Part shown: positions 1 to 64,000 of the stretch, in pieces
How positions within the stretch are numbered: the first letter of the stretch is position 1
Layout of the letters: each line of letters begins with the position of its first letter
Virus record (IMG/VR): IMGVR_UViG_3300044796_000662
Span: 248,001 to 312,000 of that record
Length of the DNA stretch: 64,000 nucleotides
Direction: 5' to 3' (one strand)
Position numbers and translations under genes: made by a program
The notes under the pieces: model-generated
Told to the model about the DNA's origin: nothing
Databases searched by the model: none
Seen by the model: the letters and a program-made list of their open reading frames with translations, nothing else

Positions 1-420
1 ACGGTTCGCACTGTAAGGCACCCCGACCACTCGCACGCGCATCCCGCCGTCCTCGAAGACCGTGCTCCGCAAGTGCCGAAAGACCCCCGTCTCGTAGAGA
101 ACACCCAGAGGTTGACCGGCCACGCTGTCGAGTCGGTTGTAGGCGATGTCGTGGTTGCCCTCGACGCAATACGTGGGCACCCCATACGTGTTGTGCACGC
201 TAGCCGTTTCCACAACGATCGCGTGGGGGTTGCGACTGGCAGCCTTGATGTGGAAGTAGTCGCCCCCATCGAGGACGGCCTTGACCTCATGCTCCTTGGA
301 GAAAGCCCCGATCTGCCGGAGGTTGGACCAGATCTCCGCGGGGTAGTCCGCCTTCCAGGAGGAAGGGCTACGGTCGCAGAGATGGGTGTCTGTCCGGTAG
401 AGCAGAGAGACGCGCGGCAT
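1..420 (-). CDS. Mre11/SbcD-like metallophosphoesterase (runs off window edge)
   Basis: Hand translation from ATG at 420: MPRVSLLYRTDTHL...GGDYFH...EGNHD, with DxH, GD and GNHD motifs; directly downstream of the SbcC-like gene. Confidence 0.85.
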   Translation of the reverse strand, partial: MPRVSLLYRTDTHLCDRSPSSWKADYPAEIWSNLRQIGAFSKEHEVKAVLDGGDYFHIKAASRNPHAIVVETASVHNTYGVPTYCVEGNHDIAYNRLDSVAGQPLGVLYETGVFRHLRSTVFEDGGMRVRVVGVPYSANR

Positions 421-421
421 A

Positions 422-1666
422 TCAGGCCAGCTTCCTCTCCTCGTGGCTGTGCCCGATCTTGACGGGCTGTGCGCACGAAGGACAGAAAGGCAGGGACTTG
501 ATCTCTCCTACCAGTACCTTCTCGTCAGCGAGAGTCTTGTCGTAGTTGTTCTCCAGGTTCGAGATGGTCTCTTCGAGCGAGGCCATTCTCGACGCGAACG
601 ACGAGAGCTGGAGGAGTCGATCCCTGGCCACCTTGAGGCCCGTGGGGTCCGGCGTCGTGACGTTCTCGACCCCCTTGAACTTGACCCACTGATCCTGCAA
701 GCTCTGGAGCTTGTTCGTCCAGGTCGAGAGCTTCTCGAACTTGTCCGCGGCAGCGACGACAGGAGCGGCGATCGGCGTCGGGATGGTCTCGACACCCATG
801 AGCGACTTCACAGCCGTCGCGCGATCGATCACATCGGACTGGTAGCGGGAGAGCTTCTCGAACTCACTGCGCTTGGCCAGCACTGCGTCGATGGTGGGGA
901 CTGGCGTTTCGACAGCCTTCTTCAGGGTATCGACGCGGAAGCCGATCGCTCGCAGTTCCTCGATGTAGGAGTCGAGAGACTCGACTGCCTCCTGAACGAC
1001 GGTGATCTGCCCGAGCTTCTTCTCGACCGCGACGACTCCCGCCACGGCCTCGTCGAGGCCCTCGTACTCGTTGATCTGATGCGTTAGCTCGGTCATGTCC
1101 TTCTCCCGGACCTTCCTTGTGGAGACGGCCTCTTTGCGGTCCTTCTCGACGAACCTCATCGCGACGTTGATGCGGTCAAGATGGGCAACGTCGGAGAACA
1201 CGTCAGCGACAACTCCGCCCGACTGGTCGAGCAAGAAGATGTTGTCGAACTGGTCAGCGATCTGGAGCAGCTTGGCGTTGGGCCCGATCTGCACCATCCC
1301 GAAGTCCTTGGCGAGCTTGGGCCTCTCCAAGAAGTCCGGGGTCCCTCTGTTGGGGACCCCGTAGTCCTGACCGTTGAACGTGTAGCTGTTGCGCTTGTCC
1401 CCCTTCTCCCACTTGAGGTCGAAGCCCTCCGTGCGGAGGTGCACCGAGCAGTAGCATTCGCAGGTCTTGGACCCGCGCAGACGCCTATGACAGGCGACAC
1501 CATGACGGACGAACGAGGTCCCAGTCGCGCCCGTGAGGGCCGCGCGAACGGCCCTCACGATGGCGCTCTTGCCGATGTCGGACTTCCCGACGAGGGCGGT
1601 GAACCCGTCGATGTTGATCGAGACGTGCTCGATCGATTGGAAGTTCCGGACCTCTACGTCGATCAT
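422..1666 (-). CDS. SbcC/Rad50-like ATPase (N-terminal Walker A, coiled coil, CxxC hook)
   Basis: VRNFQSI...GKSDIGKS, coiled coil, terminal CPSC. Confidence 0.8.
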   Translation of the reverse strand: MIDVEVRNFQSIEHVSINIDGFTALVGKSDIGKSAIVRAVRAALTGATGTSFVRHGVACHRRLRGSKTCECYCSVHLRTEGFDLKWEKGDKRNSYTFNGQDYGVPNRGTPDFLERPKLAKDFGMVQIGPNAKLLQIADQFDNIFLLDQSGGVVADVFSDVAHLDRINVAMRFVEKDRKEAVSTRKVREKDMTELTHQINEYEGLDEAVAGVVAVEKKLGQITVVQEAVESLDSYIEELRAIGFRVDTLKKAVETPVPTIDAVLAKRSEFEKLSRYQSDVIDRATAVKSLMGVETIPTPIAAPVVAAADKFEKLSTWTNKLQSLQDQWVKFKGVENVTTPDPTGLKVARDRLLQLSSFASRMASLEETISNLENNYDKTLADEKVLVGEIKSLPFCPSCAQPVKIGHSHEERKLA

Positions 1667-1668
1667 GA

Positions 1669-3051
1669 TCAGGACTCGCCGGTTCCGCCGTCGATGTCCT
1701 CCGAACCGGGCACCTCATCGTCGCTGTCGAAGGCAGCGTCGTCGCCGAGGTCGGACTCGATCTCCGCGATGAGGGCGTCGTCCTCGCTCTGCTGCTCGGC
1801 AGGGTTGACCGCGGTCGCCGTCGAGAACATGGCCGCCGTGACCTTCGCTTGCAGCTCGGCCAGCAGCTTGGGGTTCTCCGTGAGAACCTTCTGGAAGGTC
1901 TCCTGACCGTGGTAGCGCTGACCGTCGTAGATCAACCAGCCAGCGGCCTCCTTCTTGATCTGCTTGAACCGGATGCCGTTCTCGATGATCGAGTACGTGT
2001 CATCGAGCCCCTGACCGAAGCGAATGAAGATGACCCCCTCCTGGCCCTGCTTCAGGTCGATCTTGGTCTTGACGATCTTGACCTTCGTCACGTTGCCGTA
2101 GGGCAAGCTGATGTCCTTGCCCGTGAGCGCGTCCTTCTTCTTGATGACCTTGCTCATGATGCGGGTCATCCGAAGACGCAGAGACGAGTAGAACTTGAGA
2201 GCCTTGCCGCCCGGCGTCTGATCCTCGTCGCTGGCCCCGTACCCCCCGCCGCCCGTGGAGATCTTGGCGCGCGTCTGGTTGATGAAGATGACCGCCGTCC
2301 CCTTCTTGGGGTTCTTCTCGGGGTCAGGATACTTCGCGAGCCAGATGACGAGCTTCTTGAGGTTGCGCGTCAGCGGTCCCGCGACCGATCCGATGCGCTC
2401 CGCGTCGCCCGCATCCTTCTCCAGTTCGTCCTTGGGCACCATCGAGGCGACGGAGTCCACGACGATGAGGTCCACGCCAGCGCGGATGAGGAGGTAGATG
2501 GCCGTCATGCCCTGTTCGAGGGTGTCCGGCTTGAGGTAGAGAAGCTTCTCCTCGGCGAAGCTCATGCCGCACGCCTTCGCGTACCCGTCGTGAAGTGAGT
2601 GCTCGAAGTCGAGGAACGCGGCCACGCCTCCGGCCTTCTGGCACTGGACGACCGCCGAGATGGCCAGCGTGGTCTTGCCGCACGACTCTGCGCCGTACAG
2701 CTCGATGATGCGCCGACGCGGGTAACCCGGGCAGACTGCGCCCTTGCCATCCGAGGCGGGCGAGCCGCCCATAAGGTTGTTGAGGACGATGGACCCGCTG
2801 GGGATGTGCGCCATCGTCGTGAAGCTCGGCTTCACGGTTTCCAGGCCACCTGCGTGCTTCTTGAGCAGCGCGCGAGCTACGGAGGCGATGGACTGACCCT
2901 TCTTCGGGGCCTCGTCCTTCTCAGGAGCCTTCTTCTTCGGGGTCTCCTTGGGCTCCTCCTTGGCTTCGGCCTTGGTCTCCTTGGGCGGCTCGGGCGGCGG
3001 TGCCTTGTTGTCCTTCTTGCTCATGGTCTCGCTCATGGTGGGGGTCGTCAT
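1669..3051 (-). CDS. recA: RecA recombinase
   Basis: IIELYGAESCGKTT, FLDFEH, VVDSVA, FINQ, PGGKALKFYSS. Confidence 0.93.
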   Translation of the reverse strand: MTTPTMSETMSKKDNKAPPPEPPKETKAEAKEEPKETPKKKAPEKDEAPKKGQSIASVARALLKKHAGGLETVKPSFTTMAHIPSGSIVLNNLMGGSPASDGKGAVCPGYPRRRIIELYGAESCGKTTLAISAVVQCQKAGGVAAFLDFEHSLHDGYAKACGMSFAEEKLLYLKPDTLEQGMTAIYLLIRAGVDLIVVDSVASMVPKDELEKDAGDAERIGSVAGPLTRNLKKLVIWLAKYPDPEKNPKKGTAVIFINQTRAKISTGGGGYGASDEDQTPGGKALKFYSSLRLRMTRIMSKVIKKKDALTGKDISLPYGNVTKVKIVKTKIDLKQGQEGVIFIRFGQGLDDTYSIIENGIRFKQIKKEAAGWLIYDGQRYHGQETFQKVLTENPKLLAELQAKVTAAMFSTATAVNPAEQQSEDDALIAEIESDLGDDAAFDSDDEVPGSEDIDGGTGES

Positions 3052-3703
3052 TGGGGTCTTGCTCCACTAGGGAAAATCGGAAGAAGCGGTCATCCTCTCG
3101 AAACACTGTCCCACTCTTCACCGTCTGACCGGCGCGCTTGCCCTTCACGTACGTGTGCGTACGGAGGAACGTGTGCTTCTCGGAGGGAACAAGATCGGCC
3201 TCGGTGAGCAGACCCTTGTCCAGCTCCCAGAAGCGCGCGGCGAAGCGGGCGACGTGATACGCGTCTGCCTCGTTGTGGTTGAAACGTCCCTTGATGCCCG
3301 TGTCTGCGCGTGCCGCTTCCACCATGTCGCTCTTGCGCATCTCGCCCTTGCGGACGCTGGGGTCGAGCTTCGTCAGCGACTTGACCGTGGAGGGGTCGAA
3401 GTAGACGACGTCCTTGCGGTGCTGGAAGACGGCTTCGTTGACCATCACAAAAAGCGCATACGCTCCCGGTGAGAAGGTCGCACCGAAGATCGGGGATTCG
3501 ACGCCCACCGCTTCGATCTGGGGGTACGTGTCTAGCAACCTGTTGACCAGGCTGCGCAACGACATGTACCGCGTGACGAAGACCTCTTTCGTCGTGGTCT
3601 TCTGCACGCCACGTGCGATGACCCTCGCGGTTCCGAACTGCGAGGAGTCATGCACGCACCAGCCGAAGCCAGTGAGCGACGGGTCAAGTCCGAGGGTAAT
3701 CAT
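2921..3703 (-). CDS. RuvC-like Holliday junction resolvase
   Basis: MITLGLDPSLTGFGW, VGVES, HNEADA; start set at ATG 3703; 3' end overlaps the start of recA. Confidence 0.8.
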   Translation of the reverse strand: MITLGLDPSLTGFGWCVHDSSQFGTARVIARGVQKTTTKEVFVTRYMSLRSLVNRLLDTYPQIEAVGVESPIFGATFSPGAYALFVMVNEAVFQHRKDVVYFDPSTVKSLTKLDPSVRKGEMRKSDMVEAARADTGIKGRFNHNEADAYHVARFAARFWELDKGLLTEADLVPSEKHTFLRTHTYVKGKRAGQTVKSGTVFREDDRFFRFSLVEQDPNDDPHHERDHEQEGQQGTAARAAQGDQGRSQGGAQGDPEEEGS

Positions 3704-3753
3704 GGGCGAGAGTAGAGAGAGCCTTGCGGCCCCCTCTACACCCGACCTCCCGC

Positions 3754-4620
3754 TCAGACGTTGTCGAGCAGCTCCGTGAAGTCGCCGCCTGCGGCCACGT
3801 CCGAAACGGCACTGCCGCCGGCCGAGCCGAGACCGAGCTTCTCGCGAAGCGTCGGGGTGCTCATCTCGCGGAACGGCACGAGCTTGTCGTAGAAGCCGAC
3901 CGCCTTCTCCAGGACGACCTGCTTGAACTTGTCGCTCTTGAGCCACGTCGCCGGACCGTCTGCGGCCGGCTCGATCTGCTGGTACTTCTCGTCCTTGCAC
4001 TCCAGGAGGAGATCCTGGTTGGCGATGCCGGCGCCGTTGCGCACGAGGCCCATGTTGACCTTCCAGATCAGGTCGTAGCGCTTCGAGCTGAAGCGCCAGG
4101 GCATGATGCGCCAGTTGGCGAAGTTCGCCTTGTCGATCTCACCCTTGCGGTTGGTCGGGTAGATGATCAGGAGCGTCGAGAAGTACGTCTTCGGCGCTTC
4201 CAGCTTCTTCCAGACCTCGTCCTCCTCTGCCGTGCCCTTGCCGAGCCGGGAGAGAACGAAGCCCAGTCCGTCGCCACCGTAGTGAGCGCTGAACTTTTTG
4301 AAGCGGACCTCGGTCAGGTCCAGCTTGTCCACCTGCGTGAGCTGATCGACCGTCTTGCCGAGGGCCGCCGCGCGATCCGCGAGGGCCTTGGCAGCGATCT
4401 TCGCTCGCTCTTCTGCGGGCATGCTCGGGCTCTTCTTCCGAGCCTTCGCGACGGTCGCCACATCCACCGGGTGGAAGTAGATGATGCTGGCGCGGTCCGT
4501 CTTGCCCTTCTGTCCCTTGTACCACTCGATGTCGGAGTCGGACTTTGCCGCCTTCCGGTCTTCCTCATCGAGGCCAAGGTCGCTCTCGTACTCCGAATCC
4601 ATCTCTTCTGTGCTCATCAC
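3754..4620 (-). CDS. Putative single-stranded DNA-binding protein (gp32-like)
   Basis: Recombination context, aromatic/basic core, Gly/Ser linker and acidic tail DFTELLDNV. Confidence 0.5.
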   Translation of the reverse strand: MMSTEEMDSEYESDLGLDEEDRKAAKSDSDIEWYKGQKGKTDRASIIYFHPVDVATVAKARKKSPSMPAEERAKIAAKALADRAAALGKTVDQLTQVDKLDLTEVRFKKFSAHYGGDGLGFVLSRLGKGTAEEDEVWKKLEAPKTYFSTLLIIYPTNRKGEIDKANFANWRIMPWRFSSKRYDLIWKVNMGLVRNGAGIANQDLLLECKDEKYQQIEPAADGPATWLKSDKFKQVVLEKAVGFYDKLVPFREMSTPTLREKLGLGSAGGSAVSDVAAGGDFTELLDNV

Positions 4621-4760
4621 TGTTCTCCGTTGTGGGAAACCCCGAGGCCGACAAGATGCCGATTAGGCTGGGTGGCTCAGAGTGACCAGTTGCGTTGCGG
4701 GGACGTCTGACACGTCAGAACGTCCGGTGGTGTGTCTCTACACCGCTAAGAAGGGCCCAA

Positions 4761-5603
4761 TCACAGATTATCGAAGAGGTCTGTGAAATCGTTGTCCGCG
4801 ACTGCGGACTGCATGGGCATAGCGGGCACGGAGACGGTCACCACGGGCGCGGGCGCACTGGGCTCTTCTGCTGGAACTGCAAGAAAGTCTCTGATTTCAT
4901 CCTCTTCCGAAGCCGGCTCTTTGGGCCCAGCGACGGGGGTAGCAGGAGCAGCCTTCACGGGCTCAGCCTTCTCGATGACGGGCTCCTCCGGAGCACCGTT
5001 CGCCTCCAACATCTTCTCGATGTCGTCCTCGTCGATGCCTTCCGGTCTCGCGTGAACCCCCGGGGTAAACGCAGCCTGCATCGCATCTGCACCGCCACCC
5101 ATGGCGGTCGGCCGCTCGTCGCCGTACATGGCGCCGGTCTCGTGTTCATCGCGAATCAGGCCGCGCTGCGTTTGGATCTCGCGCATCGTGTCCTTCAGCT
5201 CGCGGTGCCGCAGCTTCACGAAGTCCTCGACGTGCTCCAGATCGAGCGCGTCGTTCTTGAGGTTCATGATCTCGCGGTGCTCGTCCTTGAGGATGATGTT
5301 GATCTGCGACTCCCGGTCCTTGATGTTCGGGAGATTGCGGACGATGGGGTTCGTGGCCAAAAGACCGTCAGCCGCGATCTTGAAGGCCGTCTCCTTGCGA
5401 CGCAGCTCGAAGTCGATCTCCATCTTGGATCGCCGCACTTCGTTCAAGAGGAGCACCACTTGATTCGTGTGATTGCGGCACGTGGCGATCATGTCCTGAA
5501 GGTACTTGGGGCCCAACACAGTCGGGTCGTTGGCCAGACGGATCTGGTACTTGTCACACTCCGACATGACCCACTGCATACGGTCGTTCGTCATCCTGGC
5601 CAT
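4761..5603 (-). CDS. Hypothetical coiled-coil protein with acidic tail (possible recombination mediator)
   Basis: Helical N-half, Pro/Ala/Glu linker, tail DFTDLFDNL. Confidence 0.6.
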   Translation of the reverse strand: MARMTNDRMQWVMSECDKYQIRLANDPTVLGPKYLQDMIATCRNHTNQVVLLLNEVRRSKMEIDFELRRKETAFKIAADGLLATNPIVRNLPNIKDRESQINIILKDEHREIMNLKNDALDLEHVEDFVKLRHRELKDTMREIQTQRGLIRDEHETGAMYGDERPTAMGGGADAMQAAFTPGVHARPEGIDEDDIEKMLEANGAPEEPVIEKAEPVKAAPATPVAGPKEPASEEDEIRDFLAVPAEEPSAPAPVVTVSVPAMPMQSAVADNDFTDLFDNL

Positions 5604-5605
5604 CT

Positions 5606-5968
5606 TCAGGCTCCGTTCTTCAAGTGCTTGGCGATCTGCGCGTCGTAGCGGGCGAGGATCCCGAGCGCCTCTTCCTTGGCCTCCGCGGGCGGCAAGATGA
5701 GGCGCTTGACGGCGTCATCGTACGTTGCGGCAACCACATGCTTGCAAAGCAAGCAACGCACGATCTTGAGGTCGTCGATCCCCCAGGAGGCGCCCTCGCC
5801 CACCTGGGATGAACCGTCGTCCCGCGACGCCGTGACAGAGTAGAACGCCGACCGCTTGCCTGCTTCGACGCTGCACGAGACCGTGATGCGGTCGTGGCGG
5901 ATCTCAGTGGTCAGCTTTGACAGGCGTGCTCTCTGGTCGTCCGTCAGCTCCTCGTGCAGGCTCGACAT
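5606..5968 (-). CDS. Hypothetical protein
   Basis: 120 aa ORF, GGTGTA motif 10 nt upstream. Confidence 0.65.
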   Translation of the reverse strand: MSSLHEELTDDQRARLSKLTTEIRHDRITVSCSVEAGKRSAFYSVTASRDDGSSQVGEGASWGIDDLKIVRCLLCKHVVAATYDDAVKRLILPPAEAKEEALGILARYDAQIAKHLKNGA

Positions 5969-8177
5969 GTGCTCTCTCTACACCAGCACGAGCTGCCACC
6001 GCCTCGTTGACTGCTCGGGCGAAGACCGTGTTCCTTTGGATCACACGGTCGTTGCCGATAGCCTTGTGAACTGCCGACTGATCACCGATGAGCCACACCT
6101 TCTTCTTCGCTCGGGTCACGGCCGTGTAGAAGAGGTTGCGCTGAAGCATCCGGCCCTGTGCGCGCACCACGGGCAGGACAACCGTATCGAACTCAGACCC
6201 CTGGGACTTGTGGACCGTGATGCAGTAGGCGAGCCTCAGCATCCCCAAAACCGACGTCTTCGGGATCTCCACCTGCATGTCCGGAGCGGTACCCACGCTG
6301 TGGATGCGGACTGTGAAGTTGTCGCGCCCGATGGTGATGAGTTTCCCCATGTCCCCGTTGGACACGTTCAAGCCGTAGTCGTTCTTGATGACCATGACAC
6401 GGTCACCCTCACGAAAGTGCAGGCTCCCGACCTTGTGCTCCTTCTGCCCGTTGTTCAGAGGGTTGAGCTGCTCGCGAATGGCTTGGTTGAGGTTGTGTAC
6501 CCCCACCGGCCCCTCGTACTTGGGGGATAGCACCTGGAAATTCGCGTCCCGGGACTTGAGCTTGACCGCCATCTGGACGATGAGGTCCACGATGCGATCC
6601 TCGTCCTGTAGGTTGACGAACTGGAACTCCTCGGTTGGCTGACGGCCTTCGAGCTGCGGAGCCTGGCCCTTGTTGATCTTGTGGGCCGCGATGACGATCG
6701 CGCTCTGCTGTGACTGCCGGAAGATGTGCGTCAGACGCACGTGCGGGATACTCGGACACGAGAGCAGCTCACGCAGAACGTTGCCGGGACCGACCGAAGG
6801 GAGCTGCGCGTCATCGCCGACGAGCACGAGCATCGTCTCTGGATGCAGCGCGTCGAGGATGCGATAGAAAAGCTCCTGGTCCACCATGGACATCTCGTCC
6901 ACGATGACCGCCCCGATGCCGAACTTGTTGCGGGAGTTGAACTCCCAGGCGGTGCCCGTCCAGCCGAACGTCCTGTGGATGGTCGATGCCGGCTCCCCAG
7001 TGACCGCTGCAAGGCGTTTGGCTGCGATGCCGGTAGGTGCCATCAAGAGACAGGAAACCCCCGTCTGCTTGAAGAGGCGGACGATGGCACGGATCAGGGT
7101 CGTCTTGCCGGTGCCAGGTAGCCCCGTCAGGGCAAGCACCCGGTTCTCCACGAGCTTGCGTACGGCCTCTCGTTGGGCTTCTGAGAGGTCGATGGTGTTG
7201 CCCTTCTGGTACTGCCCGAGGAACCCTTCCAGGTCGATGTCGAGCTTCGAGGGCGTCACGAACTCGGCCAGCTTACGAGCCCCCTCGCGCTCATACATGT
7301 AGAGGTCCGGCAGGTACACGCCGACCTCGGGATCCACCCGGACAGCCCCACTGTCCACGAGGCGGTTGACCGACGCCATGAGACGGTCATGTAGGTCGGC
7401 CCCCTCGAATCCCTCGGACAGGTCGTTGACGAGCAGGCCCTTGAGCAGATCGCCGAAGGCCCCACGCCGGACGGCCAGATGGCCTTGCTGCGCCTCGGAC
7501 TTGAGGATCCAGAAGACTGCCCCGTCCATCCTGCGAGGGTCGTCCCGACCGATGCCGATACGTGAGGCAAGCTTGTCCGCCTTCGAGAAGACGAACCCGT
7601 CCACGGCCACGAGGCGGTACGGGTTGTCAGAGATGAGCGAGACCGCTTCTGTGCCGAACTTCGTGAAGACGTTCCGAACAACGTCTTCCGAGAGGTCGTA
7701 GTCCTGAAGGAAGATGGACAAGTTGCTCAAGGCGCGAGCCTCAGCCCACCGCAGGAGTGCAGACTCCGCGAGCACCCGCCTGGCCTCAGGGACCACGGCC
7801 ATGACCTCCTCGGGGTTGTCCGTGAGCTTGTCGAAGGTCAGCGTCCCGAAAGCATCAACGATGGACTCGACGAGCTGCTTGTCCTCGAAGCCGGAGACGC
7901 ATTCGTTCAAGAAGCGCTGAACCCCAAAGTCGTGCGTTGCCCAGGGGAACCACCCGTAGAGCGAGAACTGGCGCCCGTACTTCGGATGCCGGATCCAGTC
8001 CCCCACGAACTGCACGGAGATACCCGTCCGGATCTGTTGCAGACCGTAGAGGTGGCCCGTCAACGTGACGGTCTTCTCGTGGACGTGGGGCTCGGCGTGA
8101 TCCACCTCGAAGGCGAAGACGAAGAAGTCGTTGCCCTGATGGATGACCCGCGAGACGTGGCCGAATACGCTCGCCAT
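5904..8177 (-). CDS. recD2: RecD2-like SF1B helicase
   Basis: HPKYGRQF, GLPGTGKT, APTGIAAKRL, VDEMSM, GDDAQLPSVGPG, TVHKSQGSE, YTAVTRAK. Confidence 0.92.
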   Translation of the reverse strand: MASVFGHVSRVIHQGNDFFVFAFEVDHAEPHVHEKTVTLTGHLYGLQQIRTGISVQFVGDWIRHPKYGRQFSLYGWFPWATHDFGVQRFLNECVSGFEDKQLVESIVDAFGTLTFDKLTDNPEEVMAVVPEARRVLAESALLRWAEARALSNLSIFLQDYDLSEDVVRNVFTKFGTEAVSLISDNPYRLVAVDGFVFSKADKLASRIGIGRDDPRRMDGAVFWILKSEAQQGHLAVRRGAFGDLLKGLLVNDLSEGFEGADLHDRLMASVNRLVDSGAVRVDPEVGVYLPDLYMYEREGARKLAEFVTPSKLDIDLEGFLGQYQKGNTIDLSEAQREAVRKLVENRVLALTGLPGTGKTTLIRAIVRLFKQTGVSCLLMAPTGIAAKRLAAVTGEPASTIHRTFGWTGTAWEFNSRNKFGIGAVIVDEMSMVDQELFYRILDALHPETMLVLVGDDAQLPSVGPGNVLRELLSCPSIPHVRLTHIFRQSQQSAIVIAAHKINKGQAPQLEGRQPTEEFQFVNLQDEDRIVDLIVQMAVKLKSRDANFQVLSPKYEGPVGVHNLNQAIREQLNPLNNGQKEHKVGSLHFREGDRVMVIKNDYGLNVSNGDMGKLITIGRDNFTVRIHSVGTAPDMQVEIPKTSVLGMLRLAYCITVHKSQGSEFDTVVLPVVRAQGRMLQRNLFYTAVTRAKKKVWLIGDQSAVHKAIGNDRVIQRNTVFARAVNEAVAARAGVERAHVEPARGADGRPESTPVKADH

Positions 8178-8178
8178 A

Positions 8179-10068
8179 TCAGCCCGCCGCCATCTTGACG
8201 AAGTCGCTCTCCGAGATGGTCACCGTGCCGTGCTTCTTGGCTGCCTGCGCTTTCGTGCTCGCGGAGTTGGGATCGGCCATGACCAGATACGTGAGCCCCG
8301 CGCCCACGGAGCCCTTCACGGTCCCGCCGGCGTTGCGGACCATGTCTTCCAGGTCCGCCCTCTTGTGCTCGGACTTGCCCGTGAAGCAGAAGCTCTTGCC
8401 AGTCAGGCCACCCCTCACACGGTCCTTGAGCTTGAGCCCCGTCGAGAGGGTGTCCTTGACGACGTCCTTGCCGTGGGTCGAGAACCAATCGGAGAGCGTC
8501 TTCGATCGAACCGGCCCGAGGCCCTTGATGGCCATGAGTTGCTCAGTGCGAACGGCCAGGAGCTTCTCCACCGTATCGTAGCCGGCATCGACGATGAGCC
8601 GGATCATGGACTCCCCGCAACCCGGAATGGATAGCGCTCCGAAGAACGACTCGATCGGCAAGGGGTTCTTGGCCCAGAGCGTCTTCAGGAGGTTCTGCGC
8701 AGACTTCTCCCCCATGCGGTCGATGTCCGCGAGGTTGAGCTTCTCCAGCCTGTAGAGGTCCGCCACGTTCTTGACCATCCCTGCGGCCACGAGGCGCTCC
8801 ATGACCGCCTCGCCCCATTCGAGGATGTTGAGGGATTTGACGTACCGGATCAGACGGCCAAGCGTCTGCGCGGGACAATCGGCGGTGTCCGTGCAGACGA
8901 GGTACTCGCCGTCCCAATCGGTGGGCGCTCCGCACGACGGGCACTTCGAGGGTGGCTCTGCGACCGAGCCAGTTCCTTCCACGACTTCCGTGACCCTCGG
9001 GATCACGTCGTTGGCCCGTGCTACGAGGATGCGGGCTCCGACGTTGAGCTTGAGGTCCCGAATGTACTTCCAGTTGTACAGGCTCGCCCGCGTGACCTTC
9101 GTACCGAGGAGGTTCACCTCGTCGAAGATGGCCACGGGAGTGATGTGCCCAGCGCCGCCAGTCTGATTGTCGATCTGGCGAAGGGTAGACTCCCTAGAAG
9201 GAGCTGCGAACTTGAAGGCCCGTGCGCCGTTGGGGCAACCACTGCTCTCGCCCATGGCCTCCTGCTTGGCCACGTCGTTGATCTCGACCACCAGACCGTC
9301 GATCGCGTAGTCCAGCTTGTCGCGGGTGGTCTTCTGATACTCCTCCCAGATGGGCTCGGGATCGAGAGTCACGGAGCTGTTGGGTGTCTTGAACCCCAGC
9401 TTGCGGATCCAGGAAAGCTGCGCGCTCCGCGTCGGCAGGTTGTCCGCCCCCTCTGCGACCCGGTAGACGAGCACCGTCAGATGCTCGCTGCCCGTGCCAT
9501 CCAGACGGCTTGCGATACCGCTCGCCGTGTTGCGAGGGTTCGCGTATTCGGGGAAGTTCTTGGCGAGGGAGCTGAGGGTGCAGATGATCTCCCCTCGGAA
9601 CTGAGCCGTGATGTCCTTGGGAAGCTTTGCCGGCACGCCTGCCATCTTGGCGACGTTGCGGGTGATGTCCTCACCCTCCTGGCCATCACCGCGGGTGACA
9701 CCCTGAGTGAAGACCCCGTTCTCGTAGCGCAGGGCAACCGAGATACCGTCGAGTTTCTCGGTCACGAACAGCTCGCCCGTGTTGTTGTCCTTGATCCACT
9801 TGGCCATCTCGAAGGGGAAGTTGACCTTGTCCAGAGACCCCATGGGGATCTCGTGGGCGACTTTCTTCCACTCGGACTTGACCGCCGCACCTACGCCCGT
9901 GACCTGGGGGCTCTTGGGGCGTAGGCCGCGCAGCTCGTCTACCCACGCGTCGAAGGTCGCATCCGAGACCTTCGGCTTGTGCTTGACGTAGTAGTCCTCC
10001 CGGGCAGCGGAGATGAGCTTCTCCAACTCATCGGCCCTGGCCTCGTCCAGATCTTCGGGGTCGAGCAT
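8179..10068 (-). CDS. ligA: NAD-dependent DNA ligase
   Basis: EKLDG, TRGDG, RGE, NPRN, Zn finger, HhH, C-terminal BRCT (GKSFCFTG). Confidence 0.95.
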   Translation of the reverse strand: MLDPEDLDEARADELEKLISAAREDYYVKHKPKVSDATFDAWVDELRGLRPKSPQVTGVGAAVKSEWKKVAHEIPMGSLDKVNFPFEMAKWIKDNNTGELFVTEKLDGISVALRYENGVFTQGVTRGDGQEGEDITRNVAKMAGVPAKLPKDITAQFRGEIICTLSSLAKNFPEYANPRNTASGIASRLDGTGSEHLTVLVYRVAEGADNLPTRSAQLSWIRKLGFKTPNSSVTLDPEPIWEEYQKTTRDKLDYAIDGLVVEINDVAKQEAMGESSGCPNGARAFKFAAPSRESTLRQIDNQTGGAGHITPVAIFDEVNLLGTKVTRASLYNWKYIRDLKLNVGARILVARANDVIPRVTEVVEGTGSVAEPPSKCPSCGAPTDWDGEYLVCTDTADCPAQTLGRLIRYVKSLNILEWGEAVMERLVAAGMVKNVADLYRLEKLNLADIDRMGEKSAQNLLKTLWAKNPLPIESFFGALSIPGCGESMIRLIVDAGYDTVEKLLAVRTEQLMAIKGLGPVRSKTLSDWFSTHGKDVVKDTLSTGLKLKDRVRGGLTGKSFCFTGKSEHKRADLEDMVRNAGGTVKGSVGAGLTYLVMADPNSASTKAQAAKKHGTVTISESDFVKMAAG

Positions 10069-10091
10069 GGCCGACCCCTACACCGAAAGTG

Positions 10092-10358
10092 CTAGGAACT
10101 AGCCTTCGGTCCACCGATTCCATCGGCGATCTGGACGTCCCCCACGAGAGCTGTGAGACGGTTGATCGTCTCCATCGTGGCGAGTGTGAGACGGACCTCG
10201 TGACCCTCGTACTGGTGCAATACCTGTTCGAGAGGGAAGTAGGCCGGCGTCCCGTCGTCTTGCACCACCCGAAGGACCCAGGCCCCTCCTGTTGGGTGGC
10301 GCTCGACGACGCCGGTCACGAGGTAGCCGAGATCTCCCAGTTCTGATTCTGTGGCCAT
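10092..10358 (-). CDS. Hypothetical protein
   Basis: ORF between nrdJ and ligA, ATG at 10358. Confidence 0.6.
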   Translation of the reverse strand: MATESELGDLGYLVTGVVERHPTGGAWVLRVVQDDGTPAYFPLEQVLHQYEGHEVRLTLATMETINRLTALVGDVQIADGIGGPKASS

Positions 10359-10362
10359 GGAC

Positions 10363-12303
10363 TCACCTGACGGGGCAGACGCCCGACGCGCACTCGTCCA
10401 CCTCGAAGCTGCCCCCGCGAGCAAGCTGGTGGTCCGACTTGATGGCCGCCGAGCGACGGTTGAAGTCGTCTTCAGTGATGGTCTCGTACGGCGCCTGCGC
10501 GTAGGAGTGCGACTTCGCGAGCATGGAGGTGCTCTTGAGATGCGGCACGTGCTCCTTGAGCAGAGCGGCCATCTGCTCCTTCTCCGTCTCGACGTTGAAG
10601 GACAGCGTGGCCGAGACCGCGTTGTCGGCCCAGTTCTCCTGGACGCGACGCTGACGCTCGATCTGATCGCGGATGGTCTCGTTCTGGACCGTCATGTTCG
10701 TGTGCTTGGCCCGCATCGGGAACGAGAACACGTAGGTGCGACCCGTGTTGTCGTACTGGCACGGCTCGTAGGGGACACCGGCCTCGATGAGGACGGGCAC
10801 CATCGGGTCATTGACTGCCAGGCGAGCACGGCGGATGTAGAACGGAGCGAACGGCGCATGGATGCCGGGGCTCGAACCGTTGAGCAGACTGATCGTCCCG
10901 CTCGGCTTGACGGTGGTGACCGTGATGGGCGACGCGACGCCCAACTCGTCCGCGTAGTCGTTCGCTTCAGTGCGGCAGAGGCCGAACCACGACGAGAGCT
11001 GGCTGTCCTCCCACGGGAAGTCGCAGAGGCCGCCGAGACCCACGCCAACGCGCATGTTTCGCTGGCCGACCTCGTGACTCCGAGGATCGAGCAGTGGCGT
11101 GAGCCGCTGCCGCAGGCAGTAGCGGGTGACCAGGCGGAAGGTCATGCTCTCGTCGGTCATCTCGTCGAAGTTCGCAGGGAAGACCTCTGCGAGGTTGCAC
11201 GCCTCACGGTCATGGAGCGCCTGCTCACCGCAGGGGTTCACGCCACGAGCTGCGGGATCGGTCTTCCAGACGAGCGGCAGGTTGAGCAGACCAGGCTCGC
11301 CGAAGTTGATGTTGTCCTCGACGAGGCCCGCGTAGTCGAAGTTTGCGATCTCTTCCCACGAGCGGAAGACGACGCTGTTGTTGCTCGTGTGCCGGTGGCT
11401 CTGGACCTTCTCCCAATCCTTCTTCGCATCGCGGAACGGCTGATCGGTCGCCGCGCCGAGAACGATAAGGGCCGAGCGACGCACGTTGCCGCTCTTGACG
11501 CAGAAGCCGATGTAGTTCGTGATGTCGAGGCATTCGACCGACGTCAGACGACGACCTTCAGCCCCGCGGATGATGTCCCACGCCGAACGCAGGAGGTGTG
11601 TGAGCGGACCAGGGCCGCACGCGATGCCGCCGAAGGTCTTGATCGGCAGACCACGCTGACGGACGTCTGACACGTCCACGATGAGGTCTCGTCCCTCGTA
11701 CGCGGCCGCGAGGACCTGGTACAGGGCCTCGACCCAACCCTCACGCGAGTCGGCCACGCGGAACACGGGCGTCTGACCGTTCAGGAACGCCTTGTCGTTC
11801 GGCTTGACCTCTCCGATGTCCTGGTGGTCCGCCTTGCACCAAACGGCGAAGCGTGCACGAGCCGATGCAACGATCGGGAGCTGATCGATGTCGTGCAGAC
11901 CCACGCCGACCCCTCCCCCGAGCATGAGCTGGTTGGCAGTCCAGCACCAGTCGTCGATGCCGGAGAGAGTCGTGTACCAGCAGTTGTAACGGGCGTCGGC
12001 AGGGATCCCAGGAATGCCGCCCGTCCAGAGGCCGCGACCAGGGGGAAGAGCCTGACCAGTCCAGAAGAGGTGGAAGAGCTTCTCCGCCTCGCGCTCCTGC
12101 ACGGGCACATGCGCGAGAGCAGCGTTGCCCTCGACGACACGCCGAATCGTATCCGTCCACGTCTCGTTGTCGCGGCAGTACTTTGTCAAGTACGTGCTGC
12201 GGGCGAGCAAAGTCTGGAAGGGATCGACCTGCTTGCGGTACTGCGCAAGGAAGCTTTCCTTCAGACGGAACGATCTCGGTTGCGCGATCTGGACGATCTC
12301 CAT
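10363..12303 (-). CDS. nrdJ: Class II (B12-dependent) ribonucleotide reductase
   Basis: PPGRGLW, NC, GNVRRSA, NPCGE, CNL, TTVKPSGT, C-terminal CxxxxCP. Confidence 0.92.
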   Translation of the reverse strand: MEIVQIAQPRSFRLKESFLAQYRKQVDPFQTLLARSTYLTKYCRDNETWTDTIRRVVEGNAALAHVPVQEREAEKLFHLFWTGQALPPGRGLWTGGIPGIPADARYNCWYTTLSGIDDWCWTANQLMLGGGVGVGLHDIDQLPIVASARARFAVWCKADHQDIGEVKPNDKAFLNGQTPVFRVADSREGWVEALYQVLAAAYEGRDLIVDVSDVRQRGLPIKTFGGIACGPGPLTHLLRSAWDIIRGAEGRRLTSVECLDITNYIGFCVKSGNVRRSALIVLGAATDQPFRDAKKDWEKVQSHRHTSNNSVVFRSWEEIANFDYAGLVEDNINFGEPGLLNLPLVWKTDPAARGVNPCGEQALHDREACNLAEVFPANFDEMTDESMTFRLVTRYCLRQRLTPLLDPRSHEVGQRNMRVGVGLGGLCDFPWEDSQLSSWFGLCRTEANDYADELGVASPITVTTVKPSGTISLLNGSSPGIHAPFAPFYIRRARLAVNDPMVPVLIEAGVPYEPCQYDNTGRTYVFSFPMRAKHTNMTVQNETIRDQIERQRRVQENWADNAVSATLSFNVETEKEQMAALLKEHVPHLKSTSMLAKSHSYAQAPYETITEDDFNRRSAAIKSDHQLARGGSFEVDECASGVCPVR

Positions 12304-12316
12304 GGATCCCTACTCC

Positions 12317-13318
12317 TCATTGCCCAGCGATCGACAAGACCGCCAGCTCCACGAGCGTTCTCTTTGAACGCGACGGGCCCTTCACATCCGCATCTAGTCT
12401 GCACAGGCGAGTCATGAGACTCGCCAGCGTCTTCTCGTCATGCTTGCGTGCGTTCGGCAGAAGCGTGTCTCTACACCAGATGAAGGGCACGCCCAGCACA
12501 CCCGCGATGTCTTTCACGGGCATGTCCGACTTCAAGAGATGCTTCGCTACGATGGTCTTCTGTAGCTCACGCATCAACCCAGAGACGATAGGCACTGAGG
12601 CTTCCTCGCCCATGGTCCTGTAGACGCGCGACAAGGAGTTCATCGCCTCTTTTTGGTTCCGCGCAAAGGCTGCGCTCGCAACATCCCACGGCTCCGTCTT
12701 CGACGTGTTCGTGGTGATGAGCGCCAAGTGTTTGATCGTCACTTTGCCGCTGTTGCCAACGAGCAGGTGAAGCTTCCTCAGCTCGTTGCGGATCGCGTAG
12801 AGGTTGCCGCCCGTCAACTGGAAGAGCTGGCGATCCACGTCCTTGTCAAGGACGAGTCCCAAGCTGATCGCGTGCTTCGGGATGAAGTCCTTGATGACCT
12901 CGTTGTTGCTCTCGTAGGTCTTGAGCTTCTGCCGCTCTCGCAGCTTGCCCTTGGCCGCCAAGTGCGACCACATCTCGGGGAGCTTGCTGCCGCGCACGAT
13001 AGCGACGAGCACAACGCGTAGATCGCTCACGCTCTTGCTATCGGCGTACTCGCGGAGAGGCTTGCTCTTGCCCTTGCTCTCCTTGACCTTCTGCGCTTCT
13101 TCCACGATGACCGTCCGAGGGGAGTCGTCCTCGTTGGGCATCTCCAGGATCTTCACGAGGTCGTTGTCATCGAGAGCCTCGATGCTCGCGTCGATGACCA
13201 TGGGTACCCGTCCACCCCAAGTGCGAGCGAGTCCGAGATCCTGATCGAGGTAGTAGTCCTCTTCTCCGTACGAGACGAAAAAGGGCACGTTGGGGCCGGA
13301 GGTCACCTTCGCCGCCAT
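12317..13318 (-). CDS. holA: DNA polymerase III delta subunit-like
   Basis: YGEEDY, GGNLYAIRNELRKL, DADVKG; adjacent to holB. Confidence 0.75.
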   Translation of the reverse strand: MAAKVTSGPNVPFFVSYGEEDYYLDQDLGLARTWGGRVPMVIDASIEALDDNDLVKILEMPNEDDSPRTVIVEEAQKVKESKGKSKPLREYADSKSVSDLRVVLVAIVRGSKLPEMWSHLAAKGKLRERQKLKTYESNNEVIKDFIPKHAISLGLVLDKDVDRQLFQLTGGNLYAIRNELRKLHLLVGNSGKVTIKHLALITTNTSKTEPWDVASAAFARNQKEAMNSLSRVYRTMGEEASVPIVSGLMRELQKTIVAKHLLKSDMPVKDIAGVLGVPFIWCRDTLLPNARKHDEKTLASLMTRLCRLDADVKGPSRSKRTLVELAVLSIAGQ

Positions 13319-13319
13319 G

Positions 13320-14276
13320 TCAGACCCCGAACGCTTCGACGAAGAGCGCCTGCGTGTGGAACAGCAGGTTGATGTTGATGCTCTCGTACCGGGCGAGCAG
13401 TGCCCGCAGACCGTTCGAAAGCTTCGTCCAGGACTCGTCGCTCATCTTCTCGCGCGTGTTCTTGATGATCTCTTCGAGGTCGAGGTTGATCATGCGGGAA
13501 GGGTCGTGGCGGACGATCAGGAAGTCATGCACTAGGTGGTCAAGGAAACGAAGTCCCAGAGGCAGCTCCTTTTCCACTGACGAAGCGATAGAAAAAATGG
13601 ACGGAAGATCCCTGCGAACGCCAGCGGAGATGAGCGAGAGCATCTTGTCTCGCAGTCCGATCCTGCCGGCGCCCAAGTATTGGATGGCTCGTCCAACCGA
13701 GCCTTCACCCATGCGCGCATAGACAAGAGCCTTATTGCTGTCCTCTTCCAGCTCGCTGACCTTCTGAAGGACGAAGCTCTCTGGAAGTGGTTGGAATCTG
13801 ACGCGACCACAACGTGATCGAATCGTCGGAATCACGTGAGAGTCTCGCTCGGCGAGCAGGAAGAACCGCGCAACGCTTGACGGTTCTTCGAGAGTTTTCA
13901 GGAAGGCGTTCGCCGCCGGCAGCGTCATGTTGTCCGCCCCGTCCACGAGAAAGAGCCTCAGAGGGGCGATAGAAGGAAATTCGCTGGCCGTCTCGATGAT
14001 GGTCCGGATCTCGTCTACCTTGATCTCCTTGTCGGTCGGAGGCGCGACCGTGGTGAAGTCAGGGTGCGTGCCTTCGTTGATCTGGAGGCACTGGTAACAC
14101 TCACAAGAGGCTGTCCTCGTACCCGTGCAGAAGATCTCCTTCGCGAGCTGCGTGACCGCGAACCTACGACCGATCCCAGAGTCTCCCACGAGAAGCATGG
14201 GCGAGCTGTATTGACGGTCTGCGACTCGACGAAGGAATCGCACACCCTCGTCTTGTCCGTGAACGTCAGCCAGCAT
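13320..14276 (-). CDS. holB: DNA polymerase III delta' subunit
   Basis: GQ start, CxCxxC, HPDF, ANAFLKTLEEP, TIRSRC. Confidence 0.88.
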   Translation of the reverse strand: MLADVHGQDEGVRFLRRVADRQYSSPMLLVGDSGIGRRFAVTQLAKEIFCTGTRTASCECYQCLQINEGTHPDFTTVAPPTDKEIKVDEIRTIIETASEFPSIAPLRLFLVDGADNMTLPAANAFLKTLEEPSSVARFFLLAERDSHVIPTIRSRCGRVRFQPLPESFVLQKVSELEEDSNKALVYARMGEGSVGRAIQYLGAGRIGLRDKMLSLISAGVRRDLPSIFSIASSVEKELPLGLRFLDHLVHDFLIVRHDPSRMINLDLEEIIKNTREKMSDESWTKLSNGLRALLARYESININLLFHTQALFVEAFGV

Positions 14277-14427
14277 CGTTCTTCTCGGGAAGCATCGGCA
14301 GCCGCATGGGATCCACGGGCACGAGCTGCATCACCAGGAGGTAGTTCTGGCCGCAGCCCTTGCAGATGTGCCGATGGGGTTCAGAGCCGCTCGGTTCGAG
14401 CTGACTCTTACACCGTGCACAGAACAT
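14266..14427 (-). CDS. Small Zn-ribbon protein
   Basis: MFCARC...CKGC. Confidence 0.55.
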   Translation of the reverse strand: MFCARCKSQLEPSGSEPHRHICKGCGQNYLLVMQLVPVDPMRLPMLPEKNDAG

Positions 14428-14443
14428 CAGACTGGTGGGGTTC

Positions 14444-15253
14444 TCAGGGGGCATGGAGCAACTTGTTGCGGCGCATGAAGCTGTACACCACCGCGAAGGG
14501 TTGCTCCCTCTGTAGTTCGCCGCTCTGGGCTTTCTCGGCCACGGCATCAAGACGCTTGCGTGTATTTACGCCGCTCCAGTCCGTGTAATAGTGGCTGGAT
14601 CCCGTGAAGTAGAAGCCCACGCCTGAGCGGTAGATCGCAGGAACGCGACCGAGGGCCCAATGCGTGATGGCAACGTTCATCGAGTAGCCGCGCATCTCGA
14701 TGTTCGTCCTCCACGGCGAAGGCCACGGGCCCAGAAGGGCGAGACCGCTGAAGAGCAGTGCCGACCACCAGTGCGTGAGAAGCACCGCCAGAACCCCCGC
14801 GGCGACAACTCCCCCCAGGACCGTCACGTAGAAGGCCCCCAAGAACTTGCGGCCGACGATACAGCCGAGGAGGTAGCACGCGGCGACAATCGCCAAGGGC
14901 CACGCGTGTTCCCGCGTGTAGAAGACGTAGGCGGCGAGGGGGAAGATCGCCAAGAGCTGCGGCATCAAGTACGAGAGCCGGGCCAACGGCTTGCCCTTCA
15001 TGTCCACCAGGTGGACCATCTCGTGCGCAAGCACGAGGAAGGACGCCCAAGGGTGCGCCTCGTACTGCTTCTTCGAGGGGAAGTAGACGGTCGGGTAGAC
15101 CGTCGTCGCGCCCTTCGTCAGGTACGTCCGGTTCAAGGGTAGGAGAAACCCTAGAACCCTCTGGAAGAAGGTCTGGTCCTTGAACCCGAGCTTGAACTCG
15201 GGGCAGACCCGACGAACCTCAACTTCGAAGGCACGCAGTGTTCGAAGGTCCAT
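14444..15253 (-). CDS. Membrane protein with HExxH zincin-like motif
   Basis: LAHEMVH, hydrophobic segments, downstream EMRGY. Confidence 0.65.
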   Translation of the reverse strand: MDLRTLRAFEVEVRRVCPEFKLGFKDQTFFQRVLGFLLPLNRTYLTKGATTVYPTVYFPSKKQYEAHPWASFLVLAHEMVHLVDMKGKPLARLSYLMPQLLAIFPLAAYVFYTREHAWPLAIVAACYLLGCIVGRKFLGAFYVTVLGGVVAAGVLAVLLTHWWSALLFSGLALLGPWPSPWRTNIEMRGYSMNVAITHWALGRVPAIYRSGVGFYFTGSSHYYTDWSGVNTRKRLDAVAEKAQSGELQREQPFAVVYSFMRRNKLLHAP

Positions 15254-15289
15254 CGGGGTGCTCCTCGAACAGTGACCCCCAAAAGAGGT

Positions 15290-15508
15290 TTAGATGTCGA
15301 TGTGCCCGCCGACGTTGATCCCCCACTGGTGCCGGCACTTCACGCAGCGGTACATACGGATCTGCGGCTGGCTGGGGATGACCACCTTGAAAGCAGTGAT
15401 CGAGTCACACCCCTCGCGGCGGCACTTCATGCTCACCTCTTCGAGGGCTGGGGGTGCGGCCGGAAGGGGCTGGGGCTTGGTGCCCGTGGGGTCGATCGGC
15501 ATCTTCAT
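15290..15508 (-). CDS. Small Zn-ribbon protein
   Basis: CRREGC...CVKCRHQW. Confidence 0.6.
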   Translation of the reverse strand: MKMPIDPTGTKPQPLPAAPPALEEVSMKCRREGCDSITAFKVVIPSQPQIRMYRCVKCRHQWGINVGGHIDI

Positions 15509-15512
15509 CTCC

Positions 15513-15905
15513 TCAGATTTTGGATGTGGGGTACGGGGTGGGGAACAGCTCGGTCAGGATGCCTGACACGCGCCGGTAAAGGTCCGCGTCCTGGATGTCC
15601 ACGGTCGCAGGATTGAGCAGCGGGTCGCCCCTGGTGATGGCCACCGCGGTAGTGAGCGGGTTGAAGTCCCCGTTGACCAGGTAGGGGGCGATCTTGAGCC
15701 AGTCCTCGCTGCGTATGTACAGATCGATCCCGAGGCCGCTGATGTAGATCATCGCGACACGGTTGCGGGCGTAGATGACCTTCAACCCCGCGAAGCCACG
15801 GATGCACGAGACGAGGGCCTTCGCGACGTAAGGCACGTCGTTCCTCGTCAGGTTCGCGACCTGTTGACCTCCCTTGAGGCCGAAGAGCGGGAGTCGAGCG
15901 TCCAC
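15513..15905 (-). CDS. Hypothetical protein
   Basis: 130 aa ORF in the coding-biased frame. Confidence 0.55.
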   Translation of the reverse strand: MDARLPLFGLKGGQQVANLTRNDVPYVAKALVSCIRGFAGLKVIYARNRVAMIYISGLGIDLYIRSEDWLKIAPYLVNGDFNPLTTAVAITRGDPLLNPATVDIQDADLYRRVSGILTELFPTPYPTSKI

Positions 15906-15921
15906 CCCAGGGTGTGGGGCA

Positions 15922-15958
15922 CAAAAAGAAAGGGCGGCCCCGTTGAGGGACCGCCCTT
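15922..15958 (-). terminator. Intrinsic terminator after groEL
   Basis: AAGGGCGG...CCGCCCTT hairpin followed by TCTTTTT on the minus strand. Confidence 0.7.
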
Positions 15959-15978
15959 GTACGCACCCTAGTCAGGGT

Positions 15979-17655
<1,677 letters not shown>

Positions 17656-17668
17656 CTACACCGAAGCC

Positions 17669-17965
17669 ATGTCGATCTACGACCGTCGTATGACCGCGGA
17701 CGAGCATCTTGGGACGCTTGGCATCACGCACGAGCAAATCGCGAACGCTTTCCGCCACGGAATGGGGCTCGACGAGTCCACGCCCGTCAACATCCTCTTC
17801 GGACAGACGGGCACGACGTCAGACCGCGAGATGTACGTGGGCTTCACAGCCATGGGCGGCGGCAAGAGCAGCAACGGTCGAGTCGCCTTCCGAATCATCG
17901 AGGAGAGCACGCGCGCCTGGATGGGGGCTGCCATCGTCCTCGACACCCGGATCGAGCTGCTCTAG
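17669..17965 (+). CDS. Hypothetical protein with N-terminal YDRR tag
   Basis: [10 protein letters not shown]...; start set at ATG 17669. Confidence 0.65.
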
Positions 17966-18357
17966 TCCGACGTGTGCTTCTTCTCGACCATGTGGCGAAT
18001 CGCCGCAGGATTGAGGTCGTCAGGGTCAGGGACTTCCGGCCCGTAGCCGGTTGCAACCTTGCGGCCCGGTTGAGGTCGTAGACGAGGGTCTGGACGACGG
18101 TTCCAGATCGTTCGTCGCGTGCCCATCGAATTGCGAGTGAAGAGCCAGAAGTACACGTCGAGCATCGCCACCCGCTGGTCGGGGCCGGCACTCGCCTTGA
18201 CCACTGCCCCGCTGTCGTCCTTGACCTGGCAGGAGAAAGGCTGCGTGGATTGTGGGTCAGCCCCGTACGCAAGGGTCCAACCCGCAGGGAGCAAGATCTC
18301 GGCCTGGGCGTTGATCTCCTCAATCGTCCAGACCGTCATCTCTTCGATCGTGGCCAT
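17962..18357 (-). CDS. Hypothetical protein
   Basis: 131 aa ORF. Confidence 0.6.
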
Positions 18358-18397
18358 CTACCCAGGAAGGTAGTCCTCCCGGGACCTTCTCGCCAGG

Positions 18398-19051
18398 CTA
18401 CTTAAGCCTCGACCCATTCGGTACGGGACTGGTGACCCGCACAAGCTTGAGGCTATCAGGTTCACCGGTTGCGAGGATCATCCCGTGGGAGGTCAACCCC
18501 TTGCCGAAGTCTCGCGGCGCCAGGTTCGCGACCACCACAACTTGCAGCCCAACGAGCATCTCCGGTGGTTGGAACGTCAGCGCGAGCCCGGCCACAATCG
18601 TTCGTGGTGTCGGCTCCCCGAGGTCCACGGTGAGCTTGAGTAGCTTGTCCTTCTTGGGGATGCGATCGGCCGCTGTGATGGTCCCCGCAACCAGCTCCAC
18701 CTTCTGGAAGGTATCGTAGTCGAGGTACGTCGGCTCCGGCTTGGTCTCCGGAACGGCCTTGGGGTCTTCGGCGGGCATGTTCATCCAATCCTCCACGAGC
18801 GTCTTGTGCTTCTCGTACACCTCGTCCGAGATGACAGTGATCCAGGTCCCCTGGTCGAAAGACCACGGAGCGTGACGGACAGTGACCCCGACACCTTGGA
18901 GCTGTTCGATAACCTTCGTGACCTGGCGGAAGGTCCCGATCACCAGGAACCCGGGCCGATCCGTGCAGCGCTCGATGACGAGCTTCACGAGCCGACCCTC
19001 AAGCACCTGCTTCTGCTCCGCTGACGGGGGCACCGGAATGAGCCGCACCAT
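18398..19051 (-). CDS. tRNA-binding OB-fold protein (Trbp111/CsaA/MetRS C-terminal-like) with N-terminal extension
   Basis: DKLLKLTVDLGE, RTIVAGL, VANLAPR, SHGMILA; TGATG coupling to rtcB. Confidence 0.85.
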   Translation of the reverse strand: MVRLIPVPPSAEQKQVLEGRLVKLVIERCTDRPGFLVIGTFRQVTKVIEQLQGVGVTVRHAPWSFDQGTWITVISDEVYEKHKTLVEDWMNMPAEDPKAVPETKPEPTYLDYDTFQKVELVAGTITAADRIPKKDKLLKLTVDLGEPTPRTIVAGLALTFQPPEMLVGLQVVVVANLAPRDFGKGLTSHGMILATGEPDSLKLVRVTSPVPNGSRLK

Positions 19052-20454
19052 CAATCCGTGCCCTTCAAGTTCGCGATCGGGTAGAGGCGGTTCGCCACCC
19101 GTGCGATCTGCTCCTCTTCGAGGACAGCAAGCACGGTGTCGAGGTCCTTGTACACGTGAGCGCACTCGTCGAGCGGCACGTGCTTGTGGTTGCCCACGAT
19201 GCCCTCGATCTGCACACCGTTGAAGGTGCGCACGACATTGGCCATCTCCTCGTCGATGCGGAGCTGCTTGTGCTCCAGCTTCCGCTTCGCCTCCCCGCGA
19301 GCGAGGATGCGCCCCGACCCGTGGTTGACCGAGCAGGCCGTCTTGTACGCGCCCTGGAGCGGGAACAAGATGGCCGCACCCTCGTACATCGAGCCCGGGA
19401 TGAGACACGGGTGCCCCGTGGTCTCCCACTGCGTACCGACGAGATCCGGGTGACCGGCCGGGAAGGCGCGCGTTGCGCCCTTACGGTGGACGAAGCCCCT
19501 CTTCTGCGTGCCGTCCGGCAGGACGATCGTCTCCTCCTGAACCAGGTTGTGGCTGATCTCGTAGTAGACGTTCACGTCCGAGTTGAAGACCTCTTGGGTC
19601 GCCTCCCGGACGCCGTTGACGATGATGTGGCGGTTCGCCACGGCGAAGTTCGCCGCCGAGTTGTGGTAGGCCCAGTATTCCTTGCCGAGCGGCTCGTCAG
19701 CACGCAACCACGAGTCTTCACGGCGGTTCTTCGGCAGACCGCGGAGCTTCGCCCCCTCGTAGAAGAAGTAGTTGGCGAGCTGCCAGCCGTACCCACGGCT
19801 ACCGCAGTGGACCATGATGTAGACCTCGCCCGAGTCGCGGTCGCACTGCATCTCGATGAAGTGATTGCCGCCCCCGACGCTTCCGAGCTGCGGTCCGACC
19901 TTGTCGTAGGCCGCCGAGATCTTCTTCAGCTCCAGGTCGCGCGGAACCGGGATGTACTGGCGCTCACAGAGAGCCTCATCGACCCCGAGAGCCTTCGCGC
20001 CGAAGCGCAGGATCTCCTCGGTCTTGTCGGTCGGGAAGCGCTTCATGAACTTCGGGCGCTCACCACGGATGCCCGTTTGGATGCGCTTCTCGATCTCCGT
20101 GACCCACCGCTCACGGTTGTACTTGCTCTTGACCGAGCCAGCCGTGAGGTTCGCCTTCATGTAGATGACGCCACACGAGATGTCGTAACCGGAGCCGCCC
20201 TGGATGATGGTCCCGTCCGTGACGATGACCGAGCCCACCGGGACACCGTAGCCCGTGTGCGTGTCCGGCATGAGATACGCCCCCGTCACGCCCTCGAAGC
20301 TCGCGCCATGAGAGATCTGTTGCCAGACGTTCTCCTCGGACGCCTCGAAGAGAGACTCGGACAGGAAGGCGTGAGCCTCCACCTTCATCTCGCCTACCTT
20401 CGGCAGGACGTAGTGGTTGTCGGAGACCTTGGTGACGGCGTACTTGAGGGACAT
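19051..20454 (-). CDS. rtcB: RtcB RNA 3'-phosphate/5'-OH ligase
   Basis: MPDTHxG, GYDISCG, GGGNHFIE, HCGSRG, HN, HRKGAT, PGSM, HGSGR. Confidence 0.95.
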   Translation of the reverse strand: MSLKYAVTKVSDNHYVLPKVGEMKVEAHAFLSESLFEASEENVWQQISHGASFEGVTGAYLMPDTHTGYGVPVGSVIVTDGTIIQGGSGYDISCGVIYMKANLTAGSVKSKYNRERWVTEIEKRIQTGIRGERPKFMKRFPTDKTEEILRFGAKALGVDEALCERQYIPVPRDLELKKISAAYDKVGPQLGSVGGGNHFIEMQCDRDSGEVYIMVHCGSRGYGWQLANYFFYEGAKLRGLPKNRREDSWLRADEPLGKEYWAYHNSAANFAVANRHIIVNGVREATQEVFNSDVNVYYEISHNLVQEETIVLPDGTQKRGFVHRKGATRAFPAGHPDLVGTQWETTGHPCLIPGSMYEGAAILFPLQGAYKTACSVNHGSGRILARGEAKRKLEHKQLRIDEEMANVVRTFNGVQIEGIVGNHKHVPLDECAHVYKDLDTVLAVLEEEQIARVANRLYPIANLKGTD

Positions 20455-20470
20455 GGGTTCACGGGTGCCC

Positions 20471-21082
20471 TTAGGGGCGGAAAAGGGTGCGGAACTCAGC
20501 GAGCAGTTCGTTGTGCACTTGGGGAGTCAGCGGATTGAGTTTCGTGGTGGGGGACGGTGACCAACGGTTCCACGGCTTGCCCGTGACCATGATGCTGTAG
20601 ACGGGAGCGAGGGGACGGACGTCGTGCCAGCCGGCCGGGTCAATCATCTCATACTCGGAGCCCTCGCGGAGCACCAAAGTTGTGGCAGTTGGGGGTTCCT
20701 GGTTGCCAGCCCCGTACCCCACCCTCATCTCGTAAGTGCCCAAAAGGATGTGGATGGCACTCGGCCAAGGGTGGGGATGGTAGAGAGCCTTCTTGCAGGG
20801 GTGGATCCGGTGCAGATAGATCCGGTACTCCTCGTCGTACTGGAGCCAGAGCCGCTCTACGTGCGGCGGCTCGTAGTTCACGTCGAGGCTGGACCACAAC
20901 CTCGGCATCGAGAGCAAAGGCGCCAGCCCCCTCTCGATGTTGCGCATGGCGTGGAGGAGGGTGCCTTGAGTAAGTCCCCCGATTGGCCGCCAGTCCACGC
21001 GGCTGCCCGTCCAATGGGTGTTACACGCGTAGTCGGTCGCACGCTGAAGGGTCGCGAGCTGGCCGCAGGGACATGAGGGCAT
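20471..21082 (-). CDS. Cupin-like protein
   Basis: LHRI...HPHPW...GTYE...WH pattern. Confidence 0.6.
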   Translation of the reverse strand: MPSCPCGQLATLQRATDYACNTHWTGSRVDWRPIGGLTQGTLLHAMRNIERGLAPLLSMPRLWSSLDVNYEPPHVERLWLQYDEEYRIYLHRIHPCKKALYHPHPWPSAIHILLGTYEMRVGYGAGNQEPPTATTLVLREGSEYEMIDPAGWHDVRPLAPVYSIMVTGKPWNRWSPSPTTKLNPLTPQVHNELLAEFRTLFRP

Positions 21083-21102
21083 GGCCCACTAGTACACCAT
21101 AG

Positions 21103-21188
21103 CGGAGAGAGGGTGAGTCGAACACCATGCCCTTGCGAGCACGCACCGGGTAGCAACCGGCCGGGCGTCCACACGCCCTTCACTCTCC
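21103..21188 (-). tRNA. tRNA-Ser(GCT)
   Basis: Cloverleaf, loop TTGCTAC, long variable arm. Confidence 0.85.
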
Positions 21189-21194
21189 AAGTAG

Positions 21195-21279
21195 CGGAAG
21201 CCGAGGGACTCGAACCCCAGCGCCTTGCGACGCCCATCTGCTTTCGAAACAGCGCCGGATCCCATCCGGTTCGTCTTCC
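21195..21279 (-). tRNA. tRNA-Ser(CGA)
   Basis: Loop TTCGAAA, long variable arm, T arm GGTTCGAGTCC. Confidence 0.85.
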
Positions 21280-21381
21280 AGTGCATCGGGAGGCGTACCT
21301 CCCGGAAGTTTCCTACCGTTGGGTCTCGATAAGAACTCCTTCTGCTTCTCGTCGCGGTTTCAAGGACCGCCGCAACAATCG

Positions 21382-21469
21382 CGGAGCGTGAGGGACTCGA
21401 ACCCCCGAAACCCCTTGCGAGGTTCTGTCCGATTTCAAATCGGGTGCCTTACCACTCGGCCAACGCTCC
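21382..21469 (-). tRNA. tRNA-Ser(TGA)
   Basis: Canonical D arm, loop TTTGAAA. Confidence 0.92.
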
Positions 21470-21511
21470 AAGAAACGGGGGCCGCCTTCGCGACCCCCGG
21501 CGAAGTCCCGC

Positions 21512-23176
21512 TTACCAGCTCTTGTTGGAGCGGGTCTGCTTGAGGGACTTCTTGGACGACGCCTTGTCCTGTGACTTGGCGTCGCTCTTGCTCGTTTCGT
21601 GAGCGGGGACAGGTGCGGGAGGCGTAGGCGGTGCAGTGACACCGACCACGGCCGGAATGGCAGGCGAGGCCGTAACGCCCCCGAGGTCACCCGAGAAGGG
21701 TGAGCTGCCGCCAACCCATGCGGGGTTGCCCTGGAGGTTGATGCTGCTGTCAGCGATCCAGGTGACCGGCTGGACAGCCGGTGCCACCACCGCTCCCGTG
21801 AGGGAGGGCTGGACCACGGAGCCAGAGCCCGTGAAGGATGCCGAGGTCGTCGTCTGCGACGATGTGCTCGTCATGACGCCGAGTTCCTGGAGATCGTAGT
21901 CCGCGCCGGCCGAGTAGGACGCGACGCCGACGCCGCGGGTGACCCCGCGTTCGAAGCTCTTGAGGTAGCCATTGTTCTGCACGTAGAGCGACGCGCTGGC
22001 CATCTTGCCGCCGATGTTGGACGAAGCGGCTGCGAGCTTCTCACGTCCCCGGCGCTTGAAGTCGTTCGCCCGGTGCTCCATGACCGCCGCTGCGGCCGCG
22101 TAGTCGCCGCGCTTGGCCTGCGACTCGGCTTCGAGCTGCGAGCGTACGAGCTGCGCGAGACCCACGATGTCATCGAGGGTGGCGTCAAGCTTCTTGTCCT
22201 CGTCGCCCTCCTTGACGAACTGCACGCGGCCCTTGGACTCGACCGTGTGCGTCTCCTTCTTGCCCTGCGCGTCGAAGGTCTGGAAGGTTGCCTTGACGTC
22301 GAAGACGTTGACAGCGCGGGGACCGTGAGCCTTCTGCTTGGCCATCTTGACGGCGACCACAAGATGGCGCGTCTCCTCGGCGAGCAGGTCGGGCACGTTG
22401 ATGTAGACCTCACCCGTGTTCTCTTCGTCCACGTCCACGTCCGAGATGACCTTCTCGACGGAGTGACCGTTGAGCGGCTTCAACTCGATGCGGACGTCAG
22501 TCGCGTACGTCGAGATGAGCCCTCCCAGCTCGGTCCCGAACGCCTGGAGGGCCTTGTCCGGGTCCTCCACGTGTGCGTAGTTACCCTTGCCCTCCTTGGC
22601 GAATTCCGTCAGGAAGTCCGGCGAGAAGTCCGTGCCGCTGCCGTAGCCGAAGGCACTGGCAGTCACGTGCTCGGCGTTGGCCTTGAGCAGCTTGATGATC
22701 TCGGCGGGCTCCTTCGCGGGACCGACGTTCGCCTGACCGTCCGTGAACATGATCACGCGGTGGATGTAGCTGCCGTTGAGATCGAGGTTCTTGAGCAGGT
22801 CGATGCTCTTGAGCATCCCGCCCGAGAAGTTGGTCATCCCGCTCGTGGTGAGCCCCTGGACAGCCTTACGGAACTCGTCCTTGTGGCCTTCGAGGCGTTG
22901 AGGCGCCGCGACCACTCGAACCTGCGAGTCGAAGGTCACGACGCCGAAGACGTCGTCACCCTTCATGTGCTCGATCATCTTGAGCACGCTCTGCTTGGCG
23001 TACTCCAGCTTGGGGCCTGCCATCGACGAGCTGGTGTCGATGCACATGATGAGTGCGAGCTTGGGCCGGGTCTTCTCCGCGTTCACGGCGGGTGCGGTGA
23101 GCGTCAGAACGAGATGGGCGTCCGTCTCCTGATCGAAGCGGACCTTCTCTTGCGTGAGTCGAGTTACGAGCTTCAT
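21512..23176 (-). CDS. vWA (MIDAS) domain protein with low-complexity tail
   Basis: DTSSSM, GMTNF, FTDGQAN; start set at ATG 23176. Confidence 0.85.
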   Translation of the reverse strand: MKLVTRLTQEKVRFDQETDAHLVLTLTAPAVNAEKTRPKLALIMCIDTSSSMAGPKLEYAKQSVLKMIEHMKGDDVFGVVTFDSQVRVVAAPQRLEGHKDEFRKAVQGLTTSGMTNFSGGMLKSIDLLKNLDLNGSYIHRVIMFTDGQANVGPAKEPAEIIKLLKANAEHVTASAFGYGSGTDFSPDFLTEFAKEGKGNYAHVEDPDKALQAFGTELGGLISTYATDVRIELKPLNGHSVEKVISDVDVDEENTGEVYINVPDLLAEETRHLVVAVKMAKQKAHGPRAVNVFDVKATFQTFDAQGKKETHTVESKGRVQFVKEGDEDKKLDATLDDIVGLAQLVRSQLEAESQAKRGDYAAAAAVMEHRANDFKRRGREKLAAASSNIGGKMASASLYVQNNGYLKSFERGVTRGVGVASYSAGADYDLQELGVMTSTSSQTTTSASFTGSGSVVQPSLTGAVVAPAVQPVTWIADSSINLQGNPAWVGGSSPFSGDLGGVTASPAIPAVVGVTAPPTPPAPVPAHETSKSDAKSQDKASSKKSLKQTRSNKSW

Positions 23177-23403
23177 TGGTTGTCTCCGTACACGGTTTCG
23201 GTTCGGTCTCGCCGGATGCGGAGCTGGACGTGCTCCCAAATCACGACTGCCTTAGCGATCGTCCTCAGCTTCCCCAAACCCTTGCGGGCGCGGTCGGCTG
23301 TACAGAGACCGTCCCGGCGTGCCGGGCAAGTCCAAACCCTTTTGGGCGCGACTCGATCTCTTCGCACTTCTTACACCATTGGGCCCTTGTGCGCAAGAGC
23401 CAG

Positions 23404-23491
23404 CGGAAGGAGGAGGTCTCGAACCCCTGGCAGCTTACGCCGCCCGCGCTGCTTTCCAAGCAGGCCCCGCATCCCAGCGGGTTCACCTTCC
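23404..23491 (-). tRNA. tRNA-Ser(GGA)
   Basis: Loop TTGGAAA, long variable arm. Confidence 0.85.
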
Positions 23492-23497
23492 AATGAG

Positions 23498-23573
23498 TCG
23501 GGGTGACTGGATTCGAACCAGCGACCTCTCGTCCCCCAGACGAGCGCTCTTGACCAGGCTGAGCTACACCCCG
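23498..23573 (-). tRNA. tRNA-Pro(GGG)
   Basis: Canonical cloverleaf, loop CTGGGGG. Confidence 0.93.
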
Positions 23574-23598
23574 ATTGGCCCCCGTGAGGGGGCGCGTA

Positions 23599-23967
23599 TT
23601 ACTTGAGTTCGACCGTCGCGCCGAGCTTGACGAGCGTGTCTCGCAGCGCCTCGGCTTCCGCCTTGGGCAGCGATTCCTTCAGCGTCTTGGGCGCCTGCTC
23701 GCTCAAGTCCTTGGCCTCCTTGAGACCAAGACCCGTGACCTCTCGGATGGCCTTGATGACGCCGATCTTGTTCGAACCCGAGTGGACGAGGATGACGGAG
23801 AACTCCGTCTGCTCCACGGTATCCGGCTTCGTGTCAGGGACGGGCTTGACCGTCACTGCCTGAGGGACCGCCTGGACGTTCCACTTGACTTCGAGTTCCT
23901 TCGTGAGCTTGACCAGCTCGGGAGCCGTGAGGTTGCCGAGCGCCGTGACAATCTGTTCCGAGTTCAT
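23599..23967 (-). CDS. rplL: Ribosomal protein bL12 (L7/L12)
   Basis: [38 protein letters not shown]. Confidence 0.93.
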
Positions 23968-24054
23968 TTGGGCCTCCTTGAGGCTCTGTTCTGTGTCGTC
24001 GATCGGTGACATCCCCGTATGTCGTCGAGCGACGACATACGGGGATCACTGGGA

Positions 24055-24609
24055 CTAGCCGACTGCCGCGATGAACGTAGCAGCTTCGAGGTACGGCAGC
24101 ATCTTCGGGTGGGCCTTGTGGCCCATCGTGAAGATGGGAGCCGTCATCGGAAGTGTCTTCGGCTTGAAGGGCTTGCGCAGGAGCTTCATGCCTGCCTGCT
24201 CCGGCGTGCGACGGTCCTTGCGGCTGTTGCACGGGTAGCAAGAAGTCACGATGTTGTCCCACTCCGTCTTCCCTCCCTGAATGCGCGGGACCACATGGTC
24301 GTAGTTCAGCGCCTTCATGTCCAACTGACGGCCGCAATACTGGCAGCGGAACCCGTCGCGAGTGAACACGTTGATGCGCGAGAACTTGACGCCCTGCTTG
24401 TGCCGGCTGACCGCCCTCTTCAGACGCACGACGCACGGGAGTGCGATCGTGATCTTCGGGTTGGTCTCCGACCCCGCGGAGGAGATCGTCTCATCGTACT
24501 CTTCGAGGACATCGATCTTGCCCTGGAAGTAGTCGAGCACGGCGTCCTGCCACGGCACAAACCTGTGCGGTGACATCCACGGCGTGAGCACGAGAGTGGA
24601 GTGAGACAT
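24055..24609 (-). CDS. HNH endonuclease (McrA-like)
   Basis: RINVFTRDGFRCQYCG, DHVVPR, WDNIVTSCYPCN. Confidence 0.9.
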   Translation of the reverse strand: MSHSTLVLTPWMSPHRFVPWQDAVLDYFQGKIDVLEEYDETISSAGSETNPKITIALPCVVRLKRAVSRHKQGVKFSRINVFTRDGFRCQYCGRQLDMKALNYDHVVPRIQGGKTEWDNIVTSCYPCNSRKDRRTPEQAGMKLLRKPFKPKTLPMTAPIFTMGHKAHPKMLPYLEAATFIAAVG

Positions 24610-24616
24610 GACGCAC

Positions 24617-24649
24617 CTACCTTTTTCGCCTTCGTCTGAGCCTTTTCAT
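24617..24649 (-). CDS. Leader peptide MKRLRRRRKR
   Basis: SD AGGGAG 5 nt upstream; ATG AAA AGG CTC AGA CGA AGG CGA AAA AGG TAG. Confidence 0.6.
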   Translation of the reverse strand: MKRLRRRRKR

Positions 24650-24703
24650 TGGAACTCCCTTACTGGGGTTGGGCCTTAGCGGACCATTCCGCCAAGTCCC
24701 AGG

Positions 24704-24791
24704 TGCTCACGGAGGGATTCGAACCCCCACGTCCCTTGCGGAACGGCCGGGTTTGAGCCGGCTGCGTCTACCTACTTCCAGCCACGTGAGC
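24704..24791 (-). tRNA. tRNA-Leu(CAA)
   Basis: Loop CTCAAAC, long variable arm. Confidence 0.9.
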
Positions 24792-24907
24792 ATGTGTGTG
24801 CGAGAAAAAAGAACAGGGCGGGTACGTTGCCGTATCCGCCCTGCACAGGGGTGACCGGATGCCCGGCCGCCCTCCACCACTTCATCGGGCGCAAGGCCCG
24901 CGAAGAC

Positions 24908-25492
24908 CTACCGCGACTTGACGTGCCGAACACGGGGGATGGTGTCCAGCGTCGCGAGCACCGCCTCGTTGGCGGCACGAACCTCAGGCTTGAGGCTCTG
25001 GGAGACCTTGAGGTAGTGCGGGTGGCGCAGCCACTCGCCGTACGACAGGTTGCTCCGAACCTTGTTGTCCTTCTTGCAGCTCGACAAGAGGTTCTCCTCG
25101 ATGTTCGGGCCGCCGTCCTCGTGCACGACGAGATGGTCCACTGTCAGAGGCACGTCGTTCCTTCCGCAGTAGCGGCAGGCGTACCCGTCGCGCCGGAAGA
25201 CGTTCCACTGGATCGTGGGGTCGATGTTCCTGGCGCTCTTGCGGAAGATGGCCTTGGCCAGCTCTCCGTTCGAGGACTTCGTCAGGATCTCGGTCTCCAC
25301 GATGTCTGTCTGGCGCAGGAAGACCTTCCAGTCATCGAGCCCCATCTCCAGGAACGTGAGAGGGAGAGCCGCCGCCTTGTGGTCTTCCGGGAAGAGGGTC
25401 ACATAGGCGCGCTCCGAGTTCGCGTACACGGCACCGACCATCTGGATCGAGTTGCCGACCTCGTACAGGTTGATGTCCTTGAGCGTTGCCAT
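24908..25492 (-). CDS. HNH endonuclease-like protein
   Basis: VFRRDGYACRYCG, TVDH, ENLLSSC; the ORF extension through tmRNA is not accepted. Confidence 0.8.
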   Translation of the reverse strand: MATLKDINLYEVGNSIQMVGAVYANSERAYVTLFPEDHKAAALPLTFLEMGLDDWKVFLRQTDIVETEILTKSSNGELAKAIFRKSARNIDPTIQWNVFRRDGYACRYCGRNDVPLTVDHLVVHEDGGPNIEENLLSSCKKDNKVRSNLSYGEWLRHPHYLKVSQSLKPEVRAANEAVLATLDTIPRVRHVKSR

Positions 25493-25515
25493 GTTCATCC
25501 TCATCTGGGTTGTAG

Positions 25516-25899
25516 TGGAGCTGGGCGGAATCGAACCGCCGTCTCCAAGAACGTCCTGACCGTCGTTTACGATGCGTAGCCTGATCCTCAGGCGGGATCC
25601 CCTCTGAACCTCGGGGCGGGTTTGCAAGCCATCGCTCTTGCGAGCTGGGAGACGTGCGGCCCTAGACCCTCAGAATGCTCGCTCCCTCATTGGGTCAAAG
25701 GCGGGGAGCCCAGCCTCAAGGGGTTGACGATTCTAGTGATCAGGTTGAGGCGCCCTGATCGAATCGGCTCAGGCCGCGCGGGCCTGGGCGACGCCGTTGT
25801 CGTTGGCAGGTATTTCGCCTCGATTTATTTGAGCGGGTCGAGGAGCCCGCTTACACGTAGACGATCGTTCGGTTCCCGGATCGAAACCAGGGCAGCCCC
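25516..25899 (-). ncRNA. ssrA: tmRNA, tag (A)ANDNGVAQARAA at 25769-25807
   Basis: 5' GGGGCTG / 3' CAGCTCCA acceptor with G3.U70, T arm, internal ANDN...AA* tag. Confidence 0.95.
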
Positions 25900-25937
25900 T
25901 TTCAAAGAGTCCCTTACACCAAGCACAAAGAGAAGTT

Positions 25938-26747
25938 TCAGAGGATGTGTGAGATGCGGGCGAGCGCCTTCACGATCAGCTCCGCCGACTGCTTCAGGAA
26001 CGTGTAGTCGAGCGTCGCAGGGGTGTCGGTGGGCTTGTGGTAGTGTGGGTTGCGCAGGAACGCGGTGTCCGTTGCAAGCAGCGCCTTCCAGCCGGCGTCC
26101 CAGAAGGACCCATGGTCGCTCAGACGCGAGAGCATGGCCGCCTCGGTTCCGCTGGGAACCGTCACGGTCTCGTAAGGGAGCGGCGAGTCGATGCCCTCGA
26201 ACAGCTTCAGGAGCGAGGCACTCTTCGGATTCGACACGAGCGCGAGGAAGTCACCCTCCTTGCGCTGGATGCTGACGCCCTCCACATAGGTCTGCCCCTC
26301 GCTCTTGTAGCCGAGCATCTCCAGGGAGATCATGCCGAGGACGTCGTAGCCCTCCTTGCGCAGCCACTTGCAGTGGTGCCCGCTGCCGATGAGGCCGTCC
26401 TCCTCACGGTCGAAGGCGACGAACTGGATGCGGTGCGAGTCCGGCATGTGGAACCGATACTCGCGGGCAACCTCCAAGAGGGCCGCCACCCCGCTCGCGT
26501 TGTCGTCAGCGCCGGGAGACCCCGGAACGCTGTCGAAGTGCGCCCCGACGACGAAGGTTGGCACCTTCGACTTCTCGGCCACGATGTTCACCGAGCCGTC
26601 TTCGAAGACGTGCTTGACGCACCACAGCCCCATGTCGTTGAAGGCGTCTTCGATGTACTCGACCGCCCGCGCGTGCTCGGGTGTGCCAGGCACGCGCGGG
26701 GTGCCCGCTAGGGCTTCGACATGTTGGCGCAGGCGTGACTCGTCCAT
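25938..26747 (-). CDS. M28 family peptidase
   Basis: GAHFDS, GADDNASG, EEDGLIGS, SDH, YH. Confidence 0.9.
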   Translation of the reverse strand: MDESRLRQHVEALAGTPRVPGTPEHARAVEYIEDAFNDMGLWCVKHVFEDGSVNIVAEKSKVPTFVVGAHFDSVPGSPGADDNASGVAALLEVAREYRFHMPDSHRIQFVAFDREEDGLIGSGHHCKWLRKEGYDVLGMISLEMLGYKSEGQTYVEGVSIQRKEGDFLALVSNPKSASLLKLFEGIDSPLPYETVTVPSGTEAAMLSRLSDHGSFWDAGWKALLATDTAFLRNPHYHKPTDTPATLDYTFLKQSAELIVKALARISHIL

Positions 26748-26769
26748 GGGGTCACTCTACACCGGGTAG

Positions 26770-26855
<86 letters not shown>

Positions 26856-26859
26856 AAAA

Positions 26860-27065
26860 GAACGAGAGAAACAGGAGCGAGAAGGGCATATACGGACCGA
26901 AAACGGGAAAGTGGCTAACCCCTGGGTCTGGACGGTGCCGTACGGGGTATCAGAGTCGCCGAAGGGGCGTTCCCGGTCATGTGTATGAGCGTTCCAACCT
27001 ATCTCTAGGTCAACTGATAGCGCTCTCTCGTTCAACGGTGACCCGGTTTCGAACCAGGTCACCGC
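26860..27065 (-). ncRNA. Unidentified structured RNA downstream of coiled-coil gene
   Basis: 10-bp closing stem GAACGAGAGA/TCTCTCGTTC (27024-27033 with 26860-26869), preceded by a 14-bp hairpin. Confidence 0.5.
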
Positions 27066-27074
27066 TCGGCCCGG

Positions 27075-27590
27075 CTACTCGAAGAGCGCCGAGTCCAAGT
27101 CTTCGATCTCGACCTCGCGTGCGTTGCCCAGGGCGATAGCCGCCCTGAAGGCCCCTGCGCGCTTGGCCGAATGGGAGGCAAGCTTGGCCGCCTCGTTCAG
27201 CGTGATCGTCGCCACGGCGCGGACCTGGTTCGGGTCACGCACGTCGTCGTTGTTGTAGCCGTAGCGCTCCTGGTTCGGAGCCGCTGCCGACCGCCACATC
27301 TTCTCGGCCCGAGCATCCGCGCCGATGCGCTTGATAGCCTCGGCCAGAGTCATCTTCTCACCGTGCACCTCGACCTGGACGGCCAGGTTGTAGCGCATCT
27401 GCGCCGTCTGGAGCTTGGCGACGGCCTTCTCCGCCGTGAGGAACTGCTGGACGACCTCTTGCGGCTTGTCCTTCTTGTCCTCCGGGAACGTCTTGAGGGT
27501 CCCGTTGAAGGCACGGGCAGCGGTGTCCCGGCGAAGCTCGTGCTGCTTGATGGCCTCGCGGAGGCCGTACCCTGTGGTCTTCATCTTCAT
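27075..27590 (-). CDS. Uncharacterised coiled-coil protein
   Basis: All-helical; YNLAVQVEVHGEKMTLAEAI segment. Confidence 0.75.
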   Translation of the reverse strand: MKMKTTGYGLREAIKQHELRRDTAARAFNGTLKTFPEDKKDKPQEVVQQFLTAEKAVAKLQTAQMRYNLAVQVEVHGEKMTLAEAIKRIGADARAEKMWRSAAAPNQERYGYNNDDVRDPNQVRAVATITLNEAAKLASHSAKRAGAFRAAIALGNAREVEIEDLDSALFE

Positions 27591-27695
27591 CTCTCCGTGT
27601 GTATGCCTGTACACCGCTCGCGCGGGCCAAGGTCCCTTAAAAGCGAAGGGCCTCGTCGCCGAGGCCCTCCACCACCAAAAACTCCTCCTTCAGGG

Positions 27696-27926
27696 TCAGG
27701 ATGCCTTGAGGTGCACTTCGCTCTCCATTGGAGGCGGCGGTTGGGGTTCACCCGCGTACCGCGTCCGCCAATCCGGACCGTGCATCATCTCCATCATCTC
27801 GTCTTCCAGAACCCGATCCTTCTCTCTCTTCTCCGCCGTGATCTTGTCGCGTCGGATTTCGGCCATCGTCTTGATGCGCTCTTCCATTGCCTCTGCGAGC
27901 GTCTTCTTGGGCTTCGCTTGCTTCAT
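27696..27926 (-). CDS. Hypothetical protein
   Basis: Charged helical ORF. Confidence 0.5.
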   Translation of the reverse strand: MKQAKPKKTLAEAMEERIKTMAEIRRDKITAEKREKDRVLEDEMMEMMHGPDWRTRYAGEPQPPPPMESEVHLKAS

Positions 27927-28033
27927 GGGCTCTCGGTCCTGTGGTTGCTTTGAGGATCGCTGAAACCGTGGCATCCACACCTCCCTGAGGGTTCCGCCTA
28001 AGCGATCCGATAAAAGGACCGTGAGGGCACTGC

Positions 28034-28381
28034 TCAGGCGAAAGCGTGTGCCAGTGGCGCACCCCCAACAACGTGCATGTGCAGATGTTGGACCGTCTGT
28101 TTCGCATCGGAGCCCGTGTTGAACACGACACGGTAGCCGGTCTTGTCCAACCCGTGCGATGTCACGAACATGTGCGCGAGCTGGAAGAGCATCGGCAAGG
28201 TGTTGTCATCCCGGGCACCCGTCCCCAACTCCGTGAGACTGGCAACGTGCTTGCGAGGAATGACGAGAGCGTGCACGGGGGCGGCGAGTTCGATCGGCTT
28301 GATGATGACCCCGCCGTAGCCCTGGAGAAGGAACGTGGCCGGCGCGTCACCCGCGATGATCTTGCAGAAGATGCAGTCCAT
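28034..28381 (-). CDS. HIT family hydrolase
   Basis: DCIFCKI, HALVIPRKH, QTVQHLHMH. Confidence 0.92.
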   Translation of the reverse strand: MDCIFCKIIAGDAPATFLLQGYGGVIIKPIELAAPVHALVIPRKHVASLTELGTGARDDNTLPMLFQLAHMFVTSHGLDKTGYRVVFNTGSDAKQTVQHLHMHVVGGAPLAHAFA

Positions 28382-28421
28382 GCTGGCACCTACACCGCCA
28401 CGATCTCGTAGCCTTTCACAC

Positions 28422-28506
28422 TGGTAGGCCGCTGAGGAGTCGAACCCCTGAGGAACACCCGCTCATAAGACGAGCGCCAGCGACCGGCTGGCTTATCCAA
28501 CGGCCC
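28422..28506 (-). tRNA. Atypical tRNA-Ile(TAT)
   Basis: Loop CTTATGA, encoded CCA, extra bases before the D arm. Confidence 0.65.
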
Positions 28507-28536
28507 GAAGGATGCTCTTGTACGACCGTATCGGGC

Positions 28537-29187
28537 ATGAGCTACGTCTACGATCGTCGCACCATGTCGGCCGAGCAGACCCCGACGATGGACTTTAGCC
28601 AGGTGACGCGCTTCTTCGGGAAGAACAAGAAGGCGTACGCGAAGTTCCTGTCCGACAAGTCGGGCTTCGAGTTCGAGGCGTCCGACCACATCGGCCGGTC
28701 CTTCAGCGGCGTCGAGTACCGCTTCTGGCAGAAGACCAACGGCGACGTGCAGCCAGCCTCGCGCGTGGTCATCGAGCTGTCCATCCAACCCTCTCGCGAA
28801 GAAGGTAAGGCGGACATCCGAGCCGGCGCGACCCGCAACAATCGGTCCCTCGCCTGGAACTATATGGCGTCTGTTCCGATTGACACCATCAAGCGTCCGC
28901 ACGAGATCTTCAACGACAAGTTCTTTGGCGACCTCGTGCCCAGCATGCGTGGGTCCTACGACCGCGAGCTGGGAGAGGTCCAGAAGGCCATGGTGGAGAT
29001 CATGGCCACGCACAGGGAACTCGACCCCATGCTCATCGAGGTCGAGAAGCTCGTGAAGGCCGATCCCGTCCGGAACTACGAGGCCATCGAAAAGGCCGCG
29101 CGAGAAGCGTCCTACAAGGCCGACAGCGTGGGCCGCTCTCTCAAGAGCCTCACCGACGCCATCGAAACGGTCGTCAACAAGAAGTAA
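28537..29187 (+). CDS. Hypothetical protein with N-terminal YDRR tag
   Basis: MSYVYDRRTMSA... Confidence 0.75.
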   Translation: MSYVYDRRTMSAEQTPTMDFSQVTRFFGKNKKAYAKFLSDKSGFEFEASDHIGRSFSGVEYRFWQKTNGDVQPASRVVIELSIQPSREEGKADIRAGATRNNRSLAWNYMASVPIDTIKRPHEIFNDKFFGDLVPSMRGSYDRELGEVQKAMVEIMATHRELDPMLIEVEKLVKADPVRNYEAIEKAAREASYKADSVGRSLKSLTDAIETVVNKK

Positions 29188-29190
29188 CGG

Positions 29191-29264
29191 TGCTCACGGA
29201 GGGATTCGAACCCTCACTGCTCCGTTTCTAAAACGGATGACTCCTGCCGTTGGTCTACGTGAGC
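29191..29264 (-). tRNA. tRNA-Leu(TAG), short variable loop
   Basis: Loop TTTAGAA. Confidence 0.85.
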
Positions 29265-29265
29265 G

Positions 29266-29337
29266 TGGTACGGGAGGAGGGAGTCGAACCCACTCATCCG
29301 GCTTGTAGGGCCAGTGCCTCGCCTTGAGGTCCCCCGC
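29266..29337 (-). tRNA. Atypical tRNA-Val(TAC)
   Basis: Loop CCTACAA (C33), short connector, CCA. Confidence 0.65.
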
Positions 29338-29351
29338 GCATGAAGTGAAGT

Positions 29352-29425
29352 TGGCTGGGGAGGAAGGAATCGAACCCTCATAGGCAGAGCCAGAATCTGC
29401 TGTCCTACCGTTGGACGACTCCCCA
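29352..29425 (-). tRNA. tRNA-Gln(CTG)
   Basis: Canonical, loop TTCTGGC. Confidence 0.9.
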
Positions 29426-29442
29426 GTGACGTAAGCGTAAGC

Positions 29443-30072
29443 TCAGCGAAAGAACTTGGTCGGAGCAGGGCGGTCATGTTCTTCGACCTGCCCGAGAGGC
29501 TCGTTCCACATCTGCGTGCCCTTCACAAGGTAACAGTTGCCGTGATCCCTGGCCACTTGCTCGGCCTTCGACTTGGACGAGAAGACTTCAACGTCCGCCG
29601 CGTACCCGTGGTCCACGCCCAGGGTGACGACAGACCAGGCTTCACTCGACTCTTCCCCCGAGTCCTTGAGCTGGCGCTTGAGATCCGCCAAGACAGCATC
29701 CGCAGCGTCGAGCATCGCGCCAGGCATCTTGTCGAGCGGGAGCTTCTCGTGGTCCTTGACCGGCCAGACCAGGTTAGAAGTGCCGACCGACCCCGACTCC
29801 TTGTACAGGTCCCAGTAGAACTTGATCCCAGGGTGGTACGCGGGGTTGATCTTGTCGTGAACGAACCGGAGAAAGAAGGTGGTGTGGATACCCCGGTGAT
29901 CCTCGTCGATCGACTCTTGAGGGTTGTATTTGACGACCGAACCGAAGCCCATGGCCCGGACTCCGTCACCTACCCGCTTGATAGCCTTGATGATGGAGGT
30001 GCGAAACTCCTCGATCAAGGCATCGTTCTTGGCCTGCAAAAACCGATGTGCGACCCGCTCCGCCAAGCTCAT
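29443..30072 (-). CDS. Hypothetical protein with N-terminal RVAxRF tag
   Basis: MSLAERVAHRFLQA... Confidence 0.75.
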   Translation of the reverse strand: MSLAERVAHRFLQAKNDALIEEFRTSIIKAIKRVGDGVRAMGFGSVVKYNPQESIDEDHRGIHTTFFLRFVHDKINPAYHPGIKFYWDLYKESGSVGTSNLVWPVKDHEKLPLDKMPGAMLDAADAVLADLKRQLKDSGEESSEAWSVVTLGVDHGYAADVEVFSSKSKAEQVARDHGNCYLVKGTQMWNEPLGQVEEHDRPAPTKFFR

Positions 30073-30100
30073 GGCGTTGCAGAACTACAAGTAGATCCGG

Positions 30101-30169
30101 TCGCGGCGAAGGGACTCGAACCCTAGCGCAAGGGCGTATGAAACCCCGCTCCCACCATGGGACACCGCG
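30101..30169 (-). tRNA. Atypical tRNA(CAT) Met/Ile2, minimal D arm
   Basis: Loop TTCATAC. Confidence 0.6.
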
Positions 30170-30175
30170 AGATAG

Positions 30176-30670
30176 TCAGCGCGGGGGAGGCCGAAACGTC
30201 CCGAGGACGCGGTCCCACCCGAACCAGTAAATGCCGAGATTCCGGCGCATGTTGATGTGGTGATAGAAGTGAAGCGCGATGAGCGAACAGAACCAGCGGG
30301 ACTTCAAGAGCCGAGTCGTCCGCAAGTGCATCAACGTGTGAAGCCAGTCGTGCGCCACGCCGAGCACAAGGGCCTCAAAGCAGGCCCAGAGAAGCAAGGG
30401 CACCGAGATGCCCAGGACGTGGAGCACGCCAACGAAGCCTACGAAGGCAAGCACTATGGCCGGCGTGAAGAAGAGCAGCCCGTTGTCCGTGCCCGGTGAT
30501 CGATACCTGTCCGAGACCAGGTCGGACGGCGGGTACTGCTTCAAGTGGTGGTTCATGTGGGCGATGTGGATGAACCCACTCCACCGTTGGTGAAGGGTCC
30601 AGTGCACCACCCATCCGGCGAACGTTCCGTACAGAAACGTCGCGATGGTCACGAGAACGAAGGCGACCAT
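30176..30670 (-). CDS. Fatty acid hydroxylase/sterol desaturase family membrane protein
   Basis: HWTLH, HMNHH, HDWLH, HFYHH His boxes. Confidence 0.8.
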   Translation of the reverse strand: MVAFVLVTIATFLYGTFAGWVVHWTLHQRWSGFIHIAHMNHHLKQYPPSDLVSDRYRSPGTDNGLLFFTPAIVLAFVGFVGVLHVLGISVPLLLWACFEALVLGVAHDWLHTLMHLRTTRLLKSRWFCSLIALHFYHHINMRRNLGIYWFGWDRVLGTFRPPPR

Positions 30671-30750
30671 ACCAAGACCCGTCCAGAAGTAGATTCTGGG
30701 GGTCTCAGGGCACCGAACTAGAAAGGCCAGCTCGACGCCGGCCCTTCACT

Positions 30751-30827
30751 TGGTAACGGAGGCAGGATTTGAACCTGCGGCCTTCAGGTTATGAGCCTGA
30801 CGAGCTACCAGACTGCTCTACTCCGCG
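30751..30827 (-). tRNA. Initiator tRNA-fMet(CAT)
   Basis: CGCGGAG 5' end with 1:72 mismatch, loop CTCATAA, CCA. Confidence 0.92.
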
Positions 30828-30872
30828 ACCCCTCTTATGACCCGATTCGGCGAAGTCGTCAAGGAAAAGTAG

Positions 30873-30943
30873 TACCCCTGTCCGGAGTCGAACCGGACCA
30901 AGCGGCTTCGAAGGCCGCAGCGTGAATCCATCACGTCAGGGGC
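30873..30943 (-). tRNA. tRNA-Arg(TCG)
   Basis: Loop CTTCGAA. Confidence 0.8.
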
Positions 30944-31004
30944 GAGCGCGGCGTTCAGGCACGGTCGCCGCAACCGTTCCAACCTCGGGCGTCCCCGAGT
31001 GACC

Positions 31005-31079
31005 TGGTCCCCCTGCCGTGAGTCGAACACGGTGCAATCAGGTTCGCAACCTGAAGCCTGGATCCGCCAGGACAGGGGG
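31005..31079 (-). tRNA. tRNA-Arg(GCG)
   Basis: Loop TTGCGAA, CCA. Confidence 0.8.
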
Positions 31080-31110
31080 AGGCGGCCCCAAGATGGGGCC
31101 TGTGTACGTC

Positions 31111-31299
31111 TTAGAGAGCATCCCAGAGGATGTTCCTCGGGTGCTTGTCCTGGCAGTCGTCGTAGCGCTCATGGGCGAGAAGATGTCGCTCACGGGCGCG
31201 TTCGCGCTGCCAGTAGTTCCGCTTCCAGGGACCGAGGTCCGTGTACCAGCGCCCGCGGGCGCAGCGGTACTTGATCTTGCGTCGATGATTGACGTGCAT
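31111..31299 (-). CDS. Small basic hypothetical protein
   Basis: SD AAGGAG upstream, 62 aa. Confidence 0.6.
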   Translation of the reverse strand: MHVNHRRKIKYRCARGRWYTDLGPWKRNYWQRERARERHLLAHERYDDCQDKHPRNILWDAL

Positions 31300-31362
31300 G
31301 GCCGCTCCTTGGGTCGATGACCCTAGAGCGGCGCCCCCTTGCCGACCTGCATGCAGCCTCCT

Positions 31363-31692
31363 TTACGAGTCGCTGTGGTACCTCTGGACGGCAGCGGAGC
31401 AGATGCCCCCTTCGTCCTCCCACTCGATGATCGCGACCACCTGGGCGTGGTTGCCCATGGGGTCTCTGCGGGTGTATGCCTCGACCGCAGCGTTGCCATC
31501 CCTGAGGGCGGCTTCGGCGCTGACGTTGGCCTCAGTGACCTCGATGTGGCCCCCGTAGATAGGCAACCGCACGCCTCGACGTTCGAGGTCCCGTGCCTGC
31601 ACCCTGTCGTAAGGATGCGGCATCTCCATGGGGATCTTCACGGTCGGCACGTGCGCAGCGACCTTCCAGCGAGCATCCTTGGACGGGATCAT
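31363..31692 (-). CDS. Hypothetical protein
   Basis: Start moved downstream of the tRNA. Confidence 0.5.
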   Translation of the reverse strand: MIPSKDARWKVAAHVPTVKIPMEMPHPYDRVQARDLERRGVRLPIYGGHIEVTEANVSAEAALRDGNAAVEAYTRRDPMGNHAQVVAIIEWEDEGGICSAAVQRYHSDS

Positions 31693-31720
31693 CACCCTGA
31701 CGGGTCGATGAAAGAAGTAG

Positions 31721-31794
31721 TACCCCCGGCAGGACTCGAACCTACGCGGGCCCAGCTTCGTAGGCTGGCGCTCTTCCAACTGAGCTACGGGGGC
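31721..31794 (-). tRNA. tRNA-Arg(ACG)
   Basis: Canonical, loop CTACGAA. Confidence 0.92.
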
Positions 31795-31806
31795 GTTTCG
31801 TTGCAG

Positions 31807-31879
31807 TACCCCCGGCAGGACTCGAACCTGCGCAAACCTGCCTTCGGAGGGCAGTGCTCTTCCTCTGAGCTACGGGGGC
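31807..31879 (-). tRNA. tRNA-Arg(CCG)
   Basis: Canonical, loop CTCCGAA. Confidence 0.92.
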
Positions 31880-31974
31880 GTAACGCTGACAAGTAGGGGC
31901 CGTGACGAACGTAAGCTACGGGACAGCGTTACCTTTACCGTCCGCATCCTTCCCGTGCCGTTCGTTTAGGCCAG

Positions 31975-32046
31975 TACCCTGGGCAGGAGTCGAACCCGTT
32001 CGTAGAGCTTAGAAGGCTCCCGCCTGCATCCAGCAGGTCCCAGGGC
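31975..32046 (-). tRNA. tRNA-Arg(TCT)
   Basis: Loop CTTCTAA. Confidence 0.8.
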
Positions 32047-32050
32047 ATAG

Positions 32051-32131
32051 AGGTGAGAACTGGAATCGAACCAGCGTTGGCTTGCGCCACCAGGGTTGCA
32101 ATCTGGCCCCTTACCACTCGGGCATCTCACC
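32051..32131 (-). tRNA. tRNA-Cys(GCA) with long variable arm
   Basis: Loop TTGCAAC, U73, TGGC-GCAA-GCCA arm. Confidence 0.87.
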
Positions 32132-32136
32132 GTAGT

Positions 32137-32394
32137 TCAGTTCATTCTAGCAGGGTCCCAGCCCTGCCGCTTGCGATACTCCCAGAGGCGTGACATCTCC
32201 TTCTGGTAGTCCTCCTCCGCGAAGGGCACGCAGGTCGTCATCGGCAGACCCGGATGCACCTGATCCCGAAGCTTGCGACGCGCGAGGCGTTCGGCCTCCT
32301 GCACGTCCTCTGCGTCAACCCACGTGCTGGGGGAGATGTGCCACACATCTCCTTCCGGCGCCCATGCTTCGAACGATACCCACCAGTGGGTCAC
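32137..32394 (-). CDS. Hypothetical protein
   Basis: 85 aa ORF. Confidence 0.55.
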   Translation of the reverse strand: MTHWWVSFEAWAPEGDVWHISPSTWVDAEDVQEAERLARRKLRDQVHPGLPMTTCVPFAEEDYQKEMSRLWEYRKRQGWDPARMN

Positions 32395-32434
32395 TTACTG
32401 CACCCCCGACACCCAAGGTCGGGGGATAGAAGGG

Positions 32435-33166
32435 TTACGAGGCCAACTCGTGCCAGCGTGCTGCCAGCATCCTTGCGTGACTCACGACCGGCAGGCCGTA
32501 TCCTCCGAAGGACATCCCGTCGTTGGCCTCGACCAAGAGGGTCCGGCCGTCCGCCGTGACCCCCCAATCGAGGCAGCACGCAGCCGGCGCGACCTTCTTG
32601 TACTGCTTCCAGGCGGCCTCAACGACCTTGCGGTCCGGGGCCACCCCCCAGTCGCCCTTGTACTTGCGGCAGTCGATGATGGTCTCGTAAAGCTGAAAGG
32701 CTCTGTACTCGACCACGAACTCGACCGGATCCGAGACCCACACGGGCATCTCGTCGGTCTGCGTGACGACCCGCATGCGTGACTCGCGGTCGGCTCTCCA
32801 GACGAACCCCGTGAACGCCTTGTGCTCCTGCGGCTTGACGAAGATGGGCTCGACCATGTTGCGGACCTCGCCGAGCGTCGCCTGACGGACGTTGCGGCCG
32901 AGGAACTCGCGCAGCTCCTCCGGGTAGTCGAGAGGCGGCGGGATGGGCTTGCCGAGCTTCCTGAGACCGTTCCAAACGTCCCCGAGCCATCCGGCCACAC
33001 CGACCTCAGGTCCAAGGTCTTCCACCTTGTCGATGTCGTCAGGCCAGTAGAAGGGCACCGTCTCGACGTTGAGCTTGTCCATCCCGAGCCAGGCCGAGTA
33101 CAGCACCTCTGTCTCCGGATGCTGCTCACGGTAGCGGATGTAGAACTTCCGCGCCTTGATGTCCAT
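32435..33166 (-). CDS. ATP-grasp fold protein
   Basis: DYPEEL, FVKP, EYRAF, LDWG, LVEANDG. Confidence 0.75.
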   Translation of the reverse strand: MDIKARKFYIRYREQHPETEVLYSAWLGMDKLNVETVPFYWPDDIDKVEDLGPEVGVAGWLGDVWNGLRKLGKPIPPPLDYPEELREFLGRNVRQATLGEVRNMVEPIFVKPQEHKAFTGFVWRADRESRMRVVTQTDEMPVWVSDPVEFVVEYRAFQLYETIIDCRKYKGDWGVAPDRKVVEAAWKQYKKVAPAACCLDWGVTADGRTLLVEANDGMSFGGYGLPVVSHARMLAARWHELAS

Positions 33167-33184
33167 GAACCGAGGCTACACCAC

Positions 33185-33814
33185 CTAGAGCGAGTTGGAC
33201 AGAAGCCCGACCAGTTCCGGCAAGTCCCTCAGATCCTTGTCCTCGATCTGGAAGCCGGGATGCTTGTCACCCGTGTTCGGAATCTCCCCACGAACGCCCG
33301 TCTCCCATTCGGGGGACCCGCGACGAACCCACCCGAGAACGTAGAGGTGAGGAGGCTCCGGCCGCATGTCCCGATCGAGGCTCGGGATGAGGACACGGGG
33401 CTTGTCCGGATCGATGCGCCCCACGCGCATGATGCACTGGATGTACAGTTCGGGGTGCTTCTTCTTCAGCTCCTCGCCCTTGATGATGAGGTGCAGCCCC
33501 GAGCGCATGTGCGTGTTGCTCGTCTTGACGTTGATCGTCAAAGCCCGCTCTGTGGCCTTCTCCCAGACCTGCATGTCCACGCCATCGTCCCCGCGGCCGC
33601 TGACGAGAAGAGAAGCGACTTGCTTCCCCTTGTCGCGGAAGAAGTCGAAGAGGACATCGGTCGCCACGAAGTCCAGAAAGTCCCCTTGCCCCTTACCGAC
33701 GCCCTCGGCATCCGGGATGCCCGAGCGACGCCCATGCAGTGGACGGAGCTTCTCGTACTTGTTGAGGGCGTAGTCGATGATGTACGCCGGTACATCGAGG
33801 CGAACAGGCTCCAT
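33185..33814 (-). CDS. Hypothetical protein, possible restriction-endonuclease fold
   Basis: GDDGVD...INVKT; GGTGTA 10 nt upstream. Confidence 0.55.
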   Translation of the reverse strand: MEPVRLDVPAYIIDYALNKYEKLRPLHGRRSGIPDAEGVGKGQGDFLDFVATDVLFDFFRDKGKQVASLLVSGRGDDGVDMQVWEKATERALTINVKTSNTHMRSGLHLIIKGEELKKKHPELYIQCIMRVGRIDPDKPRVLIPSLDRDMRPEPPHLYVLGWVRRGSPEWETGVRGEIPNTGDKHPGFQIEDKDLRDLPELVGLLSNSL

Positions 33815-33835
33815 ACCCCCAAGATACACCGTCAG

Positions 33836-33907
33836 AGCGGGCGGCGGGAATCGAACCCGCGACATCCAGCTTGGGAAGCTAGCGGTCTACCACTGACCTA
33901 CGCCCGC
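33836..33907 (-). tRNA. tRNA-Gly(CCC)
   Basis: Canonical, loop TTCCCAA. Confidence 0.92.
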
Positions 33908-33913
33908 GTGCTG

Positions 33914-34213
33914 TTACTTCCGCGCCTCGACCTTGAGCTTGGTCACGCACGAAAACGTCTTGCCGTCCCAACCCGTGGCGTGAAGCTCAATCTCACCTGG
34001 GCGGTGCTGCTTCGCCTTCCCGTCCTTGTGGTGCTTCTCCAGGTACTTCACCACGGCCTGCTCAGGAACCTCCCCCTTGCGAAGGTCGAGCGACTCCGGG
34101 TCCAACTCGTCGCAGTCCCCACCGAAGTACACGACCGCGTTGCCCTCAAGGGGCTTGGACGGGTCAAGAAGTGCTCGCGGTGCGGCAGTGCGACGGTCGT
34201 ACGAGTAGCGCAT
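33914..34213 (-). CDS. Hypothetical protein with N-terminal YDRR tag
   Basis: MRYSYDRRTAA... Confidence 0.7.
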   Translation of the reverse strand: MRYSYDRRTAAPRALLDPSKPLEGNAVVYFGGDCDELDPESLDLRKGEVPEQAVVKYLEKHHKDGKAKQHRPGEIELHATGWDGKTFSCVTKLKVEARK

Positions 34214-34272
34214 GACCTACACCCCCGACAAAAGGAGTAGAGCGGGGCCGCCGAAGCGACCCCGCTCTCCGA

Positions 34273-34545
34273 TCACTGCGCTTGTGCCTGCAACGGGGTG
34301 CGGAGGTTGTACAGGGTCGGGTTGCAGTGCTTGCACCCGATGTTCCCGCACGGACCCGCCGTGTGTCTCGCGAGCCTGATCGTCTTCTTGCGAAGACGCT
34401 GAGCCCGGAGCTTCACCCTCTTGCTCTTGCTGTTCCGGCCTTCCCGCATCCACTGCTGGTAGAGGGCCTTCTGAGCTGCCTTGCGTGCGATCTTCTTCGC
34501 TCGACGACGCTTACGCTGGTCGAGACGCTTTGCTTTTCCTGCCAT
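34273..34545 (-). CDS. Small basic protein with His/Cys Zn site
   Basis: K/R-rich; H..CGNIGCKHC. Confidence 0.65.
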   Translation of the reverse strand: MAGKAKRLDQRKRRRAKKIARKAAQKALYQQWMREGRNSKSKRVKLRAQRLRKKTIRLARHTAGPCGNIGCKHCNPTLYNLRTPLQAQAQ

Positions 34546-34576
34546 GTGACCACTCAGCCGCTTCGAGAGTCGGCGG

Positions 34577-34631
34577 AGCGGGCGGTGGGGGCGAACCCTA
34601 CGGCTTGGCGAACGTCCCCGAGCCCACCCGC
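34577..34631 (-). pseudogene. Degenerate tRNA-Gly-like remnant
   Basis: GCGGGTG/CGCCCGC acceptor, damaged T arm, GCCAA. Confidence 0.35.
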
Positions 34632-34754
34632 ATAACGGGCCTACTCGACGACGCGCGTGACGTTGGTCTCCGCGTGAACAACGTCACGCGCAAGCGGCGA
34701 TGGTGATCTTCATGGGGAGCCCTCCTGTCAGGTACACTGTACACCGTTTCGGTG

Positions 34755-34829
34755 TGGAGCAGGCGAGGGGAATCGAACCCCCACATCATCGTTGGCAACG
34801 ACAAGCCGGGAAGCCACCCGGACGCCTGC
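34755..34829 (-). tRNA. tRNA-Gly(GCC), atypical D arm
   Basis: Loop TTGCCAA, CCA. Confidence 0.8.
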
Positions 34830-34840
34830 GATAGAGTCAG

Positions 34841-34912
34841 AGCGGGAGAAGGGACTCGAACCCTCGATCTTCGCGTTGGCAACGCGCTGCTCTACCACTG
34901 AGCTACTCCCGC
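34841..34912 (-). tRNA. tRNA-Gly(GCC)
   Basis: Canonical. Confidence 0.92.
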
Positions 34913-34939
34913 ATTTCGTTCGATGAAGCCGCTTTGTGC

Positions 34940-35416
34940 ATGGGTGACGAGCAGCAAAAGAAGTTCGATCTGAAGGGGTGGGCGGCCATTATCGCCGCCC
35001 TGGCCGCCATGTTGACGTCCGTGGGCTCCTGGTACAAGCCTCAAGACACGTCCGTGGAGAAGACGGCCTACGAGACCTTGAGCACGAGCATCTCCAAGCT
35101 GTCGGACTCGGAGCAGAAGAACCACGAGGACATCTCGAACCTGCGCGGCTACCTCGACGGCATCTCCCGGGCTCCACTGCTTGTGCCCGCGGACACGGCC
35201 ACCTCGTCCCCGGCCCCTACGCCTTTGCCAGCCGATGCTCCCCACCCTGCCCCGCATGCGGCAGCGACGTCCCCTTCCACCTCGGGTCCAATCTCCTTCG
35301 CCCTCAGCGCGCCCCCGGTTCCTGCCGTCCACGCTGCGCCGGCGCCGGTTGCCCCTCCCGCCTTCTCGGCAGTTGCGGCCGCCGCTGCGGCTCCCGCAGC
35401 CGGCAACGTGCCGTGA
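34940..35416 (+). CDS. Membrane-anchored Pro/Ala-rich protein
   Basis: TM segment, short coil, Pro/Ala tail. Confidence 0.65.
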   Translation: MGDEQQKKFDLKGWAAIIAALAAMLTSVGSWYKPQDTSVEKTAYETLSTSISKLSDSEQKNHEDISNLRGYLDGISRAPLLVPADTATSSPAPTPLPADAPHPAPHAAATSPSTSGPISFALSAPPVPAVHAAPAPVAPPAFSAVAAAAAAPAAGNVP

Positions 35417-35838
35417 CGTACCTCTACGACCGCCGCGCCTCGAAGGGCATCGTCATCCGTCCCGAAGGCTGGCGCGCTCAGAACGACGAGCCGGGCAAGT
35501 GGACCCGCTCGGGCCACCTCTACCGGGGCATGACCGAGGCCGAGTACCATTACGTCCAGTCACACGGCCACATCAAGAGCAACGAGTCCTACTCGGCCCA
35601 CGGCGAGGGTACGAACTTCAGCGAGAGCGCGGAAGACGCCGAAGGCTACGTGAACTTCGGTCGTGACGACCCACGCACCACTGGCAAGCCGACCTACATC
35701 GTCGAGGTGAAGAAGACCGACCTCTTCAAGCGCTGGCCGGACGGCTACTGGAAGGCGCCCGAGGTTCCGAAGTCCCTCATCACGCGCGTGTGGAAGTGCG
35801 TCGGCTCGGACGGTCAAGTCGTCGCCTACGAGCTGTAG
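35413..35838 (+). CDS. YDRR-tagged protein, possible ADP-ribosyltransferase-like fold
   Basis: GTG start coupled to previous stop; TYLYDRRAS; LYRG...TNFS...A..Y...YIVEV. Confidence 0.6.
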   Translation: MTYLYDRRASKGIVIRPEGWRAQNDEPGKWTRSGHLYRGMTEAEYHYVQSHGHIKSNESYSAHGEGTNFSESAEDAEGYVNFGRDDPRTTGKPTYIVEVKKTDLFKRWPDGYWKAPEVPKSLITRVWKCVGSDGQVVAYEL

Positions 35839-35911
35839 AGCGGGCGGGGGGAATCGAACCCCAATTTGACAGCTTGGAAGGCTGTTGTCAGACCACCTGA
35901 CGGCCACCCGC
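35839..35911 (-). tRNA. tRNA-Gly(TCC)
   Basis: Loop CTTCCAA. Confidence 0.85.
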
Positions 35912-36055
35912 ATGAAGAGGCGCTAAAGGGGCGTGAGCATCTCAGCTCCCCGACCAGCACTGTGTTGACCCCGTCCGTGGCTGGCCGTGTCACAGCCCTT
36001 TGGACTCGAACGGGAACAGTACCTTTTCCCCCTTGTGGGGCTTTAGTTACCTCAG

Positions 36056-36134
36056 AGCCGGTAGAGGGAATCGAACCCCCGATGGTTGCCCGACTGTTTA
36101 CAAAACAGTTGCTCTACCACTGAGCGATACCGGC
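36056..36134 (-). tRNA. tRNA-Thr(TGT), enlarged variable loop
   Basis: Loop TTTGTAA. Confidence 0.88.
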
Positions 36135-36145
36135 AAAAGTGCCAG

Positions 36146-36218
36146 AGCCGGTGATGGGAGTCGAACCCACTTAAGCCTCCTTACCATGGAGGTGCTCGTC
36201 CACACGAGCATCACCGGC
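36146..36218 (-). tRNA. tRNA-Thr(GGT)
   Basis: Loop ATGGTAA. Confidence 0.85.
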
Positions 36219-36462
36219 AAACGTTCGTGAACACATACCAGACGAGGAGTGCCGTAACGAGCACGAAGCCCATGGCAGCCTTGTCGAGTTCCTTACCCTC
36301 CATGATGAACCTCCCCATTAAGCTGGCGCAATAGGGGATCTTCAACGCCAGATCCACCTATCCCGGGTGTATTGGGGGTAGACGATGGGCGAGGAGGTTG
36401 ATCACCGGACACTTCGGTTGGTCGCCCTCGCTGTGATCGTCGCTCTGCTTCTCTGGCGCTAG

Positions 36463-36534
36463 TGGACCAACGGGGATTCGAACCCGCGATTTACCCCGTG
36501 CGAGGGGGTCGTACTGCCGTTGTACTATCAGCCC
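36463..36534 (-). tRNA. tRNA-Ala(CGC)
   Basis: G3.U70, loop CTCGCAC. Confidence 0.85.
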
Positions 36535-36612
36535 ATTGGCTTTTGAGAAGCGGAGCCGCAACCGCTATCACGACACCGTGTCACCCGTGATCAGGATCGC
36601 AGTGTCTACCCG

Positions 36613-36684
36613 TGGAGCTGAGAGGTATCGAACCTCCTGCCTTCCCCGTGTCAGGGGGACGCTCTACCAGTGAGCTACAGCTCC
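36613..36684 (-). tRNA. tRNA-Val(GAC)
   Basis: Loop CTGACAC. Confidence 0.9.
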
Positions 36685-36772
36685 GGAAGGCGGTTTCAGG
36701 TTGGGGCGCCTAGCCCAAGATCCACCCCGCTGCCCTATCCCCGTGGACTGGGGGTAATGGCTTGCGGAATCC

Positions 36773-36846
36773 TGGTAGGCGCGAAGGGAATCGAACCCCC
36801 ATGTCCTCCACGTCAAGGAGGTGTTCTACCACTGAACTACGCGCCT
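36773..36846 (-). tRNA. tRNA-Val(GAC)
   Basis: Loop TTGACGT, CCA. Confidence 0.9.
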
Positions 36847-36862
36847 ATGCTTCGTTGACTAG

Positions 36863-36934
36863 TAGGCGCGAAGGGGATTGAACCCATGACCCTCCCCGTG
36901 TGAAGGGGATGCTCTACCACTGAGCTACGCGCCT
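36863..36934 (-). tRNA. tRNA-Val(CAC)
   Basis: Loop TTCACAC. Confidence 0.9.
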
Positions 36935-36950
36935 GTTTCTGTGAAGGTAG

Positions 36951-37021
36951 TGGACCTGTAGGGAGTCGAACCCTCACGCGCGACCTTGCAAAGGTCGGCC
37001 CCGAAGCCCTCGGACAAGCCC
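36951..37021 (-). tRNA. tRNA-Ala(TGC), atypical D arm
   Basis: G3.U70, loop TTTGCAA. Confidence 0.75.
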
Positions 37022-37117
37022 ATGAGGAGCCCCTGCCGTCCCCTTGGCGTGGGGGCGAACAGGAACCCCGAGGGGTTTCACCCCTGCCTCATCAGACCTT
37101 CATTGGAGCACCTCTAG

Positions 37118-37190
<73 letters not shown>

Positions 37191-37191
37191 G

Positions 37192-38532
37192 TCACGACCA
37201 CTTGCTCTCTGCCATCTCTAGCAGAAGGCTTTCCTTCTCACCGTACTGGTCCACGGCCTTGCGCACTCGGCGCTCCTTCGCGGCCAGCACCTTCACCTGG
37301 ATCAAGTTCTGGGTGACCTTGATGTAGTCACCTTCCTTCACGACGCCAGGGAGACCGTTGATCTCTACCAGATCGTGGTAGCCATCGCCATCGTAGAGTT
37401 CCTCACCGTTGTCCCTCGCCATCTGGAGGGCGACCCTCGTTGTCAGATCCGCGAACGGACGGTCGTACTCGATGCGGTAGAGGAAGACGCCCTTGTCTGG
37501 GGCGTCGCGGAAGAACCCGAACCCGTGGATGAACTTCTCGTCGGGCTCCTGGAGGAACGCCCGGTCGTAGACGATGAAGGTGATGTCCCCGTCCGAGTAG
37601 ACGAGGATGTCGCCGGTCGCCTTGACGGCCTCGGGCGTCTGCTCCCGCTCGATGTGCTCTGGCTTTTCCCCCGCTTCAGCAAGGATCTGCTTCACCTTGC
37701 TGAGGCTCAACTTCCCCTCACGTACCAGGTCTGAGTACCAACCCTGAGCACTGAACTCGTGCACGCGGTCCCGCCAGAGAGCGAGGGCGTTGCGCTCCCC
37801 TGCCGGCGTGAACCCTCCCGACGTGAACGACGGGTTCAGCTCATACCAGAACTGCCCGATGATCTTGCCGAGGCCCTTGCCGCGGTACTCTTGCGCCACC
37901 GCAAGGAGGGTGGCTCCCCACTCGTTCGAAGCTTGTGCGACGACCAGGCCGTCCGCGTTGAAGATGGCGAGGGTCACGCCTGAGTCGGTCTTGGGCTGCT
38001 TCTCAGCCCGCACGCTCATGGCCTCGCCCTTGACGATGATGTGCTGGAGGACAACCGGGTACTTCGCCTCGTTCAGCTTGGCGATGGGGCTGATGAGCGG
38101 CATGACCTCGGAGAGGTACTTGACCTGCTTGTAGGACGTGACCCCGAGGTCCGTCTGCTTGCCCATGTGGTCGAGCACATACTTCGGGATGCGCCCCTTG
38201 AGATGCGGCTTGTCGAAGTAGGCGACGCCGTTGTGGATGACGCCGATGATGGCGCCCTCCTTCATGACCTCGTAGCCGCCGCTCAACTGGTAGACCGTCA
38301 CCATGTCGCTGCCGTGCGAGCCCTGCGTGCCCACTTGGCGAGGATGGTCCTCGTTCAGGTGGAAGACGTCGAAGTCGTACGACTCGCTGTTGTGGTGCTT
38401 GTCCTCCGGGTTGCGGAACGCGAGGAACTCCTCCTTCGTCATGAGCCCGATCTCGGTCTTGGGGAACGAGGTCGGGAGCGGATTTGCTCGCGCTTGAAGG
38501 TACCGGGCAGCCACCCGTACTGCGATCATCAT
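37192..38532 (-). CDS. RVAARY-tagged protein with GNAT-like acetyl-CoA motif
   Basis: MMIAVRVAARYLQA; LAVAQEYRGKGLG. Confidence 0.75.
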   Translation of the reverse strand: MMIAVRVAARYLQARANPLPTSFPKTEIGLMTKEEFLAFRNPEDKHHNSESYDFDVFHLNEDHPRQVGTQGSHGSDMVTVYQLSGGYEVMKEGAIIGVIHNGVAYFDKPHLKGRIPKYVLDHMGKQTDLGVTSYKQVKYLSEVMPLISPIAKLNEAKYPVVLQHIIVKGEAMSVRAEKQPKTDSGVTLAIFNADGLVVAQASNEWGATLLAVAQEYRGKGLGKIIGQFWYELNPSFTSGGFTPAGERNALALWRDRVHEFSAQGWYSDLVREGKLSLSKVKQILAEAGEKPEHIEREQTPEAVKATGDILVYSDGDITFIVYDRAFLQEPDEKFIHGFGFFRDAPDKGVFLYRIEYDRPFADLTTRVALQMARDNGEELYDGDGYHDLVEINGLPGVVKEGDYIKVTQNLIQVKVLAAKERRVRKAVDQYGEKESLLLEMAESKWS

Positions 38533-39038
38533 GCGACGCGAGCCAGGAGGGACCTCGCGAGGCGCATCATGGTCATGCCGGCGAGGTCCGGGTTGCCGAC
38601 GATCGTGTGGTACTGGATGGCCTTCGAGTAGTCCATCCGGTCCTTCGCCACGTTGTACGGCACGTAGCCGACGACCAGGTACAGCTCGCCCTGGTGCATG
38701 ATGATGTTGACCGCGAAGGCGTCGATGGGGTCGTGCGCCTGGAAGAAGTAGTAGATGCGCGTGCCCGACTTGCTGACGGCCGCATGGTAGTGCTCGTGCA
38801 GCTTCGAGTACAGGAGTCCTAGAAAGTTCGGCAGGAGCGCCTCGACGCTGTCACGAGCGTCCTGGAACAGTTCGGCGTCCGTGTGGTGGACTGGCGTGAC
38901 CGAGTAATCGTCCAGCTCGCCGATGAAGGCGAAGCGGTTCGCCCACGCGATGGCCTCTGCGGGGACCGAATGCCTGGCCCCGGCCGTGGCGACCTTCAGG
39001 CCCCATCGGGCCGCTACTGTACGCGCAAGGCGATCCAT
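38529..39038 (-). CDS. Hypothetical protein with VAARW tag
   Basis: MDRLARTVAARWGLKVA. Confidence 0.7.
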   Translation of the reverse strand: MDRLARTVAARWGLKVATAGARHSVPAEAIAWANRFAFIGELDDYSVTPVHHTDAELFQDARDSVEALLPNFLGLLYSKLHEHYHAAVSKSGTRIYYFFQAHDPIDAFAVNIIMHQGELYLVVGYVPYNVAKDRMDYSKAIQYHTIVGNPDLAGMTMMRLARSLLARVA

Positions 39039-39194
39039 CGCCCATGTCGGGCGATAAAAGGAAGGCGCGGACGTTGCCGCCCGCGCCTCAACCCAAACGT
39101 CCCGGGGGTACGTTCACTCTACCCCGGCTCCCTCTCTCCCTGAACGCTATGCCAGGGACTCAACCCTGGCTACCTGGAGAGGCTTCGATCTTCG

Positions 39195-39293
39195 TCACGT
39201 CCTCCGCTTGTTTCTGTACTGACGCCGCCAACAGGGCCGGCATAGGTACAGGTACCCAAGAATACCTTGGGCAATCTGGCACCACTTGCACAT
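39195..39293 (-). CDS. 32-aa CxxC..CxxC peptide
   Basis: MCKWCQ...LCRPCWRRQYRNKRRT; strong SD GAAAGGAGG inside a hairpin. Confidence 0.5.
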   Translation of the reverse strand: MCKWCQIAQGILGYLYLCRPCWRRQYRNKRRT

Positions 39294-39362
39294 GTGGAAC
39301 CTCCTTTCTGCGATGAAAGGAGGCTGCTACGGCGGGCGAATGACGTTCTCCATGGGAGTCCT

Positions 39363-39587
39363 TCAGGAGGGGCGGATGCGACGTTCGAGTTCGGTGACGA
39401 CGGCCTGGTACACCATCTTGGGGTCCGCCGTGCTGAGTTTGTGAGTCACCTGACCGAAAAGGAACCCCACGCAGGACTTGCCCGACGCGTAGAGCTGGAC
39501 CTGATCGGGGTGCCGGTCGATGACCCTCTGGACGCACTCTTCGACGCTCAGGATCGCAGGCGGAACGGAAGAAGACGACGTGATCAC
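39363..39587 (-). CDS. Stand-alone GatB/YqeY tail-like tRNA-binding domain
   Basis: VIDRHPDQVQLYASGK..GFLFGQV...ADPK. Confidence 0.65.
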   Translation of the reverse strand: MITSSSSVPPAILSVEECVQRVIDRHPDQVQLYASGKSCVGFLFGQVTHKLSTADPKMVYQAVVTELERRIRPS

Positions 39588-39648
39588 GGGATGATTCCTA
39601 CACCGGGGAGTGACGTTAGGCTACCGGGACAAGTAGGTTCTGCAACGC

Positions 39649-39900
39649 CTACAAGAACTCCCGGTATGCCCCGAGCTGCGCCGCTCTGGTCTCGTCCACC
39701 TCGAACTTGTCGGTGCACGACCCACCCTTGAAGATGGAGAGCTGACGCTTCGGACCCGTATGTTTCCGATGTTCGTACTGACGTACGTCACATCCCCCGA
39801 ATTCTTTAGCCCCGACGAAGACACCGTGAACGCAGAGCCCGCACGTGCGCGGGATGCGGTAGCCGATGCTGCGAAGCTCCGTGAGCTTGTTCTGGTCCAT
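39649..39900 (-). CDS. Small Cys-rich protein
   Basis: CGLCVH...C...C. Confidence 0.6.
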   Translation of the reverse strand: MDQNKLTELRSIGYRIPRTCGLCVHGVFVGAKEFGGCDVRQYEHRKHTGPKRQLSIFKGGSCTDKFEVDETRAAQLGAYREFL

Positions 39901-39922
39901 GACAGACCCCCAAAAGTAGCAT

Positions 39923-39995
39923 TGGTGGAGAGGATGAGGAATCGAACCCACCGGCTTGGCGGGGAAGCAAGTTCCCAGGCCGCGCCCCAGCACCC
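39923..39995 (-). pseudogene. Degenerate tRNA-like element
   Basis: T arm and ACCA end, poorly paired acceptor. Confidence 0.35.
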
Positions 39996-40013
39996 ATGGC
40001 TCCCCGAGTTAGT

Positions 40014-40374
40014 GAAGTGAGCGTATAAGCCGAGTTCTGTTCCCCGTTACCGGGTGATGATCATTCCTCTAGGCCCACCGTTGCCGATGGGCTCAAGCAG
40101 TCAACCCGGGGGTATCGGCCGGACGCGCCACCCCCTGCATGACCTTGCTCCCGGTGAGGTTTGCCTTGCGACCGATGTTACCACCGGCCCGGTGGGCTCT
40201 TACTCCACCCTTGCACCCTTACCTGATCCCCTTGCGGGGCCATCGGCGGTCTTCTCTCTGTTGCACTTTCTGTCGGGTCACCCCGCCCGGCCGTTAGCCG
40301 GCACCGTGTCCAGTGGAGCCCGGACTTTCCTCCCGCTGTCGTACTGACCAGCCGGCGACCATCTCACTCACTTC
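40014..40374 (-). ncRNA. rnpB: RNase P RNA (bacterial type A)
   Basis: GAGGAAAGTCCGGGCTC, GAAAGTGCAACAGA, GGCAAACC, ACAGAACTCGGCTTA; P1 GAAGTGAG/CTCACTTC. Confidence 0.95.
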
Positions 40375-40375
40375 G

Positions 40376-40446
40376 CAGGGGCAGCAGGAATCGAACCCGC
40401 GTAGTCCGTTTTGGAGGCGGACGTCTTACCACTAGACGATACCCCT
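40376..40446 (-). tRNA. tRNA-Trp(CCA)
   Basis: Loop CTCCAAA. Confidence 0.9.
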
Positions 40447-40468
40447 GAAAAGAGCCCGAAGGCTCTAG

Positions 40469-40539
40469 CAGATCGGAAGGGAATCGAACCCTCTTGACGC
40501 GGGTTTTGGAGGCCCGCCGCTTACCATCAGCACCGACCT
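40469..40539 (-). tRNA. tRNA-Trp(CCA)
   Basis: Loop CTCCAAA, short D arm. Confidence 0.8.
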
Positions 40540-40668
40540 AAGCGCTGCTTTTCGTGTCACGTACTCCGCTGGGTTCGGCGCCGACAGTCTTGCGGGTGGA
40601 GCAGCAACCCGCAGCAAGACCAGCAAACGCTATCCGTTGCAGAGCAGCTACGTCATGAAGCCGTAGCT

Positions 40669-40748
40669 TGGCGGGGCTAGCGGGATTTGAACCCTGCGAT
40701 CTCCTCCGTGACAGGGAGGCGAGGACGGCCGGACTCCTCTATAACCCC
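40669..40748 (-). tRNA. tRNA-Asp(GTC)
   Basis: Loop CTGTCAC, CCA. Confidence 0.88.
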
Positions 40749-40760
40749 AAACACACTTCG

Positions 40761-40832
40761 CGGCCCCAAGGGGAATCGAACCCCTACTTACGGCGTGACA
40801 AGCCGTCGTCCTAGCCGTTGGACTATGAGGCC
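40761..40832 (-). tRNA. tRNA-Asp(GTC)
   Basis: Loop TTGTCAC. Confidence 0.9.
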
Positions 40833-40872
40833 GTTCTATCGTCACTATCTGGCGTATCCATGACCTGTCCTT

Positions 40873-41418
40873 TCAGTATTCGTAGTGGACTCTCTCGCGC
40901 GGCGCTTTCAGCTTGTACTGTTTGAGCCAGGCGACGTTCTGGGACTTCTTCGCGAACTTCATGCAGAGGTCCCATGCGTCATCGCGGACGCCGCCTGGGA
41001 GCTTCTGACGGCCCGCGTAGCTCTCTCCGAGCAGCTTGCGGTGCCAAGAGGTGGTGGAGGTCTCCGGCAAGTGCTTGTCCACGATGGTAAGCAAGTGCTC
41101 GGGACCCGTCCCGATGAACTGCTCGTGCTCGTAGACACGAAGGCCGACGCCTCCGAACATCCCGTGACTGATTGGCTCGATGACCAAGTCTGCATCGGCC
41201 AGGATCGTGAAGAGCCTCACAACCTCTGCGTTCTTGAGTCGCTCACGCGGCTTCTTGGGTAGCGGTGGAAGGCTCGCCTTGCGCGCCTTCCAGATGGGAT
41301 CCTTGGACTTCCGGATGATGCCGTCCAGGCGTTGCTCCATCGGAGACCTCTTGTCCGGAGGCGGCCAGAGGTCCTCTTGGAGTTCCTTCATCCAGGAGCG
41401 GTCTGTTGCAGAGAGCAT
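40873..41418 (-). CDS. Hypothetical protein
   Basis: Start MLSATD, GGTGTA 9 nt upstream. Confidence 0.6.
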   Translation of the reverse strand: MLSATDRSWMKELQEDLWPPPDKRSPMEQRLDGIIRKSKDPIWKARKASLPPLPKKPRERLKNAEVVRLFTILADADLVIEPISHGMFGGVGLRVYEHEQFIGTGPEHLLTIVDKHLPETSTTSWHRKLLGESYAGRQKLPGGVRDDAWDLCMKFAKKSQNVAWLKQYKLKAPRERVHYEY

Positions 41419-41434
41419 AGTGACTGGTACACCG

Positions 41435-41510
41435 TGGTACCCCCGGCAGGGATCGAACCTGCGCTGGCCCGCTTTAGGAAAGCGGCGCTCTTCCGCTGAG
41501 CTACGGGGGC
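41435..41510 (-). tRNA. tRNA-Arg(CCT)
   Basis: Loop TTCCTAA, CCA. Confidence 0.92.
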
Positions 41511-41842
41511 ATGTGGGACGGCGCGGTACCGTCCGAAAGCATCTGTGCGAGTTGGACTCGGTCTTTGGAGACCATGAGATACTGGCGGAACACCACAAGT
41601 CGTCGCTCAGGGTCCATGGCGGGCATGAGGCTCTTCTGAAGCTCCGAGATCGTGATGCGCCATCCGTAGAAGCCGCTGCCGTCCAACATACGGGCCGGAG
41701 CGTTCTCCGTGGAGATGAACCCGATCGTGCGCGTCTTCGCGTCGTCGTGGGACGATACCTTATGGCCTGTCTCGGCGACATAGCGCTTGATGCTGTCGAT
41801 CATCGACCAGAATCGGTTGGTCCTGTAGTCGAACTCAGGCAT
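41501..41842 (-). CDS. Hypothetical protein
   Basis: SD GAGGAG, start MPEFDY. Confidence 0.55.
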   Translation of the reverse strand: MPEFDYRTNRFWSMIDSIKRYVAETGHKVSSHDDAKTRTIGFISTENAPARMLDGSGFYGWRITISELQKSLMPAMDPERRLVVFRQYLMVSKDRVQLAQMLSDGTAPSHMPP

Positions 41843-41880
41843 TTGGATTTGATCTCCTCTACAGAGATCCGATAGGAAGA

Positions 41881-42471
41881 CTACTTCTGCACGTCGTCGA
41901 TCCAGTAGGCGTCGAGGTCGGGCAGCTCCCAGCGAAGGCCGGTGCTGAGCGCGTACTTCCATGCGTAGTCCTTGGTCCAACCGAAGAGCTTCATCCCGAC
42001 AAGGGCCGAGATCATCCCGCCGCGGTCACGGTCGTGGACACACCCCCAAACGACCACATCTCCTCGGGCATGAGCGTCGAGGATGGCGTTGACGGCCTTG
42101 TCCACGTCGCTCTTCTTGGGCTTCACGAAGACAGTGAGAGGCTTGTCGTCCTCGGGGGTCAGCGGGACCTTGATGACGTTCCAACCGAACGCGTAGGCGG
42201 GCGACTCGTCTCCTTCCGCGTCGTCGTGCAGGACAACCTTGGTCACCCTCCTGTTGGGCTCCTCTACGATGTTCCGCAGAGCGTTCCAGGCCGCCTGATC
42301 GGACGGGATGCCCGTGCGCCACATCCCCGGAGCAAAGTTGTGCAGGTTGGGGATCCCCTGCGTGTTCGTGTCTGCGTACGAGGCAGGCAGGCAGCCTACC
42401 AAGAAGCAGGCGACCAGAAGTCCGACGATGAGTACCAGGACGATGGGGAGGGCCAAGATGAAACGGGCCAT
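41881..42471 (-). CDS. Secreted/membrane Cys-based phosphatase-like protein
   Basis: Signal-like N-terminus; CVHDRDRGG (Cx5R P-loop). Confidence 0.7.
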   Translation of the reverse strand: MARFILALPIVLVLIVGLLVACFLVGCLPASYADTNTQGIPNLHNFAPGMWRTGIPSDQAAWNALRNIVEEPNRRVTKVVLHDDAEGDESPAYAFGWNVIKVPLTPEDDKPLTVFVKPKKSDVDKAVNAILDAHARGDVVVWGCVHDRDRGGMISALVGMKLFGWTKDYAWKYALSTGLRWELPDLDAYWIDDVQK

Positions 42472-42499
42472 GCCCCATGCGCCCTCACGAAAGGACTAG

Positions 42500-42573
42500 G
42501 GTGAGCGGCGGGAATCGAACCCAGCGTAGACAGGGCCACAACCTGTTGCCTGAACCACTCGGCTACGCCCACC
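42500..42573 (-). tRNA. tRNA-His(GTG)
   Basis: G-1:C73, loop TTGTGGC. Confidence 0.92.
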
Positions 42574-42851
42574 ATACAGACAGAGAAAGGCGCACGCCGC
42601 CTACCGCGCGAACGTGCAACCCCACATGACCTTAGAGACGGTAGCTCGGTCCGGCGGATTGCCAGACCCATACACCGTCGAAGAGTTGGGGTTGGAGACG
42701 CGCTGGCCTAGCGCGCACTTACCGCTCCGGCGATCTGACCGAAGCCCCTCGGTATTCGTCCCCGGTCCCCCTTGCAAGGACCAGGTCCGCGCATCCCGAC
42801 GTGTAGAGCGGTGGTCAAGGGCCAGAGCACTACACTTTTGTCGGGGATTTG

Positions 42852-42982
42852 TGCCGCTCCCAGGAATCGAACCTGGAACTTGTATGCACGCCGGATGGTC
42901 CCCTCTCACAGGGACGAGATGGCAGGCAGGTTGCTTTTTGTTCGCGTTAAAGGTGCGAGTGGACAACCTTGTCCAGAGCGGC
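42852..42982 (-). ncRNA. tRNA-module chimera F (module in variable loop)
   Basis: Acceptor GCCGCTC/GAGCGGC, T arm, insert ...ATCTC-GTCCC..GGGAC-CATCC...TACAAG. Confidence 0.75.
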
Positions 42983-42990
42983 AGAAACTA

Positions 42991-43091
42991 GACCACATCC
43001 GAGGTGACGGAGCTGGGGGTGACCGACGCCCACTCCGGGGCGTCGGTCTGTCCTTTCCAGGGCTTGTGAGATCCGTCGAGAGGATGCGGTC
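42991..43091 (-). ncRNA. Module-only Y-like RNA H (no tRNA body)
   Basis: GACCGCATCC/GGATGTGGTC stem, TCTC/ACCTC loop, GACGGA/TCCGTC stem, CACAAGC. Confidence 0.7.
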
Positions 43092-43093
43092 GG

Positions 43094-43230
43094 AGCCGGG
43101 TCTCGGAGTCGAACCGAGAATGCTTGTGCGGACTGCGGGGAGCTTCCTTGCGGAAGCGAGGGGCAGACCTGGGTTGAGCTTGCGCTCCTCCGTGGAAGGG
43201 AGGTGACGGACCGACCGTCTGTAACCCGGC
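43094..43230 (-). ncRNA. tRNA-module chimera E (anticodon TCC)
   Basis: Acceptor GCCGGGT/ACCCGGC, D, anticodon and T arms, insert CTC-GCTTCC-GCAA-GGAAGC...CACAAGC. Confidence 0.75.
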
Positions 43231-43247
43231 ATGTGACAGTGAAGTTA

Positions 43248-43379
43248 GGAAGCGTCCGAGGTGTAGTGCGGGGTTTTGGCGCAATAGGCGGGAGTTGAAC
43301 CCGCAACTGTCAGCTTCGAAGGCTGATGCTCAACCATTGAGCATCTCTTGCATGTGCGCGCTACGGGTTGGACGTTTCC
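43248..43379 (-). ncRNA. Module D wrapped around tRNA-Arg(TCG)
   Basis: GGAAACGTCC/GGACGCTTCC, AACCC/ACCTC loop, GTAGCGCG/CGCACTAC, CACAT. Confidence 0.65.
43277..43351 (-). tRNA. tRNA-Arg(TCG) embedded in module D
   Basis: Loop CTTCGAA, GCCA end. Confidence 0.8.
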
Positions 43380-43381
43380 AG

Positions 43382-43490
43382 AGGGGCTTGCCGGAATCGA
43401 ACCGGCGAAGATCTTGTAGGCACTCAAGATGCCTCCTTGCGGAGGCGAGTGCGAGAGCCGTTCAGTTTGGGCGCCATGCCCAAAAGCCCC
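43382..43490 (-). ncRNA. tRNA-module chimera C (no anticodon arm)
   Basis: Acceptor GGGGCTT/AAGCCCC, T arm, CTC-GCCTCC-GCAA-GGAGGC...TACAAG. Confidence 0.72.
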
Positions 43491-43519
43491 AGAGGACAGT
43501 GACAGAAGATAAGTAGCAG

Positions 43520-43644
43520 AGACGGGTGAAGGAGTCGAACCTTCCAAGCTTGTAGACGCACGTGGCGGCTCCCTTGCGGGAGCGAGAGTGAGCGTCGGAT
43601 GTATCTCTTATGAGGAGAAGCGGGACCCACGTCCCTTACCCGTC
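43520..43644 (-). ncRNA. tRNA-module chimera B (anticodon CAT)
   Basis: Acceptor GACGGGT/ACCCGTC, loop CTCATAA, CTC-GCTCCC-GCAA-GGGAGC...TACAAGC. Confidence 0.75.
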
Positions 43645-43652
43645 ATGATTTC

Positions 43653-43791
43653 CCCCGCGTTCGAGTGACTGAGGCTTGTGCGTTGTGATCGTCCTTCAAA
43701 CGATTGCCTTACCATTTGGCTACGGTTCCCGAAGGAATCGACGGGATTCGAACCCGCATTGCTTGTGAGCCTCAACCTGATGAGCGCGAGG
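43653..43791 (-). ncRNA. Circularly permuted YrlA-like RNA G
   Basis: Order: module stem, CACAAGC, T arm, acceptor closed by TTCG, D arm, anticodon arm (GAA), module stem with CTCG. Confidence 0.8.
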
Positions 43792-43794
43792 TAG

Positions 43795-43923
43795 GGGGCA
43801 TTCCAGGAATCGAACCTGGGCTTGTAAGAACCGCGGGGGCTCCCTTTCGGGAGCGAGTTGCGGTGCTGATTCACGTGACCTGTTTTTCAGACAGATTGAG
43901 GAACCAACCTCGGTGAATGCCCC
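43795..43923 (-). ncRNA. tRNA-module chimera A (anticodon GAA)
   Basis: Acceptor GGGCATT/AATGCCC, loop CTGAAAA, CTC-GCTCCC-GAAA-GGGAGC...TACAAGC. Confidence 0.75.
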
Positions 43924-43959
43924 GTGCGCGGGATGAACACATCCCGTATTGCGTGTGAG

Positions 43960-43992
43960 AAGTTACGTGAAGTGGTCTTGACTGTCAAGACC
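43960..43992 (-). promoter_or_regulatory. Sigma70-type promoter with palindromic operator over -35, driving the ncRNA array
   Basis: TTGACA-N17-TAACTT; perfect palindrome GGTCTTGAC-A-GTCAAGACC at 43974-43992. Confidence 0.7.
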
Positions 43993-44003
43993 GTTTATGG
44001 GGG

Positions 44004-44579
44004 TCAGATGCGGATTGTGCCCGCTGGGGACACACTGAAGCCGATCTTCTGCCCGGTTGCGAAGTAGACCTTGATCGCGTGCGCGATGTACGCGCTCGTG
44101 ATGGCAAGGAACGGAAGATGCTCCCCGTTCTCGCAGGTCGCCGCGCTCGTGTTGGACTCGTCGTCGATGACGAAGTCCTCGTCCCAGACGACGCGTCCGA
44201 ACTGCCCGTCCGGCGCCACAGCCCCGTGCAGGCACGGGAGCTTGTTGGCTCGAACGAAGGTCTGGATGACCCGGCGCGAGGCGCCGTTGTCGAGGCAGTC
44301 GAGCACGAGGTCGCTCTTGCCGAGCAGCTCCTTGACGTTGTCGGCGACGAGCTTGTTGCCGTTCGTCTCGATCTTCGTGCCGAAGAGGAAGTTCATCGTC
44401 TGCTTCACGGCCTCGACCTTCGCCTTGCGGAGATGAGTCTTGCCGTGGAACTGGCTCTGCGTGTTCTTCTGCTCGACGTGATCGAAGTCGATGACCTTGA
44501 TGGCCACCTCGACGTTGCGGATGAACTGCACGACGTGGGAGCCGAGCGCTCCGACGCCGACGATGGTGATGTTCTTCAT
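44004..44579 (-). CDS. ThiF/E1-like adenylating enzyme
   Basis: GVGALGS, IDFDHVEQKN, K..K, DCLDN..SR, candidate catalytic Cys ATCE. Confidence 0.9.
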   Translation of the reverse strand: MKNITIVGVGALGSHVVQFIRNVEVAIKVIDFDHVEQKNTQSQFHGKTHLRKAKVEAVKQTMNFLFGTKIETNGNKLVADNVKELLGKSDLVLDCLDNGASRRVIQTFVRANKLPCLHGAVAPDGQFGRVVWDEDFVIDDESNTSAATCENGEHLPFLAITSAYIAHAIKVYFATGQKIGFSVSPAGTIRI

Positions 44580-44636
44580 CTGGATGCCTCCGTGTACCGT
44601 GGCCATGATACGTACCATGACCACGGTACTTGGTGG

Positions 44637-44909
44637 TCAGCTACCGAACGGCGTCTTCGGCCTGATCTGGATCAGGTTGAACGGACGCTGCTCGTTCGGA
44701 CGGAAGCGGTCCACCACGAAGTCGGTGAAGTCCACGTCCGCGTCAGCGCGGATGCCGGGCACGCTGCCGTTGGTGACAGCCTCCGTGATCCACTGCTTGA
44801 TGTCACCCTCGGTCGCGTCGAACGGCGCCGGGTTCGGGAGGTCGCCGTTCTGGCCCCTCCAGGTGATGTTGACACGTGCCTCGTGAGCGAGGATGTCGTT
44901 CTGGTTCAT
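44637..44909 (-). CDS. Ubiquitin-like (beta-grasp) protein, C-terminus PKTPFG-S
   Basis: 90 aa, SD AGGAGG, beta-grasp-like pattern, near-terminal Gly, between JAB and E1. Confidence 0.7.
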   Translation of the reverse strand: MNQNDILAHEARVNITWRGQNGDLPNPAPFDATEGDIKQWITEAVTNGSVPGIRADADVDFTDFVVDRFRPNEQRPFNLIQIRPKTPFGS

Positions 44910-45319
44910 GACGTTGCCTCCTTCTGATCTGATCGCGCGGTTTGAATCATGAGCGAGTGGGCGCGCAGCTCCACAAGCCATCCAGGCTCGTCCTGAACGA
45001 CGAAGCGTTGGTAGTCGTACTTTCCAGGCCCCGACCAGCGGGCCACGATGATGCGGTCGGAGCTGGTGATCCACCACTCCAAGCGCCGGTCGAGTGCCTG
45101 CTCCACTGCGTGGAAGGTTGTCACATCCGTCCACGACGGCCTGGGCATGCCCGAGCCGGGGTGGCTGTGTGCGAACCCGAGCAGGTTGTCTCGGTTGTCC
45201 CAGAGGACGTCCCACAGCTTGCGGCTGTCAGGAAGAGAACCGCCCGTGCGGTCTTCCGGAAGGTGCCAGTAGATGGGCTCCCCCTTAAGGTTGACCACCA
45301 CTCCTGCTTCGATCGTCAT
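44906..45319 (-). CDS. JAB/MPN+ metallopeptidase
   Basis: N-terminal E, HSHP...PSWTD (JAMM motif). Confidence 0.88.
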   Translation of the reverse strand: MTIEAGVVVNLKGEPIYWHLPEDRTGGSLPDSRKLWDVLWDNRDNLLGFAHSHPGSGMPRPSWTDVTTFHAVEQALDRRLEWWITSSDRIIVARWSGPGKYDYQRFVVQDEPGWLVELRAHSLMIQTARSDQKEATS

Positions 45320-45489
45320 GGGCGTCCCCGCTTCTGTTCGAGCCAGGCTTGGGCAGCGTCGCCGACGAGCGCGTTCTTCTGAGCCCACTGCTTCAGGCTC
45401 AGACCACTGCCCTCTTCCTTCCAACGTCGGATGAGGCGTTGACGCTCGCGGCGACCCAGACCCTTGCTCTTCTCTTCGTCAGTCCTCAT
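45316..45489 (-). CDS. 57-aa hypothetical protein (not in ORF track)
   Basis: MRTDEEKSKG...LKQWAQKN...GRP*; ATGA-coupled to JAB. Confidence 0.55.
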   Translation of the reverse strand: MRTDEEKSKGLGRRERQRLIRRWKEEGSGLSLKQWAQKNALVGDAAQAWLEQKRGRP

Positions 45490-46426
45490 CGACGTGCCGG
45501 AAGACGACGAGGCGTCTTTCCTTATCTGCTTGGTGGATTACACCGGGCAGAGACTCCAACGTGAAGTAGTTGTCTCCGCGCTCTCCGGTGCCGTGATCGA
45601 TCAGACAGATCCCAGCGTCGATGATCCTGAGGGTCTGAGCGTCACATACGCACTCGAAACGGCGCCGCAGCATGCGGTAGACCACCACCATCTCGTTGCG
45701 CTTACCTGCACGCCTGTGGTCAAGGTACTCGGCACCGCCAACGGCCAGAGCCGCACGCGCTGCCTCTCCGAAGTCTTCCTTGGCCATGTCGCGACGGCCC
45801 TGTGCGTTGCCGAGCTGCTCGAAGAGCTTCAGGCGACGTTCTTCACGTGCCAGGCGCTCCTCTTCCTCTCGACGCTGCCGCTCAAGCTCCTCACGCCGGC
45901 GCTGAGCCTCGATGCGCTGGTAGGCTTCCATGCGGAAAGCCGCGTCCAGAGCAGGCGCAACGCCCGCGATCATGTTCACCGACTCCTTCTGGTCGAAGAA
46001 CGACTTGAGCACCTCCTCTTCGGGGCCGAGCGGCATCTCCTGCCGCGCGTACACGAGAGGGCCGCCCTCATGCGTCCGTCCCGCGCTGACGCGAGCGAAC
46101 CTGTCGAGTCCCGGTTCGACGAGGAAGACAGGCTCCGAAGAGGCTGCGATCTTCGCCGGATTGGGATCGACTCGAACATCGTCTGCGATGAAGCGGTCTC
46201 CGACGAGGTACCCGCTCTTGAGATGGCGGAGCGACTCGACGGCGGCTTCGGCTTCCTTGCCGAAGGTCGCCTCACGGCTCTTCAGGTGGAAGGTGTACCA
46301 CCCGTGCTCGGGCGGCCTCTTCCCCTTGACCCGCCACGTACGCTCCCCGGCTCGGAGTTCGTTGTCTCCGACCCACGGCGCGACGAGGGTCTCGTCCGCC
46401 GCTTGAAGCAGATCCCTCCAGCCCAT
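45479..46426 (-). CDS. Putative divergent E2-like protein
   Basis: Coiled-coil linker, then DAGICL...FTLESLPGVI resembling the UBC GxICL...TL..VL core; operon context. Confidence 0.5.
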   Translation of the reverse strand: MGWRDLLQAADETLVAPWVGDNELRAGERTWRVKGKRPPEHGWYTFHLKSREATFGKEAEAAVESLRHLKSGYLVGDRFIADDVRVDPNPAKIAASSEPVFLVEPGLDRFARVSAGRTHEGGPLVYARQEMPLGPEEEVLKSFFDQKESVNMIAGVAPALDAAFRMEAYQRIEAQRRREELERQRREEEERLAREERRLKLFEQLGNAQGRRDMAKEDFGEAARAALAVGGAEYLDHRRAGKRNEMVVVYRMLRRRFECVCDAQTLRIIDAGICLIDHGTGERGDNYFTLESLPGVIHQADKERRLVVFRHVDED

Positions 46427-46503
46427 GGTCATCCTCATGTGGCAGGACAGAGGCGCACCGCCTTGCGAGCGATGCGCCCCGTCTCTGCTAGTAAGGAAGC
46501 GGC

Positions 46504-48399
46504 TCAGGCAGCCCAGGCGGGCTTGACGAGCAGCTTCGTGTTGACGATCTCGTCCACGAGCGAGACGCGCTGCGGAGCAACGGCCACGTTCGTGATGCCA
46601 ACCGGCGTCGCTGCGATGAGGTTGCGGATCGCACGCGGAATCGCGTACGGGTCCACGCGCCCATCCTGCGCGAGGTTGGCGAAGATCCGGTCGTCGATCG
46701 GCAGGCACGGGATGCCGAGCTGCGCCGCCGTATCACGGACAGCGCGGTCGCCTTCCCCACCGCCGACCTTCAGAAGACCGAACGCGATCGGGTTGATGCC
46801 CGAGTTGCGAACGTGCGGCATGAAGGCAGGAGCCTGCTCGTCGCCGACGAAGATCATGATGGCATCTTCACCCGGCCCCGGCTTGCGATCCTGGAGAGCA
46901 CGGACACCCTCACCGTACGAGGTACCACCGTTCGCGGCGATGCCGCGGAAGGCGTTCTCGATGCCGGCAGCCGATGCGTGCTTGATCTCGATGCGGCGCC
47001 CCGCCGTGTTGAAGACGGACACGTGCAGCTTGTCCAGCGGGAATGCCTGGAGGAACTGCGCGATGTACTTCTTCGCGGTCGGGATGCTGTTCACCATCGA
47101 GCCCGAGATGTCCAGGATGAAGTAGATGACGAGGCCCTTCATGACCTCGACGACCGCCTTCTGGAGCGCCTTGTCCGCGCCCTCCTGGAGCTTCTCCTTC
47201 ACTTCCTTGGACTTGACGCGCGTCGCGATGTTCGCCGCACGCATGTCCTCGGAAGCCGCATTCGCCTTCTCCCACCGCTCACGGACGTCCTGGACCTGCA
47301 TGAGGCCCAGCTCCTCGATGGTGGGAGTCAGGATGACGAGGTCCTTGTTCGAGAGCGAACCGGCCTCGATTGCGGCCGTCAGGATGGCCCGCGTCACACC
47401 GTTCGGCAGCATACCGACGATGCGCTTGTAGTTCGGGCGGTCCTTGACGATCCTCTCGCAGATCTGCTCCTCGGAGAGACCGACCCACGTTTCGGCTGCC
47501 TCGACGGCCTGGCCGATGGCCAGGGTCCTGCGACCATCCTTCGCCTGCGCCTGCTTCCAGCGCAACGTTTCGAAGAACTTCGTCGTGGTCGGCTTGTACC
47601 CGACGCGACGCGCGAGGTCCATGACGGTCTGACGGAAGCCAGCCTTCACGAGCCCTTCGAGCAGCTTCGGGTTCTCCTCACGGAAGAGGAGCCACTTCTC
47701 GACCGCCTTCTCCCAGCGACCGAGGAACGGCCTACGAGCCGACTTGCCGAACCCAAGCTCGCGGTTGATGGCCGCGACGCCAGGGAGCATGAGCACGTCG
47801 TACACGCGGAGCAGGAGCTTCGGGTTGAAGTCCTTGCCGTCCTTCGTGTGGAGCAGCATCATCGCCTCGCCGATGTCCCTGTAGTCCTCGTCGTGGAAGG
47901 CGACCTTCTTGCCGCCGTTCTCGGTATCGAGGACCGGGTCACCCTTGCGCGTCTGGACGAGCATGAGGGCGGCCAGGATCACCTTGAGGTCGCGGTGCTC
48001 CTGCTTGAACGCGTAGCTCGCCCAGTGGGCAGCGAACTCGTTGTCCTTCGCGTAGACGTCCGCAGCCTGCCGGTACATCCAGGTCGCGACCTCCGGGAAG
48101 ATGCCGGCCGAGCGGTACTCGCCGATGATGTTCCCGTTGTCCGCCTTGATCTGGTAGCCGTTGTCGGCCAGCGTGCCGACCTTGACCTTCGTGGTCTTCC
48201 GGCCGACCTTGTTGACCTGGTAGACGACCTTCTTCTTGTCGTCACCCTCGACCTTGTGGGTCACGGGGGTCCAGCGGACCCCGATCCTTGCGGACGGGTC
48301 GCGCACGACCATGCCAGGACGGTTGTGGACCATGTGGTCCGTGTAGCCGATGAGGGTCTGGATGATCCCCTCGGCAGCGCTCAGGTTTTCCTTGTCCAT
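46504..48399 (-). CDS. Ro60/TROVE-like helical domain plus C-terminal vWA protein
   Basis: 631 aa; helical N-part (KDNEFAAHWASYA), MIDAS DISGS...GGTS...GDEQ; start set at ATG 48399 because upstream is tRNA. Confidence 0.7.
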   Translation of the reverse strand: MDKENLSAAEGIIQTLIGYTDHMVHNRPGMVVRDPSARIGVRWTPVTHKVEGDDKKKVVYQVNKVGRKTTKVKVGTLADNGYQIKADNGNIIGEYRSAGIFPEVATWMYRQAADVYAKDNEFAAHWASYAFKQEHRDLKVILAALMLVQTRKGDPVLDTENGGKKVAFHDEDYRDIGEAMMLLHTKDGKDFNPKLLLRVYDVLMLPGVAAINRELGFGKSARRPFLGRWEKAVEKWLLFREENPKLLEGLVKAGFRQTVMDLARRVGYKPTTTKFFETLRWKQAQAKDGRRTLAIGQAVEAAETWVGLSEEQICERIVKDRPNYKRIVGMLPNGVTRAILTAAIEAGSLSNKDLVILTPTIEELGLMQVQDVRERWEKANAASEDMRAANIATRVKSKEVKEKLQEGADKALQKAVVEVMKGLVIYFILDISGSMVNSIPTAKKYIAQFLQAFPLDKLHVSVFNTAGRRIEIKHASAAGIENAFRGIAANGGTSYGEGVRALQDRKPGPGEDAIMIFVGDEQAPAFMPHVRNSGINPIAFGLLKVGGGEGDRAVRDTAAQLGIPCLPIDDRIFANLAQDGRVDPYAIPRAIRNLIAATPVGITNVAVAPQRVSLVDEIVNTKLLVKPAWAA

Positions 48400-48520
48400 C
48401 TTCGATCCGATCTCGGCCCCCGCACATGGGGCCGCGTCGCTACATACACCGCTCGGTGTGCGGACCCCCAGATTGAGGGTCGAGTTTCCGAACGGTGGTT
48501 GAGCGCGACGATGCGCTCGG

Positions 48521-48593
48521 GGTGACGTACGGGAATCGAACCCGCCAGAGACCGATTCACAGTCGGCCGTGTTCGCCAGCTCACTCACGCCAC
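48521..48593 (-). tRNA. tRNA-His(GTG)
   Basis: Loop CTGTGAA, C73. Confidence 0.82.
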
Positions 48594-48595
48594 AG

Positions 48596-48669
48596 TCGGG
48601 GTGACAGGACTCGAACCTGCGAAAAACGTGCACCCAAAGCACGCGCACTAGCCGCTATGCGACACCCCG
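48596..48669 (-). tRNA. tRNA-Pro(TGG)
   Basis: Loop TTTGGGT. Confidence 0.9.
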
Positions 48670-48694
48670 AAGTACCTATCGACCCCCTTACACC

Positions 48695-48955
48695 ATGGGG
48701 TCTGTCATCCACCGAGTCGCTGCACGGTTCGCCTTCAAGTACGAGCCGAAGGAGACCAAGCAGCACAGGGCAGAAAAGCTGCGCGACGCCATCCGCGAGG
48801 CCACCGGGCTCTCCAGGGGGATGAGCGAGGCCATCGCAGATGCCGTCGTTCGTGGACGCGAGGTCGAACGCCTCGCGCTTCAGAAGAGCTGGCCCATCGA
48901 GGACGGGGTCATCATCGGACCGTCCGGGCAGTTGCCTCTTCAGAACTTGACCTAA
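48695..48955 (+). CDS. Hypothetical protein with RVAARF tag
   Basis: MGSVIHRVAARFAFKY. Confidence 0.7.
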   Translation: MGSVIHRVAARFAFKYEPKETKQHRAEKLRDAIREATGLSRGMSEAIADAVVRGREVERLALQKSWPIEDGVIIGPSGQLPLQNLT

Positions 48956-48960
48956 GGGTT

Positions 48961-49136
48961 TGTCGCGCCCGAGTGGAAGGAGCCGGATGCCTTTCGGCTG
49001 GATTCCATTTCCAGTGCGTCTACCATTTCGCCACTCGCCCAGGTTGTAGAGCCTTGCGGCTCAGTGGGCGAGGCAGGATTCGAACCTGCATATCCCTTGC
49101 GGGATGCTTGTGGGATCCCTCGATGAGGGCGCGACA
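48961..49136 (-). ncRNA. Circularly permuted YrlA-like RNA I
   Basis: TGTCGCGCCC/GGGCGCGACA, TCATC/CACTC loop, CACAAGC, T arm, closed acceptor, Leu-type D arm, anticodon arm. Confidence 0.8.
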
Positions 49137-49137
49137 G

Positions 49138-49210
49138 TCGGAGCGGGGAGAATCGAACTCCCGATGTGCCTGTACCCGAAACAGGTGCCCTACCACTAGG
49201 CGACGCTCCG
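49138..49210 (-). tRNA. tRNA-Pro(CGG)
   Basis: Loop TTCGGGT. Confidence 0.88.
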
Positions 49211-49294
49211 ATTGCCCCTGTAAGACCGGGGCGGGCCATGGGTGCCCAATAGGGCGGTGATGAAAGAACCGGCACTAAGGCGACCGGCGACCAG

Positions 49295-49369
49295 TTGGGG
49301 CGGGGGGAATCGAACCCTAATCCGTAGCGGGATCCAAAGGCCCGCGTCCTACCATTGGACGACGCCCCA
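49295..49369 (-). tRNA. tRNA-Gln(TTG)
   Basis: Loop CTTTGGA, 31:39 mismatch. Confidence 0.78.
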
Positions 49370-49402
49370 GCAACTTCCAAAGCAAGCAGACAAGAGGAAC
49401 AG

Positions 49403-49486
49403 TGGGCTGTCAGAGAATCGAACTCTGCGGACCTTTCGGTCCCCGCTTATCAGGCGGGTGGGTTCTACCAGCTCCACTCACAGCCC
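49403..49486 (-). tRNA. tRNA-Ile(GAT) with long variable arm
   Basis: Loop CTGATAA, GACC-GAAA-GGTC arm. Confidence 0.8.
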
Positions 49487-49493
49487 AGAACAG

Positions 49494-49567
49494 TGGGACA
49501 CCGGGGACTCGAACCCACGCGCAGAGACTTTATCAGAGTCTCCAGGGCAACCCGCCCGTCGTATCCC
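49494..49567 (-). tRNA. tRNA-Ile(GAT), atypical
   Basis: Loop CTGATAA. Confidence 0.72.
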
Positions 49568-49626
49568 AGCAAGATAGTGGCTTTCCATTACCATCGGCCC
49601 GAATCGAACGGACTCCCTACCCTTCG

Positions 49627-49712
49627 TGCACACGAGAGGACTCGAACCTCCACGACCCTTTCGGGCCACATGCACCTCAAGCATGCGCGTCTACCAGCTC
49701 CGCCACGTGTGC
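49627..49712 (-). tRNA. tRNA-Leu(GAG)
   Basis: Canonical, loop TTGAGGT. Confidence 0.93.
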
Positions 49713-49718
49713 GTTTCG

Positions 49719-49994
49719 TTACTCGTTCGCGAGCCGTGCCAGGACATGTCCATGACACGCTTTCGGGTCGCACCAGCAACCCAAAACCTTGCCTCGGAGG
49801 ACCCGCTTCGCCATCGCCACGAGGGCGGGCTGCGTCTTGATCCACTCCGTGTACCGCGCGATGGCCTCTTCGCGCGTCTCGACCTTGTACTTAGCCTTCG
49901 TGCCCTCCTTGTGCGAGAAGGGGTTGCCCCAGATCGTCGTGCGGTCGATGAGCACGTCGTAGGGCTCGCGCTTGCAGTGGACGACGAGCTTCAC
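49719..49994 (-). CDS. DUF4326-like protein
   Basis: VVHCK..YDVLIDR..WGNPF...LRGKVLGCWC.PKACHG. Confidence 0.8.
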   Translation of the reverse strand: MKLVVHCKREPYDVLIDRTTIWGNPFSHKEGTKAKYKVETREEAIARYTEWIKTQPALVAMAKRVLRGKVLGCWCDPKACHGHVLARLANE

Positions 49995-50980
49995 TCCGCA
50001 GCGACGTCCGCGGTGCGGTCCTTGGCTGTCAGGCTCAGAATCTTGCACGTCACCGCTGAACGCGTCCGATTCATCTGAGCGGCGATCACCCCACGGTCGA
50101 TGCCCTCTGCATGGAGCTGCGCAAGCTTCTGGAGGTCCACTTCTGTCCAGGGGTTCGCTTCACGCCGCTGAAGCGACGAGGCGATGCGATCAATGTCCAG
50201 GCGTTTGACGCCCCAACGACCGTGCGGAATGCCGAGCCTCTTCAAGTGCACCGTGAGGGTCTTCGGCTTGTAACCGAGGCGCTCAGCGGCGGACCGGATG
50301 GTCTCGTTGACCTGTGAGCGCTTGGCCTTGGCTTCCGCGCTCTTCTTGATGGCGTCGTCGATGTCCTTCGAGGGGATGCGCCAGACCGCGTGCTTCTTGG
50401 CCGGCGGCTGAAGCCCGCTCTCGATGAGCTGCGACTTCAACGTGTCCACGCACATGCCGCGCCGGCAAGCTGCGTCGAAGAGGGTCTCCGAGTCGCACCA
50501 TACGGACACGGCGTAGTCCACGTCCCCCGGCCGTACGATGAACACGTGGTACTTGGCCTTGCGTTCGACGAGGGAGTAGCTCGGCGAGGGCTTGATGCCC
50601 GCGTGCGCCAAGATGTTCTTCAAGGTCTCGACCATGTAGCCCGTGCGCTTTGCCGCATGGGCCATGCGCTCCCAACCGTTTGGGCAGCCGACCTTCAAGC
50701 CAAGAGTGTGCTTCGCGTACTGGTAGACGCCCGCCTTCGTGCGGTCAAGCAACTTGGCGATACGGTCAAGAGGCTCGGCGCCCCACAAGACCCGAAGACG
50801 ATCCGCCTCTTCCTGCGACCAGTGCGAGCGCTTGGTCAGACCAAGCTTGCGGGCCATCTGGTAGATGCTGCGCCTCGAACGATGAGGCAACGCCTTCTTG
50901 ATAGCCCTGTAACCCCGGCGGTACTTGAACTTGCTCTGGAGGAGTGTCTTCTCCTCCTCGGTCCAGAACGTGTAGGCCAT
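49991..50980 (-). CDS. Multi-HTH/Myb-like DNA-binding protein
   Basis: Repeated WT/SxEE...L...IA..L.RT..V units. Confidence 0.7.
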   Translation of the reverse strand: MAYTFWTEEEKTLLQSKFKYRRGYRAIKKALPHRSRRSIYQMARKLGLTKRSHWSQEEADRLRVLWGAEPLDRIAKLLDRTKAGVYQYAKHTLGLKVGCPNGWERMAHAAKRTGYMVETLKNILAHAGIKPSPSYSLVERKAKYHVFIVRPGDVDYAVSVWCDSETLFDAACRRGMCVDTLKSQLIESGLQPPAKKHAVWRIPSKDIDDAIKKSAEAKAKRSQVNETIRSAAERLGYKPKTLTVHLKRLGIPHGRWGVKRLDIDRIASSLQRREANPWTEVDLQKLAQLHAEGIDRGVIAAQMNRTRSAVTCKILSLTAKDRTADVAAE

Positions 50981-51002
50981 CGACTAGAAGCCGTACACCA
51001 TG

Positions 51003-51257
51003 TCACTCGTCGGGATGAGAGGATTCGAACCTCCGACCCCCTGGTCCCGAACCAGGTGCGCTACCAGACTGCGCTACATCCCGTTGCTTCAGCATCTTCG
51101 CGTACCGCTTCTCGCGGTCCCTCACCGTAACCTTGCCAACCCCAAGCGCGTTGGCGATGAACCAGGTCTGCGAACCGTCCGCCCGCATCTGCGCCACCTG
51201 CTTGCAGAAGCGCTCCAGTTCCTCGTCCGACAGGTTGCGGTTGTCAATCGACGCCAT
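51003..51257 (-). CDS. Small HTH protein (3' end overlaps tRNA-Pro)
   Basis: G.SQTWFIANALGVGKVTVR. Confidence 0.5.
   Translation of the reverse strand: MASIDNRNLSDEELERFCKQVAQMRADGSQTWFIANALGVGKVTVRDREKRYAKMLKQRDVAQSGSAPGSGPGGRRFESSHPDE
51010..51083 (-). tRNA. tRNA-Pro(CGG)
   Basis: Canonical, loop TTCGGGA. Confidence 0.93.
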
Positions 51258-51279
51258 GACCCCCTAGCCTATCACACAG

Positions 51280-51352
51280 TGCGGCCTTCCGGAATCGAAC
51301 CGGCATGGTCCGTGTTTCAAACGGATGCAATCACCAGACTTGCTCAGGCCGC
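51280..51352 (-). tRNA. tRNA-Phe(GAA)
   Basis: Loop TTGAAAC. Confidence 0.82.
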
Positions 51353-51353
51353 G

Positions 51354-51424
51354 TTGCGGGCCGGGGAGTCGCGCCCCGTCAGGCTGGCTTATGAGACCGA
51401 CCCAGCATCTCCGCTTGCCCCGCG
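51354..51424 (-). pseudogene. Degenerate tRNA(CAT)
   Basis: Loop CTCATAA, non-canonical T loop CGCGACT. Confidence 0.45.
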
Positions 51425-51425
51425 G

Positions 51426-51498
51426 TGGTCACGGAGGGACTCGAACCCCCGACGCACTGCTCTTCAGGCAGTCGCTCTACCAACTGAGCTACGCGACC
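51426..51498 (-). tRNA. tRNA-Phe(GAA)
   Basis: Canonical, loop CTGAAGA. Confidence 0.92.
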
Positions 51499-51514
51499 AT
51501 GTTTTTCGTGAACG

Positions 51515-52018
51515 TCAGGTTGTCGGTGGCTCCTCGGGAGGAGGCAACGACAGCGTGTGAACTTGCTCTACCGGAACCCCGAGCATCGCTGCGATCTGCT
51601 CTCGTTCGCTCTGACCCACGGCGGGCTCGGCCACCTTGGGCGGCTCCTCTTCCTCCCACTTGATGTCCCCGGTCTCGTTGACCTTGACGATGCAGGCCCA
51701 GCATCCCCGCATGTCCTTGTCGAAGATGTAGCCGGGCGCTTCAGTCGAGTGCGTGTGCAGCTTGCGCCAGGCTTCCCACTGCCCGCCCGCCTCAACCATC
51801 TCGTGGTGGTCGAAGCCGTCGATGCCCTTGAGCAGGAAGCGGTTGTTCATGCCGAGGATACGGGCGAAGTCCCTGTTCTTCGCCTTGACGCGCACCGTAC
51901 CAGCGCGGGGGTCAAGCCACCGTGCCTGCGTGTTGCCGCAGCGGCAGACCGTCCAACCGCACTCGGGGTCAAGGGCTCGGATGTCGAGGCACTTCGCGCA
52001 GAGCAGAGCTTTCGTCAT
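51515..52018 (-). CDS. Hypothetical Zn-binding protein
   Basis: CAKC...CRCG; GGTGTA 10 nt upstream. Confidence 0.65.
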   Translation of the reverse strand: MTKALLCAKCLDIRALDPECGWTVCRCGNTQARWLDPRAGTVRVKAKNRDFARILGMNNRFLLKGIDGFDHHEMVEAGGQWEAWRKLHTHSTEAPGYIFDKDMRGCWACIVKVNETGDIKWEEEEPPKVAEPAVGQSEREQIAAMLGVPVEQVHTLSLPPPEEPPTT

Positions 52019-52035
52019 GCCCTCGCTCTACACCA

Positions 52036-52485
52036 AAAGCGGAACCCCGGAGAGTAGCCTTCCCCGGGGTCCCTTTGTGCGACTTGCGCCGCTCGTCTTT
52101 TTAGGGTGACCACTGGCGTTTAAGGTCGGCAGTGAGTCCTGAGCCTCTAGTGTCCTGTCGCTAGACGACCGCCCTGTAGGTGTTGCGTAGCTGCGCGAGG
52201 CAGCAGCAGGGTGGGCGGGATTCAAACCCGCGTCCTAGAGAATTGTTGCCTTCCGTTCGATTGGCCTCCCGACGATGTTGCTGAGTCTGGAGTAGTAGTC
52301 TCAGGCTGAGCCGCGCTACGGGTTGCGTCTGCCAATTTCGCCACCCCCGTGTTGTCAGGTCCAGCCTTTACGGCCGGGCCTTGCACCCTGCGGTGCAGTA
52401 CGGGGGGAAGGATTCGAACCTTCAGCTTTCGCCGTCGCGCTAGATGAGTCTGAATCTGAGTCTGAGCTTGAACTCCACTCTTGTC
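52036..52485 (-). ncRNA. ~450-nt RNA with two tandem permuted tRNA-like domains
   Basis: Two T arm > acceptor > D arm units, (A/G)CTCAG repeats, own GGTGTA at 52487-52492, terminal hairpin plus T tract. Confidence 0.72.
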
Positions 52486-52499
52486 TTACACCGCCGAGG

Positions 52500-53252
52500 T
52501 CACGGCGCGAAGACGAAATCGAAGATGGGCTTGCCGGCGGACAGATCCTTCGGCACGTCGTGGCTGTTGGCGGTCTCCTTGGCCTGCTTGACCGCGTGCT
52601 GGAGCTTCTCGATCCGAGCGAGCAGGAGATCCTTCTGGTCCATCGGCATCGCCCCGGAATACTTGATGGTCTTCCAGGTGCCGGTGATCTTGTCCTCCGT
52701 AATGAGCTGGACCTGCGCCGGGTGCTCCTTCGAGCCCGGGTGCATCACGAGAGGCACCTGGAGCTTCTTCGTGCGGACCGTCTCGGTCGGCTGCGTCGCG
52801 TAGAGGCTCTGCTCCTTGTCGAGCGTCCACTTCTCGGCCGGGTCGAGCGTCGGCATCTTCTTGACCTCCGTGTAGAGGTCGTCGAGCTGGTGCCCGAGCC
52901 AGAGCAGGTACGTGACCGGGGCATCCTTCAGGATCGTCTTGCCCTCCACGACCACGTCCGCCTTCGCGGAGCAGTTCGTGACGTCGCGCTGGAAGGTCAT
53001 GTCGAACAGCTCGGTCTGCTCCTTCTGAATGGTCTTCAGGAGGACGGCCGTGTTCTGCTGGACGTTCTGGCGCTCGTCCGGCAGCATCTCGTGCAGGTTC
53101 GACTCCGGGTTCGCGTCGCGAGCCGACCACGTCTTCACGTGGCCGCTGAAAAGCGCCGGCTTCTGGAACGTGTGGTAGATGGCGGTCAGCTTCTCGGCCA
53201 CCTTCGTCTTGAGGCCCGACTCGATGGCAAGAACGTGATGCAGCTTCGACAT
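52500..53252 (-). CDS. Uncharacterised coiled-coil protein
   Basis: MSKLHHVLAIE...TNCSAKADVVVEG...LLARIEKLQHAVKQAKETAN. Confidence 0.8.
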   Translation of the reverse strand: MSKLHHVLAIESGLKTKVAEKLTAIYHTFQKPALFSGHVKTWSARDANPESNLHEMLPDERQNVQQNTAVLLKTIQKEQTELFDMTFQRDVTNCSAKADVVVEGKTILKDAPVTYLLWLGHQLDDLYTEVKKMPTLDPAEKWTLDKEQSLYATQPTETVRTKKLQVPLVMHPGSKEHPAQVQLITEDKITGTWKTIKYSGAMPMDQKDLLLARIEKLQHAVKQAKETANSHDVPKDLSAGKPIFDFVFAP

Positions 53253-53325
53253 GGTGGTCTCCGATCCGATTTGGGTCTGTGGGTCAGTAGTACACCGGAC
53301 CCCCACCCCTTCAGGACCGTCAACG

Positions 53326-53400
53326 TGGTACCCCGTGCGAGAATCGAACTCGCGTTCCGAGATTGAAAGTCTCGTAGCCTGCCACTAGCGTGAACGGGGC
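53326..53400 (-). tRNA. tRNA-Glu(TTC)
   Basis: Loop CTTTCAA, CCA. Confidence 0.85.
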
Positions 53401-53448
53401 GAAAATAGCTGGCCTGAAGCGGTTGGGGTTCGGTGTTCAATAAGGGTA

Positions 53449-53847
53449 ATGTCCGTCCTGCTCCGGTTGCCCCTCTACATCGAGCCCGCCCTTGCACTCG
53501 TTCCCACGCCGACCCCCGAGCCGGCCGAGGAAGACCTCACGTGGCCCGAGGGTGAGGAACCCGTGCGGCCAAGGACCCGCGGCGAGTGCGAGGATGCCCC
53601 GCGCCCGTGCCCGTGGGTCTCGTGCAAGCAGCACCTCTTCTGGGAATACCTGAAGCACCATCCGGAGGCGACGGTCGAAACGATGAAGCACTCGTGCGTG
53701 CTGGACATCGCCGACGAGGGCGGCATGACCCTGGAAGATGTCGGCGAGATCTTCGGGCTCACCCGAGAGCGCATCCGACAGCTCGAAACCGATGCCCTGC
53801 GGAAGCTCAAGAAGCGCCCGCAGTTGATGCAGTACCGGGCCGAGTAG
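53449..53847 (+). CDS. Sigma70 region-4 HTH protein with Cys cluster
   Basis: RPCPWVSCKQHL...TLEDVGEIFGLTRERIRQLE..ALRKL. Confidence 0.82.
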   Translation: MSVLLRLPLYIEPALALVPTPTPEPAEEDLTWPEGEEPVRPRTRGECEDAPRPCPWVSCKQHLFWEYLKHHPEATVETMKHSCVLDIADEGGMTLEDVGEIFGLTRERIRQLETDALRKLKKRPQLMQYRAE

Positions 53848-53920
53848 TGCTCTCACGGGGGGTCGAACCCGCGTTTTCCTGGTTGAGAACCAAGCGTCCT
53901 AGCCGGTAGACGATGAGAGC
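53848..53920 (-). tRNA. tRNA-Glu(CTC)
   Basis: Loop TTCTCAA. Confidence 0.88.
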
Positions 53921-53927
53921 ATGTGCA

Positions 53928-54066
53928 CGGTTGTGAGCTTCACACCGGGGGACGGACTCGAACCGCCCACCAGAAGCCCGTGCAACTCGGTCCCTAACGC
54001 CAGGGTCCTACTATGCACGGGGCGTTACCCTCTGGCGCCCAAGCCCCAGTGGGAAGCCCACAACCG
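53928..54066 (-). ncRNA. tRNA-like RNA with ~22-bp extended acceptor and long central arm
   Basis: CGGTTGTGGGCTTC/GAAGCTCACAACCG plus CACTGGGG/CCCCGGTG; T arm GGCGG-TTCGAGT-CCGTC. Confidence 0.6.
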
Positions 54067-54070
54067 TCAG

Positions 54071-54142
54071 AGCCGGAGAAGGGAATCGAACCCTCTGCGA
54101 CCTCCTTACGAAAGAGGTGCCCCGCCATGGGGCCTCACCGGC
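54071..54142 (-). tRNA. tRNA-Thr(CGT)
   Basis: Loop TTCGTAA. Confidence 0.82.
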
Positions 54143-54416
54143 AGAAGCAGACCACCGTCGTCACAACGACGGCAAAGAGACCGACGACCAACCGCCAGTC
54201 CGGAGGGAGCGGCGCCTGATATGCGGCAGGCAAGAGAGCGAAGTTGAAGTCGAGGGTCACGTTTCCACGTCCTTGCAGTTGCGGCCGTTCTCGGCCGTGA
54301 TCTCGTCCCACTCCTCGTCGAGGGACTTGATCCAGTTCTTGATGGTCGTCCAGAGCTTGGCGAAGATGTTCATGCCCTGGGGCATCAACTGAAACGTCAA
54401 GATGACGACCACGTAG

Positions 54417-54500
54417 CGTACGGGGCAGGATTCGAACCTGCGATGGGTGTTACCCCGGTCGGTTAACGGCCGACTGCCTTGGCCTCTAGGCTACCCGCAC
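54417..54500 (-). tRNA. tRNA-Asn(GTT), C33 and long variable arm
   Basis: Loop CCGTTAA. Confidence 0.8.
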
Positions 54501-54501
54501 A

Positions 54502-54576
54502 TGGCTGCACCCGCAGGACTCGAACCTGCATCTTATCCGTTAACAGCGGAGCGCACGGCCATTGTGCTAGGGTGCA
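54502..54576 (-). tRNA. tRNA-Asn(GTT)
   Basis: Loop CTGTTAA, GCCA. Confidence 0.87.
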
Positions 54577-54922
54577 AAAATGAGATGGGTGCGCCTCCCC
54601 TTGCGGTTTGGCGCACCCGTCCCCGAAACGACCAAGCCTTGACCCCGAAGGGCCTCAGCTCGCCCGTTTCCACGAAACGAACAGGAGCGGATGTCATGCC
54701 TGCGGATGCGGATTGGTGGTCCACACTCTTGAGCACCACTTGACCCCACCTGTCTTATCGGTGGTAGAGAGCCAGTAAGGCGCCGCTTTTCCACGCATTA
54801 GGCTCAAAACTTCTGGGCCCAACCGTGGTGGAGATGAGGGGCTCTCGGTGCGAACCGGGGCCTTTCATCAGTCCCTGCTAAATTGTCAATGAACGGAGAC
54901 GCCCCGAAGGGCGGCTCGTTAG

Positions 54923-54994
54923 ATCCAGGAGGGGGAGTTGAACCCACCGTAGCGAGTTTCAGAGTCTCGCGTCCTACCGTTGGACGATCCTGGA
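54923..54994 (-). tRNA. tRNA-Gln(CTG)
   Basis: Loop CTCTGAA. Confidence 0.8.
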
Positions 54995-55045
54995 ACAGCG
55001 ATGCCGTCTTCTGATTCGATCTGATCTGGGTACTGCTTGACCTAG

Positions 55046-55117
55046 TGCGCCCGGAGGGACTTGAACCCTCACTTCAACGGGTAAGAGCCGCGTATGCTGC
55101 ATTGACATCACAGGCGC
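55046..55117 (-). tRNA. tRNA-Lys(CTT)
   Basis: Loop CTCTTAC. Confidence 0.78.
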
Positions 55118-55125
55118 ATTGACTG

Positions 55126-55198
55126 TGGGAGGCACGGGAGTTGAACCCGCATCTTGGGACTTAAAAGGAACCTGCTCTACCGATTGAGCTAACCTCCC
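55126..55198 (-). tRNA. tRNA-Lys(TTT), weak anticodon stem
   Basis: Loop CTTTTAA. Confidence 0.78.
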
Positions 55199-55249
55199 AG
55201 CGACGTGGTAGGGCAGGTCTGTTTGAGTTGAGTGTGCATGGTCTTGTGT

Positions 55250-55336
55250 TGGTGGAGCCGTGCGGAATCGAACCGCCTAGCGCAGAGGCCCGACGTTTAC
55301 AGCGTCAGTCGCCTTCCAAGGACGAACCCCGACTCC
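55250..55336 (-). tRNA. tRNA-Tyr(GTA)
   Basis: Loop CTGTAAA, long variable arm, CCA. Confidence 0.82.
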
Positions 55337-55473
55337 AGAGGGGATATGGAGGATCGGAGTTCTGATAGCTCTCTCGGTTCATCATCGGATACACGTCTCC
55401 TGTGATTCCAAGGAACACGCCGGGCAGATCCCGAGCGTCGGATTCCTCAGATTCGCGAATTTTTCGAGCCCTG

Positions 55474-55667
55474 AAACGACGAAGGCCGCCACCGGGGTTC
55501 CCGGGGCGGCCTTTTGCACGAGCACTTGCTCGGCTTCGGACCGCCCCTTACTCTCCCACCTCCGGCTTGGCTTGATTCAAGGAGGTGGGATATGCGGGCG
55601 TGTGGAGAATCTGGGCGAACTGGAGGGTCTGATCGACGCTACCGCGCAGAACGCAAGATCCCGCCAT
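55474..55667 (-). promoter_or_regulatory. Putative leader-peptide attenuator ahead of tRNA array
   Basis: 39-aa uORF 55548-55667; GGGGCGGTC immediately after the stop is complementary to the terminator 5' arm; terminator 55474-55513. Confidence 0.55.
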
Positions 55668-55827
55668 CGCCTTGAGCGATTTGGCAGACCTTGATTCGAG
55701 CGACCAGCGTGTAGACACAGCGTTCTCCGTTGCACCGTGATGGTGCGTTGACTCTTGCTTGTATACGGGCACCACGAAAAGCGCGCAAGGACTTTTCTTG
55801 ACCCTCGCGCATTTTCTCCCGCACCTT

Positions 55828-56493
55828 TCACGCGGGGGTCGGGAAGACGGGCGCGACGGGCGACCCGGCCGCGAGCTGCACGATGGTGATCCCGGTCACG
55901 TTCGGGAACGGCGAGAGTGCGGCGAGGCTGATGCCCACGCCGAGTTCGAGAGCCACTGGCAGGAACGGCGTCCACGCCGTGGTCGGGCTGGTGGTGAACG
56001 GCACGCTGGTTCCGTTGACCGTGAGCGACACGTACGGCTTCCGCGCGTCCCACGAGAACACAATGATCGCCGGGGTACCCGCGACGCCGGCGGCACCGCT
56101 CGGAACGGCCGCTGCGACCAAGTTGCCATAGATGTCCGTGATCTTCGCGCCGACGCGGTTCGAAGAGTCGAGGTAGATGCCGCAGTACCCGAGCGGCGTC
56201 GAGGCGTTGTCCACCGAGAACGCGAGCGAGTACGCCGTGCCCGCGGTCGGCAGAATGACCTGCGCGTTCATGATCCCGCAGACGCCACCGTAGGCTTGGG
56301 GGACATTGAGCGAGGTGAGGTCTGTCTCACCAAGACCTCGGCGGATCAGCGAACCGCCCATGTTCTTCTGAACCGGGGCCACGGTGTAGGGGGTGGCTGC
56401 CTGTCCAACACCGCGCAGAGTCGGACCTGCCGAAACCGTGGGCCAGTTGGGCAGCGCGAGGAACCCTGCCGGGGAGATGATGAAATCGGACAT
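55828..56493 (-). CDS. Beta-rich (LamG-like) possible virion protein
   Basis: G/A/T/V-rich, IVFSWD...LTVNG; SD GAGGAG. Confidence 0.55.
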   Translation of the reverse strand: MSDFIISPAGFLALPNWPTVSAGPTLRGVGQAATPYTVAPVQKNMGGSLIRRGLGETDLTSLNVPQAYGGVCGIMNAQVILPTAGTAYSLAFSVDNASTPLGYCGIYLDSSNRVGAKITDIYGNLVAAAVPSGAAGVAGTPAIIVFSWDARKPYVSLTVNGTSVPFTTSPTTAWTPFLPVALELGVGISLAALSPFPNVTGITIVQLAAGSPVAPVFPTPA

Positions 56494-56545
56494 GTCGGTC
56501 TCCTCTACCTGGGAGGACATAAGGTTCTTTTGCGGCGCACGAGGT

Positions 56546-57196
56546 GTGAACCCCTACGACGTTCCGGCGCCTGACTCGGTGGAGGAGGTGCGCAAGCTCC
56601 TCATCGAAGCCTCGCAACCCTCCTCCACCAAGACCGCCGCCGAAGCTCCGCGCTTCACGTGCCGCGTGTTCAACAGCCCGTGGGATCAGTTCGTCGAGCT
56701 GTGGGCTCCCCGCATCTACGCGTTCGTCGGCCACGCCCTCGGACCCTACGGCAAGACCCCCTTGCCCGAGATCAAGCGGATGCCCGACGCGGAGCACACC
56801 TCCGGCGCAACCGCCAGCTTCCAACCGGACACCGGCCAAGTCCGACTCTCAACCTCCGTTGAGGGCAAGGCAGGCCAAACGTTGGAGAAGCTCACCCACG
56901 AGTTCACGCACGGCTCCCTCGCCCTGTTCCCCGAGGGCGACGCCTTCTACGAGGAAGGCTTCGTGGACTACAGCGTGTGGGTCATGGCACACGCTCCCGC
57001 CTGGGAGCCCTACCGCGATCAGATGATCGAGGCCGCTGCCTTCAACATCACCATGCGCCGCGAGCGCGCGATGATGGACATGTCGGACTGGGATCGCAAG
57101 CGTTGGGCTGGCGGGCTCTACGCTAGCCTCTCGCGTGGCCCGCTCGTGATCGCGAGCCTCAAGCAGCGCAAGATGGAAGGCACGCTCTACTGGTAA
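56546..57196 (+). CDS. HExxH zinc metallopeptidase-like
   Basis: LTHEFTHG...YEEGF. Confidence 0.7.
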   Translation: MNPYDVPAPDSVEEVRKLLIEASQPSSTKTAAEAPRFTCRVFNSPWDQFVELWAPRIYAFVGHALGPYGKTPLPEIKRMPDAEHTSGATASFQPDTGQVRLSTSVEGKAGQTLEKLTHEFTHGSLALFPEGDAFYEEGFVDYSVWVMAHAPAWEPYRDQMIEAAAFNITMRRERAMMDMSDWDRKRWAGGLYASLSRGPLVIASLKQRKMEGTLYW

Positions 57197-57270
57197 CCCT
57201 CACGGACGATCTCTGGCGTGAGATCGAAGCACACACCGCCGAGCGCGTCCTCGCGCACACGGGCTGGTGT

Positions 57271-57519
57271 GTGTATATACTGCACGGCGTCGAGAAGGAC
57301 ACCCTCTACACGGGGATCTCGAACCGTATCGCCTTCCGCGTGCGTGCTCACAACACCGGCAAGGGCGCGCGGTATACACGCACAGGCGGACCCTGGAAGG
57401 TCGTCTTCCTCCTGCCGGTCGCCTCGAAGAGCGAGGCACTCAAGACCGAGTGGCGCATCAAGCAGATGCCCCGAACTGAGAAGCTCAGGATCATTCAGCA
57501 ACGCGCCGTGGACGGGTGA
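57271..57519 (+). CDS. GIY-YIG nuclease
   Basis: YIL...LYTG...R..HN.GKGARYT...EALKTE..IK. Confidence 0.85.
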   Translation: MYILHGVEKDTLYTGISNRIAFRVRAHNTGKGARYTRTGGPWKVVFLLPVASKSEALKTEWRIKQMPRTEKLRIIQQRAVDG

Positions 57520-57520
57520 C

Positions 57521-60331
57521 CTACTCGGGCAGGTCGGCCATCTCGTCGAAGAGGTCCTTCTGACTGCGCTCTGCTTCGGCCTGCGCGTGCTTCGTCAATA
57601 CACGCTTGGACGCGATGTCGTGGAAGTGCTCGTCCTTCTCGATGCCGACGAAGGACAGGCCCGCCTCGGTCGCAGCCGCGCACGTCGTCCCTGATCCGCA
57701 GTAAGGGTCGAGCACGATGCCATCCTTGGGGGTCACGAGGCGCACGAGAAAGCTCATGAGCGCAATGGGCTTGACCGTGGGATGGTCGTTGCCGCCCGCC
57801 ATGTCGTCCACCTCGAAGTGCTCCCGCAGGCTCTCCGGGATGATCCGCTCGAAGATGGTCGCCTCCAAGCTCTCTGTCTCCGGGTCGAAGGAGCCGAGCA
57901 CCTCCGTGACCGTCTCCTGGATGCGCATGGTGACGTCTGTATCGACGCCCTCCTTGATCTTGAAGTAGACGAGCTTGGGCTGGTTTTTGGACTTCGTCTT
58001 CGGCGGCTTGGGCTTCTCGAACGCGCTGTTGCGCTCCGACCTCGACGCCTTCGCCGAGTAGTAGAATGGTGCCTCCGGGACGAACTGACCGAAGAAGCGG
58101 CTCGCTCCGCCCGAGTCCCCGTAGTGGAACGGCAGGTGCTCGCCCTTCGACCAGGACGCACCCGCAGCGTCACTCGTGGCCCTCGGCTGTACATACGGAC
58201 CGCGACCATCGACGCGACCGCTCTGCTCGTCCATCGCCTTGACCGGGCACCCCTCGACGCACTCGAAGACCGCGACCTCTTCGTTGCCCTCTGTGTCGCC
58301 CGTCTGCGTGCTCGTGAAAGGGTGGCGTGCGCCACCCCCGAACGGCTTCATACCGTCGTCGAAGCGGTTGATGACGGGCGCCGGGACCTTCTTCGTGCCG
58401 ACCTTCTCGCAGCCCGCTGCGTGGACCATGACCACGTTCGCGGGCCAGCGGCCGCCTTCCTTGACGTCGTTGGCACCCGAGAGGTCGGACGAGTTCTTCC
58501 AGGAGTTGCCGAGCTTGCCGCCCTTGGCCTTGAGCGCGGCCACCATCGCCTTGTGGGCTTCGAGATCTGCGGCGTTGGCGTGCTTGATGCGCGTGCCGTC
58601 GATGTTCAGACCGCCCGTGCCGGTCGTGACCACCTGCTCCGCGATGGACGACTCCTCGACCGGCTTGCGGAAACAGAGGACAGGCTCCCATGCGGGCTTG
58701 AGGGCGGTGCCCCACCCGTCCCACTTCTTGGCCAGCTCCGCGATCTCTGCTCGACGGCGCTCCACCTCGTCTTCCGACAAGCCTTCCGCGATTTCGAGCT
58801 TCGCGATGGCCTTGCCGATGTTGAGGCTCTTGGGGAAGCCCTGCCCATGAACCCACTGGAGCACGCTGGGCCCGAACATCGTCGCCACCGTGTCGCGGTT
58901 CTCGAAGCCTGCGGCCCGGATGCCGATCGACATGATGTCCCATGTGCGGGTATTCCCACACCACACGGCCTTGCCGTTGCGTCGAACGTAGAGAGTATGG
59001 TGCCTCTCCAGCTCGACGCAGTAGACCGTCCGTCCCTGCCACTCTTCCGCCGGGACAAGGGTGCGAACGGGATTCTTCAAGCCGGATCGGTCATAAACCT
59101 CAGGCTGGTTCTGTACATGGTTAAACGTCACCGCGTAGGACGGTCGCCGCGCATGAATCTCGCGCCCGTTGATCTTCGGGACACGCTTCTTGGGCTTCGT
59201 AACCACCCAGTCGGCAGAGATCCCCATGTACATCGCAACCTCTTGCCAATCGTCCCGAAGGCGACTGGAGGTTGTGTACCCCACACGGTGGTCGTGACCG
59301 TCACCGCGCATGTACCAATCCCACAGAACCTTCAGACGAGAGGAAGGCAGGGTCTTGATCCAGTCGGGAATAAACTTCTCCCAAGACTTGCCGAACTGGC
59401 GCAAGTACAGGGTGAGCTGCTTGTCATTGATACGGAGCTTCCCGATGCTCTCGTAGACCTTCACGTCGAACCAGTCCGACAGACGACGCTGTACTTCTCG
59501 AAGATTCTCGGTGTCGAAGTGTGCGATCGAGACGTTGTACCCGAATCCCTGTTCGTGGCCATCTCGCGGCTTGTTCTTGACGATGCTGGCGCTTCCTTCG
59601 GCCAGATACAACCCAAAAAAAGGCAGCCAAGCGTCAAGTGGGATCACCTTCTCCGGTAGCTCGACTTGATGCCCGTGACTCGTCGTCTGCATGACGGCTG
59701 GCAGTTTGAAAGAGTCAGGGTTCTGGAGGTCCATCCGCCCCCGACTCGTCTTGGTCATCTTGATCGCTCGCCCATGTTCGTCTGCCCTGACGAGGCTGAA
59801 CTTGGCAGGTGAGCCGAGCGTAGCGACAAACATGTTGTGGTTTGGCGTGACCAGCAGATCGACCTTGTTGGTCTTGTACCGCACCATCTCGCCAGGATTC
59901 GGCTGACGGACAACTTCCTTAGCCCGCTGCCAACCCACCTTGTGGGTCTCCGGGTCTAGGGACGCAAACTCTTCGTCCCCGGTCACGTCAGGGAAGCGGA
60001 CCCAGCCCTTGCGCGTGAGCACCTCCGTGTGCTCGTCGTAGCACCCCGCGAACGCCAAGAGGTGCCCACCTGGCTTCAGGATGCGGTAACACTCCTGCCA
60101 GACGGCGACGGGCGGGATCTCCCACTCCTTGCCCATGAAGTCACCCCCAGTGTCGAGGCGCTCGCCCTTGAGATAGTGCGCGATGTCTTCGCCCGTTGGC
60201 TCGCGATTGCCGATGCCATAGGGGGGATCCGTGACGACGCTGTCCATACAGGCGTCCGGCATCGTCTTGAGGACTTCCAGGCAGTCGCCGTTGAGGATCC
60301 GATTCCGGAACGCCGCGTCGAGGGTCTTCAC
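57521..60331 (-). CDS. N6/N4 DNA methyltransferase (beta order) with intein
   Basis: VTDPPYG, HPTVKP, VLDPYCGSGTT, GIE. Confidence 0.9.
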   Translation of the reverse strand: MKTLDAAFRNRILNGDCLEVLKTMPDACMDSVVTDPPYGIGNREPTGEDIAHYLKGERLDTGGDFMGKEWEIPPVAVWQECYRILKPGGHLLAFAGCYDEHTEVLTRKGWVRFPDVTGDEEFASLDPETHKVGWQRAKEVVRQPNPGEMVRYKTNKVDLLVTPNHNMFVATLGSPAKFSLVRADEHGRAIKMTKTSRGRMDLQNPDSFKLPAVMQTTSHGHQVELPEKVIPLDAWLPFFGLYLAEGSASIVKNKPRDGHEQGFGYNVSIAHFDTENLREVQRRLSDWFDVKVYESIGKLRINDKQLTLYLRQFGKSWEKFIPDWIKTLPSSRLKVLWDWYMRGDGHDHRVGYTTSSRLRDDWQEVAMYMGISADWVVTKPKKRVPKINGREIHARRPSYAVTFNHVQNQPEVYDRSGLKNPVRTLVPAEEWQGRTVYCVELERHHTLYVRRNGKAVWCGNTRTWDIMSIGIRAAGFENRDTVATMFGPSVLQWVHGQGFPKSLNIGKAIAKLEIAEGLSEDEVERRRAEIAELAKKWDGWGTALKPAWEPVLCFRKPVEESSIAEQVVTTGTGGLNIDGTRIKHANAADLEAHKAMVAALKAKGGKLGNSWKNSSDLSGANDVKEGGRWPANVVMVHAAGCEKVGTKKVPAPVINRFDDGMKPFGGGARHPFTSTQTGDTEGNEEVAVFECVEGCPVKAMDEQSGRVDGRGPYVQPRATSDAAGASWSKGEHLPFHYGDSGGASRFFGQFVPEAPFYYSAKASRSERNSAFEKPKPPKTKSKNQPKLVYFKIKEGVDTDVTMRIQETVTEVLGSFDPETESLEATIFERIIPESLREHFEVDDMAGGNDHPTVKPIALMSFLVRLVTPKDGIVLDPYCGSGTTCAAATEAGLSFVGIEKDEHFHDIASKRVLTKHAQAEAERSQKDLFDEMADLPE
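58952..60043 (-). mobile_element. Intein with LAGLIDADG homing endonuclease (364 aa)
   Basis: AG|CYDEHTEVLT...TPNH...GLYLAEGS...MRGDG...VYC...WCGN|T. Confidence 0.9.
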
Positions 60332-60339
60332 GCCCGCCC

Positions 60340-61101
60340 TTACACCGCCGATACGACCTCTGACCCGAGCAACCCGTTGGGCGCAAGGGGATCCAAAACT
60401 TTTCCTCCAAGGGGACTGACGAGCCGAAGAAGCCAGTCCACAAGCTCTGTCTCAGTCATGAACTGCGGGATGAATCTACCAGCCGCACCGTCATCCGCAT
60501 GCAAGCCCCCCTCGACCCTGGAACCCATGACACCCGCTGCCTTGCTCTGACGCTCCAGGAAAGGCAAGGGGCACTCTGCCGTGCAGTCTATCACCGGGAT
60601 CTCGACCCCGTGCTGCTTCTTCACACCACGGTGGACGCACCCTGCCGTATGCCGGATGAGCATGTTCGTGGGCCAACGGCCGAGTTGGTTGGGTGGGGGT
60701 GGGGCCACAAGCTTCGGAAGGTCCCCTTTCGTATCGAACCGTCTATACTCTCGCACGGTAGTGGGTGCTGGGACGACGCCCTGGATGCGTACACGGTCGA
60801 TGTTGTAGGCCCCGGTATCTGTAGCAAGAACCTGTTCGAGAGCGCTGGATCCCGACAGGGGCTTACGAAAGACAAGAATGGGCACCCACCGCAGGCCCCC
60901 ATCGAAGTAAAGAATAGTGTCGCGGTTCTCGAACCCTGCTCCGCGCAGAGCTATGGACGTATCAACCCAGGAGCCGTCAGCGATAACGAGCACGGGCGAA
61001 CCAGGCTTCAATACCCGCCAACTCGGCCCCGCATCAAACGGACGGCCACACCTAGTGATGAGAGCGTGTGCACTCGTGGGGGGTAGACTGGCGATGCGCA
61101 C
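60340..61101 (-). CDS. Degenerate methyltransferase paralog
   Basis: Shares VLKPG, AGFENRDT, FRKP, GRWP.N, VLDP with its neighbour but lacks DPPY and GSG. Confidence 0.65.
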   Translation of the reverse strand: MRIASLPPTSAHALITRCGRPFDAGPSWRVLKPGSPVLVIADGSWVDTSIALRGAGFENRDTILYFDGGLRWVPILVFRKPLSGSSALEQVLATDTGAYNIDRVRIQGVVPAPTTVREYRRFDTKGDLPKLVAPPPPNQLGRWPTNMLIRHTAGCVHRGVKKQHGVEIPVIDCTAECPLPFLERQSKAAGVMGSRVEGGLHADDGAAGRFIPQFMTETELVDWLLRLVSPLGGKVLDPLAPNGLLGSEVVSAV

Positions 61102-61110
61102 AAGCGCTGA

Positions 61111-62037
61111 TTACACCGGGCCGTTCTTCTTGTACCACTCCGGCCCCTTCTTGAGGACACCCTTCTCACCGCGGAGTCGCGGGGACATCTTCTCCGGATC
61201 CCCAAGATACTCCGGGGCATGCCGCTGGAAAACGCGCAGGATCTTTGGCAGAATTCTGTAACCCCAGAGCTGTGGGACGGCCTTGTAGTGCGGGAGCATG
61301 GACGGGAGATCCTTCCTGGGGTCCCCCAGGATCTCATTCGACGTGTACCCTTGCATGAGCAGGTCCAACCACAACGGAGCATCAGGATGTGCGCCAGTCT
61401 CCAGTTCCCGTTTGATATGGGGGTCGTTCCAGATGTGCCCCCTTCCTTCAAGCATATGGCGAAGGGCCTTCGGGTCATCCGGAGTGAAGAGGGGTGTTCC
61501 CTCCTCGTCCGTCCTGTCAATACTGATGTCTCTGTGCTGGCGCTTGTCGCCACGAAGTTGGTTGATGGTGGCGTTCTCCAAGCTACGGAGCACGAAGCTA
61601 CGTGCCTCCGTAAGAGAGATACCAGACCGCATCTGCTCCCACTTGTTATCCAGGATGAACGTGAAGAGCCACGCGCTAATCGCGCGGTCTACAGCATCAT
61701 CATTGTGATACTTGCGGTGCAGAAGTTCCTGAAGGCTCTCGGCGAAACCTTCGAGGTAGTTCGGGGGCAGGAACCGCGAAGGATCCTTGCCCTCGGCTCG
61801 AAGCTGCTTGACGGGGAAGTCAAGGGCCGGACCCGCGTACTTACCCGAGGAGATGTCGGGGAGCCCGTGCACCTCCTTCTCGATGAAGACGACCCCCAAC
61901 GTGCGGCCGAGAGACCGTACGTCGGTCCCGGCAAGGATCGAAAACACGTACGCCAGGCGCACGCTTGGGGGTAGAGACGCAAAAAGCGCGCGACCAAGGA
62001 AGGCCGCGCGCTTCTGGAGTGCCGAGATCTTGACCAT
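61111..62037 (-). CDS. Sigma-factor-like protein
   Basis: SFVLRSLENATINQLR..KR...ISID (region 2-like); QGYTSNEI (region 4-like). Confidence 0.45.
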   Translation of the reverse strand: MVKISALQKRAAFLGRALFASLPPSVRLAYVFSILAGTDVRSLGRTLGVVFIEKEVHGLPDISSGKYAGPALDFPVKQLRAEGKDPSRFLPPNYLEGFAESLQELLHRKYHNDDAVDRAISAWLFTFILDNKWEQMRSGISLTEARSFVLRSLENATINQLRGDKRQHRDISIDRTDEEGTPLFTPDDPKALRHMLEGRGHIWNDPHIKRELETGAHPDAPLWLDLLMQGYTSNEILGDPRKDLPSMLPHYKAVPQLWGYRILPKILRVFQRHAPEYLGDPEKMSPRLRGEKGVLKKGPEWYKKNGPV

Positions 62038-62064
62038 CCTACGCAGGTGCGCAGGATGAATGGA

Positions 62065-63066
62065 TTAGGACGCCATGGCCTGTTGCAGGAGACGGCGGTT
62101 TCCGCAGACCTCACGCTTGGTTGCGCGCTTGGCCTCGGTCGCCAGGTCCAGCTTGTCGATGGCCTCCTCCATGGAGTAACCATCTTCGAGCAGCTCGAAC
62201 AGCTCGTTCTTGAGCGGAGCTGCGGGGGTGCGGTCGATACGGCGGATGAGGAGCCCAAGCTCGGCGTGCACTTCGGCCGAAGCAGAGGACACGTCCGGCA
62301 GGCGCGTCTCCCACGGCGTCGGATCGTCCACCGCGGGGCGAAGCTCGGCGAACGTGTCGTGGAGGCGCTCCTTGTGGTGCCGGTCCTCGGTGCGGCAGAA
62401 GTTGGCGAAGCGGTTGTGCACACACTTCGACAGGTAGTGTTGGAAGTGCTTGCGGGTCGGCTTGGGGATGATGTCGGCGTGGTCCTTGTGGCCCACCTTC
62501 TTGAAGTACTCCATCGCGTCGAGCTGCATGATCTCGGACGTCTTGTAGATGGCCTTCTTGCTCTGGTAGCTGCCCTCGATCGGGAGGGGCATCCAGGCGG
62601 TCTTGCGGCGCTTAATGTCGGCTGGAGCGGCCTTGACCATACCGCGCGCCCCGCTCGCCTTCTCGGGGTAGCCCTTGGCGAAGTGCCAGATGGCGACGCG
62701 GAACTGGTCCCACCCCACACCTAGCACGCGATGTGCTTGTTCCGCGGTGATGGTCTCCGGCATCGAGTCACGCGCCTGGTCGAAGAACTTCTCGATGAGG
62801 CGCGCCTCCATGAGCTGCTTGAACAACTCCTGGACGATCTCGCGCGAATTGCGCGTGACTTTGTTGCGCTTTGACACGAGGTGGACCACGAACGGCCCGA
62901 ACTGCTCGAAGAACGCCGAGTACACCTCGGCACGGTTCAGGGTCGTGATCCCGAACACGGCCTCGATGAACGAAGCGTAGAAATCATCAAACGTGTCCGG
63001 CACCTTTGGTGCCGCTGGTCCCGCGATCTCGACCGACTTGCCCGCTACGATTTGACCTTCCGCCAT
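62065..63066 (-). CDS. Sigma-factor-like protein with insertion
   Basis: EIVQELF..L; FQHYL..CVHNRFANFCR; EDGYSMEEAI..L; start uncertain (ORF opens at 63120). Confidence 0.5.
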   Translation of the reverse strand: MAEGQIVAGKSVEIAGPAAPKVPDTFDDFYASFIEAVFGITTLNRAEVYSAFFEQFGPFVVHLVSKRNKVTRNSREIVQELFKQLMEARLIEKFFDQARDSMPETITAEQAHRVLGVGWDQFRVAIWHFAKGYPEKASGARGMVKAAPADIKRRKTAWMPLPIEGSYQSKKAIYKTSEIMQLDAMEYFKKVGHKDHADIIPKPTRKHFQHYLSKCVHNRFANFCRTEDRHHKERLHDTFAELRPAVDDPTPWETRLPDVSSASAEVHAELGLLIRRIDRTPAAPLKNELFELLEDGYSMEEAIDKLDLATEAKRATKREVCGNRRLLQQAMAS

Positions 63067-63235
63067 CTGCCGCACCGCCCCTTCGATTTGATTGCGCGCT
63101 CCGATCAGCGCTCCGCACATTGGAAAAGTTACGTGAAATCAGAGAGTTAGGTATGAATCTGAAAAGTGAAGCGTTCCTTCAGGGCTCACGGTGTAAGATT
63201 GATGGTAGACAAGGTCGATCCCTTCGGCCCAAACC

Positions 63236-63898
63236 GTGCATCGTGAGACCGCCGTGACCATCGACTCCATCCCCTCGTTGCGGGCCATGCCCGCAGTTCC
63301 CTCGACGAGTGAACTCGATAGCGCCATCGACGACTTCGACGAACGCCGTACCGTCGATGACATCGTCGCCGAGATGAACGCCCTCAACGCTGCGGGTCGC
63401 GCCGTTCGGAACCAGGAACGACCTGAAGAAGCAAAGCGTATGGTGGCTGAGGTCTTCACCGTTCGTCAAGACCTGCCGCCGTTCCTCGCCGAGGACTACG
63501 CCATCCACTGCGCCATGGCCAAGATCGTTGGAGCCGACGTGACCCCCTTCCTCGTTCCTGCGGCCCCCGATGATGAGGCGACCTGGACCACGTTCACCGT
63601 CCGCACGGTGCTCAACGCATGGACGCTTTGGGCTGCCGGTTCCATCCCGGAAGCTCTGAGCAGCCTCCAGCGGTTCCGGGATCGGCAGTACAGGGAGGAG
63701 ACCGTCACCACCCGCAAGGGCGGTGTCAACCTCATGTCGCTCTACTTCTGGGCTGGCGGCATCGAAGCGCTTGCTCGCGGAGAACGCAGCGAGGCCATGC
63801 GTCTGTGGAACCGCTCGCTCGAACTCGCGGCGACGCACGGAACGAGCAGCAGTCCGCTCATTCAGTGGACGTTCGTGGCGAGCTTCTTCCCGGTCTGA
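63236..63898 (+). CDS. Hypothetical helical protein
   Basis: 220 aa ORF; GGTGTA upstream at about 63190. Confidence 0.6.
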   Translation: MHRETAVTIDSIPSLRAMPAVPSTSELDSAIDDFDERRTVDDIVAEMNALNAAGRAVRNQERPEEAKRMVAEVFTVRQDLPPFLAEDYAIHCAMAKIVGADVTPFLVPAAPDDEATWTTFTVRTVLNAWTLWAAGSIPEALSSLQRFRDRQYREETVTTRKGGVNLMSLYFWAGGIEALARGERSEAMRLWNRSLELAATHGTSSSPLIQWTFVASFFPV

Positions 63899-64000
63899 CC
63901 GGCCGGTCTGAAGAAGGCTGTTCTTCTGTGCGAGGAGAATGGTCACGACGCTCCCTCACCACGGCCCCGAGTTCACCCTGCTAGTGAACTACAAGAGCCC

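Follow-up and report, generated by a model that had tools for sequence, protein, structure and literature searches.

YGGTGTA, a putative one-piece promoter element shared by a clade of huge phages

GGTGTA copies close to start codons

The window analyzed here, a stretch of 64,000 nucleotides, comprises bases 248001-312000 of the 362,937-bp huge-phage record IMGVR_UViG_3300044796_000662 (G000). It carries 40 copies of TACACC (GGTGTA on the opposite strand) against 11.32 expected (sd 3.07; 0 of 100 shuffles reached 40): 34 on the + strand, the orientation that follows the gene strand, and 6 on the - strand.

Many of these copies are located on the - strand just before a start codon. At exactly 10 nt before an ATG, GGTGTA is found at 5979..5984 (120-aa ORF 5606-5968; the copy is in the 3' end of a RecD2-like gene), 10079..10084 (NAD-dependent DNA ligase gene 8179-10068), 21093..21098 (203-aa ORF 20471-21082; just downstream of tRNA-Ser), 26758..26763 (269-aa ORF 25938-26747; just downstream of tRNA-Leu), 33177..33182 (243-aa ORF 32435-33166), 33825..33830 (209-aa ORF 33185-33814; just downstream of tRNA-Gly) and 52029..52034 (167-aa ORF 51515-52018). 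The last is immediately preceded by a strong, terminator-like hairpin with a T-run. The distance to ATG is 9 nt for 28391..28396 (115-aa ORF 28034-28381) and 41428..41433 (181-aa ORF 40873-41418), and 13 nt for 50994..50999 (329-aa ORF 49991-50980; just downstream of tRNA-Pro). The start of the 181-aa ORF is forced, since a longer frame at 41418 would cross tRNA-Arg (41435-41510). Ahead of GTG, copies were found at 9 nt (60341..60346; 936-aa DNA methylase gene 57521-60331), 10 nt (61112..61117; 253-aa ORF 60340-61101) and 11 nt (39599..39604; 74-aa ORF 39363-39587). At 61112..61117, the stop codon that ends the upstream ORF 61111-62037 is made up of the motif's TA and the A after it. Twelve copies had been placed 9-11 nt from a start codon in an earlier note on this DNA, and all twelve hold; TACACC was present on the + strand at every coordinate which that note had listed.

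Abundance, placement and conservation

Genome-wide, 94 of the 160 GGTGTA copies are intergenic (15.5 expected, a six-fold enrichment), and 87 of these 94 have a co-directional feature (gene) ahead of them. From an intergenic copy, the distance to an ATG or GTG was 9-11 nt in 47/94 and 12-13 nt in 7/94. A start codon lay 8-12 nt past 51 copies, while the median for 60 permutations of the hexamer, used as control, was 5. An ATG followed at exactly 10 nt in 31 instances against 1.9 expected, which ranked near the top in G000 when every hexamer was scanned at every offset upstream of ATG; in the relative G003, the same hexamer at the same offset came out on top (26 vs 3.2). The first possible start of the ORF was used at 41 of 61 motif-linked starts. 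Moreover, the genome holds six back-to-back divergent pairs (TACACC, short spacer, GGTGTA), whose opposed start codons lie only 34 bp apart in the pair at genome 4233/4236 and at most about 80 bp apart in the others. Few copies were found in the structural block, thus the motif is probably not of the late class.

The motif is common to the whole clade of huge phages. GGTGTA-N10-RTG was enriched over a reversed-pattern control in 20/20 relatives (e.g., 78 vs 10, 63 vs 7 and 66 vs 7), including genomes of 57% and 48% GC, and in relatives of 48-57% GC no upstream signal ranked above this hexamer at this spacing. Among orthologues, the motif was kept in 7/13 and 9/13 cases versus 1/114 and 4/112 (Fisher test, 1.5e-7 and 2.9e-8), the proteins concerned being merely 33-55% identical; in the window, the DNA ligase gene (orthologue in G003) and the 181-aa ORF (orthologue in G001) are examples of such retention.

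Seven of the 34 gene-strand copies in the window lie within an ORF or tRNA in a chance-like manner (14484, 18816, 23565, 39409, 45539, 62921 and perhaps 12472), and 30 of 37 antisense copies are explained by in-frame TAC-ACC codons on the opposite strand. While codons can account for the copies inside genes, a reading of the whole signal as chance, compositional artefact or by-product of codon usage is refuted by the shuffles, the permutation controls (none of which gave anything comparable), the six-fold intergenic enrichment, the hexamer scan and the retention before such diverged orthologues, and we give it virtually no weight. The GGTGTA enrichment is thus confirmed as real and far beyond chance.

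Shape of the motif and its register

In a weight matrix built from 64 sites, the consensus is YGGTGTA (C/T at -1, then six invariant bases) plus a short, weak purine run (nRRG). The information is held by the seven motif columns, which make up one element with no conserved -35: no upstream column from -50 to -2 exceeded 0.19 bit, as expected from the earlier note, which had seen no -35. One-mismatch variants at the right spacing were not enriched (6 vs 2-4 at control offsets). The earlier note had also described the motif genes as generally devoid of a Shine-Dalgarno (SD) sequence, and 46 of 61 indeed lack any match of at least 4 nt to AAGGAGG (compared with 85% of random positions and 56% of other genes), the remaining matches stemming from the purine run of the motif itself. 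Those parts of its proposal that are testable on sequence all came out as proposed: the motif is oriented, intergenic, at fixed spacing, free of a -35 and also present before RNA genes.

The spacing peaks at 10 nt, a fixed distance that would place +1 on the start codon. Canonical sigma-70-type leaderless promoters read TANNNT-N6-ATG, with A at -11 (PMC12340547), and the A of GGTGTA, followed by 10 nt and then ATG, likewise falls at -11. The TA of the motif is invariant, while a T four bases after the A was found in 6/64 sites, i.e., with no preference; we therefore do not class it with the housekeeping -10 elements (TATAAT/TANNNT), and a canonical sigma-70 element, with A at -11 and T at -7, was rejected. 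Group-1 sigma factors require the -7 T. Since this T is absent, the register is argued on geometry alone, from which we infer that +1 is at the start codon; transcription may alternatively start 1-3 nt before it. Among the leadered copies, A was found at the 11th base in 17/43 (p = 0.003, uncorrected).

The genome has three promoter-like classes, of which GGTGTA makes up one. The second class is bipartite (TTGATT-N16-TGTAGT-N6-ATG), with ATG exactly at the canonical +1 and its TGTA core 2 nt nearer the ATG than in the GGTGTA class.

Copies ahead of RNA genes and leaders

Not all copies precede a start codon so closely. Leadered or non-coding RNAs are found behind about a third of the functional-looking copies, and the statement of the earlier note that further copies precede groEL and tmRNA was upheld at 17657 (groEL) and 25915 (tmRNA). 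From GGTGTA at 25915..25920 (-), the distance to the mature 5' end of the tmRNA (25513-25899) is 15 nt, and with a start ~10 nt past the motif RNase P would have 4-5 nt of leader to remove; at 48689..48694 (-), the motif is 19 nt before tRNA-Pro (48595-48669), the first of a tRNA-Pro/tRNA-His pair. The copy at 17657..17662 (-) lies 28 nt before the groEL ATG (17628) and is leadered, not leaderless, since AGGAGG occurs in the leader. SD-bearing leaders were also assigned to the copies at 27610..27615 (-) (GGAGAG; ATG 19 or 25 nt on; ORF 27075-27590), 34740..34745 (-) (AGGAGGG; short ORF with its ATG 26 nt on) and 48445..48450 (-) (~45 nt before the VWA-domain gene 46504-48399/48648), and GGAG is found in the leader at 53291..53296 (-) (38 nt before the ATG of the 250-aa ORF 52500-53252). 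The intergenic copy GGTGTAGAG at 3737..3742 (-) has a leader of >30 nt, and those at 4739, 14409, 23372, 42671 and 52487 are similar long-leader or possible non-coding copies. The sole plausible + strand copy, 63190..63195 (+), is intergenic and aimed at ORF 63236/63254-63898 (+), which is divergent from the gene of the sigma-like protein described below.

Copies ahead of tmRNA, tRNAs and SD-bearing leaders indicate that the signal works in transcription and not in translation. The motif could otherwise act at the RNA level, as a site where a nuclease cuts polycistronic RNA down to leaderless mRNAs or as an unusual ribosome-binding signal: GGTG (GGUG in RNA) is complementary to the 16S 3' end within the anti-SD region; the spacer is purine-rich; and many copies are between co-directional genes, where read-through RNA would exist. 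Several lines of evidence render this very improbable: i) tmRNA and tRNAs, which are untranslated, are preceded by copies as well; ii) divergent pairs call for promoters, and nothing but the motifs is conserved in them; iii) GGTG alone could pair, and at 12 nt it is farther from the start codon than that part of an SD should be, while the invariant TA mismatches the 16S complement (GGUGAU); iv) one-mismatch variants are not tolerated, unlike in SD sequences. A Shine-Dalgarno or ribosome-binding signal was consequently rejected on points i) and iii).

Candidate readers of the motif

In G000 and five complete relatives, no Pfam match to a beta, beta' or T7-type RNA polymerase was found (a search that could miss very divergent polymerases), nor was a DxDGD-type motif found in a large protein. 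With no phage polymerase found, the host core enzyme would be in use in any case, and the element might be read by a host sigma factor, housekeeping or alternative, with the phage copying the host consensus and its own sigma-like protein serving another promoter class; leaderless genes with an ORF-adjacent -10 are indeed normal in some host phyla (PMC12340547). However, the hexamer does not vary among phages of 48, 57 and 63% GC, while the -10 part of the bipartite class does (TGTAGT vs TGTTCY), and the near-zero tolerance of the hexamer of mismatches is unlike host promoters. Moreover, we know of no bacterial sigma consensus that reads GGTGTA, and on balance a host reader appears unlikely. 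A literature search returned no paper tying GGTGTA to a phage promoter.

The phage does encode a protein of the sigma family. A divergent sigma-like protein (62065..63066, - strand; 333 aa from the ATG at 63066, with the open frame reaching 63120) has a sigma region 2.1-2.2 separated by an insertion of ~100 aa from an ECF-like region 2.3-2.4, and ends in a LuxR-type HTH. Its orthologues are found in 17/20 relatives (5/5 complete ones), and the ECF-like region 2.3-2.4 is nearly invariant in the family. No other part of the family is as conserved as the helix predicted to contact the -10 element. Pfam Sigma70_r2 matches the protein weakly; positions 1-37 of that profile match five orthologues, one of them at 25 bits, above the family cut-off, and in NCBIfam residues 205-232 correspond to ECF region 2.3-2.4 (E = 3e-4). 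Foldseek gave no significant match for the protein. With VIA-align, the top matches of the folded model were nearly all sigma domain 2 (Z 5-7.7 over 77-96 aligned residues, a range that the tool rates middling), including T4 gp55 (PDB 7d7d chain F; Z 6.2). Thus the product carries a sigma domain 2, although the individual scores are modest. The C-terminal LuxR/GerE-type HTH is weak (E about 0.01-0.5), and residues 261-333 matched structures other than sigma factors; the protein has this C-terminal HTH, yet the motif is without a -35 element. GGTGTA was absent upstream of the sigma-like gene in the window and of all 16 orthologous genes, several of the 16 having TTGACA there instead. The sigma-like protein is the best candidate, and the most likely one, for reading the motif, through a link that is circumstantial: the gene (17/20 relatives) and the motif (20/20) occur together.

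Two further proteins carry sigma-4-like parts. The C-terminus of a 132-aa protein (53449..53847, + strand) resembles RpoD region 4.2, i.e., a stand-alone sigma region 4, and a 211-aa protein (genome 237736-238371) has a sigma-4-type HTH and a second HTH. The latter is 71% identical in G001 and 67% in G003 (the large terminase is about 60% identical), a conservation much above that of the sigma-like protein, which fits an invariant DNA target, and its sigma-4 part scores above the NCBIfam sigma70-ECF cut-off. Another phage DNA-binding protein might thus read the motif, the 211-aa protein leading as an activator or split sigma partner and the 132-aa mimic perhaps helping by displacing host sigma region 4; the split of T4 sigma function between gp55 and gp33 is a precedent. 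However, positions -16 to -11 are the site of sigma domains 2 and 3, not of sigma-4 or classical activators, and the gene of the 211-aa protein sits in the structural block and has an SD, so that the protein is probably made late. We therefore consider such a reader distinctly unlikely.

Proposed mechanism

Our preferred reading, at a probability of roughly 0.6, is that YGGTGTA is a one-piece promoter, read by the phage sigma-like protein and often giving leaderless mRNAs. YGGTGTA would then be the single core element of one promoter class in this phage and its clade, recognized as a -10 or extended -10 by the bacterial RNA polymerase with a phage-specified specificity factor, most likely the product of 62065-63066 (-). 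If the first base of the start codon, A or G, is +1, the motif would have its TA at -12/-11 and its GGTG at -16 to -13. For about half of the functional copies, a start codon 9-11 nt on would make the mRNA leaderless or leave a leader of at most ~3 nt, thus an SD would not be needed; the other copies would drive the tmRNA, clusters of tRNAs and leaders with an SD, such as that of groEL.

A wider and more tentative reading, in which our confidence is low, is that the clade (uncultivated huge phages of 290-530 kb and 48-63% GC) reprogrammes host RNA polymerase with a sigma in parts that reads YGGTGTA, dozens of mRNAs being born leaderless. The parts would be the domain-2 protein with its large insertion, the conserved sigma-4-like protein and the RpoD region 4.2 mimic, which could displace host sigma from the flap. 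The phage has RNA genes of its own (52 tRNAs, a tmRNA and RNase P RNA); if this reading is true, it would possess an expression channel largely apart from host promoters and SD-dependent initiation, aided by these RNAs.

Comparison with known systems

The ORF-adjacent host -10 of Deinococcus-Thermus and Actinobacteria (TANNNT; PMC12340547) resembles GGTGTA in that the A of its TA is 10 nt before the start, no SD is present and spacing is strict. It is a degenerate housekeeping element whose final T is conserved and which is often accompanied by a -35, whereas GGTGTA has an invariant GGTG before the TA and no final T. In the Thermus phages phiYS40 and Lalka27a, most transcripts begin at the A or G of the start codon, and -10 variants particular to one class (TAGGGT) have been read as pointing to a phage factor that changes polymerase specificity (bioRxiv 10.64898/2026.04.20.719267). 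There too the -10 element is directly upstream of the start codon; on the other hand, it is of the TANNNT type and read by host sigma A, whereas the -7 T is absent here, and those phages are smaller, with start sites mapped experimentally rather than deduced from sequence.

In T4 late promoters, the -10 element TATAAATA is recognized by gp55 together with gp33 and the gp45 clamp. Their element is AT-rich, unlike GGTGTA; T4 late mRNAs have SD leaders; and gp45 plays its clamp role in T4, while no clamp dependence is known for GGTGTA. The likeness lies in a -10-only promoter, in a reader (gp55 in T4, the candidate protein here) that is a very divergent sigma pared down to a domain-2-like fold, and in separate small proteins with sigma-4-like roles in both phages.

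Single-element phage promoters of the phiEco32 gp36 and T4 gp55 types start transcription at a fixed 6-9 bp downstream. The middle/late promoters of phiEco32 consist of a single element, tAATGTAtA, read by the phage sigma gp36 (PMC8948821, PMC12276001), and start 6-8 bp after it, i.e., 8-10 nt after the A of TGTA (PMC8948821). The TGTA there is flanked by TAA before and TA after, as opposed to YGG before it here; the phiEco32 transcripts are not described as leaderless (PMC8948821); gp36 is reported to be without region 4, while the protein here has a domain 2 insertion and a C-terminal HTH; and phiEco32 is a 77-kb podovirus, of unrelated host and type to these huge phages of 290-530 kb known from sequence alone. 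Nevertheless both systems share one short, highly conserved element at the -10 position with a TGTA core and no -35, and a short fixed distance from the A of TGTA (8-10 nt to the start in phiEco32, 9-11 nt to the start codon here). The use of host core polymerase with a divergent phage sigma made earlier, as in phiEco32, is what we propose for GGTGTA.

Genome of the phage and overrepresentation of GGTGTA

The window spans bases 248001-312000 of an IMG/VR virus record. The record is the genome of a huge phage, with the large terminase at genome 229-231 kb, the portal at 225-227 kb, a uniform GC content of 62.6% and no N in its 362,937 bp (completeness estimated at 76% by CheckV). Gene calling for the whole genome, via a crude home-made procedure based on a codon-usage score, yielded 382 genes and a coding fraction of 89%. 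The window carries 51 tRNA genes, a tmRNA (25513-25899, minus strand; tag ANDNGVAQARAA) and a full-length RNase P RNA of bacterial class A (40010-40374, minus strand; 299.5 bits) that adjoins tRNA genes; this RNA could let the phage mature its tRNA and tmRNA precursors itself. Replication and nucleotide-metabolism genes of the window encode an NAD-dependent ligase, a RecD2-type helicase, a class II ribonucleotide reductase and a 936-aa DNA methylase. Megablast against deposited phages found no close phage record, and a host pointer sought in the protein atlas returned clusters of mixed phyla only. The phage GroEL (window 15979-17628, minus strand) is very divergent: its identity to bacterial GroELs peaked at ~47% among those returned by a pattern-based genome search, whose matches reflect the peptide patterns used as query.

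Since nearly all window genes lie on the minus strand, TACACC on the plus strand represents GGTGTA on the gene strand. TACACC occurs 40 times in the window (11.3 expected; 34 of the 40 on the plus strand), a number reached by none of 100 shuffles; the coordinates and spacings that the earlier note had listed were all correct on re-check. Genome-wide, 160 copies of GGTGTA were counted on both strands, and 94 were fully intergenic (vs. 15.5 expected). A co-directional downstream feature was present for 87 of these 94, at a distance of 9-11 nt (47 copies), 12-13 nt (7 copies) or longer (32 copies). Moreover, 51 copies had a start codon 8-12 nt downstream, as compared to a median of five for 60 permutations of the hexamer. 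When each hexamer at offsets 0 to 30 before all ATGs was scanned without bias, GGTGTA at offset 10 ranked second in the genome (31 observed vs. 1.9 expected), and the sole hexamer above it was the -35-like hexamer of another promoter class. Genic copies were attributable to codons: antisense in-frame TAC-ACC, or sense GGT-GTA or G-GTG-TA.

Several individual copies deserve mention: i) a well-formed copy (T GGTGTA GAGA; window 12472-12477, minus strand) inside the 3' end of the ORF at 12317-13318, 168 nt upstream of the gene for the class II ribonucleotide reductase, could act as an internal promoter giving a long leader, and no riboswitch was found at the Rfam threshold; ii) the stretches downstream of the intergenic copies at 52487 and 23372 (52035-52486 and 23177-23371, minus strand) hold no convincing ORF and had no match in Rfam, and may be non-coding RNAs or long leaders; iii) a perfect hairpin follows the copy at 4739. 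A hairpin plus T-run directly upstream was found at 10 of 94 motif sites and at 36 of 321 controls, which ruled out terminator coupling as a systematic feature of the motif; clear cases were few (e.g., window 52029 and 34218).

Motif anatomy and start codons

In 64 sites aligned on the motif, the preceding position is C (46) or T (14), the six bases GGTGTA are invariant and a purine-rich nRRG follows. Between -50 and -2 every column stayed at or below 0.19 bit, and there is therefore no -35; none had been evident in the first reading of the sequence either. One-mismatch variants at the correct spacing were not enriched (six vs. two to four at control offsets); such strictness is unlike that of host housekeeping promoters.

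The start codons at motif sites were ATG (51), GTG (9) and TTG (1). The observation that these genes generally go without a Shine-Dalgarno (SD) sequence was also borne out: 46 of the 61 motif genes lacked a match of at least 4 nt to AAGGAGG, and the few matches derive from the purine run of the motif itself. With the 10-nt spacer, the TA of the motif followed by G or A frequently forms an in-frame stop just upstream of the gene. The motif-linked start was the first possible in frame for 41 of 61 genes; at window 41418, a longer ORF would cross a tRNA-Arg. The motif fixes the start-codon annotation of dozens of genes; for 20 of the 61, the motif-linked start is not the first in frame.

GGTGTA as a probable transcriptional signal

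GGTGTA is found 15 nt before the mature 5' end of the tmRNA and 19 nt before a tRNA-Pro. It also precedes leaders with their own SD, such as that of groEL (AGGAGG; ATG 28 nt downstream of the motif), which confirms the copies claimed earlier before groEL and tmRNA. Furthermore, six divergent gene pairs elsewhere in the genome carry back-to-back motifs in the order TACACC, short spacer, GGTGTA: at genome 4233/4236, where 34 bp separate the opposed start codons, and at 12210/12227, 17359/17410, 20198/20201, 56235/56240 and 94647/94654. Each of these intergenic regions needs two promoters, and nothing in them is conserved apart from the motifs.

A ribosome-binding signal was considered and rejected: only GGTG could pair with the 3' end of 16S rRNA, at 12 nt from the start codon, leaving the invariant TA unpaired. 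The placement of the motif argues that GGTGTA is a transcriptional and not a translational signal.

Conservation among huge-phage relatives

Searches with the ligase and the large terminase (terminase identity 55-70%) found relatives exclusively among huge IMG/VR contigs, 150-530 kb in length. GGTGTA-N10-RTG was enriched over a reversed-pattern control in all 20 relatives tested: for example, 78 vs. 10 in relative G002, 63 vs. 7 in G006, 66 vs. 7 in G007, 45 vs. 10 in G011 and 33 vs. 8 in G003. Two relatives were fetched whole, G001 (286 kb, 57% GC) and G003 (398 kb, complete, 48% GC). In G001, 18 copies had a start at 9-11 nt (median of three for permutations), while in G003 GGTGTA at offsets 10 and 9 gave the top two hexamer-by-offset signals genome-wide.

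At the level of individual genes, GGTGTA stood 8-13 nt before the aligned start in seven (G001) and nine (G003) of 13 orthologues of motif genes, versus one of 114 (G001) and four of 112 (G003) orthologues of non-motif genes (Fisher's exact test, 1.5e-7 and 2.9e-8 respectively), at protein identities of 33-55% for the compared orthologues. Retention before orthologues, together with enrichment across the GC range, indicates that the element is under selection, is specific to a gene class and is independent of base composition. From this one short motif, transcription units, true start codons and a gene class can be predicted for no fewer than 21 huge-phage genomes.

Geometry and predicted transcription start

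If +1 is the A of ATG, the spacing A-N10-ATG places the A of the motif at -11, the canonical position of the flipped-out adenine in sigma-70-type -10 elements, and GGTG in the extended -10 zone (-16 to -13). No T is conserved at -7, which rules out GGTGTA as a housekeeping -10. The same geometry is found in bacteria rich in leaderless genes, where the arrangement is TANNNT-N6-ATG (PMC12340547). In phiEco32, the promoters read by the phage sigma gp36 have one element only, tAATGTAtA, and transcription begins 6-8 bp downstream of it (PMC8948821), 8-10 nt past the A of the TGTA core that both motifs share; by analogy, this spacing fits a predicted start on the codon or immediately before it in the present phage. 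Of the 43 intergenic copies that lack a start codon at 9-11 nt, 17 have A as the 11th base (binomial p = 0.003, without correction for 18 positions), which lends weak support to the same predicted +1 in leadered copies.

Two further promoter-like classes

A bipartite class, GTTGATTC-N11-GGGTTGTAGT-N6-ATG, has about 16 copies in the genome and none in the 64-kb window: they lie at genome 2.5, 51.8, 58.8, 78.7, 79.4 (a divergent pair), 80.1, 119.6, 317.1, 320.1, 320.6, 353.2, 357.5, 358.4 and 359.3 kb (a pair), among them the spans 2488-2530, 79445-79510, 320099-320600 and 359261-359380. Read as TTGATT-16-TGTAGT-6-ATG, its spacing is exactly that of a canonical sigma-70 promoter whose +1 would be the A of ATG. 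In relative G001 the form is TTGAATC-N12/13-sGTGTTC-N7-ATG, in which the -35 hexamer and ATG lie 28 nt apart, as in this phage; the -10 part of the class differs between phages, and GGTGTA is invariant. The leaderless design thus appears to be general in this clade.

The T-rich YTYTTAT (e.g., TTCTTATG) is a candidate late promoter class with leaders: 18 of its 19 genome copies were intergenic (1.8 expected), and the majority are found 25-45 nt upstream of an SD and ATG in the structural block (120-245 kb, all in one direction), with a concentration at genome 128-238 kb. Window copies are at 21329-21335, 28010-28016 and 39054-39060 (minus strand) and at 30832-30838 and 43605-43611 (plus strand). 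GGTGTA is sparse in the structural block. Any order of the three classes in time is no more than a guess from gene content.

Candidate readers of GGTGTA

Pfam searches of this genome for RNA polymerase beta, beta' and T7-type enzymes, and of five complete relatives for beta' (Rpb1 domain 2), gave no match; a scan for DxDGD-type catalytic motifs found none in any large protein, and seven proteins of 1179-1520 aa had no relevant match in Pfam. With no phage polymerase found, the host core RNA polymerase is probably used.

Pfam Sigma70_r2 searches of the complete relatives gave weak matches, one above cut-off, in mutually homologous ORFs of 330-420 aa, whose window orthologue is at 62065-63120 (minus strand; likely start ATG at 63066, 333 aa). 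The family consists of an N-terminal region 2.1-2.2, a variable insertion of ~100 aa or more, a nearly invariant block F..YLARSVHNIYANWCRTRDRRYKE and a putative C-terminal LuxR-type HTH. In some relatives (L152:1339-2589, L156:523-1677 and L153:619-1686, stretches with their own coordinates), the insertion, between regions 2.2 and 2.3, has CxxC pairs and weak HNH-endonuclease matches; that of the window copy is shorter and has neither. Residues 205-232 match ECF-type sigma region 2.3-2.4 in NCBIfam (E = 3e-4). With an AlphaFold model (mean pLDDT 70.8), Foldseek gave no significant match against the PDB, and exhaustive VIA-align matches were almost all sigma domain 2: SigB (Z 7.7, rmsd 3.5, 89 residues aligned), SigI6 (7.0), AlgU (6.8), T4 gp55 (6.2), E. 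coli sigma-70 residues 374-446 (5.4), as well as pro-sigma-K, sigma-28, sigma-E region 2 and SigC. These scores for a predicted model are individually modest; in it the conserved helix 205-227 superposes on the -10-recognition helix of sigma factors.

Orthologues are present in 17 of 20 relatives, including all five complete genomes. None of 16 orthologous genes had GGTGTA upstream and several had TTGACA-type elements, which fits a factor made first and then activating GGTGTA promoters; no sigma-70 consensus promoter was found before the window copy. We infer that this sigma-like protein is the strongest candidate for reading GGTGTA: made first, it would switch on the GGTGTA promoters with the host core polymerase. 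The family was previously unannotated, being below Pfam thresholds (except for the one orthologue that passes) and absent from PHROGs, and is a lead open to direct trial with core polymerase.

Two smaller proteins also carry sigma-like parts. A 211-aa protein (genome 237736-238371, minus strand; L028:17736-18371) has a sigma-4-type HTH, above the NCBIfam sigma70-ECF cut-off, and then a second HTH; its 67-71% identity in G001 and G003 (vs. ~60% for the large terminase) is unusually high for a small phage DNA-binding protein. The last 40 residues of a 132-aa protein on the minority strand (window 53449-53847, plus strand) match the RpoD region 4.2 HTH; its homologue is 52% identical in G001, and none was found in G003. 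The 132-aa protein could imitate host sigma region 4 or compete with it.

Implications and comparison with known systems

The reading advanced in the earlier note, a -10-only promoter giving leaderless mRNAs, is supported by motif placement, strictness and conservation as far as sequence can show. The finding points to leaderless initiation as a phage strategy that is programmed and clade-wide; because the host must translate leaderless mRNA well, the strategy bears on host range, and also on the means by which huge phages keep their expression apart from that of the host. To our knowledge, next to nothing has been described about the promoters of uncultivated huge phages. A survey of huge phages mentions sigma factors and tmRNAs and does not mention promoters or leaderless mRNAs (PMC7162821), and our literature search found nothing linking GGTGTA to a phage promoter.

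Identity with a phiKZ- or AR9-type polymerase promoter was rejected; the AR9 late consensus is AACA-N6-TA/G with leaders of 26-491 nt (PMC5312081). Promoters of a single element, as proposed here, are known from phiEco32 (gp36) and T4 late genes (gp55). Leaderless transcription units, as proposed here, are found in Thermus phages: the A or G of the start codon is the first base of the majority of their transcripts, and a -10 variant specific to one class has been interpreted as pointing to a phage factor (bioRxiv 10.64898/2026.04.20.719267).

Follow-up and report, generated by a model that had tools for sequence, protein, structure and literature searches.

A conserved polybasic leader ORF as a probable translational control element of an HNH nuclease gene in the tRNA array of a huge phage

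Classical leader peptides carry runs of the codon that they sense. In the amino-acid operon leaders hisL, leuL, pheL and thrL, a short ORF driven by its own Shine-Dalgarno (SD) sequence immediately precedes the regulated gene and repeats codons, sometimes minor ones, for a single amino acid; the speed of the ribosome on this run is the signal. Engineered bicistronic designs place the second SD (SD2) in the 3′ end of a leader whose stop lies near the next start. The known control of T4-type phage homing/HNH endonucleases relies on hairpins that sequester the ribosome-binding site (RBS) or on late promoters, and not on a polybasic uORF. Lys and Arg tRNAs are the targets of the PrrC-type and colicin D-type nucleases. 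In E. coli, translation stalls and peptidyl-tRNA-Arg is trapped when AGA/AGG codons occur early in a frame or in short AGA-AGA-stop minigenes (PMC2490762), while AGA/AGG placed right behind the start can favour expression (PMC2034473). 5′ NGG codons are reported to be suppressive via drop-off (PMC12204400). A toxin gene can also be under the cis control of a mini-ORF, whose effect on translation varies with distance and frame (PMC8708949), and peptides with the +X+ arrest motif, defined as Arg/Lys-X-Arg/Lys, act in macrolide leaders of the ErmDL type (PMC8298421). A poly-arginine leader preceding phage HNH genes, or lying in tRNA arrays, was not described in any paper that our literature searches retrieved.

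The locus presented here belongs to a viral contig of 362,937 bp (62% GC) from a huge peat/soil phage, of which a stretch of 64,000 nucleotides (the window) was analysed. In this window, a mini-ORF encoding the peptide MKRLRRRRKR precedes an HNH nuclease gene. Since about two dozen diverged relatives share this arrangement, the leader is most likely a real translational control element, as judged from sequence comparison. Specifically, we propose, with a probability of roughly 55%, that the polybasic leader is a genuine, translated, cis-acting ORF that couples HNH translation by occupancy and termination-reinitiation. The features of the region, in the order in which the minus strand is read, are the following:

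26747-25938, minus strand, M28 peptidase gene
25899-25515, minus strand, tmRNA
about 25504-24908, minus strand, second HNH gene
24702..24791, minus strand, tRNA-Leu(CAA), immediately upstream of the leader region (ARAGORN and Rfam)
24670..24701, minus strand, stem-loop directly after the tRNA-Leu 3′ end, in the 5′ part of the HNH leader region (single-sequence fold)
24655..24659, minus strand, leader Shine-Dalgarno sequence SD1, GGGAG, with a 5-nt spacer to the ATG (read directly)
24617..24649, minus strand, polybasic leader ORF of 10 codons plus TAG, peptide MKRLRRRRKR (read directly)
24614..24622, minus strand, HNH ribosome-binding site AGG TAG GTG, overlapping the leader's final AGG codon and its TAG
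24055..24609, minus strand, gene of a predicted HNH nuclease of 184 aa with a CxxC...DH...N...CxxCN zinc-finger beta-beta-alpha-metal core (profile matches)
24013..24050, minus strand, perfect inverted repeat of about 15 bp between the HNH stop and the L7/L12 gene (read directly)
after this hairpin, in minus-strand order, ribosomal protein L7/L12 gene, tRNA-Pro(GGG) and tRNA-Ser(GGA)
beyond tRNA-Ser(GGA), in minus-strand order, VWA-domain protein gene, two more tRNA-Ser genes and the RtcB gene
20319-19060, minus strand, RtcB RNA ligase (RNA repair) gene, about 4 kb from the leader and HNH

ARAGORN predicted 51 tRNA genes and the tmRNA gene in the window, and the leader and HNH are embedded inside this tRNA/tmRNA array. 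The order tRNA-Leu or tmRNA, HNH, tRNA-Pro(GGG)/Ser recurs in the relatives, which argues that HNH has been inherited vertically at a syntenic place in the tRNA array and is not a recent mobile insertion. A consensus scan found no promoter in the interval separating the leader from the tRNA, so that HNH is probably transcribed together with the tRNA array. The sequence of the stem-loop that follows tRNA-Leu is not conserved, and in three relatives (L004, L005 and L007) the corresponding position behind the tmRNA is taken by another hairpin. The inverted repeat behind the HNH stop, which has no U-run, was not called by the terminator scan and is possibly a processing or stabilising hairpin. Peat and soil metagenomes hold DNA identical or near-identical to the phage contig. 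An identical 10.7-kb contig is found in a peat metatranscriptome; this contig is assembled, so that transcription, ends and strand are not readable from it, and it may derive from DNA carry-over.

The leader starts with the ATG at 24649-24647 and stops with the TAG at 24619-24617. The nine sense codons behind the ATG are AAA AGG CTC AGA CGA AGG CGA AAA AGG, so that Arg is encoded by AGG (three times), CGA (twice) and AGA (once) and Lys by AAA (twice). The HNH SD core, AGGTG (24618-24614), shares two bases with the leader stop and lies 4 nt ahead of the HNH ATG (24609-24607), which is separated from the leader end by 7 nt. Both structural claims of the original prediction, a MKRLRRRRKR mini-ORF with a good SD and a leader stop overlapping the HNH RBS, could thus be read in the sequence: GGGAG precedes the ATG at a 5-nt spacing and the TAG lies inside the HNH SD. 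The whole genome contains one other SD-preceded polybasic mini-ORF, of 5 residues and with a GTG start, and when the bases of the window leader were shuffled, at least 8 K/R codons arose in 0.02% of trials. We ruled out a repeat or mobile-element origin of the leader, the genome having no second copy. A frameshift or readthrough fusion between leader and HNH was likewise discarded because their relative frame varies among loci: read by eye, HNH starts in the +1 frame in the window, L002 and L006, but L003-L005 and L007 have the HNH start downstream of the leader stop in frame 0.

The HNH protein matched the Pfam families HNH_5 (PF14279; 2.2e-15, 56.8 bits against a gathering score of 27.5) and HNH (PF01844; 4.6e-14, 52.7 bits against 21.4) over residues 89-143, which form the beta-beta-alpha-metal core. 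It also matched PHROG 16726 (5.6e-29) and HNH domains in the PDB, including 4h9d and the HNH of IscB/Cas9. Residues C89, C92, D104, H105, N119, C124, C127 and N128 were invariant in eight HNH orthologues. With this profile, the catalytic His (DH)/Asn and two CxxC zinc-binding pairs, the product is predicted to be an HNH endonuclease. The genome encodes three HNH genes and the leader stands before one of them.

In order to cover the family, we fetched HNH homologues from 54 loci of IMG/VR and 80 loci of metagenomes, and a family leader was defined as an SD-preceded Lys/Arg ORF of 5-11 codons ending 3-15 nt before the HNH start. Such a uORF, whose presence upstream of HNH homologues had been put forward as a check of the original prediction, was kept in 29 viral or metagenomic loci, corresponding to 24 distinct sequences. 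Among the closest IMG/VR homologues (54-62% identity), six out of seven carried it, on contigs of 37.7-529 kb that include complete phage genomes of 513 kb and 529 kb, and in each case an SD precedes an ATG that is followed by six Lys/Arg codons, the stop lying 7-10 nt ahead of the HNH start. The peptides include MKKRRRR, MKRRRRR, MRKRRRR, MNRRRRR, MRRKRRRR, MRKRRRRR, VRKRKRR and MFHLRRRR, as well as MNWHSRRRR, MFSPKRLRRPR, MKKKKRLR and MPPTRRR. Leader length ranges from 18 to 36 nt, all three stop codons are used and 22 out of the 24 distinct relatives have a GGAG-type SD placed 5-8 nt ahead of the leader start. Typically, the ATG is followed by one to four Lys/Arg codons, as is usual, and then by an Arg run; the last three residues are RRR in 13/24 and the final sense codon is AGG in 17/24. 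A 24-nt degenerate leader pattern occurred exactly once in each of five relatives' genomes, and a scan of the 742 kb of fetched DNA for SD-plus-polybasic mini-ORFs gave 20, all of them directly before HNH and none elsewhere.

In the HNH protein tree (FastTree, whose supports are local SH-like only), every leader-bearing row (28) fell inside one clade of 41 rows with a support of 99, and this clade spans more than one substitution per site. The leader was absent from 13 of the 41 members, including the closest relative, L001, whose HNH is 70% identical, and it is thus apparently dispensable. It was also absent from all homologues outside the clade, including those of the cultured phage Tunturi_5 and the enrichment-culture virus Rctr197k, and no near or distant DNA matches to the leader were found in cultured phages. 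This distribution fits one gain and about eleven losses of the leader. The leader-less clade members, L001 among them, carry a strong AAAGGAGG SD before HNH instead. In distant homologues such as those of Tunturi_5 and Rctr197k, HNH usually starts 20-30 nt after a tRNA gene.

The composition of the leaders points to a constraint at the coding level. Without Met1, the 24 distinct leaders contain 94 Arg and 38 Lys residues (132/157, 84%), no Asp or Glu and a single Gly. When the same bases were read in the other two frames, K/R fell to 24% and 31%, with 66 and 30 D/E/G codons. Across the 157 codons, G occupies position 1 once versus position 2 97 times. Base shuffles of individual leaders reached the observed K/R count in 0.02-0.7% of cases (p = 0.0002-0.007 per sequence). 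The differences among relatives' leaders consist of Lys/Arg exchanges and Arg-synonymous changes, with first-position C/A swaps that preserve Arg (CGG/AGG and CGA/AGA), and Lys substitutes for Arg at early positions. Altogether, the leader appears to be under a frame-specific coding constraint, and its periodicity and frame-specific K/R content are not explicable as a purine-rich untranslated tract. This bears on the possibility that the leader is not a gene but an ORF that arose by accident in an extended SD or a 5′ UTR rich in purines. Its atypical codon usage does resemble non-coding DNA, and about ten Arg-rich mini-ORFs occur by chance in the genome, mostly inside genes and in the wrong frame. 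However, 24 diverged sequences of differing lengths keep an SD of their own, a start, a stop in frame and a frame-specific K/R content, in exclusive association with one gene, which an accident would hardly produce. A related proposal is that the leader works in trans, as a minigene sponging tRNA-Arg, as short SD-driven minigenes ending in AGA do in E. coli (PMC2490762). Against this speaks that each genome has only one copy, always beside the same cis neighbour. We give very little credence to either form.

The geometry of the leader and HNH suggests how coupling could operate. The AUG-to-AUG distance ranges from 27 to 40 nt (median about 32), and a longer leader tends to go with a shorter spacer (Spearman -0.73), as if the spacing between both starts were held at about one ribosome footprint. 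With such a spacing, a ribosome on the leader would block the HNH RBS. According to the coupling reading, translation of the leader would begin at its strong SD and ATG and end at the stop in or just before the HNH SD, and a ribosome initiating, elongating or terminating on the leader would physically cover the HNH RBS. HNH would then be made mainly by a terminating leader ribosome that re-initiates 3-15 nt downstream or, alternatively, by fresh initiation while the leader is empty. The dwell time of the ribosome on the Arg/Lys run, which would depend on the A/G-rich AGG/AGA/CGA codons, known from E. coli for slow decoding or peptidyl-tRNA drop-off at early positions of a frame, would set the HNH output from an mRNA co-transcribed with the heavily expressed tRNA/tmRNA array. 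Regarding the direction of the effect, we favour throttling with coupling, and in high-GC hosts such a leader would naturally respond to how much tRNA-Arg or tRNA-Lys is available. A phage-encoded peptidyl-tRNA hydrolase gene, which would be relevant to a drop-off model, was not found.

This layout is that of translationally coupled cistrons and bicistronic designs, with SD2 in or right after the leader 3′ end and the next start only a few nt from the stop; for the leader-HNH pair, re-initiation is plausible. In contrast to such devices, in which the peptide sequence is unconstrained, the K/R composition of the HNH leader is strongly constrained. The leader also resembles the lambda bar minigenes and early hungry-codon cases (PMC2490762) and the axe-txe mini-ORF (PMC8708949), which are very short SD-driven ORFs ending in AGR with a distance- and frame-dependent cis effect on a downstream, potentially toxic gene. 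While those comprise 2-8 codons and encode no conserved polybasic peptide, the HNH leaders comprise 5-11 codons and conserve both the Arg run and the gene partner.

Because AGA/AGG after the start can favour expression, the leader may raise rather than lower HNH output. Taken further, it would be a positive helper whose peptide is irrelevant, either a ribosome-loading device like a bicistronic design or a 5′ stabiliser: the A-rich mini-ORF would unfold the region and deliver ribosomes to HNH, and/or protect the mRNA 5′ end generated by tRNA/tmRNA processing. The strong SD1, the A-rich second codons, the SD2 at the leader 3′ end and the stop 3-15 nt from the HNH start are all consistent with such a role, as is the lack of predicted structure in the family leader (RNAalifold). 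Leader-bearing loci have a 5′ region of at least 90 nt, whereas the HNH SD lies 10-25 nt from the tRNA 3′ end in leader-less relatives. In addition, the axe-txe mini-ORF raises toxin translation, possibly via mRNA stabilisation (PMC8708949), and AGA/AGG pairs behind the start favour expression (PMC2034473). A helper of this kind, however, does not need a peptide made only of K/R; a purine-rich sequence would equally give Glu and Gly, yet D/E/G account for 1/157 residues, and the C-terminal Arg run is the most conserved feature of the leader. For these reasons, we consider a pure helper quite improbable.

As for RNA structure, RNAalifold on the 24 sequences returned 0 pairs and hence no conserved structure, and the single-sequence fold of the window leader was no better than its shuffles (z = 0.03). 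An Rfam search of 23900-26000 at E <= 1 found tRNA and tmRNA only, with no T-box, riboswitch or leader family, and a scan found no terminator-like site between the leader and HNH. A hairpin sequestering the RBS, in which the purine tract would pair with CU-rich Leu codons of HNH, was ruled out by the 0 pairs of RNAalifold and the fold z. The leader shares with hisL, leuL, pheL and thrL a short SD-driven ORF with a codon run for one amino acid upstream of its gene. Unlike attenuation leaders, it presents neither a terminator/antiterminator nor a conserved RNA structure, the downstream gene encodes an HNH nuclease instead of a function in arginine biosynthesis or charging, and Lys partly replaces Arg. 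Since the leader stop lies inside the SD of the next gene, any control must be translational, which again differs from attenuation. The locus also resembles the post-transcriptional restraint of T4-type phage homing/HNH endonucleases (for a review, see PMC2988022) in that a nuclease gene sits among highly expressed genes and its translation is apparently controlled; unlike the T4-type homing endonuclease genes, the HNH of the tRNA array is syntenic, vertically inherited and not obviously mobile.

The absence of an alternative fold also weighs on a reading in which the nascent peptide is the sensor. In that case, the +X+ motif would stall macrolide- or ketolide-bound ribosomes and the leader would report tunnel-binding soil molecules. 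The leader peptides do consist almost entirely of +X+, every triplet of the window peptide being read as such a motif, RLR occurs in several of them (KRLR in the window, and L104 and L112 end in RLR-stop) and the habitat is peat and soil; in being short, in carrying Arg/Lys-X-Arg/Lys and in ending, for some, with RLR, the leaders resemble those of the ErmDL type (PMC8298421). In contrast to ErmDL-type leaders, no alternative mRNA fold is conserved that could turn a stall into opening of the RBS, and the setting is a phage tRNA array with a nuclease gene downstream, not a resistance gene. There is no biological rationale for such a sensor in a phage. Besides, it does not demand A-rich codons. 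We regard it as very improbable.

Codon choice was analysed on 271 long ORFs of the 362,937-bp genome. Arg usage was CGC 0.39, CGG 0.215, CGT 0.17, AGG 0.098, CGA 0.093 and AGA 0.027, AGG/AGA/CGA together making up 22% of Arg codons, and AAA accounted for 0.05 of Lys codons. Due to this low usage, all six Arg and both Lys codons of the window leader are minor, and the original prediction was right in that all six Arg codons are AGG/AGA/CGA in a genome favouring CGC/CGG/CGT. The ordinary N-terminal bias of the genome, 29% AGR/CGA in codons 2-11 versus 17% in gene bodies, is insufficient to explain six out of six. The Arg codons of the family leaders (n = 94) were AGG 0.37, AGA 0.23, CGA 0.22, CGG 0.10, CGC 0.05 and CGT 0.02, while those of the adjacent HNH genes (n = 321) included AGG 0.18, AGA 0.05, CGA 0.06 and CGC 0.36. 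Overall, AGR/CGA represented 78/94 (83%) in leaders versus 93/321 (29%) in HNH genes (odds ratio 12, Fisher p = 7e-21, a value that overstates independence because the 24 leader sequences are related). This skew was unchanged after dropping the last two leader codons, which overlap SD2, and the AAA share of Lys codons was 37% in leaders versus 10% in the adjacent HNH genes. AGG/AGA/CGA are rare in the window, G001 and G004 (59-64% GC); the leaders of G002, G003 and G005 (49-52% GC) use them too, although they rank there with the most frequent Arg codons. The conserved trait is therefore not rarity but A/G-rich codons as such, and the rare-codon gate first proposed for this locus holds as a family-wide skew and fails as conserved rarity. 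The use of A/G-rich codons could reflect tRNAs, early-codon behaviour or a need for unstructured, SD-like RNA between the start sites, in which case it could merely keep two adjacent RBSs unstructured and SD-like.

Codon choice also bears on the proposal that the Arg run senses the supply of minor tRNA-Arg (CCU, UCU and UCG), gating HNH as a timer or as a sensor of anticodon-nuclease damage. As a timer, HNH would be translated once the phage's own tRNAs had been made, processed and charged; as a damage sensor, its translation would change upon Arg/Lys tRNA cleavage. The minor tRNA supply assumed beforehand is only partly specific: ARAGORN predicted tRNA-Arg CCT, TCT and TCG (two copies) in the window but also ACG and CCG, and the phage tRNA set therefore covers all Arg codons, not the minor ones alone. 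Likewise, the relatives encode tRNA-Arg CCT and TCT no more than 20 kb from HNH, in line with a sensor, and they have essentially all other tRNA-Arg isoacceptors as well, which counts against it. The six minor Arg codons of the window, the strong AGR/CGA skew of the family and the position of the leader and HNH inside the array, beside the tmRNA and about 4 kb from RtcB, argue for sensing, and hungry AGA/AGG codons near the start stall translation (PMC2490762). Against it stand the abundance of AGG/AGA/CGA in the relatives of 49-52% GC and the creeping of CGG and CGC into the leaders of high-GC members, which resembles amelioration and not maintained rarity. Moreover, Lys takes the place of Arg at early positions, a timer would gain little delay from an HNH mRNA co-transcribed with the tRNAs, and the leader has been lost eleven or more times. 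Sensing of minor tRNA-Arg is thus rather unlikely. In summary of these comparisons, the leader acts like a leader peptide or a translationally coupled mini-cistron, and it lacks the defining marks of an attenuator, a macrolide leader or a strict rare-codon gate.

The leader might go beyond setting a level. In a speculative extension, which we consider something of a long shot, it would be a sentinel that reads the availability and integrity of Lys/Arg tRNAs, the species attacked by anticodon-nuclease defences, either of the host or freshly processed by the phage, and accordingly switches translation of the conserved nuclease of the tRNA array. If true, tRNA-targeting immunity, the tRNA/tmRNA/RtcB island and a nuclease effector would be joined in one circuit. 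The regulation and purpose of the tRNA/tmRNA arrays of huge phages are still debated, and a recognisable poly-arginine leader offers a compact, testable handle on how a protein gene among tRNA genes is translated at the right level and time. The leader family could reveal whether phages monitor tRNA supply or damage, and a natural polybasic, structure-free uORF would join the short list of bacterial leader-peptide mechanisms. Finally, rare Arg codons before stop codons reportedly cause SsrA tagging, a finding attributed to Hayes et al. in 2002 (cited in PMC3985003), and the AGG-stop of the leader lies beside the phage tmRNA gene; a link between both is only a lead.

We examined how the HNH nuclease gene preceded by the polybasic leader (MKRLRRRRKR) was placed in the phage and its relatives. 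Its orthologue was a constant component of the tRNA arrays of huge phages (relatives L001-L017 and L161), where it lay almost always directly 3′ of tRNA-Leu or tmRNA and ahead of tRNA-Pro(GGG)/tRNA-Ser. The conservation of this placement suggests that the nuclease serves the array in some way and is not a selfish homing enzyme. The features of the block in which the leader and HNH gene sit in the phage are listed below.

Features of the tRNA/tmRNA gene block (window positions)
19060-20319, (-) strand, gene for a full-length RtcB RNA ligase (Pfam 8.7e-87)
21512-23239, (-) strand, VWA-domain protein of 575 aa
23599-23967, (-) strand, phage-encoded homologue of ribosomal protein L7/L12 (Pfam Ribosomal_L12 3.6e-26, together with the dimerisation domain)
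24013-24050, inverted repeat, perfect over about 15 bp
24908-25504, (-) strand, second, unrelated HNH gene (Pfam HNH 6.5e-08)
25515-25899, (-) strand, phage tmRNA with the tag ANDNGVAQARAA
25938-26747, (-) strand, M28-family peptidase

The RtcB gene, which bears on tRNA repair, was located at the border of this block. A search for peptidyl-tRNA hydrolase across the phage contig found none. Genes for the VWA-domain protein and the M28-family peptidase were interspersed with the tRNA genes. The L7/L12 gene was flanked by the HNH gene on one side and tRNA-Pro(GGG) on the other, and its start is likely the internal Met at 23967, which is preceded by AAGGAGG. Between the HNH and L7/L12 genes, directly past the HNH stop, the inverted repeat had no U-run and therefore did not constitute a canonical terminator; it may act as a processing or stabilising hairpin.

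The tmRNA was followed, after a gap of about 10 nt, by the second HNH gene, which presented neither a visible SD nor a polybasic leader. Among the relatives carrying the leader, the distance from the tmRNA to the leader was about 65 nt in L004, L005 and L007, 311 nt in L006 and 680 nt in L003. In another HNH-bearing locus, L092 (metagenome contig Ga0055451_10125565), reading by eye revealed a TTG-started K-R-R-R-R stretch upstream of the HNH at about 150-200, in the same frame and with no intervening stop. A former leader may here have been joined to the nuclease N-terminus.

The 363-kb record as a whole was classed by IMG/VR as a provirus, with an estimated completeness of 76%. For 22500-25890, an identical 10.7-kb assembled contig, possibly from DNA carry-over, was present in a peat metatranscriptome library. 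The leader was also unchanged in a soil metagenome, with one G>A difference at 24682.

What the first reader, a model, noticed from the sequence alone, without database searches (positions are those of the whole stretch)
42852..49136. Ubiquitin-like conjugation operon fused to a Ro60-like vWA protein and a family of nine tRNA-chimeric ncRNAs
Seen: one minus-strand run of vWA/TROVE-like (46504-48399), E2-like (45479-46426), a 57-aa ORF, JAB (44906-45319), Ubl (44637-44909) and ThiF/E1 (44004-44579). Eight related ncRNAs lie just downstream and a ninth just upstream (48961-49136). Established: Ro60 proteins are a helical ring plus vWA, are encoded next to their Y RNAs, and YrlA Y RNAs are permuted tRNA mimics; E1/E2/JAB/Ubl is the minimal ubiquitination set, as in bacterial Bil systems. 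Inference: this is a phage ribonucleoprotein in which a divergent Ro binds a shared RNA module and displays different tRNA bodies as bait or adaptors, for example for host anticodon nucleases, synthetases or ribosomes, so that the Ubl machinery can tag the captured protein or RNA. I know of no described system linking Ro/Y-like RNAs to Ubl conjugation.
Basis: partly seen in the sequence, partly recalled or inferred. Interest (0 to 1): 0.96.

Follow-up and report, generated by a model that had tools for sequence, protein, structure and literature searches.

The report
Phage Ro60-like RNP with Ubl genes
A clade of huge phages carries a conserved cassette: a very divergent Ro60-type RNA-binding ring protein, its own family of tRNA-derived RNAs in two circularly permuted forms, and a ubiquitin-like activation set. 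I found no description of this combination in the literature I could search.

Summary
Most of the RNAs are real.

- **Ro60-like protein (46504-48399).** It is a genuine but very divergent Ro60/TROVE homolog. Its helical part alone matches true TROVE domains (hhalign 95%, E 2.5e-8). It also has a vWA domain with a complete MIDAS motif.
- **RNAs.** Eight RNAs, not nine, share one covarying arm: P1, an internal loop with CUC, P2, then an ACAAG joiner before the T-arm.
  - Five are full tRNA cloverleaves carrying the arm.
  - Two are exact circular permutations with a closed acceptor stem, as in YrlA.
  - One is a minimal stem-loop version.
- **Ubl set.** The JAB peptidase, the ThiF-type E1 and an ~88-aa protein ending RPKTPFG (with or without a tail) all look active.
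- **"E2-like" protein.** It has no detectable UBC fold. It does keep one universally conserved cysteine.
- **Conservation.**
  - Gene order is collinear in about 60 of 69 huge-phage loci.
  - Key members persist in relatives of only 27-31% identity.
  - The RNAs lie directly after the E1 gene in 29 loci, or before the Ro60-like gene in about 11.

Ro60 with Y RNAs is a known kind of system. Its coupling to Ubl machinery and this RNA design are new. The bait-and-tag mechanism remains untested.

The parts
46504..48399 (-). Divergent Ro60/TROVE-family protein, 631 aa. Extra N-terminal beta domain (about 1-100), helical TROVE-like domain (about 102-420), and a vWA domain with a complete MIDAS motif (DxSxS 430-434, T493, D520).
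   Evidence: AF2 model pLDDT 78.6. Foldseek top hits are Ro60 structures 9kop, 1yvp and 9l5y and viral TROVE-size proteins. hhalign against true TROVE proteins: 98.6% full length, 95.2% (E 2.5e-8) for the helical part alone. Invariant MIDAS residues. More than 1780 homologs.
45479..46426 (-). N-terminal beta-barrels, a 49-residue helix, and a C-terminal alpha/beta domain. Cys274, just after the fourth strand, is the only cysteine kept in distant homologs.
   Evidence: Alignment A3. AF2 pLDDT 88.6. No PDB fold match. No Pfam, PADLOC, PHROG or NCBIfam hit. Distant homologs keep C274 but not C259.
45316..45489 (-). 57-aa basic ORF. Not a core member.
   Evidence: tblastn finds it in only 3 other loci (L003, L040, L060) of 69.
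44906..45319 (-). JAB/JAMM metallopeptidase, 137 aa, with the HxH...S..D motif conserved.
   Evidence: Pfam Prok-JAB. Conservation across 53 sequences.
44637..44909 (-). Ubl candidate, 90 aa. The conserved C-terminus RPKTPFG is followed by 0 to about 20 variable residues in most relatives. Some called ORFs run further, and their tails were not inspected.
   Evidence: C-termini of 60 orthologs. Alignment A6. Weak atlas leads to Prok_Ub and to a PB1-containing family. No Pfam or PDB hit.
44004..44579 (-). ThiF/MoeB-type E1 adenylating enzyme, 191 aa, single domain. GxGALGS, DCxDN and an invariant Cys149 are conserved.
   Evidence: Pfam ThiF 1e-22. PDB: MoeB 5e-10, then ThiF, TcdA and Uba4. NCBIfam ThiF, MoeB and UbaA, all below cut-off. 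Conservation.
43795..43923 (-). Unpermuted arm RNA U1. Full cloverleaf (anticodon GAA) with the P1-loop-P2 arm inserted before the T-arm.
   Evidence: Fold z -4.2. R1 69.8 bits. Weak tRNA-Sec hit caused by the long variable region. ARAGORN calls Phe(gaa) after arm excision.
43668..43792 (-). Permuted arm RNA P1. Order: ACAAGC, T-arm, acceptor stem closed by UUCG, D-arm, anticodon arm (GAA), then a 3' strand that pairs back to the 5' end.
   Evidence: Rfam YrlA 23.9 bits, below the gathering score of 69. R1 34.7 bits. The same topology is seen in 20 relatives.
43520..43645 (-). Unpermuted arm RNA U2 (anticodon CAU).
   Evidence: (69.2 bits).
43380..43492 (-). Unpermuted arm RNA U3. The body is reduced: one hairpin replaces the D and anticodon arms.
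   Evidence: 60.4 bits. Not called as a tRNA after arm excision.
43090..43232 (-). Unpermuted arm RNA U4 (anticodon UCC, with an extra small variable hairpin).
   Evidence: (74.9 bits).
42984..43092 (-). Minimal permuted version. Terminal stem, CUC loops, inner stem and CACAAGC are present, but a GC-rich hairpin replaces the tRNA body.
   Evidence: Fold z -4.5. Motif order read from the sequence. Missed by R1 because it has no T-arm.
42850..42985 (-). Unpermuted arm RNA U5 (9-nt anticodon loop).
   Evidence: 64.6 bits. ARAGORN calls Lys(ttt) after excision.
48966..49136 (-). Permuted arm RNA P2, upstream of the operon and directly after tRNA-Pro(CGG). It has an 8-bp closed acceptor stem with an inserted hairpin, a type-II D-arm, and a terminal stem GCGCCC/GGGCGC preceded by ACUCG.
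   Evidence: z -2.3; YrlA 17 bits; 28 bits.

Best explanation
This is a conserved cassette of a huge-phage clade. It encodes a divergent Ro60-type ribonucleoprotein together with a ubiquitin-like (Ubl) activation set.

**Shown**
- The 631-aa protein is a TROVE plus vWA/MIDAS homolog of Ro60.
- The adjacent RNAs are tRNA-derived and share one covarying arm: P1, an internal loop with CUC, P2, then YY-ACAAGC before the T-arm.
- The arm comes in two circularly permuted topologies. In one it is capped and the acceptor stem is open. In the other the arm is the terminal stem and the acceptor is closed.
- The JAB peptidase, the ThiF-type E1 (invariant Cys149) and an ~88-aa protein with a conserved C-terminal Gly and variable tails have the sequence marks of an active Ubl set.
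- A 315-aa protein with one universally conserved Cys always accompanies them.

**Inferred**
- The whole stretch from 48.4 to 42.6 kb is transcribed with the tRNA array. RNase P, whose RNA this phage encodes itself, and 3' trimming would then release the RNAs.
- The Ro60-like ring binds the shared arm, which takes the place of the terminal stem of Y RNAs.
- The exposed tRNA bodies, which carry many different anticodons, recruit tRNA-binding partners or clients, as Y RNA tethers Ro60 to PNPase.
- JAB trims the Ubl tail and E1 adenylates the Gly.
- The Ubl then passes to Cys274 of the 315-aa protein, which attaches it to a component or client of the RNP.

The likely purpose is control of tRNA/ncRNA metabolism or takeover of host RNA machinery during infection.
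For: **Ro60 homology**
- hhalign of a 49-sequence family alignment against 31 true TROVE proteins: 98.6%, E 7.6e-16, over query residues 103-521.
- The helical part alone against the TROVE part alone: 95.2%, E 2.5e-8, 243 columns.
- Foldseek top hits are Ro60 structures (9kop, 1yvp, 9l5y) with 513-583 aligned columns, and TROVE-size viral proteins in BFVD.
- The MIDAS residues are invariant.

**RNA family**
- Covariation supports the arm.
- 115 hits in 55 loci, all on the operon strand.
- The permuted forms fold consistently in 20 relatives.
- There are weak YrlA matches.
- The bodies are diverse tRNAs.

**Linkage**
- The gene order is collinear in about 60 of 69 loci.
- The first arm RNA lies 97-832 nt after the E1 stop in 29 loci, or within about 2 kb upstream of the Ro60-like gene in about 11.
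- In relatives at 27-31% identity: one locus keeps the Ro60-like gene, the 315-aa homolog, JAB and E1; another keeps an arm RNA, a 103-aa protein ending in Gly, the Ro60-like gene and the 315-aa homolog.
- No terminator-like site lies on the operon strand between E1 and the RNAs.

**Ubl set**
- RPKTPFG C-termini with variable tails.
- Conserved JAB and E1 motifs.

**Precedent**
- Ro60 genes next to tRNA-like Y RNAs in bacteria and phages (PMC4201824).
- Phage phiLo Ro60 binds phage-encoded Y-like RNAs and forms complexes with host PNPase in vitro (PMC12135203).
Against: - Pfam TROVE is not detected in any of 39 family members.
- With the shallow alignment A1, the helical part alone reached only 14%.
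- Foldseek TM-scores are low (0.2-0.26), because the domain arrangement of the model is uncertain (pTM 0.45). No ring has been demonstrated.
- The arm lacks the conserved Ro60-binding motif described for YrlA (GNCGAA, PMC4201824). Both YrlA matches are far below Rfam's threshold.
- The 315-aa protein has no recognisable E2 fold.
- The beta-grasp fold of the Ubl is not shown.
- There is no evidence of expression or processing. The one RNA run holds the region only as a flat contig.
- Six loci searched without filters show no full arm hit within the fetched flanks. In one of them E1 lies beyond the fetched piece.
Confidence: 0.55

Rival explanations
1. Sulfur relay. Ubl, E1 and JAB form a ThiS/MoaD/TtuB/SAMP-type sulfur-carrier system. 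The Ubl becomes a thiocarboxylate, and the 315-aa Cys protein acts as the sulfurtransferase on tRNAs or on the arm RNAs held by the Ro60-like scaffold. No protein conjugation is involved.
For: - The nearest relatives of the E1 are MoeB, ThiF, UbaA and Uba4, and the tRNA-acting E1-like enzyme TcdA.
- No UBC fold was found.
- The cassette sits inside tRNA arrays in nearly all loci.
- JAB combined with C-terminally extended carriers also occurs in sulfur pathways (CysO/Mec+, QbsE/QbsD; from my own knowledge).
- The N-terminal beta-barrels of the 315-aa protein give weak, non-significant matches to OB/S1-type RNA-binding domains.
Against: - No PP-loop thiolase, rhodanese or cysteine desulfurase lies in the cassette or among ten neighbouring ORFs.
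- The Ubl ends in F-G rather than the usual G-G.
- The E1 lacks a rhodanese domain.
- The vWA/MIDAS domain and the deep linkage to a Ro60-like protein have no role in known sulfur relays.
Confidence: 0.2
2. Two unrelated neighbours. A Ro60/Y-RNA module and a separate Ubl module, serving for example virion assembly or counter-defence, are only syntenic in a conserved core region.
For: - In several loci 1-5 kb of other genes separate the members. Examples are L003, L018, L025 and L029, and in Virus Rctr197k the E1 lies 7 kb from the Ro60-like gene.
- Canonical Ro60 genes such as that of phiLo have no ThiF or JAB neighbour.
- A paper on Nidhogg viruses lists a Ro60 and ThiF homologs without linking them (10.1101/2021.07.29.454249).
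Against: - The order is kept while the surrounding tRNA arrays are reshuffled.
- The association of the Ro60-like gene, the 315-aa protein, JAB and E1 persists at 27-31% identity, in a low-GC lineage, with a changed order.
- The arm RNAs flank the two ends of the cassette, so they bracket the Ubl genes.
Confidence: 0.13
3. Working tRNAs with a handle. The unpermuted RNAs are aminoacylated, decoding tRNAs whose extra arm only serves recognition by a phage factor, comparable to the long arm of tRNA-Sec.
For: - Complete cloverleaves with 7-bp acceptor stems.
- In the window the anticodon loops mostly have 7 nt with U33.
- ARAGORN accepts 46 of 59 after arm excision.
Against: - The permuted members have closed acceptor stems and cannot be charged as transcribed.
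- Many relatives have a non-U33 position, 6-, 8- or 9-nt anticodon loops, A34 anticodons and aberrant D-arms.
- In the window none of the five unpermuted RNAs encodes CCA after the discriminator base.
- The window already has ordinary tRNAs for the same anticodons.
- One member has lost its tRNA body altogether.
Confidence: 0.1

Closest known systems
Ro60-Y RNA ribonucleoproteins: bacterial Rsr with YrlA/Yrn1; Ro60 of mycobacteriophages; phiRo60 with Yrl1/Yrl2 of Thermus phage phiLo
   Same: - A TROVE helical domain followed by a vWA/MIDAS domain.
- The gene lies next to several small RNAs with tRNA-like domains.
- The permuted RNAs have the YrlA order: T-arm, closed acceptor stem, D-arm, and a terminal stem formed by the two RNA ends.
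- It occurs in phages.
   Different: - No Pfam TROVE hit, and an extra N-terminal beta domain.
- The RNAs keep a full anticodon arm. The terminal stem leaves the body at the variable region rather than replacing the anticodon stem.
- The conserved motifs are different (CUC and ACAAG, not GNCGAA).
- An unpermuted isomer with an open acceptor stem exists.
- There are up to 7 copies per locus, with many anticodons.
- The cassette is fixed to Ubl, E1, JAB and a Cys protein.
Bil (BilABCD) and type II CBASS Cap2/Cap3 bacterial ubiquitin-like conjugation
   Same: A small protein with a C-terminal Gly exposed by processing, a JAB peptidase, an E1-family adenylating enzyme with a conserved Cys, and a further Cys-bearing partner.
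   Different: - It is encoded by the phage, not by the host defence.
- The E1 is a 191-aa single ThiF/MoeB-type domain, not IAD-AAD-CYS and not an E2-E1 fusion.
- The partner shows no UBC fold.
- It is linked to an RNA-binding ring and to RNAs.
Ubl sulfur carriers: ThiS/ThiF, MoaD/MoeB, CysO/Mec+, TtuB/TtuC, SAMP/UbaA, Urm1/Uba4
   Same: The best sequence matches of the E1 fall here. The system has a small carrier with a C-terminal Gly, and JAB processing occurs in some of these pathways. Several of them act on tRNA.
   Different: No sulfur donor or thiolase gene lies nearby. The C-terminus is F-G rather than G-G. A vWA/TROVE partner is present.
Circularly permuted tRNA genes (Cyanidioschyzon merolae, Thermofilum) and type II tRNAs with long variable arms
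   Same: The 3' half precedes the 5' half and the acceptor ends are joined by a short spacer. An extra helix emerges between the anticodon stem and the T-stem.
   Different: The break point lies in the loop of a 40-60-nt conserved arm, not at a bulge-helix-bulge site. Both isomers coexist side by side in one phage. Nothing indicates that they mature into standard tRNAs.

Membership tests
Ro60/TROVE protein family | TROVE helical-repeat domain detectable by sequence | tested here: met
   Pfam TROVE is absent in 39 of 39 members. Profile-profile comparison of the helical part alone against the TROVE part of 31 Pfam-positive Ro60 proteins gives 95.2%, E 2.5e-8, 243 columns. With the shallow alignment it gave only 14%.
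Ro60/TROVE protein family | C-terminal vWA domain with a MIDAS motif | tested here: met
   VWA_2 hits in 39 of 39 members. DxSxS, T and D are invariant. vWA against Ro60 vWA: 96.4%.
Ro60/TROVE protein family | Closed ring (toroid) with a central cavity | tested here: inconclusive
   Ro60 structures are the top Foldseek hits with 513-583 aligned columns. TM is only 0.2-0.26 and the model's pTM is 0.45.
Ro60-Y RNA system | Y RNA genes adjacent to the Ro60 gene, at least one with a tRNA-like domain | tested here: met
   Eight arm RNAs flank the cassette in the window. Flanking is conserved in about 40 informative loci and in a relative at 27% identity.
Ro60-Y RNA system | The protein binds the RNA stem | not testable with these tools
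   Needs EMSA, RIP-seq or a structure.
YrlA RNA (Rfam RF02553) | Score at or above the family's gathering threshold (69 bits) | tested here: not met
   23.9 bits at 43676-43779 and 17.1 bits at 49016-49090. The topology is shared, but the Ro-binding stem and motifs are not.
tRNA | Recognised as a tRNA by ARAGORN or Rfam RF00005 as encoded | tested here: not met
   None of the arm RNAs is called. 46 of 59 are called only after in-silico removal of the arm.
Bil (BilABCD) ubiquitin-like conjugation | E2 with a UBC fold and a catalytic Cys | tested here: not met
   The model is confident (pLDDT 88.6), but no PDB match is better than E 0.2 and none of the 50 listed matches is a UBC protein. No Prok-E2 or UQ_con hit in 37 members. 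One conserved Cys lies after strand 4.
Bil (BilABCD) ubiquitin-like conjugation | [quoted passage not shown] | tested here: not met
   The E1 is 191 aa with a single ThiF domain.
Bil (BilABCD) ubiquitin-like conjugation | JAB/JAMM peptidase | tested here: met
   Prok-JAB hit, with the motif conserved in 53 sequences.
Ubiquitin-like proteins (beta-grasp) | Beta-grasp fold | tested here: inconclusive
   No Pfam or PDB sequence hit. Only weak atlas leads: Prok_Ub at 0.55 and a PB1-containing family at TM 0.57.
Ubiquitin-like proteins (beta-grasp) | Conserved C-terminal Gly, exposed directly or after processing | tested here: met
   RPKTPFG is followed by 0 to about 20 residues in most of the 60 orthologs. 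Nine of them end exactly at the Gly.
Ubl sulfur-carrier pathways | Sulfur donor (rhodanese or desulfurase) and acceptor enzyme (e.g. PP-loop thiolase) in the gene neighbourhood | tested here: not met
   None in the cassette, and none among ten neighbouring ORFs scanned. Host enzymes could substitute.

The most novel reading that the evidence does not exclude
The cassette is an RNA-guided ubiquitin-like tagging machine. Each tRNA-bodied RNA, held on the Ro60-like ring through the shared arm, presents a different tRNA mimic that captures a specific tRNA-binding protein, such as an anticodon nuclease, a synthetase or a modification enzyme. The Cys protein then transfers the Ubl onto the captured protein. 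Alternatively, the Ubl is esterified onto the open 3' end of the unpermuted RNAs, by analogy with aminoacylation chemistry. Either case would be the first link between Ro/Y RNPs and Ubl conjugation, and the first RNA-specified Ubl targeting.
Probability: 0.2. Interest if true: 0.95.

Novelty: new variant of a known kind. Interest (0 to 1): 0.85.

Why it matters
- **A new handle on Ro60 function.** What Ro60 and Y RNAs do outside a few model species is an open question. Here a whole clade of 200-600-kb phages keeps a Ro60-like gene as a highly conserved gene (more than 1780 homologs, 50-84% identical among those fetched or listed). It always comes with a Ubl activation set and with multiple tRNA-bodied RNAs.
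- **Testable partners.** The cassette offers a defined protein set and defined RNAs for asking what Ro-type rings do.
- **Ubl systems in viruses.** It suggests that Ubl chemistry is used by the phage itself, not only by bacterial defence.
- **A natural RNA experiment.** The same architecture exists as two circular permutations side by side. That informs how Y RNAs arose from tRNAs.
- **An annotation blind spot.** tRNA finders and Rfam miss all of these RNAs.

Tried and rejected
- **Near-identical phage DNA.** No match in GenBank phages. By protein, only Virus Rctr197k matched, at 56%.
- **Family libraries.** PHROGs, PADLOC and NCBIfam gave nothing for the Ro60-like protein, the 315-aa protein or the Ubl.
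- **PDB sequence searches with profiles.** Only vWA domains matched for the Ro60-like family. Nothing matched for the 315-aa protein or the Ubl.
- **ESM Atlas for the 315-aa protein.** Scores stayed at 0.59 or below, for the whole protein and for its C-terminal domain, so no lead.
- **Profile against the single phiLo Ro60 sequence.** Only 24%. The shallow-alignment split test gave 14% for the helical part. Both were superseded by the more diverse alignment.
- **Finding the phiLo genome.** I reached the record by trying neighbouring accession numbers.
- **Expression.** The only RNA run holds the region as one flat 13.9-kb contig piece. It gives no transcript ends and cannot be told apart from DNA carry-over.
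- **Arm as an intron.** Rejected. Removing it would leave a variable region of about 20 nt, and the permuted forms use the arm as their terminal stem.
- **Arm as a kink-turn or a known Rfam motif.** No Rfam family matches at E up to 5.
- **Promoter scan.** No sigma-70-like sites.

Full report
**Context.** The window belongs to a 363-kb IMG/VR contig of a huge phage from peat. Between 21 and 55 kb on the minus strand it carries 51 tRNA genes, a tmRNA and a class-A RNase P RNA. The finding lies inside this array.

**Observation.**
- Pfam sees only VWA_2 at the C-terminus of the 631-aa protein, Prok-JAB in the 137-aa protein and ThiF in the 191-aa protein. It sees nothing in the 315-aa, 57-aa and 90-aa products.
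- PHROGs, PADLOC and NCBIfam add only ThiF/MoeB/UbaA-type hits for the E1.

**Conservation of the gene set.**
- The 631-aa protein has more than 1780 homologs, many on contigs of 200-620 kb.
- In 69 IMG/VR loci fetched with it, the order vWA protein, 315-aa protein, JAB, Ubl candidate, E1 is collinear in about 60. In some loci 1-5 kb of other genes are inserted.
- The 57-aa ORF is found in only three other loci, so it is not a core member.
- The cassette is embedded in tRNA arrays whose content and order differ between loci.
- Two far relatives of the large protein (27-31% identity, low GC) keep the association.
  - One has the 315-aa homolog (E 4e-10), a JAB homolog and a ThiF E1 downstream, in a changed order.
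  - The other has a 103-aa protein ending in Gly, the large protein and the 315-aa homolog (E 4e-16).

**Is the large protein Ro60-like?**
- The AF2 model (pLDDT 78.6) has a beta domain (1-100), a helical domain (102-420) and a vWA domain.
- The MIDAS residues DxSxS, T and D are invariant.
- The best Foldseek matches in the PDB are Ro60 structures: phiLo 9kop at E 5e-7, Xenopus 1yvp, and 9l5y. The alignments span 513-583 columns but TM is low, 0.2-0.26.
- In BFVD the best matches are again 500-550-aa viral proteins, among them a named TROVE protein.
- No member hits Pfam TROVE.
- I located the phiLo Ro60 gene and collected 89 true TROVE proteins with it. I aligned 31 of them.
- With the shallow family alignment, hhalign gave 96.7% overall but only 14% for the helical part alone.
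- With 49 diverse representatives from the exhaustive search, the full-length match rose to 98.6% (E 7.6e-16). The helical part alone against the TROVE part alone reached 95.2% (E 2.5e-8, 243 columns).
- I therefore accept homology to Ro60, with an added N-terminal domain. A closed ring has not been shown.

**The RNAs.** Reading and folding the region shows three forms.
- **U-type.**
  - Five RNAs are complete cloverleaves.
  - Between the variable region and the T-stem they carry a 40-60-nt arm.
  - The arm is helix P1, an internal loop whose 5' side ends in CUC, and hairpin P2.
  - The 3' strand of P1 is followed by YY-ACAAGC.
- **P-type.**
  - Two RNAs are the same object circularly permuted.
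  - They start in the 3' strand of P2 and run through P1, ACAAGC, the T-arm and an acceptor stem closed by a loop.
  - They continue through the D-arm and anticodon arm, the 5' strand of P1 and ACUCG.
  - They end in the 5' strand of P2.
  - Twenty relatives fold in this way.
- **Minimal form.** One RNA (42984-43092) keeps the stems and both motifs but has a plain hairpin instead of a tRNA body.

Supporting results for the RNA family:
- In an alignment of 60 arms, P1, P2 and the T-stem covary: 87.7% paired against 62% in shuffles, score 0.73 against 0.25, 0 of 500 shuffles, and all slid controls at or below 0.23.
- P2 pairing was a selection criterion for that alignment. P1 pairing was not, so P1 is independent evidence.
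- A covariance model of the arm scores the five U-type RNAs at 60-75 bits and the two P-type RNAs at 35 and 28 bits. A weak candidate at 29276-29361 scores 20 bits. Ordinary tRNAs match only through their T-arm.
- Rfam has no family for these RNAs. The P-type RNAs give sub-threshold YrlA matches and the U-type RNAs give sub-threshold tRNA-Sec matches.
- After in-silico removal of the arm, ARAGORN of 59 U-type RNAs as tRNAs. There are 26 different anticodon calls. They include odd loop sizes and A34 anticodons.
- Many relatives lack U33.

**Linkage of the RNAs to the cassette.**
- The model finds 115 arms in 55 loci, all on the operon strand.
- Combined with the gene coordinates, the first arm RNA starts 97-832 nt after the E1 stop in 29 loci, mostly within 100-230 nt.
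- In about 11 other loci the arms lie within about 2 kb upstream of the Ro60-like gene.
- Six loci searched without filters show no full arm within the fetched flanks. In one of them E1 lies beyond the fetched piece.
- An exact-pattern scan of IMG/VR returned 106 stretches, of which 80 became loci. In 26 of the 80 the operon genes lie in the same piece. Most of the other model-verified arms come from contigs that carry the cassette elsewhere.
- The 27%-identity relative has an arm RNA (36 bits) right upstream of its cassette, on a contig where ARAGORN finds no tRNA at all. The linkage is therefore not a by-product of lying in a tRNA array.
- No terminator-like site lies on the operon strand between E1 and the RNAs. 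This is compatible with one transcription unit, but that is an inference.

**The Ubl set.**
- The 85-95-aa protein ends in a conserved RPKTPFG. Nine orthologs stop exactly at the Gly. Most others add 1 to about 20 unrelated residues, and a few called ORFs run further. That is the pattern of a carrier whose Gly is exposed by a peptidase.
- JAB keeps HxH...S..D. The E1 keeps GxGALGS, DCxDN and an invariant Cys149.
- The closest solved relatives of the E1 are MoeB, ThiF, TcdA and Uba4.
- The beta-grasp fold of the carrier is not shown.

**The "E2-like" protein.**
- The model is confident (pLDDT 88.6). It shows N-terminal beta-barrels, a 49-residue Arg/Glu-rich helix, and a C-terminal helix, four strands, loop and helix domain.
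- Foldseek finds nothing better than E 0.2 and no UBC protein among the 50 listed matches.
- No E2 family appears in 37 members even at E 10.
- Of the two cysteines invariant in the clade, only Cys274, in the loop after strand 4, survives in the distant homologs.
- An E2-like carrier role is possible. Membership of the E2 fold is not supported.

**Mechanism.**
- Shown: a Ro60 homolog, a covarying tRNA-derived RNA family in two permuted topologies, an apparently active Ubl/JAB/E1 set, and deep conservation of their linkage.
- Inferred: the ring binds the shared arm, as Ro60 binds the terminal stem of Y RNAs. The tRNA bodies recruit partners or clients, as Y RNA tethers Ro60 to PNPase (PMC4201824, PMC12135203). 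The Ubl, trimmed by JAB and adenylated by E1, is passed via Cys274 onto a component or client of the RNP.
- The permuted genes could have arisen from tandem copies of unpermuted ones, as proposed for algal permuted tRNA genes. In several loci a P-type RNA directly follows a U-type RNA.
- RNase P, whose RNA the phage encodes itself, might open the closed acceptor stems. This is speculation.

**Rivals.**
- A sulfur-carrier pathway for RNA thiolation fits the affinities of the E1 and the missing UBC fold. It lacks a donor and a thiolase nearby.
- Two independent neighbouring modules fits the insertions between genes. It is argued against by the deep conservation.
- Decoding tRNAs with a handle fits some U-type RNAs. 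It does not fit the P-type or minimal forms.

**Prior knowledge.**
- Ro60 with tRNA-like Y RNAs is known in bacteria and phages (PMC4201824, PMC12135203, PMC7824862).
- Bil, CBASS and Bub are host Ubl systems (PMC11601596).
- One paper on Asgard viruses lists a Ro60 and ThiF homologs in one virus group without connecting them (10.1101/2021.07.29.454249).
- My full-text searches found no description of this cassette or of these RNAs.

**Verdict.** The E2 label is not supported, and the tagging mechanism is open. This is a new variant of the Ro60-Y RNA kind. Interest 0.85.

Noticed in passing
window 40010-40374 (-), 25513-25899 (-), 21102-55336 (-): The phage encodes its own class-A RNase P RNA (299.5 bits, full length) and a tmRNA, besides 51 tRNA genes. 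All lie on one strand within 34 kb.
   Followed up: no
window 42573-42849 (-): About 270 nt of strongly structured non-coding sequence lies between the last arm RNA and tRNA-His (fold z -2.3 and -4.1). It has no arm motif and no Rfam match, and it ends in the only terminator-like site of the unit (42610-42588).
   Followed up: partly
window 29276-29361 (-): A weak arm-model hit (20 bits) with CUACAAGC followed by a T-arm lies between tRNA-Leu and tRNA-Gln, far from the cassette. It may be a degenerate arm RNA or an odd tRNA.
   Followed up: partly
window 21512-23239 (-), 32435-33166 (-), 52500-53306 (-): Other genes inside the tRNA array: a second, ordinary vWA protein (575 aa), an R2K-clade ATP-grasp enzyme, and a DUF7873 protein.
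   Followed up: no
L040:8866-9819 (+): The ortholog of the 315-aa protein in this locus contains one in-frame stop codon. It could be a pseudogene, a sequencing error or recoding.
   Followed up: no
L040:12466-12537, L045:4488-4562: ARAGORN calls 'tRNA-Asp(atc)' in places that fall inside or next to arm RNAs. Standard tRNA finders therefore mis-annotate parts of these RNAs.
   Followed up: no
L043:5275-5405 and others: Some arm RNAs in relatives carry stop-reading or unusual anticodons (UUA, UCA) or 8-nt anticodon loops.
   Followed up: no
L085:3149-4001: In another huge phage, five arm RNAs sit in a tight tandem cluster with no cassette gene in the fetched piece. The same contig carries the cassette (locus L020); how far apart the two lie was not determined.
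   Followed up: partly
L185:1-28: The public contig of the 27%-identity relative begins with what looks, from memory, like a sequencing-adapter sequence. This would be an assembly artefact at the contig end.
   Followed up: no
L001 (Virus Rctr197k, KX853510.1) 10935-11873: The GenBank record annotates a minus-strand hypothetical CDS where tblastn finds the plus-strand ortholog of the 315-aa protein (56% identity). The Ro60-like gene is annotated there only as a misc_feature.
   Followed up: no
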